DNA of 64,000 bases from Trichosphaerium sp. ATCC 40318 (lineage: Eukaryota > Protista > Tubulinea). Made by a program: the position numbers and the translations under genes. The notes under the pieces are model-generated. The model saw only the letters and a list, made by a program, of their open reading frames with translations. It had not been told where the DNA came from and ran no database searches. Each line of letters begins with the position of its first letter. Positions within the stretch are counted from its first letter, which is position 1. Where the stretch lies: assembly GCA_038496445.1 (NCBI GenBank), contig JALMLS010000076.1, forward strand, positions 186,001 through 250,000, in the 5' to 3' direction. Shown here in pieces: positions 1 through 64,000 of this stretch.

Positions 1-307
1 CACCAGAAAGAAGGGAAAGATCTTTGTCTGTTGCTTCAGGGAAGGCCCACAAAGATATGATGGTGTTTTTGAGAAGAGGACTTCCTGAAAGACGAGAGCA
101 ATCTGAACTTGATTTAACCTTTATTGTTCCATAGCCAACGTGGTGGTGTATGATGTCTGATAATCGTTTACAGCTTTGAGAAACGGCAAATCGATTCTTA
201 ACGGCCACAAACTGAAGTAAATGGGCGATTATCTCTGAAGGGAAGTCTAAAATCGATGTATCGCTCGATCTGTCCTTAAATAAAGCACGTGATAGCTGCC
301 GATCCAT
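1..307 (-). CDS. F-box + LRR family protein, 5' part (runs off window start)
   Basis: Manual translation from ATG 307: MDRQLSRALFKDRSSDTSILDFPSEIIAHLLQFVAVKNRFAVSQSCKRLSDIIHHHVGY...TDKDLSLLSG. It has the same F-box (SILDxPxEI...RFA..C.RL..IIH..IGY) and first LRR as the genes at 29956 and 59968. Not in the ORF track. Confidence 0.85.
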   Translation of the reverse strand, partial: MDRQLSRALFKDRSSDTSILDFPSEIIAHLLQFVAVKNRFAVSQSCKRLSDIIHHHVGYGTIKVKSSSDCSRLSGSPLLKNTIISLWAFPEATDKDLSLLSG

Positions 308-715
308 AAGAACAATCACTAGATATTAGGCGCTGCGCTTACTTGAAGTTAAGGGCGTCTTCGTGTAAACGTTATGGGAAACAACACGTTTTGTGTTTAA
401 GGCTGTTCCTTAATCTGTTGTTGTTAAGTTTCAATGTAAAAGTCAGTAACCAACCAGTTTCAGACTCAAGAAAAGTGATAAGCTGGTACAAGACCCAGAA
501 AAGATATCAACAAACGATTAAAAAAACAAGTCAGCTAGTTATGGAAGTCTATAAACCTGGTTCTATTTACAGACTAGAAAAATACAACTTTATAAACCAA
601 TACTCGCGGCAGTAAAGGGGATACAAACGAAAGTTAAGTCCATCAACAAAACCAGAAAAAACCTGTTCGTTTTTGTCCAACAGCTCCATATCGGTCACAC
701 GTCAAACTATTAGGA

Positions 716-2727
716 ATGAACATGTTGCTTTGCGTTTTATTCGCGGTTATATGTACGTAAAAGCGGTTTAGAGAGTATTAGCTTAAAGAACAGATCTAGT
801 GGCCCCTGCGTGCTCTATAATCAGTGTGACGCATACCAATGGCACTGAGACGTTCTACGACTCATCGTCTCTTCCGTACGGAGGTCGAGTCTTACTTTTT
901 TTTAAAATCTTCTTTTGACAGTTACTCTGGCATTCCAAATCCAAAGGCATCAATATCTGGAGTGCTAGGCACAGAAACGGAGTATTCTGGCTTAGTAGCG
1001 CTCATTACAGAAGAAGAATACAGGCTAAGAACAGGAAGCGCAGAGAAGGCAATATTGTGCGTATGCTTACTGTAAAAAGAGACTAAAAACAAAGCAAGGA
1101 AGTACCAAGATAGAGGCGCTGTTGCTGTTATTCTGCAATCTGAAAAGGACGCGAAGCCAGGGTTCGGATACTACATTACTGATGGGATTGCATCAGATGA
1201 CGATGATATTAAAATTATATGCGTTGACATTCGTTATGAAGACTTTATTACTCTTCAACAGCTTGCCAGAGATAACATTACTATGAATATTACTATAATA
1301 CCAGAACAAAACCCTTGGGTACACAAAACCGTTGATCTGCATTTTTCTTCCTTTTTTTGGCTATTCACTTGAGTCTAGCGACATGTCTATTTTTTTGTTT
1401 TATGCAAGTAATACTTGTAAACAATTAGGGGCGCTTCTTGGTGTTTAGCAGTTTGATGTAAATGAAACTAATGCAAACCTTTTATTGTAGGTTGCTGTAT
1501 ATGGCTCAATCGCTTTTAATGTTCTATTTCAAGGGACTATGCTTCTCTTTGTCGTTTTTAATATCAGCTTATGTTTACTACGCTTACTGAACGGTTATCT
1601 AAGTAAAAAACTGTGGGTATTTCGTGTACCAACAGTAATACTCACGATAGAGTTGATTTCTAATTTACGTACGTTTTCTTTTTTCCTTGTTTTTACTTGA
1701 TTATACTGACGTTGCGTTCAAGTACGTCTTGTTTATGCGATAGACCCTATGTCTAGTCATAGGCTTTACTCATTCAAGATGGCAGATGTACTCGCGACTG
1801 TAACTTCTCCGTTTACTCTAGCCTCCTTTTTACTTCTCACACTTCATTGGTACGTTAAAATGTGAACTTGCAAGCTAGTCCGTAATGGTTTTGTCTTTTA
1901 CTAATTTCCTCTACGCGCGTAGGCATGCTTTGCTACATGCAAAAAATATTCAACTCAATAGCTTTATACCTAAGCTTCGTATTTATTTCATAGCATTTGT
2001 GATCTTTTCTTTTGGTTATGAGCTTATATTTGATGTACTTAAAATAGTATTAACAGGAGGCTTCTCTACAACCCTCCTTATTACCCAAGCAATGTTTTAT
2101 GTCATAAGCTTTGCTGTAATAGCAGTTTTATACTCTGTAACCGGATACAGAGTATTGAAAAAAATTGCAAGACTGAAGCGTCTAGCGTCCGTTAAACCGA
2201 AATCTCTATCACCTATAAGAGGCGTACGTTGTAAAATCAATAGTAGGATTTTCGTGCTAAAGCTCTTGTTTCAGGTTACTATTCGCGCTATTGGAGGTGG
2301 TCTATGCTTAGTAGGTTATATACTCTTCTCAATGTCCACAGCAAGCAGCCTTTTTTTGATTCCTGCTGCAACATCCGTAATCATCTACACTATCTATTTC
2401 TTTCAAAATCTGGCTTCTGCGCTTATGATACTCAATTTCTTCGCAAACTCAAAGTCCATCAATAGCACTAGTGCGAATGTCGCCAAATCAAAGGGAACAT
2501 ACGCAAGCGGGAGAGTTGCAATGTCACAAATAGACATTGTAACCATGAAGAAAGGTGATTCTACTGGGATTGACACCCCATCTACAAGCAGTTCACCACC
2601 ACAAACGCCAAAGGAGCTTGAAGTAGTTGTCGATGAAGAAGACGCGAAAAATGCACCAAAAAAAAAACGGAAAAAGACGCGGCGTCCGAAGGAACAACGC
2701 GCTGTAGAAGTTGATAATGTACATTAA
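716..2727 (+). CDS. Signal peptide + PA (protease-associated)-like domain + multi-pass (~7TM) membrane protein, multi-exon
   Basis: Spliced: MNMLLCVLFAVILAPACS...KYQDRGAVAVILQS...PEQNPW, then hydrophobic helices (...LLLTLHW|HALL...) and a Ser/Lys-rich tail. GTACGT/GTGCGT-AG introns keep the frame. Confidence 0.75.
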
Positions 2728-2922
2728 CGTTCGTTTTGGGCTTGCAGTACAATAAACTTGATCTGTACTAAATCAATCGTGTTATTTATATTACCAATGT
2801 GCTCGGTACGTTATACTCTAAAGCGTATCAGGTAAAAGACGCCAATTGGATGCGCTCTCCCTCCTGACTTAATGTAGTTTTGAATTTGTGAAAGGGTTTT
2901 CAGGCTTGGGCGCCATATAGAG

Positions 2923-5900
2923 ATGCTATGGTTTAGTCTGCTTTTTACAGCGACTTTTCTGTCTAGTTTAGCTTATGGTGCTTCACCCGCAAAAAACATG
3001 GTTGTAAGATTCCCTGATGGCCAAGAGCGTGCGTTTAAAGCATATATGTAACTTGTAGACTAATTTTAAAAATAAGATGTCTTTAACGCACCATTGTTGA
3101 AGTTTACATCCAATGAGGTCGTAGTTAACTACACACTTACACTGGTACGTTACTTGGCTAAAAAAAAAGGTCTTTCGAGTACAAAACGTATTATAGATTT
3201 TAACGAAAAAAGCACACTGCACTAACCAATAAAGTATCAGAACGCTGACAGCTTGTTTTGATACTTCAATGTTTCGGTTTTTTATTTTACGGACTCCTTT
3301 GTCACAAAACACCACCGATCATGTCAGTTTTACCAGTGCCTTTTTAAGCAAGTGTAGAAAATTATACCATCACCTGAAGAAAACAGAAAAAGAACGTTTT
3401 TTTTTTTTTTTGGGTTTTGTACACGCTAACTTTACACAAACATCATAAAATACATTGTTTTCTATTAAAACATAATAAGTACATATACTAACATATATAC
3501 AAATAGGTTGCAGATACATACAAAGGGAATATGACGAATAAAGCCGTTTTTGCTAAATTCAATTTTATTCCTATGGATAAGTTCGTTAAAAAGGCGCTTG
3601 ATAAGCTCAATGGTCGTCCTATTATGTTTGTATCTGGAACACTTGATAAGTACGTAGTTTTTTTGAAATAAAAAATCTTGTGCTGTAACGCTATCCTAAG
3701 TGGTCAGCGTATGATGTATCCAGCGACCGTAGTTGTTTTTGACTAAAAAACTTTATTGTAGAGTTGGTGGAAGAGGTGTGTTTTTGACCGACTTTAATAT
3801 GCCAGACGATATCATGCCAATAGTGGAATTGGGTGTAAAGGACTGCTCAATATTAATTGATGCATTTGAAATACATACAGAGCTAAATGTCACTTTCCTA
3901 GGTGAAGGTAAAGCACAAACATAATTTTTTTTGGATTTTTTTTTGCTTTTGTTACAAAACGAAAACAAAAGATAACTTGCTTATGCTCGTATTTTTGATC
4001 GATTTGACAATTTATTCTTGTCCTTGGGTGGGTTTTTTTGTTTTGGTTGAGTTGTTGCAGCGTTCTCTTGATGTAAAGAGACGCTAGGCAGAATATCAAA
4101 AAACCAGAAAAAAAAATGCCGATATCGAGAGAACAAGAATTCTGATTATTTTTCAAACAAAACTAAGCAACAAATCACTTCAAAATACCCTTTAAAAGCG
4201 TCAAGAAACAAAAGGTTTCTTAGTGGGTACAAATATTCTAAAAAAGAAATATTTCTCCGTTCTTTTTGGGTTCCTCTTTTAATACCTTTATATTCACGTG
4301 TTTTAGCTTATTTCCAACTTTTCTTCAAAAAGTCTACTTAATATTAATAAACTACATAGGTGTTAACGAATGGAAGATATGGTGCGACTCCTGGGTGTCG
4401 TACTTTACTCAATACGGACTTACAATGACTCCGTTAGTTTCATCATTAATTTTTGTATTATACACTCTTTATAGTATTATACAACGTCGTGCTCTCACAA
4501 CAATCCCAGTTTTGATTATATCTCTACACAGTGTTGCTTTATTACGTACGTTTAATCAATATAAACATCATATAAGCTTATACAACGTTTGTTTTAGTTG
4601 GCATTGTTCTTTGTCTTGATGTCATTCACAGAAATTTATACCCAGCAACTGCAACAGTTGCTCTTCTTGATGGTGTAATACCACCTACTATTGTAAGTAC
4701 AATACTTGTTTCAATGTATTGGTACGTACCCAAAAAAGCAACACATAGCACTGCAATCGGCGCTGTGATGCTAAAGAGTTTTTTTTCTTTTTTTTTTTTT
4801 CTGATTCACAAAAATCTTGAAGACTCTCTATACGTTTGGAATAACTATTGCGACTGTCAATTAGATTATCAAATCTATGTTATAACATTATGTTTTTGTT
4901 TATTGGATTTTTTTATTAGGCATGAGACGCTTTGCAATGCTGGTATTCAAGTTAATACTTACTTAACACGCTATCAAATACCTTTTTATTGTGCATCTGT
5001 ATTTTTACTTGCACTTTGGATTACATTTGTATTTATACGTATTTTATTACAAGTGCCATATGCTGATACTGCATACGCATCTTTCTTTATAATCTGTGTA
5101 ACAGGTACGAATATTTTTTTTTAATTCTCATTTTTTTCCATGTTTTCTAAAAATGGTTACATAACGAGCATGAGCGATATTTTATGATTGTTTTATTATC
5201 ATAAACTATTTTATTACTATATTAATTCTTTGTATTATCATTGATGGGCGTTTTTAAGCTCAGAGTAGGATTTCTTTAGATCACTACCAAAGCCTTTGTT
5301 TTGTTTTTTTTTTCTCGAGGTCTGCTTGTTTTGCTTACAGCTGTATAGCTATTATGATATTCTATACAGTTACTACTATTCGTATAGCTGTTAAAGTACA
5401 TACTGCCGATCACAGAAGCAGCAAACCTATAGTACACCGAGTACGTGTTTACTATTTTTAATATTTTTTGGAGTTGCTTCTTCTAACTCCTTCTTATTTA
5501 GCTTCTATGGCGCATGGGTTTTATGTTACTAGGCTATCTATTATTCATAGTGGCGTTTTTGATAATTATCAGTGGCTTCATAGGCACTCCAGTCGGTACA
5601 CAAACAAACACGTTCTAAACAACTTTGTTGACTCTTGAAGAAAAAAAAACTTTTTTTGTGAACTCTTGATCTTGAGCTATTTTCTGATGATGGTTAGGTA
5701 ATTCATTGGCATTCACTTTTACCTATGCATTTGCAAGTGTTGTTGCTGCAGTACAAGTAATGGGACTTCATGTTCCAAACAGGAAAACAAAGTCACTCGC
5801 TAAAGATAGCTCTCGTGCTAAAGACGAAAGCTCAAACTCGCTTGCTAAGGATAGTGAACTTGCTAAAAGTAGCTCACTTGTTAGAGATGATAAAGATAGT

Positions 5901-5996
5901 TTAAGTATAACATCTGGTGATGAGTTAAATGTTGTCGGTGAAAGATCGTTATCACATGTTATGAATACTACCTCAAGTTCAAGTTTTGTAGATTAG
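2923..5996 (+). CDS. Second PA-like + multi-pass membrane protein, tandem paralogue of 716-2727
   Basis: Signal peptide MLWFSLLFTATFLSSLAYG. GEG|VNEW aligns to PEQNPW. It shares the intron at W|H (VSMYW|HETL vs LTLHW|HALL). Ser-rich tail with SLAKDS-like repeats. Confidence 0.7.
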
Positions 5997-6515
5997 AAAA
6001 TAAAGAAAGAAAATTAAAAAAAAAAAGAAACAACCAACAAGAACATTATTTTTTCAAAGACCTCACGCCTCCTAGTTTTTATTTTTAAAGAAAATATTCG
6101 ATATGGTAATAAGAGTTGAATAATCTAGGCTGTTTAATGAATGCAGTTTCTTATAGTGCTACCAACTAGTTTTTGACTGGAGAGACAAAGTCGTCAGACT
6201 TCTTCGACGGTGAAAATATAGGTCACAAGAAAGTGAGAGACTTTGTACCTCTCTATCGTTGCAACAAGAGCTACCCAATAACAAGGTATCGTAATCTCAA
6301 CCTCCCCGCTTAAGCTCCTCCATCTCCTAACTTGCGAGTCAGAGGTCTGCCTCTTGGCGGCTAAAGGCCATTACATAACGCATATGTTGATTTTTATCCC
6401 TAGCTGATGTATTTTTTTCTTCCCATAAGAACAATCTTTAGTCATAACGTGTCAACGTAGTCATAAACAGCTTTGCGAGTTATCTAAGCTGTCTTTGTGG
6501 TTGCATTGCATATAC

Positions 6516-6596
6516 GCCGATTTATCATGTATGTATGTAACAGATGAGGGTTTGAAGGCCTTGGCAGGTGTACAATCTAACAAACTTAGCAACAAT
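6516..6596 (+). pseudogene. Isolated LRR relic of the F-box-LRR family
   Basis: Translates ADLSCMYVTDEGLKALAGVQS, matching the TDEGxKALAGVH consensus. No F-box or further repeats nearby. Confidence 0.7.
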
Positions 6597-6834
6597 CAAA
6601 AATGTGAGGTGAACTTATTTTACAGACATCACGTGATGTGATCGGGGAAAAAAAAGTTCGCAAAGTAGTTTATTCAATCACCAACAAACCAATTCCACAT
6701 TCTAGTGTTACAAAGAAGATAATAAGCCTGTAGCTTAGTGGAAACCAATATCATTAATTTAAATATAGTCTAATTTGTTCTTTATTATCTTGCCCATTAT
6801 CTAAAGCTCTGGTTAGGAGTATTTAAAGTGAGCA

Positions 6835-8315
6835 CTACCATACCATTTCAGCATGTTCAAATTTATAATCAGTAGCCATAACAACAGACAGTAAATTCGT
6901 GTATCCATTCATTATGTACCTCTGAAAAAATATTTTAAGTACAGGGCTACTTAATCAACAACTTTTTTGGTGTTATTACACGTACCTGCATTGAGCATAC
7001 TGTCGGTATACCAGTGACTGCTGATATAGCTTCTATTTGACGAGCAGCATACCTAACATTTGATAATACAGTCATTGCACCGTGGTTCAGAATAGAAGCA
7101 TTATTAAAAAATCCGTCAATAAATATTCCTAAAACATGAGTACGCTTTGGAACAGACTTAAATCCACATGTTAGAGAATAAAGATCAATTAACTAACACA
7201 AGCGGTACCTTGATATTTAACGTACGCAATAAAGATGCCTCAGAAGCTCCTACCTTACCACCCTTTTGAATTAAATGCTTGTGTGATAAAATTTCGATTT
7301 TCCCTCCCGTTATTTTAGAAGCAATATTCAAAGCTGCTCAAAACAATTAGGTGGTGTCAGTTTATCAGAACTTTATGTACCAGGTATAAAGGACGTTTTG
7401 GTTGGCTCCAGATCTGAGAGGGTAATTAGAACTTTGAGTTTAATATCGTGATCACGTGCTTGTTATGCCTGGACGAAGAAAAACATCAACTGGGCAAGTT
7501 TGACCTACTTTGGCATACTGAAATTCTGATACAAGGTATACCAAATCAGAAATAACATTAAAATCGTCATTTGTGAATATTAAACCTCTACGGCTACCAG
7601 CAAGTTGATCTACAAGGAAGTATTTGTGATAAGTTCTCTGAAAAATAAGAAAAAAAAAACACAAAGAAAATCATCAAAAAGAAAAAGCTTCAATCATTCG
7701 CTCATGGAAGTCTAGCTTACAGCTAAACCAGAACACTACTAAAACCCACTTCCCTACTTTATATTGTAGCTAATAAGATAAATAAAGAGTTCTAAAACAA
7801 CCGAACTGTCGGACAAATACAGAGAGATTGTGTGCGACTTTTGATGTTTTTTTTTTTTTTTTGTGTTTTCTGGCTTTTGTACATACCTTGTAATTTTTTG
7901 TACTCCGCTAACGCGGTTTTAGTCGTTGCAGTTCTTTTAGCATGCATTTCAATAGCTTTACGCATTATCGACTAGAAAAAATCCGTTACGCCACCACATG
8001 GTGTGGGGGTTTCCCGCTAGGAGCGCTGGGCGGCGCTTAAAAACAACTTACTTGTTTACACATTGTCAGAACAGCATCATGAGCTCGTAATCCCGACCTT
8101 ATTGCTGCTAGAATCGCACTCGTTGCTTGTGAGCAATCAAGGATCATAACCGTGTCATAACTCCCTAAATACTCCAACAACAATCGCAGGTGCTCTTCCT
8201 TCCTTTCTTTATTGCGTTGAGCACTCTCGTATTCTCTCCGTTGGTATTCGCTATTAGCAATAAACTCTGTACTACCATTAGCCCTTTTACGCGGGTGTTG
8301 AAGTGCTTCAGCCAT
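6835..8315 (-). CDS. Hypothetical multi-exon protein (weak resemblance to an inactive RecA/Rad51-paralogue fold)
   Basis: [11 protein letters not shown]... exons joined by GT-AG introns. Segments VMILDCS and VLGIFIDG are beta-strand/acidic motifs. The family assignment is not secure. Confidence 0.55.
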
Positions 8316-8548
8316 TGTTTTGTGTTTTGAATGGAAATAAATACAAAACCGAATTTTCATCGAACGGACTTATATTTTTACATGGTTTGTGAACATAGGT
8401 ACCTCCCACAACTCTGCAAGCTATCCATTATGTGAGCGTCAGGGCAGAAAGTCACGTGCATACTACAAATAGGAAACCCAAATATGTCAAAAAAAAAAGG
8501 CAAAAATTCGGCACACTAATCGTCGCTACAGCTAGGATAGTGCCATTT

Positions 8549-11319
8549 CTAGCATTGTGGTATGAACCATGTTACTTCCAGGACAGAACACAGAACTTTT
8601 TGCTGGATGTCTTGTCTCAGAAGGGTTGTCAAGAACTGAAGCTTTAGACTTATCAAGTATGATGAACACATTCACTTAAAATACATATGCAGCTTTACAG
8701 TTATAAAATATAGCAGCGAATGGCTAAATTGTACTTGCTGAAAAAAAAACAGGCTGTAAAACTTACGAAAATACAAAGATGTTGCGCAATTATTGGCATG
8801 GTCATCCAGAATTTCATATAAATTTAGCATAAGACCATTAACTTGTTCTAAACAAGTATTACAATACTATCAAGGGCGCTCTGGGAGGAAAGACGTTCAG
8901 TCTTTGGTGGCTCTGGTGTAGCCGCGCGAGCTGATTTATTCTACCAAGTCAATAGTGTATGTAGTGATAAGTTATTGCTTAATTTTACCATCACATGGCA
9001 GATTAAATATCAAAGTAGGATGTTCAAAAATAAGATGTTTTAGGCAGGAACAACTCATCTGGTATGTTCAAAAAATCCTCTTGGTATACGTCTTCACTGA
9101 CAGCACCTCCCACATCCTTCACTTGATCAAAATCTTCATCTTGCATTTGAAATAGCTTCTCTAAACTGTTTTTATCATACTGCAATCCATGGAAATCAGC
9201 TGTATCCATCAACGACCTAAAATCCAAATGTCAAAATTGTTATTCCTCACTTACCTCTTTTTTTTTTCTCGTCATGTTTGTAAAATTATGAGAAATAATG
9301 TACAAACCTCAATAATCTCCTACAAGGCTCTCCAGGAAATTCATTGAACATTTTCACCATCACCTAAAAAAGAAGGGCCAAGTAAGTTTCAACAAATGTA
9401 AGTCAAAATTTGGAACAGTAAATCTATTTACCTCTTTCACTAGTTGTACATCTCCTCCATGTATTGCAATCAACCCAATATCATGCGTAAGATACAAGTG
9501 TTTAGGGCTTCTTGCTGGATACACACAGTAATCCTTGAATAGATGCCTTGCACGCTTAAAAAAAATGAAAAAAAAAATTGATGTAAAAGAGAAAAACATA
9601 ATGTTGCCTGCCATACCTTTACTGCTTCATTGACTTGGCCTCCTGCAAAGTATACAATAGCATATATAATAGCACTACTAGTTCTAAAACTTGTCCATAA
9701 CTCAGGGTGTGTACTTTGTTGAACACTTGATATTAGATCCTTCATTACAGCTAGGTCATAAAGAAACTGTGCGAATTCATCTTGTGACTTGAAAAAAAAA
9801 AAAAATCAACCTAATTTCTTTGAAAGGCAAAAAAACATTTGACAATGTACAATCTTGCTCAGGCGGAACCCATTTTCAGTTTGAACAGAAATTGTCATCC
9901 AAATCTAAACAACACAACAAGTTAGGTCGCTTAGGTTAATGGATATTCCTACCTTGCCTAAAGAGCACCACATAAGCTGCAGCTTAAGGGGCATAGATGC
10001 CTTTATTGGATTTGCAAAAACAGATGCTAGTTCATCTCTAAACAACGACAGCTTCTGCAGCTCCTTCTCCCTAAGCATTCAATTTATCAATATCTTTTTT
10101 CCTTGGTGATAGAATAGCTTACCTGTTTGTGAAGATATGATGTGTGAATAGCCTACATCGTCGTTCAAGAGTATGCAAATAGTCAAGTGATTTATACAAG
10201 GGATCTTTCACGAGTTCACAAAGCATGTCTAGTATTAGTGTCACATGTTAAAGAACGCTTATTAGCAAAAACTACAGCCTTGCAAGTTGACATACTATAT
10301 CCTTTCTTATTGTAGTAGGAAATACTGTCCGCTTCAAAGAATCCGCACCCTCTGCCCAAAAGAACTAGGCCAGCTTTCAACATGGTTAGCAGGGCCAGAT
10401 GTTCAAAATGAGTTACAAACAGCTTACTGGCAACGCTGGGATGTGATGTGTCTTCTAAGTTTATAGACAATTGTTCACATGCTTCTAACAACTTCATTGA
10501 CGCTTCTACATGTGTATCTTGAGCGCCAATTGCAAGTATACTAAGAACTTCAAAGACTTGAAGTTCACCCGACAAAACTTGAGTTTGTTAAGAAGGAGAT
10601 ACAAAATTAAACCATGCCGTACTACTGCAAGTTTCAAACAGCTCATTAACAACCTGTGAGTTCCAGTGACGTACAGGTACAGCCTAGATTGTATCAGAAT
10701 GGAGACGGGCTGTTTATGAGCCGTGAATTTCGTAGGCAGATGACCGGTAATCCATAGGATTTTACTTGAGATTTTGGACTTCTGCCACGAAACTTACGGC
10801 CGTTGCGTACATAACGTGGATAATATTTTCTCTTATAAGACTCTAACCATATTGTAACACAAGCTGTAACGTTTAAATCAGCGCACAGTTGTAGAAATCT
10901 TGTCTTATAGACACGTGTCAGATTAAAAATAAAAAAAAAAAGTAAGAAAAAAAAAAACCCCAACAACAAAATGAATACCTGCTTTCTCTGCGTGGTCTTA
11001 CTATACATTCTACGCCAATGAGCGATTTCACGTTCTTGCAAAGCCAATTGCTCTTTTAATTTCTTTATCGTTAATGGACTCCCTTTTGGCTTGTTATTTT
11101 ACTACAACGGAGAACAAGTCACGGACCCTTATTTGGGCCCCTTTTCTTTTGTATTGGGTAAACACAATCTATGTTTTTTTGTAAACAACGTGTACATGGC
11201 GAATCTTCACTGCACTTCGCGTGACTCTTCCTACAAGCAATACAAGCGCGGCTGCTCCGTGTACGTTTTCCAGAAGCTGTACTAACGCGTCGTTTTTTAG
11301 GCGGTGGCGGTATGGACAT
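8549..11319 (-). CDS. Zn(II)2Cys6 (GAL4-type) binuclear cluster transcription factor, multi-exon
   Basis: RACIACRKSHAKCSEDSPCTRCLQKNIDCVY..KKRGP fits CX2CX6CX5CX2CX6C, followed by a coiled coil (IKKLKEQLALQERE). Downstream minus-strand exons run to a stop near 8549. The 3' extent is tentative. Confidence 0.75.
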
Positions 11320-11758
11320 ACTAGAGACTGCGAAGGAGCGCTCAAATTGGTTTCCGCGATGCTGTCTGTTGTACAAATGGCAATTCACGAAAAAAAAGAC
11401 TTGAGTTGACTTAAAAAGGACTTTTTAAAACTAATTAGTTAAATTTAACTAATTTTGGCCAAGGATTTATCATCAGTTTGTAACAGGGTTTAAGGGGCTG
11501 GATGGTGTAATTTTCCTTTTTTACGCACGTGACATACGGTTGTAGCAATATGTAAGCGCCTTGGGCTGTATTCAAGAAATTTGTTCCGTCGTTCTATCTG
11601 CAGTACGTCCCCTTCGCTTTCTACCAGCTACAGGGTCTACTATCAGCAATGTGTGATTGTAAAATCATCTGACTATTATTTTTTTTTTGTTGGGAAGTTT
11701 GTTAATCTTCTGTTCCTTATGATTGTTCGAAAGAACTTTATGCTATGGATTGGTAGTA

Positions 11759-14685
11759 TCACATTTGGAATTTATTACGTGGCTTAAATATTTTAAAAGG
11801 ATGTGCTTCGGTATTAAGCACATACTTATCAAGTGGTAATGTTGTATGTGGAGTGAATAAAAGATAAAGGTACTTAAGAGTCTCAGCAAGGAACCAACTT
11901 TGCATAACATCATCTTGTACTTGCTTGCTGCTATCAATTCCCTTCACACCAGTGTACCCATGAGCTACGCGACTGTATTTCTCTATAGCCTATAAAACAT
12001 GTGAGATAAGTTACGAAAGAATCGTTAAGAAAAATTCACCGGGACACGTGTAGGTGTTGGGTTAAAATCCTTGTAGATTCAAAAGGAAAAAAAGTTTTTT
12101 AAATTAGTACCTCGAATATCTCCCACCCTTTGTCTTGATACTTCGTATCGTTAGTAAGACGATATAGTATAAATAGAGTCTCAACAGCTTCAGGTCTAAG
12201 CAAGTATTGACTTCCCTGACCAGGCCTAAGAACAATAAGTTTCAAACAAAGAAAAAAACAGGATTTTTTTTAGAGAAAATGCGGTGTTGTGGCACTCGTA
12301 ATTAGCTTGTGTTGACTTCAATAATGGATTTTAAAACACATATGCTATCAAATGAGGTGAAGATACTTACTTTGTGATAAAGTCAGCAGCACCTCCAACA
12401 GTAACACTCTCAGCAGATAATCCAGTTTTTGTTCGATGATACATTTGATAACAAAATTCTCCTACACCAGCACCAATATCAAGATGTTTCTTTGCTTTTT
12501 CTTTATCTTCATGATGTATAGAACCAAGAGCGAACATTCCACCAGCAAAACAAGTCTTGAAAGCAAACAGTCAACACAAAAAGAATTTGAAAAAAAAAAA
12601 AAGAAGTTGTCGTACAAGATGTTCCATGCGTGATTTGAAGCTGTTACCACGCATCTCGCCTATATATGTAAGACCGTTGGGATTCGTTTTCCTAACGAGG
12701 TGTTTGGCAATGCTATCAGCAGATTCAAAGTACATATCTCTGAACATTGGCTCTGTCTTTCCAGTCAACAACCTTCAAATAGAAACGTTTAGCAAATTAA
12801 AAAAAAAAAGCTTATACGGGCAACACACAAAGCATTACGTACCATACTTTGAGCAAGTATTCATAGAAACTATCTGCTAGTCCACCTACAGCAAAAATGC
12901 CTACAAATTATTTTAGTAAACAGAAAAAGCGAAAATGAAAGAATGAATTTCAAAAAAACGAATAAATTTTTTAGGAGCAAAACGTTGTAAATGGTTTAAT
13001 GTAATTGTATATTCGGTATACACTTACTTTACCTGATGGTGATCCTGAATTGGATGAAATAAAGCTATGATATAATCCACCCTTCTGTTTCTTTTGTCTC
13101 ATGTATTTTATGGAGTCAAATGTCTAAAATAACAAAAATGTTAACAATACAAAAAAAGTAAAGTACGTCTCTTTCGGCACTAACCTGTTTCATGTATTTA
13201 GGGTCATTTGTTATTTCAGATAAATATGCAAACTCCATTTGCATGGTACCAATTTCTGCAAGAATAGATTTCTTACCTACGGAGTACTCAGTGAAAAAAC
13301 CAAAAAGTCAAGTTCGAATCTGAACTAACCTGCCCATGGATGAAATCCTTTCTGTCCACTATGTCTATTAGGTCTTCTCGTACTTTTTAAAAATTCATTA
13401 CTTACGTCTTTAGATTTATTCTAGGTGATGGTAATCCTGTTGTAGTTGTGTATGCCTTTAATAATCGCTCAGCCAAGTCAACAGATCTAATAACAATTTT
13501 TTGTTAAATACTTAACTTTACTGTTTTAAAAGTCGTACTTCTTTACCATAACATCATCACCAGTAAATGTGTACGCAGCTAACAATCCTCCCAGATACCT
13601 TATATTGGTCTCGAATACACTAACTTGAATATTCTACAAAGACAAAGAATTAGAAGAACAAAGGAACCAGCTACAAAAAAAATCAAAAAAAACCCACTTG
13701 TTTTCATTGATTAAATGCTAGCACCAGGCAGAGTGAATAAAAAAAAGTATAACTAAATTATTTGCAAGCGTATAACAGTGACGTAGCGTGGCTACTAGCC
13801 AGAATCTACAAAGTAATTCGAGTAAACTCGAAAAATGGTTTTCTTTCCCAAAAAAAAAAAGCGAGATTCGTTTTTTTTCTGTCAACAAAGAACCAACAAT
13901 CGTACTCTGTCAAATGATAGCTGATTAGCAATCCACTCGCGTGCACGCTTGTATGGATCCGTTAATCCAGCAATAAGGAGTGTGTCTAGACTATCAACAA
14001 GTGTGACACCCATTTTACCGAACATTGTGTGCACCTAGAAGAGATTTAGGCGATATACATTGGTTTTAACCACATTCTAAATCTCGGTGGGTTTACCTTT
14101 GTAGAAATAGGTTTTAGTTCATCCTCCCCGAACGCATACAGCTCGTACTGCTCATAGGCGAACTTTATAGCCTTATTTGTTACAATGTCAGTGTTGTTTT
14201 TAAAAAAAACTCTAGTACCTCTCTAACTTTTTCTCTACGCATCTTTTGAGTTTGAGGCTCATCAGATGGGAAATTAAATAAGTCTTGTGGGTTTTTGTAC
14301 AACGACAAATCGATGCCTATTTTAGCATTTAGAATAGCGAATATAGAGCGTATCGCTTGTTTTTTTGGTGAGTCACCAAAGCGACGTGGTTTTTACATAA
14401 AATAAGGTTTACCTTTAAGCTCCGGTGAGGTCATATTCGCCTTTTTAGGCTTTGTTGTGGCAATTGGTAGTTTTTTATCTGTTGAAATTGATTTGTCTTC
14501 ATGTTGTACAGGATGAGGTCCTAAGACGATATAAGCGCCTTTGTGGGTGCGTTTATAAGTGTACCGGCTAGTTTATCGAGGTTTAAAGTTAGTACGAGCG
14601 TAGTACCCAAACAGACGACAACAACGACTGATAAGATCAATAAGAATTGCTGGGTAGCATTACTTATCCGCTTTGAGTTACGCAT
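11759..14685 (-). CDS. Class I alpha-1,2-mannosidase (GH47), type II membrane protein
   Basis: N-terminal TM anchor. Motifs [78 protein letters not shown]. Confidence 0.95.
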
Positions 14686-14880
14686 TATGATGTATAACCA
14701 CTTATCGTTCTGTGACTTACAAGGAACGTACAAAAGTTTTTTTTAAGTCGGAGATTGTTTATCGTTCACACTTTTACGCAAACGTGCTAATTGTATTGAT
14801 CACGTGTGTTTTGCTAGGGATAAAAGCACCGTTCTGTAAAACTTAAGCGATTTCGAGTACTACAGTGTGGTCAGTGGAAA

Positions 14881-15900
14881 GTGTCTTGGATCCGGTTGAG
14901 GTTTATAAACTGTAAAATATGTTGCGACCTTATTGATGGACATAACAAGCGCCTTGAGGAGCTACATGGCGATACAAAGTGTCTCAGAAAAATTTGTGAT
15001 TTAATATACTATGATCGCAGGTTTGCAACGTCAACTGTGATGGCTAAAACATTTTATTACCACGCATACGGGTACTGTGCTAACTTGTCCGATACCTCGT
15101 TCGTTGGGTAATCATATCATACTTCAAGAAGGTACTTCACTTTTTGCAGACCAAAGCCCAAAGACGCCAATCAATTTCTTCGACAGAATACTGAACAGAC
15201 AGGAGTTTTCACAGATAGAGCGAGTATACACTCAAGCATATTATCGAACACGTGACTTCATCCAAACGAGATCTTGTTACTAGCGTTCGGGATAATTGTT
15301 TTCCCCCTTCAGACAAGTCATTCGAGATTTATGGTGACAATATCTAGTTTGTCCTGAATTGAAAATACATTAGCAGAACCCTATCTGAAACATTTTGTAT
15401 CGCGTGATACACAGCAGTCACATGAATTTCTTGCGTGTTTGAAGAATAGTATTGACAAACTGCGCTTAATAAACAAAAGCAAACACAACAACAATCACTT
15501 CTTAACAAGTAAGTAACACTACATACTTTACAACTAACTTGCATGAGTAGAAAATGTCAGACTAGAACCTACAGTTATAGAAGCCCTAGAGAAATGAAAA
15601 CCAGCCACCTAGTTGTTGAAGAATCTGTCTAAAACTGACCAGGAATGGAAAAAAATTGAAACTGAAATTGTAAAAGTTAAAGCAGCCGAAAGTCTGAAGC
15701 CAAAAGAAGTAATAAAGCAAGCTGCAAACTTGCGCAGCTGGGTGCTTCTTGAATTAGTTCTTGGTATCCTACTAAAGGCAATATCAACGAAAAAAAAACA
15801 ACAACTATGCTATTTTTTTCGTTGATATTGCATTAAAGATGGAGGTGAATAGATTGGTGATTATACTGGCAATGTATTGCGTACAATACAATGAGCTCTG
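14881..15900 (+). pseudogene. Decayed coding relic, possibly SET-domain related
   Basis: Broken ORFs with stops and frameshifts. 15832-15880 reads IKDGGE*IGDYTGNVL, resembling the SET motif I..GE.I.EY.G.V. Confidence 0.25.
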
Positions 15901-16142
15901 GCATAAAAAGCTGTAAACATGAATGTACTAGTACCACATAAGTAAATCAATGAGCATTATCACTCAACAAAGCAGTTTCTATTTACTATGACATTTGTAC
16001 AATCAAAAGTTGAAGAATGCAATTATTATGATAGAAGGCAATAATCCGATTATGAACTTCTTTCTAGGTTTTCTGTTTAGCATGAAGAATGTCCTTAATA
16101 AAACGATATTATTGCCATAGTCTTGATGATGTAAACGTGTTG

Positions 16143-17281
16143 TTAAATCCAATAAAACAAAGAAAGAAACGTTGGTATATCCATTGTCTCAGGGTTGAAA
16201 GGTACAACTGGTTTTTCAGGGTAAGGTATAATATGCAGTTGTTCATAGCTTGAGCGCATATGTACACTTAACCTGAAAGTATCTTTGAACTTCTGTACAA
16301 GACCTACAAGGTACATCCTCTGAAACACTCTATTCTTGAATATGCTAATAACAGCAAGGTTCCTTCCATTGTCGGTGTTCTTTGGCTGTGATGTGAACCT
16401 CTTTTCAAAGTAACGCGTGATGTATTTGTTACTTCCTGCTGCTTTTTCTAAAATGTCTTGTTTGTTATCTTCTAGCCAGTTATACCACCCTTGAGCGTTA
16501 TCAAAATCAATATATACACCAAGGACATCATTATCATTTATACGCTTATCTCTTCTATCTATACTTTTATATCCAGGACTTGATACCAGCGCAGTCAAAT
16601 GCCATCCACTTTCATTGCTGTTTTCGAAGAAAAAAATTAACGTCATCTCAAGTGTATAAAAAATGGGTGATTATTTGTACCTATTGTATAGATTGCCATC
16701 GTTCAAACAATAGCTCCAATCGCAATCTCCTGTGCAAGTAACACCGAAATCTATCAAAGAGAAACACTCACTTCGTGCGAAATTTTCTTTAAACCCTAGA
16801 CTCCAATCATCACGTGCTTCAAAGTAATATTGACCAACCTATGCAACTATAAACAAGACAAACCTATAAAAAAACTATTGGTTTGGGCACGTGTATTTCG
16901 TACAGAAGGGTAGAATGTACGAGAAAAAAAAGATGCAGTTCTAAAAGTTGCAGCCTCTTTGCTTGATAATGTCAAGTTTCTCCGCTCTTCGAACTTGTAC
17001 AAGTCGCAACTGAGAAATAAATCCTTCCAAATAGCTTTATTATCACTCTCCTTTTGATATACGCTTAGTAAAGCACTTGGGAAGTATGTGGAGAGCATAT
17101 TTTTCCATAATACATTATCTAGCGTGAACTCCTCCCATACTCTACAAACTGAAGCGTTTTGAAGCGTTTGCTTCGCACCACAGTACATAAATATTTTTGT
17201 GAGCAACCCTGAGTTTATTACGCATTCTAAACTACTCAGCGATATAATTTCGTTCTTTTTCTTTTGATTAAAACCAGACAT
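16143..17281 (-). CDS. F-box protein with SPRY/B30.2-like C-terminal region
   Basis: LLTKIFMYCGAKQTLQNASVCRVWEEFTLDNVLWK is an F-box. YYFEA, WSYCLNDGNLY and DVLGVYIDFD resemble SPRY strands. Two introns. Confidence 0.7.
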
Positions 17282-17609
17282 GCTGTCGCTTCCCTTTCTT
17301 TAAATTGCAAGAAAAATTGCCAGTATTGGACCACTTGCACTTGCTGTGCAATTTAAAAGATGTAAGGCTGTATTTCGCATACAGCTTGGTTTTGCTTCGA
17401 AGCAACAATCTGATGTTGCACAGTACAGGTATTAGAAGTTGTTCATAGATCTCTTAGCAAGTACTATAACTCAAAATGTACAAGCATTTAGTACTTGTTG
17501 TCTAGCTGTAACCTAGAGTAACAAGTGTCATATAATTCTCTAAGAGAATTGAACAATACATTTTTTATTTTTGTTTTGAAAAAGTTTTATTTATTGGAGT
17601 GCTTTTTCA

Positions 17610-20600
17610 TCAAAGTCTTGATGCTTTCCGAAGGGAAATCAGCTTTGCTGTATCTTTAATCTTCTGACTACAGTCTGACTCCCTATTATACTTTCCAACA
17701 CGTCTAAACTTTCCAATCATACTTACTAATGCAGTCAACTTATCCTCATTCTGATATTCCTTTGCAAGCTTGAAAATTGTAATACCACGTGAATTAACAG
17801 GTTGTCTATCAAGTATACCCATATTTATGAACTGATTTAATGCTTGCTTAGCCATCTCTAAAGAAATCAAAAAGCGGTAAGGACAAGGCAATAATGTAGA
17901 AGTACAACGAAGGAAAGAAGAGGATGTACCTTTTGATACTGATTCAAAAAAAGATAATTCTCCTTGTCTGTATAAAGTCTCTCCTACACGACGTATACCG
18001 ACCAAGAATTCAGCTTCTTCGAATACTTTATTAGGAAATAAAGCAAACAGGCAAGCACTTGTCATCCAATAATTCTCAATAAAAGGCCAAACCAAAGAAC
18101 ACAAGAAATCAAACATCTCATGACCTTATAACAATAAGAAAAAAAGAAGAAAGCAAATACTTCTAGTCTATGCGTTCAAATTCTTTACTATTTTCTTTCC
18201 CCACCCAGAAATACCCTTATATTTCATTTCACTGGTAAAACCAGGTATTTCATTGGGTGGTAAAAACAAAATTTTTGAAGACGAATAGAACTTAGTTTGA
18301 AGAATTTTTTTGGCTGTCATTTGCGTACCTTCCTCTGATATGTAAACAACATTATTTTCTGAAATAAGTATATTACGCTTTAACATAACCTTTAAGGTTT
18401 CCTTAAAGTTTGCGTTGAAGTTTGCCAATGGCTGTTCAAAGCATTAATATGATCAAAAAACAAAAAAAAACCTCATAGAAAAAAAAATCTACAAAATATA
18501 AACGATCAAAACCTTACCTTATAAACAAACTCTGATTTGAATAATTTCGATAGAAATTGTGTTCCCTGCATTAACTCATCTTGAGGTACCTGCTTGGTTC
18601 CTTTTTTAATAAAACTATAGAGTGTACATGCAATAAGCGCTAGAGAAAAAATTAGTGAAAAAAAAAGGAGAGAAGAAAAGCTCATCGTGAAAGTCGCTAA
18701 CACTGTTTACCTTCTGCTACAAAAAGATGAATCAATTGGTTTCTATAGAAGCTTAAATGGAATCTTTGTGTTGGAGAGTAGATAGGTGTCAACAGAGAGT
18801 TCCATTGAGTAATAGAACCCGAAAGTAAAAGAGCTACTTTATCAATAACACGCTCTAAGAAGAATAAGTACTCAGCTTGAAGTGTTCTCATTTGTTTTAA
18901 GGCAAGAAAGGGCATAGTCCAAGTATAAGAATACCTTAGCTAGCCCGATACATAACGATATAAATACTTAAACGTGGGTTCTTACCAATGTTGTGTAAAT
19001 GAGCGACTTTTCCTTTTCGCTTTACAACTTCTTCAGCGATCCATTTCACCTTGTAAGCTAAATCAGCTTTTGAAATACCTCTTCCAAAGTGCGTTAATAG
19101 AGCTGTAACAACAAGAGCTGTTGGCATAACAACCGCAGCAGAGTTTATCCGATACATAACACTAAACCAAAAGATTAAAAATACAGCAAACAACAAGGCA
19201 AAGTTTTACATCAAAAGAGGATACTTTAAAGAGAAAAAAATTAAAAAAGACAGCAGTCGTACGAATAACTAGTTATCGAGGCCAAGTGCTTGAAATCATT
19301 CAAGTCTTTCATAGGACGAAGCTTTCTTGTTGTAATTTCAGACTTTACAAAGTTTGCCAATGAGTAAGGCCTTGCAATACGAACATCTATTCTTCCGAAT
19401 TGAAACTTAAGTAGTTCCATTGCTATTAAGTCAGTCAAACGTATATTTTAAATATACGTACCGGATATGAGTTGAATAAGACTCTCAGGTCTTTTAGGTC
19501 GCCCAAGTAGCTCATCAATGTATGTTTCAGTCTCAATAACCTTTTCGTAACCTAGAATTGATTTTTAATATTTTTTTTATCACGTGATAAGATTTAGCGT
19601 ACCTATGTACATGGGCACTATGTAACAATCCTTAATACGTCCTAAAAATATTTGTGAGAATATAAAATTATTTAACAAAGGTGTCAAGTGCAAGAAAAGC
19701 CAAGATGGTTCACGAAAGAGACGCTCAAAATAAAAATTATACCGGATAGTATTCCACGCAATATGATTGATGTTAACCCCATACGGGGTTCTACAAGTTT
19801 CCCTGTACGAGATCTCTGTCCTTCAATAAAGAATTCTAAATTATAGCCTTTTCTAATTTTGACAGATCATGTGTCAGAAAAAAATAAGAAAAAAACAAAA
19901 TGAACTTGCGTACTCAAGTATTTGAGTTATATACTCTTCCATAACTGCTTTATACAGTGGATCTTCTCCAGTCTTTCTTTTAATGTAAAATACACCACTT
20001 TTTCTAAGCAAGCCACCGACATACGGGATGTTCATATCTACAAGAAAGCTGTTAAAAAAAACTTTAAAAAGTCTGAACACCATGACGTACTGGAACCTGC
20101 TGCAATGAATGGTAATGATAAATTCAAGTAATAAAATAATAAAGATACTATAGGACCATCCATATGTGCTATAATTAACCAATCAGCGACAACGCTTTCG
20201 CTTCAAACAGAGCGAAAATTTTTTTGAAAAATGAAGAAAAAAAAAGTACTTTTATGTGTTGGTAGTATTATCATTGATACACCCTTCTCTTGTGCTTTAA
20301 TAGCAGTTTCTCTCAGCTAGTTAAAAAAAGAATAAGTTAGCAATATAACGTGCTAGAAAAGGATAGTTTGAGACGTTTCGAAGTTTTAGTCAAAAGAACA
20401 GTAAGGCGTATCCGTACTCGACGCATTTCGTGTTTATCTATATGCACAGCGCTATAAAGACGCTGTGCGATAGTTTGTACAACAACACCTACTCCACGAA
20501 GGACATTTTCGCGATAATCCGTAATCATGCCATCTATCTGGTTTAAATCATTAGATTACGCGTATTTGTATTGTTTACCTTCTTTTTTGCTATACGTTCC

Positions 20601-20974
20601 ACTTTCCGCCGCTGTAAGTGAGGTCTTGTACTCATAAAACTATCAACAGCACTTTGAACGACTGGAGATACGAATATATCATGTTTAAACTCCTCACCAA
20701 CCTTTTTGCGAAATATGGGCTGCCCTTTGGCATGTAAGCGCTAATAATGCATAAAATCATTACCTATGATATCTTCTGTTTTGTACATGTCTCTAAAGAA
20801 GCTTTTTGCATCTTTGAGACGTGAAGTGAAAAATGATACGTAATTTGGTATCTTAGATAGTTTGAACTGATCAGGGTCTCTAGGCGTTGTAATGTCATCT
20901 TCTTCCTCGTCTCCTTCGTGAAAAAAGATGCGTTGCAAGTTCTCAGTGAAGGGGCCGTTTTTGCGATGTCTCAT
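17610..20974 (-). CDS. Glycerol-3-phosphate / dihydroxyacetone-phosphate acyltransferase (GPAT/GNPAT, PlsB-like)
   Basis: IILPTHK(S), GGLLRKSGVFYIKR, FFIEGQRSRTGKL..PRMG, GYEKVIETETYIDELLGRPKRPESL, LSFYRNQLIHLFVAE. Confidence 0.92.
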
Positions 20975-21121
20975 TGATACTGGTTGCGGTAAATTCTGAG
21001 CTACCGTCGGTATACATGACTTGACTTAGTGTGGTTAAGTTGGATTAGAACGCGCTAGTTTTAGCAAGCATCAAATTGCTCTGATAATAGCAATGGCGTA
21101 ATGTAACAACCACCAATAACT

Positions 21122-21262
21122 TTGTTTAAGGACAAATAGAGTGATACATCGATTTTAGACTTCCCTTCAGAGATAATCGCTCATTTACTTACTGCAGTTT
21201 GTGGCCGTTGAGAATCGATGCTGTTTCTCAAAGCTGTAAACGATTATCAGACATCGCACCAC
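21122..21262 (+). pseudogene. Frameshifted copy of the F-box segment of the gene at 1-307
   Basis: Near-identical to the reverse complement of ~148-287 (gatacatcgattttagacttcccttcagagataatcgc...tttctcaaagctgtaaacgattatcagacatc), with small indels and an in-frame TAG. Confidence 0.85.
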
Positions 21263-21709
21263 GTGATTGTGTGAATGTTGCAAAAGAAATTAAAAGCAAA
21301 GTGATTGGTTGGCACTAGCTTATAACGACTTGTTGACCTCACCCAAAACGTGCTCAACAACACTTTAATACAATGTTTGGCTTCCATTAAGCGCCTGTAG
21401 ACTTAGCTCATACATACAGTGAAATAAATCATGTTTTTTTCTGTTTGTCTTATCAGTTACATCTCAACAGTGTTCAAAGGTTGCAAACTGAAAACGGCAA
21501 AAGAAACAAACGTTGTATCAATAGAATGGTTTGCCATTGAATGAGTGTAGGTACATTAGGAGTATAGCTTATATACGGTATTGTTTATATTGCTGGTTTT
21601 GTACAATGTAAGGTTTACCTTCAACTACTTTATTTTTGAAATGACATGTGTTGGTACCATTACCATCGTGCAAATAGGAAGAATTTGCATTTGTTTTATA
21701 CTTCCTTTA

Positions 21710-22765
21710 TTATTCTTCACACCACTCATTTTCTTTTCGTACTTGTGCTTCTTCCTCTGGTGTAAAATCACTTTCTATGTTAAACTGTTTTCTTATTTCT
21801 GCAGGTGTTTTTCCTCTTATTCTTCTAGCAATAGATCTACAAGATATATCGATCAAGGGCTAAATAAAAGAGTATATTAGAAAGTTGTTTTACTGTTGTT
21901 CAGAAAACACGTGTGGTCAAAAACAGGCAAAAAACAAAACCATTGAAAGAGGAAAAATCTGAGTCAGATTTTAGGGTTTTTTCTCATCAATAATATGGCA
22001 TTCCTTCTCTTCCCTTAAGGTGAAGGATATTGTATAATAGCTTAATTCGTTGACAGGTTGGTACATTTTAGAATACAGCCACATTATACCTTCTGAGAGG
22101 AATACGAAAAAAATGGTTTTGAAGAAGAAAAAAAAATTGATTTGTTTGATTAGTATCGTACTCTAATACCAAGATAATAACTAGCCATTATAGTGCCAAA
22201 TATATCTGATTGTTCAAAGTTATCAAAGTCTTCATCTGTCAATCCTGGTTTACCACCTTGAATATCAATACAATATTTGACAACCTAAATAAAAATAAAA
22301 GGTTAAAAAAACCTCCACAAAAGTGGGAGTGCACTCCCTTAGTATAGTTCGACCAACATAATTTTAACAACCGATTCTATGGCGAGGTGGTTTGGGTATT
22401 CAAAAATTATAGCTTCAGCCATTTAAGGTTATGATGCACGTACAAGGTCAACAATGTGATCTTCAGCTTCAACACAAACTGTAATATCATTTCCCAAAGT
22501 ACAGCAAGATGATTGAACACGCTCAACAAGTGTACGCATGGCATGTGTTATTGAGTTAACCGATGGAAATATGCCAACAGATGTATCATTATAACTGCTT
22601 GGTTTGAATAGATCGCTTATTAGCGCAGAAACTGATATAGCTCCATACTCAACAGGGAATTTTTTTCCAGTTCTGTAACGTGTTAGATTCCAGAAAAAAA
22701 ACAGAATGTCAAATTGTTGTGACGTACTGTGATTGGATCCAAACAATTGTTGTATCATCTACCAT
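21710..22765 (-). CDS. Divergent Skp1-like protein (SCF adaptor), 4 exons
   Basis: [13 protein letters not shown]|[21 protein letters not shown]...IVDL|VVKYC...[19 protein letters not shown]|[49 protein letters not shown]. The C-terminus is an unmistakable Skp1 F-box-binding region. Confidence 0.92.
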
Positions 22766-22834
22766 GCTAAGTGAAGCCTATAGGGATGAGATGAAAGTAT
22801 AGCACAAACCTCAAATAACGTGGATTTGAATGTT

Positions 22835-24008
22835 TTAGTGAATTAGTTTTAGACTTGTATTTAATCTAATTCTACTTGTAGTCAACACATACTTGAGTTT
22901 GTACAAGATATATTGGTCAAGTACATTGTATAATTGTGGGTTGCAATTAAAAAAAAATCACGTGATCTTATTTTACGTACTGGTTCTTTTGGTCTACTTT
23001 TAGCAAGTGCGTCAAGATTTAGTTCACGTTTTATAGCAGTGTTGACATCAATGTTAAATACTGCCTTCCACATACTTTTTACCTCTCCACTATCTAATGG
23101 TGTGACACCTTCAGCTACTGCACCCGACTACAAAAAAAATAAACGGCAAAAACCCACGTGCAAGTGAAGAATTATCCAAAAAAAAGATCAAAACCTAATT
23201 TCACCTTCATTACTATCCAATTATAGATCATCAACAGTAAATCATCCCAAAGCATCTCTAAACGACAATACATACCAACAATTATATCATTACCATTATC
23301 AGAGTCTTTTAAAAGTACAGCATCCTTAGCAGCGCTCTATTAAAGTGAGTTAACCCAAACCAGAATAAAATTAAAAAAAAAGCTGAAAAGGGTAGTTTCG
23401 CATTACGTTTGTAAAATGCTGCATTGCTTCAATGCACAGGTCTCCAAGGGTTTTAGAAAGCGTCACACGATCTGATTTACCAAGATGCTTCATCAGGACC
23501 TGATTTAGCCATACAAGAGACGACGTTGGCACTTTTATTTGAGAAACAACGCAATCTGCAATAAAGCACAACGATACTTTGACTAATCGGCTATTCAAGA
23601 ACTCTGACTCTTTTCTATGCCACTTTTGGTTAAAACAAAAACGGTTAGTAACCGTCTTGGTATTTTAAACTCAACAGCGCTGTAGTCGCGTATTTGGAGT
23701 ATCGTGGTAGCTAAACGTACGTTTTTTGCGTAAAATACTCTTGTGGCTTCCTTCCATGATTTGAACTCTTTTAACTGCTCGACACTATAGCACAGAAGGT
23801 AACGTACGCCTGTCGGTGCTATTTCACATTAACTGAAATCAAATCCAGGATATTTTAACGTACTTTCGCGTAGAACGATCTGTTTCCAGATGTAATCCGA
23901 ATCGCATATACTTTTCTTTCTTTTACATGTTCTTCCGAATCTTCCTAATGTGCGAATGTCAAGTCGAGCTACTACAGCGTAAAGAGCATCTTCGTTGCTT
24001 ATATCCAT
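22835..24008 (-). CDS. F-box protein with unknown C-terminal domain, multi-exon
   Basis: Exon 1 reads MDISNEDALYAVVARLDIRTLGRFGRTCKRKKSICDSDYIWKQIVLRE, an F-box. The last exon boundary is uncertain (~22835-22875). Confidence 0.75.
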
Positions 24009-24423
24009 CAGTTCAGGTTATTATAAATGGAGTAAAGAAAACTCGAGATTTTTTATTAAGAGGACTTCTACAACTAACAACAAAAGGCGTCCTTATACGG
24101 TTACTTGCAAGAGATGGGTGCTTATACAAGAGGTATATGTTAATAAGTGCCACGTGTATTCTATGTCTACTGTTGAGTGAGTAGCGTGTTTTATTGTAAC
24201 TTTACAGCAAGACCTGTGGTTTAGAGCTGTGGCAAAGAATTAGATTCCAAAATAAGTACTTTGTTTGTTAGATGCAAACATAACAAAGAAAAATCAACCA
24301 CGTGATAAAATATGAAAAGAACCCCAAAGCTTGATTATTTGTGGTTGTTTTAAAAGCATGCTTCCGGCACTCTACAACAAAAGGAACTAACCAATTGTAA
24401 TATAGGCTTTCTTTATTCTTGTG

Positions 24424-25562
24424 TCAATATACAATCTTTTCAGTTGCACCTAATAAATGCAGCAAACTACTCTGATGTAGCGGCCTTATAGTTGTGAATA
24501 CCTTAGATAAACACTGCAAAAAGCGGGGCTCGATCAACTCCGGTGTAGATGCTAACTAGGCTTCACTATAACATAATAAGCAACTCAACCATACCTTTTG
24601 TTCAAAGGTGCAAAAGCTAAAACTCACCCTCACCCACTCTTTGTTCTTTTTAAAACCATTTAGTTCCCAGTGCGCCTAAATAAACGTGTTACACAATGTC
24701 GGGTGTTGGCGACACTAAATGGGCCTCAAAATAGAATGTGCGGAGTATTGAACATGTAGGTACCATTTAATGAACTATAATAACATTGAAAAGTATCCCC
24801 TGTTCACAAATACCCCTTGTATCACCTTCAACGTACATACACAATCCTCATCGCTGTCATAATCACCGTTTTCATCTTCCACCATAGTAGGATCGTCGCT
24901 GCATTCTAGTTTAATCTCCTCGCCTTCTGTTGCCAGTTTTTCTAAACTGATTAGTTTTTTCGCTGCCAATTGCACTATCAAAATTAGTGTTTACCTTCTG
25001 TTTCTCTCAATTCCTGTTTTCCTTTACTGGGGCTCTTTGAGATAAGCGCAAGGTATTCTATAATCGTTTTGGTATCATTTAAGAACTCCGAACGTCCCTT
25101 GTAGTCTCTAAAAAAAGACTTGAATTTAATTTTGACAATCGGGATTGTTTTCTTTTATATTGTGGGTTACTTACTTTACATTGTCCAATAGCCACACCAA
25201 ATCCTCTAATGCCATACCCTTGGCACCACTGTCTGACGGATTCGCTAAAGTGCTTGATCTCTTCTGGTACTCCTTCCAAATGCCTTGTTCTTTTGCTTTT
25301 TGACACACAACAGATATTTGACCATCACAGATGTGAAAGAGCATACGTTTGATGTCACCAACTGTCATTGGGCTAGTCTTTCGCCCAGAAACAGTGTCGG
25401 TTTCGACCTCCTTAACTGTGTTGCTGTTCAGAACGTTGTTTCTACTTTGGTTGATTCCCATGGTTGCTAAAAATTGGTTGTTGAGTTGTTGTTGAGTTGA
25501 TTTGTATTTTATTGTTGTTGCAACAACTTACTTAATGTCTGTGTGTTGTTAAATGATGTCAT
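24424..25562 (-). CDS. Hypothetical multi-exon protein
   Basis: Exon-like ORFs 25171-25461 and 24775-24981 are linked by GT-AG introns. Acidic stretch EDENGDYDSDED. No recognisable family. Confidence 0.5.
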
Positions 25563-25905
25563 AAGTGCCTTGCTTCTAGGATCACGTAATATCCCTTTAA
25601 TTTCAAATAATCGCAAACTCTTTGATGCTCTACACTCTAAACTCTTACAATGGTCTGTTTGTTACCTTACATTCGTTGTAGTTTTCTACGTTGGTTTTGG
25701 GATTTTGTTCCAATGATTTTTTAAACAGCTATTTCGGTTGAAGATTGGTTTATTATTGTATGCTTAAAAACTAGGATTATGCTCGCAAAAACACTTTAAT
25801 TGGTAGTTTGCAGTAAATCACGTGGTATTTACAAACTCGTATATTCACTTAATTAGCTTTCGTGCTTCACCGTGACTCACGGGTCTTATCCTATATAGTC
25901 TATTT

Positions 25906-26124
25906 TTACTTGCTCTTGTACTTGTGGTTATCATTCTGTCTGTAAACCAGATTATTGGTACTAGTTAGAGTTGTTTGGAATGCAGTTTTTGCAGCTTGAT
26001 ATTTGCTATTGAAGTTGCCGTCTTTGTCACACTCGCGAGGGCCATGACTAAGCCATTTGCTTTTATTGCAAAAGACTGTTACCGAATCGGCTGGAGGAAG
26101 AGCGATTTTTTTAGACATTTGCAC
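25906..26124 (-). CDS. Small hypothetical ORF
   Basis: 72-aa ATG-started ORF with hydrophilic, coding-like composition. No motif. Confidence 0.25.
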   Translation of the reverse strand: MQMSKKIALPPADSVTVFCNKSKWLSHGPRECDKDGNFNSKYQAAKTAFQTTLTSTNNLVYRQNDNHKYKSK

Positions 26125-26606
26125 TTATGAAGGAAAACTGGACAGTGACAGAAGACAGATTGAACTGGGACGTGATTGGCGATAAAATACACACACAATG
26201 TCAGCCTCACTAGAGCCGCCAAAAGAAAGAAAAGGCTCAACGAGCTAGAAAAGGTGCTCAGGCAAAGCGTAGCGGGGTGGTAGGCGCTTGTATTTTGGAA
26301 ACAAAACAAAGTCAAGACAAAGTAGGTGCTGTTTATTTAATGATACCCACAATAGCGGATGCAAGGTGACTATTACAAAGCTTAGCAGGCCAAATGCAGT
26401 AGGTGGAGACTGGTTAAAAACTAGAGAAATTTCTGATTGTTGGATTTAAGTAATTGTCTTGGTACAAAAAGCTCCTTTGAACAAAACCGCATGACGAAGA
26501 CCTCAAAGAAGAATCTAGGGTTTTCTTTTCCCCCTGTTTTTCCACCATTAAGTCACGTGATTTTGACACACATGCTTACAACCACATTCTTACAGTCAAC
26601 ACAACA

Positions 26607-27474
<868 letters not shown>

Positions 27475-27994
27475 AAATGTTTCAACAACGCTATCGAAAG
27501 TGTTGAACACTGCGATGACTGCTCAGTAAATTGAAAGGCTGTTAATAAACAATATCTAAATTCAATACTCAGATGTTGTCAGTTTAAAGTACTAGTTGTG
27601 GGTTGTGTACATACTAAGCTTGGTGGAAACCATTGCTTACTGATCAGTATGCCTCGTATAACAAAGTAAGGAGGGGATTGCATAGGCATTCAATAGTTGA
27701 CTTTGATTTCGATACAAAAGAAAAACTACCCCATGTTTATAATTACGCCATTTCATACTAGGTAACAAAAAGCAAGTTAGTTCGTTGTATGTAGTTATTT
27801 GAAAATTGTGGATGACTTGAAAATTTTTTTTATGTGACATCGCTCAAGCTCTCCGTTTTGGTAAAGCAGAAATTGTTGATGCTAAAATAACCACGCGTGA
27901 AGAAAACAATCAGCCAAACGCATCTGTTTAAAATCTTCCAGTACAGATTGTCAACATCTTTCTTTGCTTGACACGTGATATTCTAGATTTCACA

Positions 27995-28651
27995 ATGAAC
28001 CAACCAGGCGTAGAATACCTATCAAATCAAATCATAGCATATGCAAATGATCCAATAGCCAATAAACCAAAACCTTGGGCTGAACGTAACAAAAAAAAAC
28101 TTGTAGCAGCCGGTGTAGGCGTTGGTATGGCTTTATTGGCTGCGCCATTGGCTATATTAGCTGCACCCGTAGTATTAAGCACGATTGGCTTCACAGCTAC
28201 AGGAATTGCCGCTGGATCGGCCGCTGCAGCAATACATCGCTCAATAGGCTCTGTTGCTGCAGGTTCTCTGTTCGCTGCAGCTCAATCAGCAGGAGCAGCT
28301 GGTTTGGGAGTCGCTGGCTATCTTTTTGTAGGAAGCACCGCAGCAATTGTTGTTGGAGTAACCAGTGTAGCTACTGGTACCTTTTTAGCTTCAGATTCGC
28401 CTTCCACACAAGACGCCGAAGAAACCGAGAAGCCAGAAGACGCACTGAGAAGATTTGTTACCAAAATACTTAGCTTGTATCTATCTAAACAAACTGCAGA
28501 TTTGGCTACCTTGAAGTATGATACAGACGAGTTTAAAGATGCCCTAGCTACTGGAGATATGTACGACACAGCAGTGGAGTACATTTATCTACGATTCCAA
28601 AACTACAATGGCCTGTTTCTTAAAAATGAAGAAAAGTTGTTTAAAGAATGA
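27995..28651 (+). CDS. IFI6/IFI27 (ISG12-motif)-like membrane protein, intronless
   Basis: IGFTATGIAAGSAAAAIHRSIGSVAAGSLFAAAQSAGAAG matches the Ifi-6-16 motif GFT..GIAAGS.AA...V.AGS.FA..QS.GA. Confidence 0.85.
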   Translation: MNQPGVEYLSNQIIAYANDPIANKPKPWAERNKKKLVAAGVGVGMALLAAPLAILAAPVVLSTIGFTATGIAAGSAAAAIHRSIGSVAAGSLFAAAQSAGAAGLGVAGYLFVGSTAAIVVGVTSVATGTFLASDSPSTQDAEETEKPEDALRRFVTKILSLYLSKQTADLATLKYDTDEFKDALATGDMYDTAVEYIYLRFQNYNGLFLKNEEKLFKE

Positions 28652-29955
28652 AGACAATCAATCTCTGCTCTTTGTAAACAAATAGAACAATCGTTCTTCG
28701 TATTTTCTCGGATGTAACATACAGGCTTTCATTAGACAGGTACCATGTAAATAAAGGTGTTCCTTTAAGCAAGAGAAGTCCATGTTGCCTTTAGCATGGT
28801 CACATTAAAGATTACATAAACGCTACTGTCCTTCAAAGATTACAGTGTCTTCATCATCTTACCTTAGCACAATGTTAAGCATAAGCAGTGTGTTTGGATA
28901 ATAAAAGCTTGTTACACAAAGCATTATCTAACTGTTCCTATTTATATTTAACAATCACGTGTTAATTAATCTTCAGAACTTTTGAAAAAAAACCCCAAAA
29001 AAGTGGTGTTGGCGTCCCGTGATTTGAGTGAGTTTTAGGGCTTGACGATGTTTCTTTGTGAAACAACCGCCTTCCCAAGAAATCGAAGTAATGTTATTTT
29101 TGTTTATAAGACATTCGCTCTACCAAATGAGCTACAGAATGAACTGCTTGGGTTCGAACCAAGTACCTAATGCGAGAAAATACGGAGTAAAGCACAAAGA
29201 CTATGCACCACACTAAAAGGAAGAAAAGCGCTATTTTTAAAAACAAACAATTGTTGGAGAAAAAAATATTGTGGGAATGCTCCATTAGCTCTTGATGGAT
29301 ACGTAGGCGCTTAAAAGTACTGGTATCTTCCTTTACAAAAGGGTTTAGAGTGTTTTGCTAAAGATTTGAACGAACTAAAAGCTGTCCTCGTTAAACTGTC
29401 AGAATTCGATTTAAATGTGCCAAAATATAGCGACGACACCGCTTAAAAGTTTCTCCTCCGTGACAAATAAGGATGAAATAGTGCCAGTTTTCCTGTTATT
29501 TGTAGTATGCATTATCCGAGAAAAATTACAGAAAATTAGTTTGGCAAGATCGATTTGATACTACAGTTGGTAGCGGAACTTTGAAATTAAAAAACCAATA
29601 ATCTATTCTACCTTCAACTGTACAAACTAAAATGGTACACACAAGAGCCCTTTTGAGCCAGGACGCATGGAGAAAGTAATGCATTTAGAAAATAAAGCTG
29701 CTAAAGCGCACACAGGTATCTATCTTTTCGAACAATTGATAAATGCATCTTAGACCGGTTGGAAAGAATCACTGTATTTTTACTTGGTGAGCTTGAGGTT
29801 TGCACCAAGCGCTTGCCGTGCGTGAGTAGTAATGATAGAGTGTTAGTTCTTGTTTTTGGTTTTTGGTTTTGATCGAGAACATTGATTCAATAGATTCTCC
29901 AAAGCTATTTATGTGCGCTTTCAACAGCCAATTTAACAGTTAGTGTATATGCTGT

Positions 29956-31671
29956 TTAGGGTTTTGTTTGTAACGATGGATAGAAAGGACTTTCATATGT
30001 AATCGAAGTGTTGTAAGTGTAAATTGCGTGAGCACTAGGAAGAGCCTTGATACACTCATCTGTAATATCTTTGCAATTAGAAAGATGAATGATATGTACT
30101 CCAGCAAGTGCTTTAACACCTTCATCTGTTATCTGGCACCCTTGAAGCTGAATGACATGAACACCAGCAAGTGCCTTGATACCCACATCTGTTACGCTTG
30201 TATAACCAAGATCAATAGTATGGACACCAGCAAGAGCTTTTATCCCCTCATCTGTTATGCCTGCACATTTTGCGAGACCAACAGTATGTACTCCAGCAAG
30301 CGCTTTTATCCCTTCATCTGTGATGTCATTACAAATAGTAAGGTAAATGGAATGTACTCCAGCAAGCGCTCTCAACCCTTCATCTGTTATGTTTGTATAA
30401 CAGAGCCTAATGGTGTGAACCCCGGCAAGTGATTTTATCCCTTCATCTCTTATGTGTTGACAATCGTCAAGAGAAATTGTATGTACTCCAGTAAGCGCCT
30501 TTAAGCTTTCATCTGTTATATTTGTTTTGTCGAGATCAATATGATGAACTCCAGCAAGAGCTTTTACCCCTTCATCTGTTATTCTCATACAACCACTCAA
30601 TGAAATGTGATAAACTCCAGATAAAGCGATTATCCCTTTATCTGTAATTTGTTCACATGATCTCGTGGAAATTGTATGTACTCCAGCAAGTGCTTGAATG
30701 CCTTCATCAGTGATGTTTGGACAAAAACAGATATCAATGGTATGTACCCCAGCAAGTGCTTTAATACCTTCATCTGTGATTGTACCATAATAAGAAAGGT
30801 TAATATCATGAACTCCAGCAAGTGCTATGACGCCTTCATCTGTTATACTTAGTCCTCTAGCATCAATAGTATGAACACCAGAAAGAGCTTTTATCCCTTT
30901 ATCTGTAATTTTTCTACAAGCTAAAAGACTAATAGTATGTACTCCAGCAAGTGCTTGAACACCTTTATCTGTTATGGACGAACATCTATCCAGAAAAATT
31001 GTATGAACGCCAGCAAGTGCACATAACCCTACATCTGTTATGAGTGTATCACCAAGATTAATATGATGAACACCAGCAAGAGCCTTGAAGCCTTCATCTG
31101 TTATCTTTGAACATGCTAAGATATCAATAGTATGTACTCCAGCAAGTGCTTTAATACCTTCATCTGTGATTGTACCATAATAAGAAAGTTTAATATCATG
31201 AACTCCAGCAAGTGCTTTGACGCCTTCATCTGTTATACTTAGTCCTCTAGCATCTATAGTATGAACACCAGAAAGAGCTTTTATCCCTTCATCTGTTATG
31301 CCATTGTTCCAGCGAAGATCAATATCACGAACACCAGCAAATGTTTTGACAATATCATCAGGTTCAGATTTGACAACAATTTTGATTTTCGTATGTTGGA
31401 GAGTACTTGAATGTTGTAAAACTGCTGAGGCTTGTGAGGCATTTGTAATATAAACGCTATGGTATCCGATAATATCGTGAATGATAGAAGCAAGGCGATG
31501 ACATGTTTGACAAGCTGCAAATCGTGCTTTTGTCGTTTTAAGTAAAATATGTGCTAAAATCTCTGTTGGCAGGTCTAGAATGCTTTTTTCAGCACTAGCA
31601 TAATTAGCATACACGAATACGCTAATTTACACGTGCGTTTGCTCTTCGGTGTTTACAACCTTTTTTAACAT
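29956..31671 (-). CDS. F-box + ~20 leucine-rich repeats (GVHxIxLxxxxITDEGIKALA)
   Basis: The ORF 29956-31614 lacks an in-frame ATG. ATG 31671 (MLKKVVNTEEQT) plus a short phase-2 intron ending at ~31595 restores the frame to SILDLPTEILAHIL. Confidence 0.92.
30729..31296. repeat. Internal ~178-bp direct duplication (30729-30906 = 31119-31296) within the LRR array
   Basis: The two blocks are offset by 390 bp and differ at 6 positions by manual comparison. Confidence 0.9.
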
Positions 31672-33065
31672 CAAGAGAGGCTTTATGTTGGAGGTTTATA
31701 TCAAGGAGTACGGAAGAGGAGCGGTTATCTTATTTATTCCCGTGAGATAGTTATCTCCGGACGGTGTACAATACAAGGGAATCACACTCCGTGAACTCGG
31801 AGGTGTTACATGTGTTACATTTACACTCTTACATTTGGAGGTTAGTTTTGCTACGAAATAGTCGTAATAGCTAGTCCTCATTAGTTAGCTTAAGTAGTTA
31901 GTCGCTCATTCACATAACAATTACTTATCAATTGACAACGTCTCACTCAGCTTCGATCCCCTGGATCACGTAGCCAGATACCCTTCCCATTTATTAAATT
32001 GGAGTTATCCCTTGTACATGTACAACAAATTACATATCAATTGAAGCATTAAATCTATCGTTTGAAATCATGTACCTAAAATATGTTTAACGTTTGAGAT
32101 AGTTCAGAACTTCACTGGTTTCATTCAATCAATCAACACAAAACTTTTTGAATATTAAGTTTATGTACAAGGTTAAGTCATTATCATCAGTCTGGAGCGT
32201 TACATTGGAAGTCACGCTCTGCATTGTGACGTGCAATGGCCATATTTAGTATGCATTCATTCCAAAGTAATACCACGAAGATTCATTGTGAGCTTACACA
32301 AATGTTTCTCTGAACGTCTGCTACTAATAAATTACGCTATTATCCTACAACCAAGGCCACGATTCCTTCAATACAACCGTAGAAAAATAGTTGCTATGGT
32401 TTTTGCACACAGTGCACTTTATGCGTTTTCAAGTTCTATTGCATCTTGAATAAGTACTTATTTAACAATGTGTTCTGTAGGTGATTCAACATAGTATTTT
32501 TTGCTAGTTTTTTTGCTTGTACAGAACCCTTTCTGAACTGATAATATTCGTCTATAACAATTGTTTTGTCATTGTTTTCAATTATAGGCATATCATGGGT
32601 ACATCCAAATAAACGGACAGGCATTTTCCTAAAACAACAAAGAAGTAAACAAAATGCTCTTTCCAAAAAAAGAAGAAACTTTTTGAACAAAAAAACAAAT
32701 CTTGATGGGTTTTGCTCCTTGTCGTTCACTGGACCCCGTAATTACCATTATGTGGTACTTGAGAGGTAGTAGTTTAAATAAAGGAGAGAATGTTGTGCTA
32801 TTGAAAAAGATGACTTTGGAGGCGTACCTTGTTCTTAATACACTTATTGTATAAATCAATAACGTCGTTGGTCACATCAAGAAGTTCTGCTTCTCTTTCA
32901 AGGTAGTCAAACCTATACCTATTCTTTACGTAATCTAAGTACAGATCCTCATTGTGTCGATGTCATGTGACCCCACTGTTGGCAACTGTGACAGATAGTG
33001 GCTAACTATTGCACGTGTACCTAAAGTTAAACTCACTTCACATCAAAAGCAGTACCACTTCAGTG

Positions 33066-36000
33066 ATGACACGCAGTACACTATTTGTAATAACAATACT
33101 CTGTGTTCTTGTGGGAGGTACAAGATCAAACGATTTTTATGGAGGCTTACCGTAAATTCTTCACTCTACAAGCTTTGGTAATTTACGTTCTAGGTGTCTT
33201 AAGTAGTGGCGGATATGCGACTGGAAAGTATGTTCGATACAATGATAGGTTTGGATTGCGTGTGCCAATGGCGAAGGGGCTTGTTGGAGGAGAAAAGACT
33301 ATTGTAGCCGCTCCCGCTGAAGATACTGATTCTGTAGAAAGATCAAAACGAGGCTCGATCGCAACACTTTTTAAGGTTTTCGCAAGTCAAGCATCAAGTA
33401 CGTTTCCATGTTATTGTTTTTTCAAGTCTCTTATTTGTTCTTCAGCCGTGGCAAATGGCGATCTTCAACAACAAGTGGGAGATGAAATATACGGCAGACT
33501 TGTTGCTGTAATTCCTGGTAAAGATGAGATGGCTATTTTGTATTTGAACGCTGATGACAGCGATCTTAATTTACGATGGCTTCAATACAATGAATCTGGT
33601 GTAAGTCCGCAAGGTCAATATTCTCGTATCTAATACGCTACAAGTACTACCTAAAAGATGGAAGTTTAAACTTGAAAACTAGCCCCGTCGTTGGTGCAAC
33701 GATTCGATCATTTACCGCTGTTTATGATGAGAGTACGATTCATTTTAATCCTGTTGATTGAAAATCTGAAAAAATGTAATAGCCGATGATCTGTATTACT
33801 TCGCTTACATTGGAACTTCTCAACAACTAATTTTAAGTTCCTTTCCTTCTCCAGGGAGTGTACACGCCTCTAAAGAAGTATCGTTCGGTATGTGAACTTG
33901 TACACTGAGATATACAGCTAAGCTCACCTATGCTCTTCGTAGACTTAAACAATCCTGAAGATATTACCCTGACTATCGGAGACAAGAATAACCTCCTCCT
34001 TGTATACGTGACCAAAGATGGACGCAATCTCACAGCGGTGGCTATTCCAAAAGATGTAGATAATCAGAAACGATCAATGCTAGTGATGAACAATTTGGAT
34101 AAAACCAACACTCATTCATTCAGAGTGATGAGAAATTTCGCACGTGCTAAACACGTGATTGCATGGAACATGGACACACCAAACACGCGTACATCTTATA
34201 TTCAATTTATGAGTGTGGACTATACCACAGGCATTATCTCACTTACAGGAAACGAACCAATTGAAATATCCACCAAAGAGAATGGATTCAAAGGATACGG
34301 ATCTATTGAGTTTATCGATATGACATCAACCGAAGACAAAGCCGGTGAGATCATCGCTTATATTACTCACGGAGGTGAATCATATCAACCAGTGATCGCT
34401 TTGAAAGATAACGGAGATATTGTAAGAGGTGGAGTTAATTTCCGTGAAGGCTCTGTTCATATTGCGAATATTCTTTTTGGATATGATTGTACTATTATTG
34501 TGCGTTGTTCTCACGTTTTATACCTTCTTACATTAGCTAGTTATTAGTAACTCCAAAGGACTTTTCTACAATGTATTACAGAGTACTAGAGACATGTGAG
34601 TATACTACACCTGCCAATACAACCGAGACAGCCGTTATACGTATGCTTATTCATTTGGAATCAACACTTATTTCTAATACTTTTCTAAGAACCTATCTCG
34701 TATCTTAATTGTCGTGTGGCACAAAGTCTAAGACAGTTTGATAACTTACGAAACTATACGTTTACAGTAACGAAAACTGGATTGGGAACGCTGAATGGTG
34801 TTCACTTTCTTATTATAGCAGTTGGTACTGATCTCAACTACCTTTATAAGTACTATCCTCATCCTGGTCGCATCTATTTCATCTCTTATTAAGGTAATCA
34901 AAAGCAAAGCAACTAACATACCAACCAGTATACTAGATCTCGCTTTTGGTCGTTATAGTCACGTGTTCGAGTTTGAAGGGTCTCCAAGGACAATCTTACA
35001 AGGAACGAATGAAGCCAGACTCTTCTTTCAAAATGAAAACAAGCGCATGTTTATGAGTTTTGAAGCTGGCGCCACGGTAAGAACATTAAATACACATCAA
35101 AGACACTAACTCTGTAAACCCAGAAATCCGTTGAAGTGAGGACGCCGAGTACACTCGTTCTTTCGACTACCCAGCACATTTATCAAACACACTACATACC
35201 AAGTACAAAAAATGTTGTTATTCTGTGATGAAACTAACTTTAACAGATCTTGGATTATGGGCTACAAATACCAATACAGCAACAGTTTTGTTGACAAATG
35301 ATGGAGAGATTACACGTAAAGAGAGGAATGTTACAATGTCGCTAGCTGCAGTGATACAGATTGAGAATGATTGCTTTGTACAAGGGACTTTAGACACAAA
35401 AACAAAGAGCCTACTTCTCCGAGTTTATTCACTTGAACAAGTACGATGACTTTTCTCTCTGAATACATCTTGCCTACCGAAAAAACGGGTGTTTCACATA
35501 ACAAGCAGTTAATACAAAAACAGTATTAACATTGAGTAGGTATTCCCACAGTACAATGTAACCGGCTTCAATTACACAAGGCAATTCCGGGATGACCCAG
35601 ATCTTATGGCTTATAATACGGAAACAAATACAGTGCTCTTCATAGATCCAACTTTACATGATGATGGTTTTATAAGGGTTCACAGAGTAAAGGTTAATTG
35701 TCAGAACGGAGAATTCTCAAATGAACAGACTACAAAGTTACACGCAGGGTTCAATGGAGTTACTTATGACCAAAGCCAGTACCGTGGTGTATCTGTTTCT
35801 GCCTTGTACGGTTCACAATTTGATTTCAAGATCATACTGTACATTGGAGATCGTGGCAATGCTCCATTGAATCAACTTAATTATGAGTATGCAATAGCAC
35901 CAAGATCAAGCTCTAGAGGAGGAAGAATTTTCCAAAATTATGGAGCAAGACCAGGAGATATGCTTTATGACCGAAATCAGAGTTTATACTTTGTACGCCA

Positions 36001-36300
36001 GACAATACGCTCGCTCACTTCTAATACAACTCCTAGGTGACAGCAAATACATTCTCAGGTATTTTTGGAACAGAACTTGAATTTTTTGTTCAAAATGAAG
36101 AGAATTTTGCTACCTGTTTGAACGACTATGTCCCTCCATCCGTACCTACACCTGGACCTACACAAGTAACACAACCAACAACCTCACAATTAGAGCCTAC
36201 TTCGAATGAACCTGTATCACCAACTCAAGAGTCATCTGCAATATACATTACGACAAAACTACTTCTTGTATTTTGTATGTACATTCTCATTGTACTTTAA
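33066..36300 (+). CDS. Large secreted/cell-surface protein, beta-rich, with Pro/Thr/Ser stalk and probable GPI signal
   Basis: Signal peptide MTRSTLFVITILCVLVG, many exons. C-terminus VPTPGPTQVTQPTTSQLEPTS...ESSAIYITTKLLLVFCMYILIVL*. Confidence 0.75.
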
Positions 36301-36713
36301 TACACAAATACATTATTTTCTGCGGCCAATTGGCAGTTCAGCGTTCACTTATGAAAATGCCAACCAATCAGTGCCTGCAATTACGGCGTGTTTACACGGC
36401 CAACTACAGCACCAAGTTTAGACTGATCAAGCAAGTGCACTAGTTCTGTGATATTAAAAGGTAACTAAAACAGTGAATATAACAAGATCATGACGTACAC
36501 AAAGACATGATGGACTTGTGTAAGTTCTGAGTATAAATTGTTTTTGTCTATTAGTCACGTGATATATTTACTAATAAAAGGTTATGTAATATTCAAGGTG
36601 CGTATACTTATAAATATTGTGTAGACTCAAACAAAACCATCTCTTTAATATAGCTTGTGTTTGACATTTTGCACTTAAAAAAGGCATTGTGGTACCACTG
36701 AAGTTTTATAATA

Positions 36714-38598
36714 TCAAGTAAAAACGCCATTTTTGCATGCATGTGAAGGCTCGCTTTGATCAACATGAATCTCAACCTTTAATTCAAAATCAATAAACAA
36801 ACAAAAGAAAAAATACACTGGATGAAAGTGCGTACAGTAGCAGTTACAGGATGACTTGTTTCAACGTCTACTGTATTTCCTACAGGCTTCCTTGAAGCAT
36901 GCATTGTAAATTCGCCATATTCAATTTCAATACTATAAGTCACGTGCTTGATTGATTGGAAGAGTAAAATCTTGCTAAAATCAAAATGCCATTTTGTTGA
37001 GTTTACAAGACGAAGTGAGGCGCTTGCTTGTGTACTTCCTGTACTATAGCTAGATGATAACATGTTACCTTGTATTATAGTGTCTTCAACTATAGTAAAT
37101 TTTGCCTCTCGTTCATCAAGCATAACACTAGTATTGTGGCAATTGTCGAACTGATTACCGATAATGTTAAGTCCCAAAATAGACGTATGTTTTTCTGTCG
37201 CCTTCAAAACTACGTTACCACCACAAAGGAAAAATGAGTCTGATATCGTTAAATGCTCTGGAGCTACAGCTACGATGCTATTATAGTCTAAGTAAACACC
37301 TAAAAACAGGATTAAGGTCAAGTGAGAGAAAAAACGAACAAAGAGAAATTGATACAAATATTTCTATTATGCTTACCCAAGAGACGGTTTTGTGTATATC
37401 CTGGAGCATTTACAAGAATACCAATACCTCCCTGGCCAGTTGCACAGTTCCATGTATGTACTCCTTTTAATAAATTTGCAGCACCTGTAACTTCAACACC
37501 TAGCAAACATTGTTAGTCCAAGCCATAAAGATTTTTAGTACCAATGTGCGCTCCAAATATGATTGTATCTGAGATAAAATGATCGTTCCCTAATAGTTGT
37601 ATACCACGTGACATTGAACTACCACATTGTTTTTTCCTTGAATCGGAATAGTAGTACTCTCCAAACCAGCTATTATGGATCATAGTCGCATGACCACCTG
37701 TGACCTGAAAAACAAAAAAAAGTCAAAGTTAGCGATGAACGCTCAAAAACACAACGTTTCAAGTGACGTACTGTAACGCCAGCTTGTCTGTATCCAATGA
37801 AAAACATCTTTGGTCCAACGTTTGCGCCCATTGTACGTATGATGTTAATACCACCAAGAGCGCGGTGGTTTGAATCAAGCAACATATCTTCAAACCCAAC
37901 ATTCTCATTACAGGACCCTTGAGAGTTCGTACACGGACCGCCAACAGATATCAGGAAATCAGTTTCAGGAAACGTGTTAGAAGCTCTTATGGTGCCTAAA
38001 CCAATACCAATGAGTGATTACCTGGATTTGTGAACGTGACACAACAACATGTCAGTCAGAGAAAGCAGTTAAGGTCAAAATAGTACCGCTAACAAATCTA
38101 AAGTTGCCGTAGTTTCTAGGTATCACTATAGGCTTTGAAATAACGTAATCTCCTCCGCCCAAATCAACTGAAGCGCCTCCCAAATCATGAATATCATTTG
38201 CCATCATGTGGCCACTCGTATTGCGTCGAAGAAGAGCTATGTAAACATGTGTTAAGACGTCACTTAACATTACGAAAACTGTACCTTGTAAAACCTTCTC
38301 AAATGCTTCTGTGCTATCTGTCTTCCCTGTAGGGTCAGCTCCATAGTCTGTAGGATAAATAGTAGAAGATGAAGCGTCTAGAGACTAAGAGGGTAAAAAA
38401 AAAGAATATTCACGTGAATCTTTGTATTACATCTGCTACCACGTGGGTATTGAAGATATTTCGAACAATTGGGATATAACGTTTATGCTCTGGCACAAAA
38501 TGATGCACTAGCTTCTTTTTCGCGTACAAAGAGTCATGCAAAGTGTGACAGAATACCAATATGAAACAGAAAAGAAACAGAAGAGTGTATCTCAGCAT
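36714..38598 (-). CDS. Secreted pectate-lyase-superfamily (right-handed beta-helix) protein
   Basis: Signal peptide MLRYTLLFLFCFILVFC. IYPTDYGADPTGKTDSTEAFEK and VDLGGGDYVISKPIVIP are typical of the Pectate_lyase_3 N-terminus. Confidence 0.85.
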
Positions 38599-38840
38599 TT
38601 TTTTTTGTTTTCTGTAAAACTTAATTGCAGTTAAGTTGTATTTACAAATACAATTCCTTGTAAAGCAGTGCGCGCTCCGGAACAACTATTTAACGCTTTG
38701 TTTAAGCACAAATCAGGTGATGTATAAATTATATTATAATCACTTGACTGTGCCGCTGTGACAACATCAAATATTCCATTTTTGATAATTATTTGCTGAA
38801 GCCACGCTGATACAACACGTGAACTTTTATTTTCTGAGCT

Positions 38841-40844
38841 CTACGAATAAATAGCGGCTAGTGTGGGCGCCGCCTGCCCAATACTAGAACATTGTTTGCT
38901 GGACACATTCAGTATTGTTGTCATGTGCAAATGCTGTTCTATCAATGGTAAACTAAGCTTTATTTGGTCACTATTTTGGCGGGTGATATCTGTACTGTTG
39001 TTATATAATTTTTTTCGTTGTTCACTTCTTTTTTGCTCATGTGAAAAGGAAATACTTTTGATCTTATTGGTTTGTAAACCATAATGATGGTGCACGTTAC
39101 TCAATAAATAATTAGTTTTTTTTACCAACAAAAAAAAAAAAGAAAAAAGACAATAGTATTTTTATCTAGTTGCCGACATGAGGATAAAGTATACGTACAT
39201 AACATTATGATGATAACAATGATTGAAGTTACTGCGATTGGAATTATTTGAGATTTCGTTTTGCACGTGTCTGAGAAAACAGCGATCAATGTGCTATCTA
39301 AGTTGTATTTTGTTAAATTTTTTTAAGAAGTTTGGTTTGATTGTATCTTACCTCTTACTCTGCTTGTTCCTTTGATGCACCCGCTATTTTTTGCAAAAGA
39401 TATTCTTATGTTGTCTAGATAGCATTTTTCGTATTCAACTTGAGCTAGTGTTCTAGTTGATTCTGTTTTTGGCACAAAGTCAACTACCATTTCACCTTGT
39501 TTGAGTTCTGTTAAATAACCGCTGGAGGAAAACAAAGAAGATATACCACTGATGTTATGACATTTTTCGAGGACTATAGAAGAATTCTCTTGGAATACAA
39601 TTACTGAGTTGTTGCTAGTTATCAATGGAGCTATAATACAGTTAGCAAAACCTTGATGTTTGATTTAGCTAGAAGTACATTTCCATCGCATCTCTATTGC
39701 TGGTAACTTTACAACTCCAACAAGCTCACCAGTGCATATATAAAGAGATGCGTCACACAAACACCTTTCACTTTGCCATTCACACTTGATTACATTGTAT
39801 AAGTAATACAGTTGAGGAGTGGCAATTTAGGTTTTCACTTCGTACTTGAGGAAGAATACTTGGCATTGAAGGAGATTCTACATGACGTAAACAATTCATG
39901 ACAACGATAGCGTACGGTGTACTGTAGTGGGTAGTGTAGGGGTGTTTGGAATAGTTGTTGGATTGATAGATGGAGGGCTTGTGGAAGACATCATTTGTGT
40001 GCAACCTGCTGGATTGCAACTATCAGAGTTGTCATTATTTTAAATGAATATACTATTATGAACCTGGGACAAGCTCGCAGAAGTGCGCTACCAAAACAAT
40101 TCCATGAAATGATCAATTCTAATGAATGTACAGTCTTGTTTTCAGGAAAAATGTTTTGTATTAGCCATCCATAATTCTCACGTGACTTGCTCTGAAAGGC
40201 ACGTATTGACACTAAAAAAACAGGATAAGTTGATTTATCTCGCAAGTTCTAATTAAGACATCACTTACTTGATATATCACTCTGACCATCACTGGGAAAC
40301 TCATTATTATAAAGGTCTTGTGGAGTGTTAAGAAAAAGAAAAAATATATCGGGGTTTTTTGGCACTTGTTTTTTTCGTACTGAAACTTTTGTAAGTCACG
40401 TTTTCTTTGTTCCAATCTTTTTCGACTAGAACAGCATTTGAATGAACCCTATTCGATATATTTAATTTGGCGTTAACAACGTTAACATTGCGAAGCAATC
40501 CTCCGCCTAGTAAAAAAAGTAAAACAATCATCAGTCATCAAACAGTATTCGAACCGTTTTCATCTTCGTCTGAGAAGATATCGAATCTAAATAGCATAAA
40601 GTCTCCCCATTCGAGCACAATATCACCATTCGTATTAACAACTTCGTTACTATTCGGTGATGACTTTCTACAAACTGCTACATCAGCGCTAGAAAGATCG
40701 CTGCTGTAATCATAACATGATACATCTATATTTACTATTAAAAACGCAAATAGCGTTAAACAATCACGTGAACGAAGTCTCAAACGTACAGCATGCTAAC
40801 AGTGATACAAGCCCAAATAACGTACAAAGAAAATACCAACTCAT
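38841..40844 (-). CDS. Type I single-pass membrane protein, Cys-containing ectodomain
   Basis: Signal peptide MSWYFLCTLFGLVSLLAC|LNIDV. Pro/Thr linker and Cys cluster near 39700-39990. TM IIPIAVTSIIVIIIML, then a cytoplasmic tail. Confidence 0.65.
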
Positions 40845-41066
40845 GTATTAAAAAACAACGGAGCAAAGTTTTGTCCGTTAAGTTACAGCAGGTTTTTCCA
40901 CTTCTGCAACTGATTCCTGTTTGTATTGGCAATAGTGTACGATCAAAATACAATGATTATCAAACGTCTAACAACATGAAGCAAAAAAAATCTTAACTGC
41001 TCTTTCTTTTTTGGCACTTTTTTTTTTTGGACTTTTTTGGTCAACGTTTAGTTCACTTCAAAGCAA

Positions 41067-43265
41067 ATGTTATTGAAAGCAGCGTGCTTAGTTCTGTTAT
41101 GTATTGTGGCGTACACCTGCGCAAGTAGTGTAGCCTCATGTCACGGTAAACCTAACCTATTACCAGTCGGCACATCAATGCCTGAACTCGTAAGTATAAA
41201 AATCACGTGATAACCAAACGACAAGCTATTTTCTAAACGACCTCAATAGGTTAAAACGGTAAAGAACGGTATTTTATACAAACACAACCACGTCGACCCA
41301 CCACTACTTGTACCACATGTATTCGGTACGAATTCATCTAAAAAACGCACTTTCCAATCACTTTGTCATTCACCGGTCATATTTTATGTCCCTCGTTATT
41401 TACTTCTAATATCGCTTTCTAAGGTACTCCTTATGAGATGGGATACGCTCAAGGAGAATTAATGAAGGAAGAAATAACAAAAAATATTGATGACTTTGAA
41501 GTGTTTATTGAGCAACAAGTTCAAGGCTTTTTGAAGGATTTCCCTTCTTGGCTTGTTAAAATTATTGCTGATGGTGGAAGCGAAGCGGCTTTAGATGCTA
41601 CTTTCTATCTAACTGAAGCATACACTCCAAAACACTTTATGGCACGCGCTCTGAGCTGAACTTTCTAAAAACATTTCACTTATTTTTTTTTCATTCTATT
41701 TTTGAACGTATCTCGAGTTTATGCTTATGAAATACAATTAGGAAGAGCTACATGGTATGTCAGATGCTACAGGAGTAGAATACATGCGTTTAGTCCGTAT
41801 CCTTATGTTTCCTGAACTTATCAAGGTACCTCCAAAGTTAAAATAGCTAAACGCTTCAAACGCTTACCTTATTTAGGCTTCTTGCTCTATGTTTGGCGCA
41901 TGGGGACCTGCTATATCCAAGACAAACGTGCGCATAATAAAGTTAATTTATTGGCCACGTTTTACGCTAAAAAATCAATAGGGTACTCTGTATCAACTCC
42001 GTGCTCTCGATTGGAACGCAGACGGTAAGATTTAACTTAGCAACAATTTTCGAATCACGTGATCATTCGCTTACTTTTCTTTCTTTTTCAGGTCCATTCC
42101 AACAGTTTCCAACTGTTGTTTTTTACCATCCTACTGAAGGTAATGAGTTCTCTATTGCATCATGGGCTGGATTCATAGGTGCTGTATCTGGTATGTCAGC
42201 AAAACCAATCGCTATTTGCGAAAAAGTATGGTTACACTACAACGGTTCAAGTTCACGCATGGGATACCCATGGCATCTTCTATTACGTGATATCCTTCAA
42301 GTACGACTCTTTGTATTTTGTCAAAGACAGTTACCTTCTTGTCTCCCATAGTACTCTTTGGCCTTAAAACATACAACAACTGTTGTAATTCTGTGATGTC
42401 AAAACGCTTCTCTTTTCTTTTTTTCTCCGTCTGTTTAGTTGTGATTGCTAATGTTTTGTACAGTTTGATAACACAATCGATGATGCTTTGAACCGCATTG
42501 AAAATGCTGATAGAACTTGTTCTATCTTTGTCGGTCTTGGTGATGGTAAACAGTTCCGTGCACTTGAGTACTCTTATGACTATGTCAATGGTAAGCAAAC
42601 ATTATCATCTGCCAACTACATTCTTACGTTTAAACGTAACTAACACCTAACCTTTTAGTCTATGACGACGTCAATTATCCATTTTACGCTAGTACGCTTT
42701 TAATTTTTAACCGCAAAAGCCAACCTCAAGAGAGTAGTGTTGCTCAAAACTAAGAATTTTTCAAGAAAGAACTTTTTTTGTTTACGGTACTATTAGATCA
42801 CCCTCAAATGGATGGACTTGTTTTTATTGATAAACATACACAACCATCAAACGATCCATGTTTAACGTACGAATACTCAATCAGAGCCAACAGCCTTGAA
42901 AAAAAACTGAAAAAAAACACGTGGTTTCAGAAAAAAAGCGGAAATTTCTGTCACGTCAGAGTTCCTAACATTGCCTTATAGGAACCTCATGAAAGAGTAC
43001 TACGGTACATATGACCCTCTCACTACTATACAATACATCACTTCTCAGTTCCAAACTGGTGACATGCACATTGTGGTAAGTCTCATCAAAACAATTCGAA
43101 AACTTGTTCCGATTTAATTCACTTTAGTTCTACGACTATGCCGAGTCACACATGTATGTTTCAAATGCTGGTATTGCTGGACCAAACCAAACAATGGCTT
43201 ACGATAGACCATTCGTTCGCTTTGATATGAAGAAGATGTTCGCTATTAAAAGCCCAAGCGAGTAA
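41067..43265 (+). CDS. Acid ceramidase-like Ntn-hydrolase (Dictyostelium dcd1-like)
   Basis: Signal peptide. GTPYEMGYAQGELMK, nucleophile ASCSMFGAWG, YQLRALDW, WAGFIGAVSGMS, RTCSIFVGLGDG, FQTGDMHIV, AYDRPFVRFDM. Confidence 0.9.
41642..41741 (+). other. GC-AG intron (donor GCACGC)
   Basis: Joins KHFM to EELHGMSDATG in frame. No GT donor in the correct phase occurs before the stop at 41659. Confidence 0.8.
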
Positions 43266-43636
43266 AGCGACCAATAAAAAACAACAAACCCACTGTCGGA
43301 TTTGGAAATAAGTTGAAGTTTCTTTCTTTATTCTAGTATTGACACAGCTCTTTTTCATGTGATGCGATTGAACAACATGTATTGCACATGTACATTGTTT
43401 ATAACAAAGCGACTTGTCGTTCTGAGTTCAGATCATACATCCTGTGTTGTTGCACATTTTTTTTATTTGTTTTCTTCGTTGATACAATCTTAGTCATTCA
43501 CAATCATATTATTATTCCTAGTACATTGTTTATATTACCAATAATCCCTTTGGTGGAGTGATAGATTTTATTTTGAAGTATTTTACTGAGGAGATATGGT
43601 ACAATTGTTGATACTGCTTACGATTAATTTTCTTTT

Positions 43637-45106
43637 CTATTGGTAATAATTTTTTTTGTAGGTGTATATAAATATGGGTTCTACTGTATTGCAATCGTCT
43701 AGAAAGGAGATACATAACTTTTTTCGTTCTTCAAAGTAAGTACGTAGAAGGAAATTATTCTTAAAGAAACCATGAAAGTTCAGTGATCCATCTTTATTCC
43801 ACTTTCTGTAATGACCTTCTTTTTTACCTTTTTTGTACAGACACCGTTTAGCAATCCTACCATTACTATACCAAACCTCATACGAACCTTGGTTTTTATC
43901 ATCGAGTACATTCTTACTCTCCATAATGCAACCATTATCATACCATCTTTTTTGTTTTCCTTTTTTTTTATTGACAACATACTCACACTCTTTTATCAAA
44001 ACACCAGATTCCCATTTACAATACATCCCATTCTTGTTTCCATTAAGATACTCAACATCATATTCTATATTTCCATCATCATCCCATTGTCTTAGACGAC
44101 CATGATTTTTCCCATCATGATATTCAATATCACACTTAATTTTTCCATTTTCAAACCACTCTCTCTCACGACCATGCTTTTTACCATAACTATATTCAAT
44201 ATTATACTCTATATTTCCATTATCATACCACTTTCTATAACTACCATGCTTTACTCCACTCACCATATCAATGTCTTTAAACTTTTTTCCATTTTTAAAC
44301 AACTTTAGTCTTTTCCCATTCTCTTTACCATCAGTATAAAAAGTCAATATTCTAATTTCACCACTACCATAATACTCATTTTCTTGTCCTTGCTTAAGGT
44401 CATCTTCATAGCAACACTCATAGATAAGTATACCTCTCATTGTTTTTGTATGTCTACCTTCTTTTTTACCTTCAACAAAAAACAAAACTTGTTCACATTG
44501 GTTCCAATCTGAACTCATATGACGCCCATGACGTTCTCCATTCTTCCAATGACTCTCTTCATAAAGAAATCCAGATTTATACCATCGTTTTTGTGAACCA
44601 TGTCTTTCTCCGTCTTCGTTATAATGAACTTCTGCAGAAAGTTGACCATTTGTGAACCAAGTCCTATGCACCCCAATCGGAACACCTTTATTGTATTGTC
44701 CCTGCTCACGTCGTTGACCATCCATTTCATACAATGTAACTAGACCATCAAGCTTTCCTTGGTGATAAGCTCCTTCTTCTCTCAAATTACCTGCAGCATA
44801 CCAAATTGTATGCTCTCCATGTTTTATTCCTTCCTTGAACAAAGTACGGCTGTAAAGACGTCCATTATCATGCCATACACGTGACATACCATCCAGAATA
44901 CCGTTTTTGAAGCTTATAGCTTTCCAAAGAGTGTTTCGAGAACGTGGATAGTTCTTGATGAACGTCCCATGTTTTTCGAGGCTGTTATTAAACCTAGACG
45001 TCAAAGCCGCTTGGTAGTTTAATAAAGGCCACTTGACATACGCACTATGGTCTAGACTTCTAATTAAGTACTGTATCTCGACAGGAATACCAAGTAGCGT
45101 ATTCAT
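43637..45106 (-). CDS. Intronless MORN-variant (YwqK/antitoxin-like) repeat protein with F-box-like N-terminus
   Basis: Roughly 15 repeats of W/Y-x-x-N-G...Y..G...G. N-terminus MNTLLGIPVEIQYLIRSLD resembles the F-box start L..LP.EI...I. Confidence 0.85.
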   Translation of the reverse strand: MNTLLGIPVEIQYLIRSLDHSAYVKWPLLNYQAALTSRFNNSLEKHGTFIKNYPRSRNTLWKAISFKNGILDGMSRVWHDNGRLYSRTLFKEGIKHGEHTIWYAAGNLREEGAYHQGKLDGLVTLYEMDGQRREQGQYNKGVPIGVHRTWFTNGQLSAEVHYNEDGERHGSQKRWYKSGFLYEESHWKNGERHGRHMSSDWNQCEQVLFFVEGKKEGRHTKTMRGILIYECCYEDDLKQGQENEYYGSGEIRILTFYTDGKENGKRLKLFKNGKKFKDIDMVSGVKHGSYRKWYDNGNIEYNIEYSYGKKHGREREWFENGKIKCDIEYHDGKNHGRLRQWDDDGNIEYDVEYLNGNKNGMYCKWESGVLIKECEYVVNKKKGKQKRWYDNGCIMESKNVLDDKNQGSYEVWYSNGRIAKRCLYKKGKKEGHYRKWNKDGSLNFHGFFKNNFLLRTYFEERKKLCISFLDDCNTVEPIFIYTYKKNYYQ

Positions 45107-45550
45107 AGTGTGGTCTGAGCGTGTTATGGTGTTGTTTTCAAGAAAAAAAAGAGAAATCTTCATTGAACTTGTTGAGAAAAAGGCCTTAAACTTAACTGAA
45201 CTTAAAGGTAGGTGGAGATGGAAATAACACTAGTATTATGGAGGTAGCTCCATTATATAGATAATCTAAACTCTTTGACACATAGTGGCAAGGATCGGTA
45301 ACCCACTGTGGCAACTGAGTTGACAATCTTGAAACTTATAATTTTGTACTCAACCCAAAAATTGGTGTAAGACTTTCTTTTATTTCTTCACAATAGGGAT
45401 AGAAACCAAATAAAAAGTGTACTTATAAGTTGGTAAACTTTGTTTGTACTTTTACAGAATCAAAAAGGCCTTGAGGGCTAAAGCTGAAGAACAAAAAAAT
45501 GCCAAAAAAATGTGTTGGTTCAAAAACTGTTCGTTCATTTTCTTCTCGAT

Positions 45551-48500
45551 CTACTGTGATGCCAAGAACAAGCTTGACAGTAAAACAAGATGTTGCCAGT
45601 TACTTCCCTATAATTGAATAATGAGTAAACAATAGACACACAGGCAGAGATATATTCGTACCATTGCAAGACCATCGGCAGTAACAACAGTTGGAAACTT
45701 CATCTTCTTAACAGTAGCAACAATACGCACCGCTCTTCTTACACTATCCTTTATACGCAATGCAGAAAGGTCTGCCATTGATGGAGCTAACTCGTTTAAT
45801 ACATAGATATAAGCTTCACCATCCTTAAAAGAGTACATTAGTGAACAAAAATCAACAATCCCAGAAAGTTGTGACGTACAATGAAGTCTTGAGGAAGTGA
45901 TTTTATAACTCTGTTAACACGTGCGTTTTCAAGAATTTTGTTGGTCCAACGAACCAATATACTCTTTACTGAGAGACGCTCAACATCATCTAACTCTTCG
46001 CCTAATCCAAACAAATGAGTACAAAGTTGTTTGCTTTCGAAGTGTTCAAAAAAAAAGTCGCAGTTAAACGTTGCGTACCTTCTTCTACAATCTGACGAAG
46101 TCCAGGTCTGTGCATCTTGACCTTAAACTCTATGCCAGCTCTAATTACTTGCCACAATAGTGTAACCATTGCATCACGCTAAAAACACTGTAAGCATGTT
46201 GAACACAAAAAATCAAAAAAGAAAACCAATCTACAATACCTTTCCACTCTCTAAATCTGTTTGTGTTGCTCCTTGTAATCTACAGCCTAAGAACAGAGTA
46301 TTAGAAATAAATGTAACATAATAAATCAAGCGAAATCCAATCATGATTTGTGTATACAGGTCGATAATGTAAAAAAAAATAACAAACACGAAAATTGAGT
46401 TGGACTTACCATACGCCTTTCCTGTGTTTACAGCAAGGTTCCAGTTCTCCATACGCTCCATCCTGTCCGAACCAGCATAGTAGTTAATAACGCGGTCATC
46501 AAGAGATTCAGGTATCATCTTTGATACAAAGAGACAAATCAATACACCATCTGAAAGTGTTTTACATGCTTTATCAATATTATACGTTGATAAAGGTAAT
46601 AGCTTCTTTGCTTTTGTATGATTATTAAGTGCTGTGTTTATCATGCTAAACATAAGTTGTATATCATCTTCATCAAATTCTTCAGATGTAGTTACGCCTA
46701 TAAAGAGGAAAACTGTAAGCGAACATACCAAATACATTGAGTGAAACAATGAAATCAAAACAAAATTACCTAGGTCCTCTTTGCGTTCTCTATCTCTTTG
46801 AGATCTAAGTGCTGCTAATTCGTCCTAAATACAATCATTAATATTCTACTCTTAGTTCAAAATCTCAAACAAGTTGAAGCTAAGCGCTCAAGGAGCCAAA
46901 TTGGTTGAACATTAAAACAAAACAAAAAAACGAGAGAAAATCGTACTGCTACTGAAGATGTTGCTCTACGAACAGGTGATTTCCTGCCATACTGAGATTG
47001 TTGCTTAGATTCCCACATGGCAGACATTGAACTAAATATTTAAAAGAAAATAAGCATACAAACAGATAGTCTAAATACTTGCAACTTACCTTGTCTTGCT
47101 TGGTTGGGAAGGTCTTGATCTTCCAGGTGATGAATATCTTGGCACAGAAGATGTACTTGGTCCGCTTACAGTATAACGCCTTGAAGGACTAGAGTACCTC
47201 TGAGAAGATGTTGTTTTAGTTGGTACATCGGCAGTTGTTGCATAAGATGGACGGCTTCTTGATGGACTCACATAGCTTGAAGTGTTTCGGCTATAAGATG
47301 GCTCAGGCCTATTACGTGAAGGGCTAGAGTATCTTGAGTTATCACGCGAACTATATGAAGATCTTGAAGGGCTTGTGTAAGAAGAACTTCCACGAGAAGG
47401 TGTAGGCTGTGGTCTAGTTCTTGAAGGGCTAGAGTATCTTGAGTTATCACGTGAACTATATCCAGAGGTAACTGGACGATCACGAAGTATTTCTGAATCA
47501 CGATCAGTGTACTTGCTACTATAGCCAGTATCATAACTGCCTAGTACACAAACTTAGAGTCAATAAAAAAAGAACATTCAAAAAAAAAACTTCAAACTTT
47601 GAATAGCTCGCTTAAGCGAGCTCTTAAGCAACCAAACTGTCCCTTCATCAAAAAAAACGGAAAAAGGTTTAATATGTGAATAAGAATTTTTATTATTTTT
47701 TGCATTTTGTACAGTGTACGTTGATGGTAACATTTTTTTTTTTTGGTTTTTTTTTTTGGTTTGTTGAGGTTGGTTTTTTTTTCATATTTAATGCATCAAG
47801 GAAGGGACAGAGGGCGATGAAAATGACAACAAGGGTAGTGTTATTAATATATTCTAACCTGTGTCCTGGCCTTTTGATCCACTGCGCTTAGCAGCACGCT
47901 GTCTTCGTCTTTCTTGACGTCGACGCTCATCTTCTGTCATTGTAGGCTCCTCAGGAGGTACTTCAGCTAGTGCTTCTTTCTTTGCCTGTATTTTCGCTTC
48001 CATAGCAGCCAAAAGAGCTTCTTCCTCTTCTATAGTAAGTTCACCATCACCACCAGCATCAGCATCAGCATTAGCACTGAGTTTAGCTTCTTCTTCTTCT
48101 TGTTCGAGCCTGTCAAGCTCAGCTTCTTCGTCTAATAATTTTTGATGCTCTGTGCGTGTATCAACCTCTACTTGACCAACTTCTCCGTATGTGCGCGCAG
48201 CAAATGATGATGCGCCCTATGAGTAAGTTAGAAAAGCTAAAACACATCCAGATGGCCAACAATACTAAGTTAGAAAAAAAACGTACTTTAGGTTGAACAC
48301 CTTTGTTCTTTAGTTTGTCTCTGAAGTCAATTTGAGATACGGTAGCTGTTCCTCCAGATGTGCTAGATACGCTAGCATCATAATCTCTCTGAGCAAACGA
48401 GGAAGCACCCTAAGAATACAATCAATGACACTGCGACCTAAATAGTAGTAAAAAATATGGGTACATACCTTTGGTTTAACTCCTTTGTTTTTCAACTTGT

Positions 48501-50591
48501 CTCGGAAATCAACATGACTAGGTCCGTCACGATCTTCCTTTAAGTTACCGCTACCACCAGTATAAGGATCACTCTGTAAAAAATAGAATAAGTAAAGCAT
48601 CTTTTCCACAAGATGAAATAAAAAACAAAACAACGACTAACAAACCTTAACAAAGTTTGATTTTCCTTTTGGCTTAACACCTTTATTCTTCAGCATGTGT
48701 CTGAAGTCAATTTGTCCAGCAGTTCCACGAGTCTCTTTACGAGAACTACGATCAGCTTTACCCTTTAATTTAACAGTTAGAATCATAAATGCAAATAACA
48801 AACAACCAACCTTAACAAAACTGGAGTTTCCTTTTGGTTTAACACCTTTGTTCTTTAACAAGTGTCTAAAATCAGCTTGACCTGCATCAGGACGTGACTC
48901 CTTTAGAGCACCAGTAGCAGATATTACTGGTTTGTCATTGACAAAACTCGAATTACCCTAAAAGAACCATCAGAAAAAGCTTCAACACACCAAAAATAAT
49001 TTCTAACCTGTGGCTCAACGTTACGCTTTAGTTTATGTCTAAAGTCCATTTGTTCAGCAGTGGACTCTGTAGGGCGTTCTAATGGTTTTGACGGCGGTGT
49101 CACAGCACTAAAGGAACAAATGAGAAATCAAGCTACCCAGATAAAAAAACGTACGCTGCTTTTCGTGATTCTTCCTCTTTGGCTAACCTTTCTTCTTCCT
49201 CTACGAGGCGTTCCATTTCTTCGTCTCTACGACGCTTATCTTCTTCACGCTTCTTCTGTATTAGTGCCTCTTCACGACGACGTTCTTCTTCTTTCTGTAG
49301 AAATTAAAATCATTAATACGTATAAGCTTAAGAGTGGCAATTACCTGTGCTGTAACAGATACTGAAGGCGAAGCTGCTGCTGCAGCCTTAGCACGACGTG
49401 CTTCTGCACGTGCTCTCCTTCGTAATTCTCGTTTTCTGTCAGATTCTGACATACCAGCGAGAGTAGGATCATCCTGGAACAAGAACATTAGTTGCAGCTT
49501 TAGAATGGATATTTCAAATTAAATAGTTCCCAAAAAGTACCTCAGCATCTTGTGCAACACGATCTCTGGCACTTCTAATCTTTTCTTGTTCTTGACGTTT
49601 TCTTTCGTCTTCTTCACGTCTTAGAGCTTCAGCAGCTTCTCTACGGGCTGCTTGCTCTCTAAATAAAGCTTCTTCCTCTTGTTTACGTATTTCTTGCTCC
49701 TCTTGACGTAGTTGTTCCTCTTTTCTCTTAGCTTCCTCATCTGCAGCACGTTTACGTTCTAATTCCGCTGCTGCTTCTCTGTCAGCCTTAGCTTTAGCCT
49801 CCTCTTCAGCTTTTGCATCTTCGGCAGCTTTGGCATCTGCTGCAGCTTTAGCTGCTTTATCTGCCTCTTCTTCCTCTGCTACACGTCTAAATAGCTATTA
49901 ACCGACAAAGTTACAATAAATGTCGAATTACTTTGCGTCTTCTGCACTCATATCTGGTTCGGGGGTGGGCGTGGGGGTGGGATTTGGCTTAGGCGACTAT
50001 TTATAATAAGAAGGAGATAACACGGAGCGAGAAGCAAAAAACTTTCAAAAGCAATTTAAACTCAAAAAAAATCAGTTGGTAAGCGTACTGCGAGCCCGTT
50101 TCTTCTGGCTTCTCTTTCCTGGCGTTTTCGTTCGCGTTCAGCTTCCCACTCTTCCTCTTCGCGCTTACGCTTCTCCTCACGCTCTTTTCGTTTCCTTTCT
50201 CGCTCCTAGAACACGTCATTAATAACGTTTTTGGGCCAAGTTTAAATAAAATTAGTAAAGTTCTTTTGAAGTTTTAGTACATAACCAGGGATAATAGAGT
50301 GTGTTTGTTGTACCACAAAAGTAGCTTTTTTTGTCAAACAAAGCAATTGTCCTTAAAGCGTGTACATTAAATAGAAGAGCTCTTATTATGTTGAATGGTA
50401 CGTTTTGTAAAGTGTTTTATTGTGTTTTAAATGTAACGCAGTGATATCGACAAATAACCAACAGGTTGTTATTTAAACTCGCTTTGTACCTCTTTTCGTA
50501 ATCTGTCCTCTTCGTCCATTTTCCGCTGGCGCTCTTCGCGCTCTCTGGCGCGCCTGGCTCTACGTTCCTCAAGAGTTTCCGACTCGGACAT
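45551..50591 (-). CDS. Large actin-binding protein: charged coiled coil + five DFRxxL motifs + Ser/Arg-rich region + C-terminal fimbrin-type tandem CH domains
   Basis: Starts MSESETLEERRARRARERE. CH pair: LSDGVLICLFV..IPESLDDRVIN...ENWNLAVNTGKAYGC, LLWQVIRAG, ILVRWTNKILENA, DGEAYIYVLNELAP. Confidence 0.85.
47318..47461. repeat. Coding 39-bp duplication (YSSRDNSRYSSPS) within YSSPSR repeats
   Basis: gaagggctagagtatcttgagttatcacg(c/t)gaactatat at ~47318 and ~47423. Confidence 0.8.
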
Positions 50592-50851
50592 GCTACAATG
50601 CGTTGTAGTTTATGTTACACTCTTAACACTGACACTTGCAATTGCACTTAACCTCAAGGTTCCGTTTTTGAAAAACGCTCTTATTAAAAGCTACAAACGC
50701 TAATACGCTGCACAGCGCATAAATATAATTTCTTTTATTTTACTCTTTAAGCCAACTGTCTAATTCCGCAATAAGGCTTGTACGCTACGTACTCACATTA
50801 GTGAGTTGTTGTAACGTTACTGTATAGCTAGTAAAGTGACAGGATGACAAA

Positions 50852-53717
50852 CTATTTCCGAGGTGCCAAGCGAAACGATCCACTAGAGCTTCGTCTACGC
50901 GCTAGGTGGATAATGTAAGCGATACGAACAGTCTCAAATCACGCAAAAAAGATACAAATTGGGCTAAAGCAAAGAAGCGACAAAAAGTTCTATCTTCAGC
51001 GTACACGACGATGTAGGTGTACCAGGGCCATCTGCTGCTACTTTCATCATTTTTTGTATAATACGGACAATCTACAAAACAGCAAGTCAAAAAAACTTTG
51101 CAACTAACTTGGCTTATTTACCTTTGAAAATGAAGGTCTGTTCTTTACTTTCTGAGCCCAGCAGGATTTAATAAAATTTTTGTAATCCTTTGGACATTCC
51201 TTTGGAATAGCAGGTCTCTTACCAGCTATAACAAGAGAAGGAATATTAAACGATGATTGATCTTCAAAAGGGATTTTTCTCGTCAACATCTCATACAGTA
51301 CTACAAAGTGCATCAGTAGAACCATACAACTTATCTGATAGCGTTACCTGCACCAAAACTATAAACGTCTGCCTTTTCTGTGTACTTTTGATTCTCAAAT
51401 ATCTCTGGAGCTATCCAAGCAACAGTACTAGAGCTAAAAGTTAGTGCTACCAATCCAAACACAAAACAATAAAAAAAAAGCTTATTTCGAAACATACCCG
51501 ACATTACCCGTCATATTCTTCTTTGTGTCTATAACACGGCTATAAAGCATTATTAGATACAATACAGTACAAAAATACCATATAACAAAGAAAATACCTT
51601 AAACCAAAGTCACAAACCTTTGCTATTGTGCAGTTGTCTTTGACCTTTAAAAAAAAACATTAACTTCGGAAATACCTTTTTTGATATGGCTCACGGCCTT
51701 CTCACGTACCAGTATATTACAACTCTTCAGGTCTCTGTGTATTAAATTACAACTATGTAGGTACTCCATACCACGTGCTACTTGAAGGGCAATAGAGTAC
51801 ATTTTTTTCTTATCAAGAACATAATCTTCATCTTCGATATAATAATATAAATTTTGTTCCATTAACTCAGTTACAATTGTGTACTTTCCATCCTCTGTAG
51901 TAAAGATTATGAACAAGAAATATACGCCAAAAACATACCTGTACAACCACCAATACAAAGAACTAAATTAGGATGCCGCACAAGGCTAAAACAAGTCAGC
52001 GAAAAGGAATCATCAAACAACTTGTTTTTTGTATTGTACCTCATGATACTTAACTCACGCATGAATTCTGTAGGGTTACTAACTCCTCGAAACTTCTTGA
52101 CTGCAACAACTTGATCACGCCATTTTGCTAAAACAGTTCATTACACATCAAGAACAAAATGAAACTTCGGGTAACTCCATACCTTTAAACACAGACGCTT
52201 CTGTACCATCACCAAGTTTACCTTTATTCAAGTCAATCTCGTACTCTGACGCTGGTATCTCTTCATGTATTATAAGCTAAAAATAAGGGTTAATTGGAAG
52301 GATCAATGTAATGCTATTACCCCATCTCCATTACTACCAAGAAGATGCGCAAGTGTTTGTTTCTCCTTTAAAATAGCAGAACAAATTGTATCGCGAGAAA
52401 GAGCAAAATCTGAACTACAAAGCAATGTAAATAACTCAAAGATTACGCCCACAGAAAAATAAAAAAAATACTTACGGTGGATCTAAAATACATTTACCAA
52501 GAGTCTTTGCAATCAATGATTTAATTTCTGGATCACCAGAAGAATTCATTAATCGCATAACTGTATCAAGTTCTTCCTGAGTATACAAACCTTAAAACAA
52601 AGTCAATCGAAAAAAAAAAAAAAACACCAAAAAACATTTCATTTTCCATTTTTATAACATGCCTCTAGTCTCCAATTTACCGCTCTTTAGCAATCCTTCA
52701 ATCTCTGATGATTTTTCTGCTTCTGTTTTATTATCCACGTGATATATTTGGGATCTAAATAACGTGTCAGGTTGCAACTTGTTTAAATCTTTAAATCTCT
52801 TAAAACTTGCGTTAGAATATTCTGTTCATCTGTAGATGGTAAGTGACGGATAGGGTAAAAGAAGTTTCTATATGCTAGAGCCATTTGGCTTGCTACAAGC
52901 CTAGAATTCGCCATTAGTTTAATTTGCTTTAAAATAAATAAAACGTGTCTTACCTTTTGCGCTCAGTGGATAATTTACCAAAGCAGAATGTTGGTATTGC
53001 TATTGTCTGTATTCCCTTTTGTTGTGAAGAATTCTTTGACAGTGCTTGTTTATTATGTTTTAACACCTCTATAAGTACGCCACGCATGGCGTTGTATGCA
53101 TAGTCTGTGTTTGGGGTTTGTCTAACCTCCGATTCTCGTCTTACAAGTGACACGATAGCAACGTACTTGTAAGGTACTCCAGCTTCCTTAGGAGCCTGCA
53201 TTTATTGCGTTAGACTAACGTTTAGGCAATGTAAACTGCGTGCTTTTAAGAGAAACGCTGTTCCAGCTGGTTGCTCGCCATAGTAATTGTGGAGTATGTA
53301 GTTGTTTACCTTAGCAACAAACTTCTCGCCAAAGGGTCTTCGACGTAGTATTTAGGGGTATAGCCAAAAGTAGCTTATTTTAACGTACGAAAGGTAGTAA
53401 TCGGCCACAACGTACTCGCTTGAGTGCCCAAAAGCGCTTGGTATTGGTATTACCTTGATTCTAATTTAGTCGACATGCCATAAAATAAAATAGCGCACCA
53501 AACAATCTATAGACGCATATGATTGGAATGGGTCTTTTGTAACTGTTGCATTAGGGAAAGCATGAAAGTAGTCCTGAAATTGAGGTGCAGACACATCATC
53601 TCCTTGTATTTCTTGTAGGAGCAATATCTGAACTGATTCCATTACCAACAAGTGCAATTTCTGTAATAAAATTAGCTCTTCTTACGTAACAATTCTCCAA
53701 ATTAAAACGGAAGCCAT
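50852..53717 (-). CDS. Macrodomain-like N-terminus + TKL-group protein kinase
   Basis: Macro-like: IDCL|VIP..AFG, YYGEQPAGTA, DYAYNAMRGVL, IQTIAIPTFCFG, VASQMALAY. Kinase: LGDGTEASVFK, VAVKK, HRDLKSCNIL, DFG, GTVAWIAPE, DVYSFG, RPSF. Confidence 0.88.
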
Positions 53718-53809
53718 TTTGTCAGAGCAAGTCATCAACGGCTCAAAATAAAACCACAAGAACTGTTTTGTGTCTGTCAGTTAAAGCAGAATAAAAACAA
53801 ACACTAATA

Positions 53810-55223
53810 ATGAAAAGTACACCAAAGAAACGTAAACAAAGGCGTAATGCCAAACTTATTAAAAGGATGAGCGAGATACTAGATGACCTATGCTGGTAAG
53901 AGGAATTCTGATTTGTGTAATACCAGTTGGTTAATTTCTATTTAGTCGCTTCGTTATAAACTGCCCTGAAGAGGAATGGGCTTTTGAGCGTATTTGCTTT
54001 CAAATAGAACAAGCTCATTGGTTTTACGAAGATTTTTACCGGTAAGTGCACTCCCCAGCGCTGCAGTACCATAAATCGCTCATTTTCATGATTCATTGTT
54101 ATTCTAACTCCTTTTAAGAGAAAATGACGATAAACTGCCTCAAATGAATTTGCGTGTATTCTCAGAGAAGAGTACGTACCTATTTCGAGTGTATTTTAGA
54201 TTCAATTGACACTTTTAACGTTCTTAAACAGTTTTTGCGCACTGTCCTCTTTTGCACCTTTACGGAGATCAGTTTGAACAGATCTTTGATGTTTTTAAGA
54301 ATTACAAAATGCGTGTGCCTGTATACGGCGCTATAATTCTAAATGCTACACTTGATAAGTGCTTATTGGTACGCATTGATTTTATTTTTTTATTTCAACC
54401 CACGTGGGTATCAATAGCCGTGGTGTGCTTGACAAGTATTTTTTTGTTGACGATTTTTTCTTTTTAGGTTCAAGGATGGGGTCAGCGCTCTAGTTGGGGT
54501 TTCCCACGAGGAAAAGTAAATAAGGATGAAGACGGATTATTATGCGCCATTAGAGAAGTTTATGAGGAGATAGGGTTCGACTTAAAAGGTCACGTCTCCG
54601 AAAAGGATCATCTCAAACTTTTCAGGTATGTTTTTTTTTTTTAGCTCTGGTATTTCTCTTGGAATAGAGGTGATAAAACCTTGGTACTAACAATCTTTCA
54701 TAGGAACGAACAAGAGTGCAAGTTGTATATTGCGCCTTTTATACCAGAAGATACGTTTTTTGAGCCTCAGACTCGAAAAGAAATTGGCGTAAGAATTTTG
54801 TTGCTGTTTTTTAGTTTTAGTTTTGACTATTATTTTAGGCAATACAATGGGTCAAGGTATCTGATCTACCATCCCAACAGTCAAAAAATGGAAAGGATAG
54901 AAGTAAATACTTCCTAGTGTTGCCTTTTGTAAAGAAACTAAGACAATGGATAAAACGTAAAAAGCGTGCTATGGCAGTACGCATTTTTCTTTCACTTCGA
55001 TTTGTTGTTTTTTTTTTGTTGTTTGGTTTTTTTAACGCCTATGTAGAATGATAATGATGCTGCTGTTCAAGAAGTAGATGATGATCATATTGTAGAAGAT
55101 GTTGAGGAAGAAATAGATACTGAACCTATTGATGTTATCCAACATGACCAAAGATATATCCCTTCTCTAGCAAATTTCAAGTTCGATAGAACTGCGATTA
55201 TGGAGTGCTTCAATAACCTGTGA
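53810..55223 (+). CDS. DCP2: mRNA-decapping enzyme subunit 2 (Box A + Nudix)
   Basis: ILDDLC|xRFVINCPEEE..FERICFQIEQAHWFYEDFY, YKMRVPVYGAIILN, Nudix box WGFPRGKVNKDEDGLLCAIREVYEEIGFD, FEPQTRKEI. Confidence 0.95.
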
Positions 55224-55249
55224 TTTCATTTGGATTTCAATACAACCCT

Positions 55250-55920
55250 TCACGGCGACACAACAAAGCAATGAGGCCCTGTACAGCAATTTTTCTTCAA
55301 TCCTCAACCACGTGGGTGCTTCCTTGATGTTTTTCTTTGCTTCTTTTTTTACACTTTCGCTGGCGTATTCTTTTTCGCTTATGACCTAGTGACGCACGTG
55401 GTGGTCGGTCAGCCACACTAAGAGGTTGCAGGAACAACGCAACATCCAAAAGTTCGAGCTTTTCTATGTAATTATTGATAGTGACTTGTAACCGAGTATT
55501 ACACACCGTTGTTGCGTTTTCGGTGGGTTAGCGAATAAAAAGAGCATTTTGAAGCGTACAAGAATAAATTGCGCGAAGGCAGTATTCAAACAGTAACTGG
55601 TACTTTAGGCGTTTTGATACGTATGTACCGTATTTTGCGTTGTACAAGCGAAAGTTGAGCAAAGGTACTTTAAACCTTTTTTTACGCGTATATATACTTC
55701 GGAAAACTCGTTGTAGATGGTTTCAAGTTCAATAAACACGTTTGAGATCTTTTCATCTCATTTCTCATTTTGTACGCTTGCTTATCCTTTGAACTTTCTT
55801 TCTAAGCGTAGAGGCGCTACTAGAGTGTAAAAAACAGTGAAACACACAAAACCATTTCTTTGCTGTTTCCTATTTTTGTTCTGAGGTATCCTAGAGGCTA
55901 GGGGCGGCACTCATTGGTGT
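55250..55920 (-). CDS. Possible small multi-exon hypothetical gene
   Basis: Exon-like segments (MRNEMKRSQTCLLNLK..., RLQVTINNYIEKLELLDVALFLQPL) bounded by plausible splice sites. The model is unresolved. Confidence 0.3.
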
Positions 55921-57310
55921 TTTTACAGGTACCACAATAAATAGCTACTGCCACGGAAGCAATTTAAAAAGAGGATGTATGCTCTATTCACCAGCAATGA
56001 AGAAGATATCCTGACATGCAAGTGTTGGGAGCACTGTGTTAGTAGAATTTCCGTTTAGGATTTCTGCGTATGACCACTACATCTATCGGAGCTTTTTTGT
56101 TAAAGTCGGGTAAAAATGTGAGATTTTGTTGGTGTTGTATCATGGCACCACATGCTTTTTTTAAGTTCTACATGCTCTCAACGGCTTTGAAATTAGTTTG
56201 TGTTCGATACCATAGAAACCTAGTATCACGCAAAAAAAATGCAAGAATTGAATAATTTGAGTTTTACCCTATTTTTCTTGCAGGTTGTAGCCGGTCCCAA
56301 CTTAAACGGCTAAACGGCTATAGCCATTTGGCGACCACCTCTATGTACATACAAAGTACACAAAGAAGTGAAATGTAGTTGCAGATGGATTACCCTACTC
56401 GCAGGTCATTTCAATTCAAGTCGATTTTATTTGTAAATGTTGGTTGTGTACTTGTGGTCCAGGTGCAGGTACAGATGGAGGGACGTAAACGCTCGAACAG
56501 CTAGTAGGTGCAAAACACGCTCAAAAGAGCTTTAAAGTATCGTGAGTCTAAGAGGTAGACGTCATGGCTTCTTGCTAATGCATTAGAGTCCACAAAAGAA
56601 AGGCAAACACTATTTTGAATTAAAAGAGCGCCAAAAAGCCGACAGTGGCATCACAGTTACGCGAATATCTCTAATATTGCATACACGATCGTTTGAGAGC
56701 AAAAGTCAACAGAAAATCGGTAACGGTACGATCACGTTTTTTTGAAACCGAAAAGGCAAGTTACAGGTTCAAACCGTCACCAACGCTATGATACATTACG
56801 TTATAAAATCGAGGCATGTTTTGAGCGACAAGCGCTTAAGGGAAGCTACAACAGAAAGATCACCCTTTTTTTGGATCAAAGCAACACGGAAACGTATTAC
56901 TTTACATTAATATCATACCACCAATAAATAAAGGTTGATTACGCAAATTCTCGGTTCTTTGGATTCTTATTGGCTTAATATCAGTTTTAAATATAGATGA
57001 GTATCAAAATACGCGTGTAAGATACCACGCAGGAACGCTGAAACCGGTGTAAGTTGTATTTAAGTATTTTTCGAATTTCACTTTTTTTCACACTTGTTTC
57101 TCAACATTGCAATCCCGATTTACTTCATAACTCCATATCTTAAAACCCAACATCAAAATCCGTACATCTGCTATCGATTGGCCCTTATATGCTTAGATTA
57201 ACATGTACAACACACTGGACTGGTTTTCGCAAAAACTGTAGGAAACCACAATTTTTTTGCAACAAGAAATTACTTGGTTAAAAGGAAAATCGATTTTTTA
57301 TCTAGTGGAA

Positions 57311-57623
57311 GCATACGAATACTACAACTATAATATCTATACTTCTGCTTGACATGTCAAGACTACTCCGAGCAGTGCGAAAGTACGCTCGTAAAAAATA
57401 CAATTCTCTCCTGGGCAGACCATTAGTGATTAAAGTCACGGTCACAGTCCCTAAAAGCATCTTGGTTAATACCAATCCAGACTACACATACGCTCTGACT
57501 TGGGACCCACAGGTAGAAGACCTCTACTACCCACCTACAGGCGTATCAAATATCATAATGATATCCAGCTATGACATTGATCTAGCAAAAATGGCATTCG
57601 AAGGCGGAAGCCCAAGAATGTAA
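57311..57623 (+). CDS. Probable last exon of a hypothetical gene (or pseudogene) starting upstream
   Basis: The frame of ORF 57354-57623 stays open back to a ttttatctag acceptor-like site near 57305. Upstream exons are not resolved. Confidence 0.35.
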
Positions 57624-58423
57624 AAAAAACAAAAAAAAAAACAAAAAAAAAAAAACAAAAAAAAATTTTGCTAGAACCAATAGGTTATTGCAACAACCCC
57701 TTTTGTAGACAAATATCACTTTTTTTGCTGCCAAAGTATCGCTAGTAGCGAAAAAAAAACCCAATGATAAGAGTTTGTTGTTGGTATCACGTAGAGTTAC
57801 ATTGTCGTAAGCGTTTGAAAATCAAAAGCTGCATCAACATACACCAGTCAAAAGTAGACCAGTCCTCAGATCACCAAAGAGCAACAAAGACAGTCTTGGG
57901 AGGAAAGGAACACATCTGTACTTGACAGAGAGCTCAAGCGCAGAGCGAGCGTGTGGTTTATTATTGCAAAGCAAAAGTGTTTTGAAATAAAAAGAAAAAG
58001 TTTTAAGTCTAACGCAGTTTCCGCTGGGTGGAGTGGGTGGGCGTTATCTGCTTTTTATCATAGTTATTGCTTGATTGGTGATGGACATCAAGTTGGCGGG
58101 TCCTCTTTGTTCAAACGTCGTGAAATGTACATCATGTTCATAAAAATGTTTCATCAAACCTTTGATTTGATGATGGTCAGTGCAAATTGCACGTGTTCAG
58201 TACTCGCGCACATTAACTCCTAATCATTAGCACATGACTTTCTTGTCCTACCCTCTATTGATGTATCCTTATACTGCACTTTGTATGGCGGTAGGACCAA
58301 AAAGTCAAGTGCTACTTAACTAGCTTAACGCTAAATTGAAACAGCGTTATTTCAGACAACTAATACACTGAAAGTGTTCAAATCATCTTGAAAGCATAAC
58401 ACTAGGCATTATAGGCGCTTGAG

Positions 58424-59353
58424 ATGGAAGCACAACCAAACAATGCAAAGCGATGCTTTTCAGATGACTGTACAGTCATAGATTCTATCCTAGAACATAT
58501 CAACAGCGATATGTTCAATGCCATCGTCAGTATGGTGCTAATAGCAGAAGCACCAGCTGTAACGCAATTAAAAGCTACAAACAAACGCATTTATCAACGC
58601 ATAGCATCTATACAGTCTTTTACGCCTGATAAACTAAAAGAAACCGCGTTTCTTCAAATACTCAACCCTGAGCGTCAAACATACCTAAAACTACTCAAAT
58701 CTATACAACAAGGCAAATACAGAGTATTTTGTGTTGATCAAGACAAAACAAGAATTATCTCGTTTACTTCACTCTATGAATCTCTATCAACACCTAAATT
58801 ACATGGTATGGGTATTAGACCAATGGCTGATGTTATTGAATACTCAAATATTAACGGAGCAATTCACATGAGTTGGCCTCAAGGTATTTTTTGTAAAGAC
58901 TGTATTTCTGTTCCAAGGCCTCATTTTGGAGATGGTTACCGTACCATTGCATCCGTGACTACACGTGATAAGAACGTTTGTGGTAGACATACTAATCACA
59001 AGGAAGCTTTTATTCCTCTTGTATGTGTGACATGTAGCTTGGGGAATGCTATTTTTGAATGGGAAGGTAAGATATATTGTTCAAGATGTATGATAAAAAG
59101 TCCTGTTCGTTCTTTGAAGTATATGATTCATCATCGGGTTGTAGAAACTACAAAGTTTAAATCAAACTCCCCTGGGGTCTATAGTATTGCCAAGGATCAC
59201 TCAGTGCTTGTTGTGGAACTATTGGATGATGATATGAGGACAAAACTTGAAGATCCTAGCAGTTCTGCTTTTATTATTCAACAACTAAAAGAAAGCTTCT
59301 TTTATCAAGATCCTTTTGATAGTAGTTGCCTTTGGCTTCTTGCCTGGGATTAA
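58424..59353 (+). CDS. Intronless 309-aa hypothetical protein, degenerate F-box-like N-terminus, Cys-rich (CxxC) middle
   Basis: SILEHINSDMFNAIVSMV...VTQLKATNKRIYQRI, then CKDC, CGRH, CVTC, CSRC. Confidence 0.65.
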   Translation: MEAQPNNAKRCFSDDCTVIDSILEHINSDMFNAIVSMVLIAEAPAVTQLKATNKRIYQRIASIQSFTPDKLKETAFLQILNPERQTYLKLLKSIQQGKYRVFCVDQDKTRIISFTSLYESLSTPKLHGMGIRPMADVIEYSNINGAIHMSWPQGIFCKDCISVPRPHFGDGYRTIASVTTRDKNVCGRHTNHKEAFIPLVCVTCSLGNAIFEWEGKIYCSRCMIKSPVRSLKYMIHHRVVETTKFKSNSPGVYSIAKDHSVLVVELLDDDMRTKLEDPSSSAFIIQQLKESFFYQDPFDSSCLWLLAWD

Positions 59354-59392
59354 ACGTTCCTGATTTTTCTGAGTACAGTAAAAAGTACTTCT

Positions 59393-59732
59393 TCAATCAA
59401 TAGCAATGAAGCTTTTTTTGTTTCCACCAGCAAATTCTCTTACAATATCATACTTAATATCACCTTTTAATATGACACTTGTGTTTCCAAGAATACCACC
59501 ATGTTGTACAATTCTTTTTGCTTGTTCAGGTGTCACTACAATTTCATGGTACCCAATGACTTCGTGAATCATTAAAGAGAGTAAGTGACAAGCTGCAAAT
59601 CTTGTTGTAGTTGTTTGTCGTAGAACATGCTCTAATATCTCAGGTGGAAACTTTAGAAATGTCACCTTAGCGCTGTCACGTAGACATCACATGTATCCGA
59701 GCGGCAAGTCGATACTGTGGGCACTGTTTTAT
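59393..59732 (-). pseudogene. Truncated F-box-LRR paralogue (F-box + linker, no LRR array)
   Basis: FLKFPPEILEHVLRQTTTTRFAACHLL...IGYHEI...REFAG, then diverges. It has a 9-nt deletion relative to the sister copy at 61321. Confidence 0.8.
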
Positions 59733-59967
59733 GGAAAACTGTCACAGAACTAGAGCCAAAAGTGGCTCTAAAGTTCGCGAAACATGGTCCTGGAAAGACA
59801 TCCACGTTACCTCTAATGGTGTTGGTTTTATTCTTTTTCTTTGTTGACGCGCGACAGTTACCACGATTCATTTGGACTACCCTTTTCACCACGTGACTTC
59901 AGACAAACGTCGTGTATTTTCTTCATAACGCAGGCTCACCACAAGAAGAACGTGTACTCACAACCAT

Positions 59968-61137
59968 ATGGCCAATCGTTCAGTGACAGTTGATCGGTAC
60001 TACAACAATGTTGAATAGTGTTGTTTATTCTAAATAAATGCTTTCAGTACCACCGCTGCCAAGAGGAGTATTTTGGAGCTACCTACAGAGATTTTATCGA
60101 AAATTTTAAGTTTTACAACAACGTCGCGATTTGCTGCTTGTCAAACATGTCGTTTCTTCTCTTCTATCATTCATGACATTATTGGATACTACCATATTAA
60201 AATAAGAACAGAAAATCAAGTAAGAGCTGTTGTGAAGCATAGTGGTATTCTTCGAAACACAACAATCAGAGTAACCAACCATTCTCGTTACTTTTCTCCT
60301 GGCATCTTAAAACTATTTGCTGGTGTTCATTCAATCGATCTTTATACCTTTCTTGTAACAGATGAAGATGTGAAAGCGCTTTCTGGAGTTCATACCATAA
60401 ATCTGTCTCGTACACCAATAACAGATGAAGGCGTAAGAGCACTTGCTGGCGTTCATACAATTGACCTTACTACAACTAATGTAACAGATAAAGGCATAAA
60501 GGCACTTGCTGGCGTTCACAGTATACGTCTTAATGATACTCAGGTGACAGATGAGGGTATAAAAGCACTAGCTGGTGTTCATTATATTCAACTTAGCACC
60601 ACTCAGGTAACAGATGAAGGCGTAAAAGCGCTTGCTGGCGTTCACACTATACATATTCGCGAAACTAAAGTAACTGATGAGGGTATTAAAGCGCTTGCTG
60701 GTGTCCATAAGATAAACCTTGAAGCCACTGCTGTAACAGATGAAGGTATAAAAGCACTTGCTGGCGTTCATACTATACTTCTTATTGGTACTAAAGTGAC
60801 AGATGAAGGCATAAAAGCACTAGCCGGTGTTCACACTATTAACCTCAGTGGCACTTCAGTAACTGATGAAGGCATAAAAGCACTAGCTGGTGTTCACATT
60901 ATTAACCTTGGTGGCACTTTAGTAACAGATGAAGGAATCAAAGCACTTGCTGGCGTTCATACTATTGACCTTTCATTAACTTCAGTCACAAATGAGGGTA
61001 TAAAAGCACTAAAAGGTGTTCACAGAATTTCCGTTTTTGGCACATCAGTAACAGATGAAGGTGTTAAAGCTCTAACTGGTTCATACCCTACATGGAGAAA
61101 TATTAATGGATTTCTGAAACTGCCTATGAGAATGTAA
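59968..61137 (+). CDS. F-box + 12 LRRs of 21 aa (GVHxIxLxxTxVTDEGIKALA)
   Basis: ATG 59968 (MANRSVTVDR), phase-2 intron 59997-60047, then TTAAKRSILELPTEILSKIL. The array has a 63-bp period. Confidence 0.92.
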
Positions 61138-61320
61138 ATTAAATTGATGTACAGCGGTACTTTGACAATATTATGGTTTGTTTATGCTAGCTAAAACGCA
61201 GAACAGTTTCTGAGTTAGTTTCATCTGTTCAATCAGTTGTTTCGAACACTTTAAGCCAAGTTGATTAAGAAGGTGATTGTCTGTAAAAATTTTACGAAAG
61301 GTCATGTGATTTCTTTTCAA

Positions 61321-61608
61321 ATAAAACACAGGGCCACAGTATCAACTTGCTGCACGGAACTACAAGTGATGTCTACATAAGAATATTCTAATATTGCTTT
61401 GCAGTTAACGTGTGACATGACAGTGCTAAACCGACATTTCTAGAGTTGCCACTTGAGATATTAGCGCATATTCTACGCCAAACAACCACAACAAGATTTG
61501 CAGCTTGTCATACGTGTCACCTACTCTCTTCAATGATTCACGAAGTCATTGGGTACCATGAAATTGTAGTGACACCTGAACAAGCAAAAAGAGTTGTACA
61601 ACATGGTG
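61321..61608 (+). pseudogene. Truncated F-box-LRR paralogue, inverted sister of 59497-59732
   Basis: FLELPLEILAHILRQTTTTRFAACHTCHLLSSMIHEVIGYHEIVVTPEQAKRVVQHG, then unrelated sequence. Upstream non-coding DNA is also shared with the 59.5-59.7 kb copy. Confidence 0.8.
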
Positions 61609-62074
61609 CTATCTACTACTTGCAATTTGTTCATTTGTATCAAAGCAAGGTGTTAAAGAACTGTCTAGTATTTGTGAATGTATTGTGGGGTAAAAGTGTA
61701 ATCGTAATCATTGTTTGGAGGATAATTGAGGTCAGGTCATAGCACTAGTTAACGTAGAATACCAAAATTTCATCAAAGGTTACCATTGATTTTGTTGATG
61801 GAAGCGCAGACTACATTGTGATTTGGACATGAATCCTGTTTCTTGGATTCGTCCTTTTATTGCCACTAATCACAACTATATGTTTTGCTCTCACTTTAAA
61901 TTTCACGTGTTCAGTATTCATGCACGTGATAGCACGAATTTCAAAAAAGCTTTATTAGATGAACCACCTTATTGTTGTATCTCTCAAGTTACGTTACTAT
62001 CAAGGACCTAGTGACTACATAATTAAGCCATTTTGCTAAGCCAGGTTTGAATCAAAAAAGAGCCTCACCACACA

Positions 62075-64000
62075 ATGCACGTGGTTTTTGGTACGAATTA
62101 GTTTGCAGTTTATTTCGCATATTGACCGCTTTATAGTATCTCTAATATTGTTGTACCTATGCGTCTTAATGTCGTGCTCTACTATCACTGTAGATATAAA
62201 TGATACACCGATCTCAAAACCTATTCCACCCAACTTCGCTGGATTCTCGATGGAGGTAACACAACACGGCCTTCTTTGTTCATTTTATGCTTTTTGAAAT
62301 ATCTATGGAAAAAGTGTTTGATATTTCTCCGTCTCCTTACAACTAACGTCTTTTTTTTCGTTTTAGGTAGGTTCTACAAAAACGATGGTAGGCGAGTATC
62401 CTGCGCCACCTAAAGCGTCTTTTGTTCAATTGATTAAAAACTTATGCGTAACGGAAGGACAAAAAGGAACAATCATAAGGTGAATAGTAGTCTGCTAGCT
62501 GTTTTTTGTTGGCAGTGTCTTTGTTAAATCATCTTATACTGGATACCTCTTACTTAAACATTGATTTATAGTATTACTAACTTATTATAGAATCGGTGGC
62601 AACAGCGCTGATGAATCATGGTGCGGGAATAGCATTTGAGTTTTTCCGTTTTATTTGAAAATCATGAATTTTTCTAAACGAGTTCAAGGTGGAATCCTGA
62701 GAAGAAGCCAAGGCCTCCTGGTGTCGGATATGATATCTCAACTGTTGATCTATATTCTATCAATAATTTTGTAAAGACTTTTGATGGATCATGGGTACCT
62801 GGCGTAATATTCAGAGAAGTAAGTTCACTTTTCTTTTTTTTTCTCTCGTTAAATTTCTTATTTTTTCAAAAAGCCAAAAAACGCTTCTTGGGCTGTCAAT
62901 TATGTCAATGCTATTGATAAGTATGTTGGATGGGATCATGTAAGTGCAATTGAGATAGGTAACGAAGTCGACGTGTTTGGAGAAAACGGCATACGGTACA
63001 TCTAATGAAAACGAATAGTTTACCCATGTAATTTCTTTTGCTTAGAGCAGCGAACTACTCCAACACAGAGTATATGACTGAGTTTAAGCTTTACGCAGAT
63101 ACCATATATTCTGAGACTAAAATGCCTAAAAAGCATATCCAAGGAGCGACATACTGTTGCCGGCAAGCTTTCGAGGAAGGCACGTGATATCGGGGTTTTT
63201 TTCTTATCGTTTTTCTCCGTGAAAAGTTTTCTCTTCATCTATTCACTGTTTACAGGATTACCAAAGTACATGTCAACATACCAAGATCAGTTGAAGACAA
63301 TATCATTCCATAGATATCCTGAGACCACGTGCCATGGCTCCCATGCATCATTGGCTAGGTTAATGGAGGACTCTGCATCTCTCGGACAAGTACTTAAATA
63401 CTCCAATGTACTACTTATCCAATACGCTTACTGTTCAAAGGCCACGGGCATGGAACCATACATTAAAGATGCTGCAAACCTTGGTCTTGAATATTATATT
63501 GGAGAAACAAACTCAGTGTCATGTGGCGGACAGACTAATGTCAGGTACACTCAGCCTTATTTAACAATTGGTTTCGAAGTTTATTAATATCGTAAAGCGA
63601 TATTTTGGGTGCTGCAGTTTGGGGAGTTGATTACATGCTTAATTTCGCACTCGTAAGCCAAACGATTATTGATGAAGTTGTAGCAGGGTATGACTTAACT
63701 ACTTTTTTTTTAAGGTCGGTGCTGCAGGTGTTAATTTCCATGGTGGTCCAACTGCTACGTATGGTCCTGTTGATTTTGACTTTAAAGATAACAATATACC
63801 TGATGTTAGACCATTGTACTATGGTATGGATATTTGTTTTATGTTTTTTTTTAAATTGAATGGATGTTTTTTTGTTAAAACCTTGTTTTTTAGCAATGTG
63901 GATTTTTGCTTCTGTTACCAGTCACAATGCCGAAATATTAGATACAAAGATAACCTCAGATGATAATTTAGTAAAGGTTTGGGGAATCAAGAAGCAAGAT
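62075..64000 (+). CDS. Glycoside hydrolase family 79 (beta-glucuronidase/heparanase-like), runs off window end
   Basis: PPNFAGFSME, IR|IGGNSAD, acid/base AIEIGNEVD, ISFHRYP, nucleophile YIGETNSVSCGG, AAVWGVDYML. Confidence 0.92.

Follow-up and report, generated by a model that had tools for sequence, protein, structure and literature searches.

A single-chain F-box/Skp1 chimera lies among fast-turnover F-box-LRR genes of the amoeba Trichosphaerium

In Caenorhabditis and plants, expansions of F-box and Skp1 genes are proposed to serve pathogen defence. A window of 64,000 nucleotides from the genome of Trichosphaerium sp. ATCC 40318 raises the question of whether a protist carries a comparable system. 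Here too the F-box family is large and turns over fast; the likeness rests on family size and turnover, and the window holds one fused Skp1. A sequence-only reading had described seven pieces of a hypervariable F-box-LRR family, four other F-box or F-box-like genes and a divergent Skp1, and had proposed a defence repertoire of ubiquitin-ligase receptors, possibly with its own Skp1 paralogue. We have followed up this proposal and find that its Skp1 belongs to a different kind of protein.

The seven F-box-LRR pieces are real, as judged by tblastn, the six-frame view and Pfam. Two are intact genes, one is cut by the window edge and four are relics. The intact genes lie at 29956..31671 on the minus strand and at 59968..61137 on the plus strand. 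The first encodes 560 aa with 20 LRRs of 21-22 aa each, the second 373 aa with 12 LRRs of 21 aa. Each has one short 5' intron, predicted from the sequence (31595-31630, 36 nt, in the first gene and 59997-60047 in the second), and in both Pfam F-box-like and LRR_6 score above cut-off, the F-box being followed by tandem LRRs in the FBXL layout. The member at the window edge (1..307, minus strand, Pfam F-box 25.7 bits) is a 5' end that groups in the tree with transcript P0016 (support 100/97). To its subfamily belongs a frameshifted F-box relic at 21120..21255 on the plus strand, with 91% DNA identity to 152-285 and indels of +4 and -2. Two relics are truncated to the F-box: one at 59393..59681 (minus strand), with a 9-nt deletion and head to head with the gene at 59968, and one at 61415..61613 (plus strand) that is 87% identical to it. 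The fourth, at 6501..6617 on the plus strand, is a weak single-LRR relic detected by tblastn (best E 1.5e-4) and in the six-frame view. These dispersed copies and decayed relics, together with other expressed F-box-LRR paralogues in one transcriptome sample, support the birth-and-death turnover that had been proposed.

Do the copies amount to an intracellular immune repertoire that diversifies against giant viruses or bacteria and has a Skp1 paralogue reserved for it? Rapid birth and death would fit, as would a conserved LRR scaffold (pN/pS 0.14-0.37) beside variable strand positions, and amoebae meet many parasites with F-box proteins (PMC4209131). The term hypervariable is justified in so far as repeat variation falls on the usual strand positions of LRRs, but it does not hold beyond that: in the variable columns, compared only among repeats within two genes, pN/pS is 0.92-1.03 with both rates near saturation, and replacements are not in excess. 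Against an immune repertoire also stand the database proteins, among which neither intact window copy is found (best match 49%), and the Skp1, which is not a free adaptor (see below). Moreover, other amoebae have the F-box-LRR family as well, and so do giant-virus contigs, where the same architecture cannot be host defence; two such contigs hold direct relatives with 40-46% identity over the repeats. In an unrooted tree with four viral rows, amoeba and viral sequences fall on opposite sides of one branch (94/93), which would allow transfer in either direction. The Trichosphaerium genome paper found F-box and MORN genes to be the commonest virus-like genes and scored them as giant-virus transfers (PMC10521059), and F-box-LRR expansions are described for giant viruses and Parachlamydiaceae (PMC4209131). 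The domain types and the birth-and-death turnover in these accounts are those of the window copies, whereas the Skp1 fusion is absent from them (PMC10521059, PMC4209131). We thus regard an immune repertoire as unlikely and do not uphold the defence role. The copies are best explained as the normal product of an SCF-receptor family that duplicates and decays fast and that marine amoebae share with giant viruses. As such the family adds little, since it has already been reported and its window copies bear no immune signature.

The other claimed F-box genes fared unevenly. An F-box unrelated to the LRR family is present in the gene at 16143..17281 (minus strand; Pfam F-box-like 27.9 bits on 16850-17299, above cut-off), but it sits in an upstream exon, 16847-17281, with a predicted link to 16143-16646. 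The gene at 43637..45163 (minus strand) mainly encodes a MORN-variant repeat protein (Pfam MORN_2, E 1e-22); of its presumed F-box only a weak F-box-like head is left (49/2000 shuffles). We rejected 58424 as an F-box gene, because Pfam gave no match and 411/2000 shuffles scored as high.

The F-box at 22835 and the Skp1 at 21710 had been taken for two genes. In RNA contigs from two studies these ORFs are joined by splicing into one gene, 21710..24008 on the minus strand, with nine exons and one open frame of 429 aa. The coding exons are 23864-24008, 23721-23818, 23407-23622, 23205-23336 and 22981-23127 (exons 1-5) and 22728-22777, 22444-22672, 22162-22284 and 21710-21859 (exons 6-9). The eight introns have GT-AG joints in the RNA contigs, and the exons are in frame without stops. 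The transcript extends to 24024 and at least to 21567, and the ORF is identical in sequence to the complete MMETSP protein P0123. The locus is a single-chain F-box/Skp1 chimera with one transcript and one ORF for a small soluble protein, in which an F-box, an orphan helical middle and a Skp1 part follow each other. The fused form is the sole assembled isoform in both studies, judged from assembled contigs, which carry no expression levels. Between the F-box half and the Skp1 half lies an intron (22778..22980, minus strand) with a GT-AG joint in both RNA runs, the body of which is covered by no contig of either run; an Rfam scan of the introns around the Skp1 exons found no RNA. The fusion probably arose from two neighbouring genes that became joined by splicing. 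This joining might have been an accident of read-through splicing between a dispensable F-box gene and a decaying Skp1 duplicate, with little or no function of the product. The gene is an orphan, F-boxes are often shuffled in the Trichosphaerium genome, and both halves could stand alone, as the F-box ORF would end after 278 aa if the intron were retained and an internal Met at 22765 is available to the Skp1 half. Nevertheless, we consider an accident improbable: nine open exons and a single assembled form in two studies argue against it, and so does strong conservation that is restricted to the F-box-binding helices.

The F-box domain covers aa 6-47 (23868..23993, minus strand). Exon 1 exceeds the Pfam thresholds of 24.3 bits for F-box-like, with 28.7, and of 20.5 bits for F-box, with 22.7; the domain falls just under the cut-off when the whole protein is searched. 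The usual Leu-Pro start is absent and hence recruitment of Cul1 is not assured. In Skp1 proteins the C-terminal helices bind the F-box and a PxPN motif binds Cul1 (PMC1257465). The fusion has kept the F-box-binding helices (aa 381-429; 21710..21859, minus strand), which match Pfam Skp1 (PF01466) with 85.6 bits (cut-off 22.3) and are 49-67% identical to canonical Skp1s, compared with a mean of 66% among other Skp1s. The N-terminal, Cul1-facing BTB half (22162..22777, minus strand) has diverged and contains an insertion of about 30 aa. Its identity to eight Skp1s is 4-24%, against a mean of 34% among those eight, its profile match is weak (26/2000 shuffles), and Pfam finds no BTB/POZ domain (PF03931) in the Skp1 part. 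In the alignments, IFPS stands in place of the PxPN motif. Foldseek aligned about 170 columns of the fusion model, a poor one with pLDDT below 50, to Skp1 chains. Conservation in these alignments is asymmetric: the F-box-binding helices resemble canonical Skp1s and the BTB half is eroded and interrupted. Judged from the lost motif, the fusion Skp1 would no longer hold Cul1. It is also part of a 429-aa chain, whereas canonical Skp1s stand alone with about 160-190 aa. The supposed Skp1 paralogue thus forms the C-terminal part of an F-box fusion and lacks its Cul1-binding motif, and on both counts it is unlikely to act as a free adaptor for a private canonical SCF.

The region between the two domains (aa about 50-246, exons 2-5; 22981..23818, minus strand) is an orphan and, in low-confidence models, mostly helical. 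Exon by exon, it gave no match in Pfam, PDB or Atlas. AlphaFold models of the whole fusion and of the middle region are both poor (pLDDT 47-48), and fold searches with these models were uninformative. The low-confidence models place five helices in roughly the order and length of a cullin repeat. We have considered that the middle might be a degenerate cullin repeat 1, such that one chain of F-box, cullin cap and Skp1 would mimic the head of an SCF as an inert decoy or inhibitor. Comparisons with 7-9 cullins taken from public contigs gave a z of about 2 for the summed pairwise scores against seven cullin N-termini. However, the cullin similarity does not reach significance: the profile score is not above shuffles (612/2000), the hhalign probability is 0.1%, and there is no Pfam Cullin, PDB or fold match, which makes this mimicry very doubtful.

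Searches with the whole protein and its regions returned Skp1-only matches and the protein itself, and no fusion homologue. Among the matches, P0124-P0126 are short and repetitive. A metagenome scan with exon 7 yielded a single bacterial match (L002), which we judged to be chance. Such an orphan offers no relative against which selection on the fused form could be gauged. Like a canonical SCF, the fusion combines an F-box with the F-box-binding helices of Skp1. It differs in holding both in one chain, with some 200 orphan residues between them, and in a Skp1 that has an insertion and no Cul1-binding motif. Our literature searches gave engineered fusions only and no natural one. An auxin degron system of S. 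pombe uses a Skp1-TIR1 fusion that is functional and, like the amoeba protein, unites Skp1 with an F-box protein in a single polypeptide (PMC8229956). This fusion is artificial, has the reverse order, retains a Cul1-binding Skp1 and carries a known substrate domain (PMC8229956), whereas the amoeba fusion is natural and Cul1-eroded.

What, then, may the chimera do? Fused partners as a rule interact in cis. One possibility, which we hold to be rather doubtful, is a self-paired adaptor in which the F-box and the Skp1 helices of one chain bind each other and the module thus closed displays the middle domain, working without a cullin or on a divergent cullin paralogue. CBF3 and RAVE are non-SCF Skp1 complexes and offer a parallel for a cullin-free module. 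The changed look of Cul1-facing features on the F-box part and the Skp1 part alike points the same way, as does the working Skp1-TIR1 chain (PMC8229956). The quality of the AlphaFold model is too low to reveal a cis contact. An interface with a single cis partner could drift freely, but the F-box-binding helices have remained canonical. A kept canonical surface would fit many F-box partners better than one cis partner. Our leading, still tentative, reading of the sequence is hence that the fusion may serve as an SCF receptor for the capture of other F-box proteins. The N-terminal F-box would dock on a presumed canonical Skp1-Cul1 of the cell, and the Skp1 remnant would serve as substrate-binding domain, its C-terminal helices catching other F-box proteins that, being unassembled, expose their F-box. 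These would be brought to the ligase, either to be removed or to serve it as an extension arm, and pairing of the own F-box with the own Skp1 may form a closed resting state. Such a cis pair could also stay closed permanently, and the middle of about 200 aa is left unexplained by capture. In yeast, F-box proteins left unbound do harm and are cleared by an active process (PMC4675558). That Skp1-free degradation addresses the same problem that we propose for the fusion, but it uses Cdc53/Rbx1 without Skp1 (PMC4675558), while a Skp1-derived catcher in the amoeba is a proposal only. The genome has hundreds of F-box genes, and capture would make the fusion a homeostasis device for their products; the surface involved would also catch F-box effectors of foreign origin. 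Improbable as a whole is the extension to an integrated decoy, an SCF receptor with a Cul1-blind Skp1 bait that would capture and ubiquitinate the F-box effectors with which giant viruses or intracellular bacteria would seek to hijack host Skp1. Such a decoy might be activated once a foreign F-box pushes the protein's own F-box off the Skp1 domain.

As far as our literature searches reach, a natural single chain of F-box and Skp1 is undescribed. If the fusion catches F-box proteins, it would represent a new control over an oversized F-box repertoire and possibly a counter to F-box mimicry by viruses and bacteria that infect amoebae.

The window is intron-rich eukaryotic DNA (GC 36.9%), and its GC content and intron sizes agree with the published Trichosphaerium draft genome, which has 37.69% GC and a mean intron of 75 bp (PMC10521059). 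The sequence-only reading had proposed an immune repertoire built from seven F-box-LRR pieces, other F-boxes and a divergent Skp1. Sequence matches and DNA-level comparison within the window recover all seven pieces. Two are intact genes. The one at 29956-31671 encodes 560 aa with 20 repeats and the one at 59968-61137 encodes 373 aa with 12; in each, Pfam F-box-like and LRR_6 matches exceed the cut-off, and a single short intron is predicted immediately 5' of the F-box. The window edge cuts through the copy at 1-307, and 21120-21255 is a frameshifted relic, a 91% copy of that member. Two F-box-only stumps (59393 and 61415, mutually 87% alike) lie one on either side of the 59968 gene, and 6501-6617 holds a single weak LRR repeat. 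The 29956 array contains an internal duplication of a block of two to three repeats (30670-31324, minus strand).

The nearest database proteins to the window genes are paralogues, 30-50% identical, and neither intact copy was itself among the proteins searched. Four of these paralogues come from a single transcriptome sample, which shows that the family is expressed and extends beyond the window copies. Clydonella and Stygamoeba have relatives, as do two giant-virus contigs, one of which bears three copies in tandem. An unrooted tree with 23 rows, built on ~135 N-terminal aa (P0005, a database protein without a clear F-box, and the two DNA-level relics were omitted), has one 94/93 branch that separates amoeba from viral rows. 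On an assembly contig of 54% GC (L010:1-1670) lie two members in divergent orientation, both grouping with the Clydonella protein. Among putative viral transfers, F-box and MORN were the most frequent domains in the genome paper (PMC10521059). Within each array the LRR scaffold is under purifying selection, with pN/pS between repeats of 0.37 and 0.14, while in five variable columns pN is about equal to pS near saturation (pN/pS 1.03 and 0.92). The observation behind the earlier proposal was largely right, but the family is of a known kind, and its conserved scaffold with five saturated columns is the usual LRR pattern, compatible with diversifying selection as well as with its absence. That it forms an immune repertoire is unlikely in our view, a question separate from the fusion described below.

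The other F-box claims fared unevenly. The F-box at 16143 is real and is located in an upstream exon; the 43637 gene has a weak F-box-like head, but its protein is MORN_2. For 58424, Pfam, a shuffle test and further searches gave no support, and 58424-59353 (+), an orphan single ORF of 309 aa with several CxxC motifs, yielded no F-box, Pfam match or viral relative. Elsewhere, a single long ORF at 27932-28648 (+) has an Ifi-6-16 (IFI6/IFI27-like) domain above cut-off (Pfam, 54.6 bits); this family is interferon-induced in animals. RNA contigs over a GST-like gene recognized by eye at 26582-27400 (+) mismatch at several letters and at joints and thus derive from a paralogue. We also observed a Zn2Cys6 binuclear cluster domain (11122-11424, minus strand), a 60-nt imperfect inverted repeat containing runs of A and of T (15775-15834), and a short Pro/Thr-rich coding-like segment present twice in opposite orientations (36110-36180 and 56438-56504, 83% alike).

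The interesting part of the outcome is an RNA-supported orphan, an F-box/Skp1 fusion (21710-24008, minus strand). A separate Skp1 gene had been claimed at 21710, which is wrong as stated, since RNA contigs splice 22835 and 21710 into one gene. When contigs of four runs were compared with 21000-26999, those of two runs from two studies supported eight minus-strand GT-AG joints from 24024 to 21567. One of these, at intron 22778-22980, connects the last exon of the F-box at 22835 with the first Skp1 exon of 21710, and individual contigs of 1135 and 1257 nt cross it. The body of this intron is covered by no contig, although rare isoforms may go unseen in contigs. The two runs are untyped or RNA only by guess; we take them as cDNA because introns are removed exactly and a cDNA-adaptor-like loose end lies at 24024. 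The joined exons form a single 429-aa ORF. With exon 3 alone as query we retrieved the complete 429-aa MMETSP protein P0123, identical to the spliced model, a record whose independence from the 2015 run is not assured. Homologues were searched exon by exon with the spliced model and as a whole protein with P0123; the joined model served for the frame check, the identity check and a local comparison with database contig L002. Directly upstream, one run holds a five-exon spliced transcript (24400-25480, minus strand) whose first exon has no Pfam match. Retention of intron 22778-22980 would stop the F-box half at 278 aa, and the Skp1 half contains a Met of its own at 22765, so the fusion may have arisen by joining two neighbouring genes. 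That the joined transcript is an accidental conjoined gene seems distinctly unlikely. In the literature we found engineered precedents only for an F-box/Skp1 fusion, most subscription papers lying outside the search.

The protein consists of an F-box (aa 6-47, Pfam, exon 1), a helical middle (aa about 50-246) and a Skp1 part (aa 252-429). For the middle, searches of 5.8 billion proteins and of 1.84 billion representatives yielded no homologue. By eye it resembled cullin repeat 1; against a comparison set of cullins taken from public contigs, its cullin profile score fell within shuffles (612/2000), hhalign gave 0.1%, and summed pairwise scores reached z about 2, which helical patterning alone could yield. 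Both AlphaFold models had pLDDT < 50, and fold searches with them were uninformative. The cullin resemblance is a lead, and a three-part SCF mimic is the least likely reading of the fusion. Contigs filed as giant-virus genomes carry intronless Skp1 and full-length cullin genes (L004:2563-3150, L005:2560-3147, L012, L015, L024, L025, L028-L030), and some may be host contamination. One cullin ORF is common to L024, from a giant-virus MAG, and the bacterial MAG contig L020, which makes mis-binning of the bacterial record probable.

Conservation of the Skp1 part is lopsided. Compared with eight other Skp1s, identity is 49-67% over aa 381-429 (mean among those eight 66%), 15-40% over aa 355-380 (mean 50%) and 4-24% over aa 255-310 (mean 34%), and there are ~30 extra residues. 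In Skp1 the F-box is bound by a surface made of the C-terminal helices, and Cul1 is contacted through a PxPN motif (PMC1257465). Alignment places IFPS in the fusion at the PxPN motif, and SYYLGI where ANYLDI is conserved. The proline that we equate with hydroxylated Pro143 of Dictyostelium Skp1 is retained, as P414. The fusion combines, in a single expressed polypeptide, an F-box with an F-box-binding Skp1 surface and a Cul1-facing half that is eroded. It could be a self-paired module, and an engineered Skp1-TIR1 fusion indicates that a single chain can work; yet a surface that had to bind no F-box but its own could have drifted, and this one remained canonical, so we consider self-pairing rather unlikely. 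We tentatively prefer, on the pattern of conservation, that the N-terminal F-box would dock on canonical Skp1-Cul1 while the C-terminal Skp1 domain would capture other F-box proteins. The need for such capture is real, since in yeast surplus unbound F-box proteins shield substrates and get removed (PMC4675558), and parasites of amoebae bear many F-box proteins (PMC4209131).
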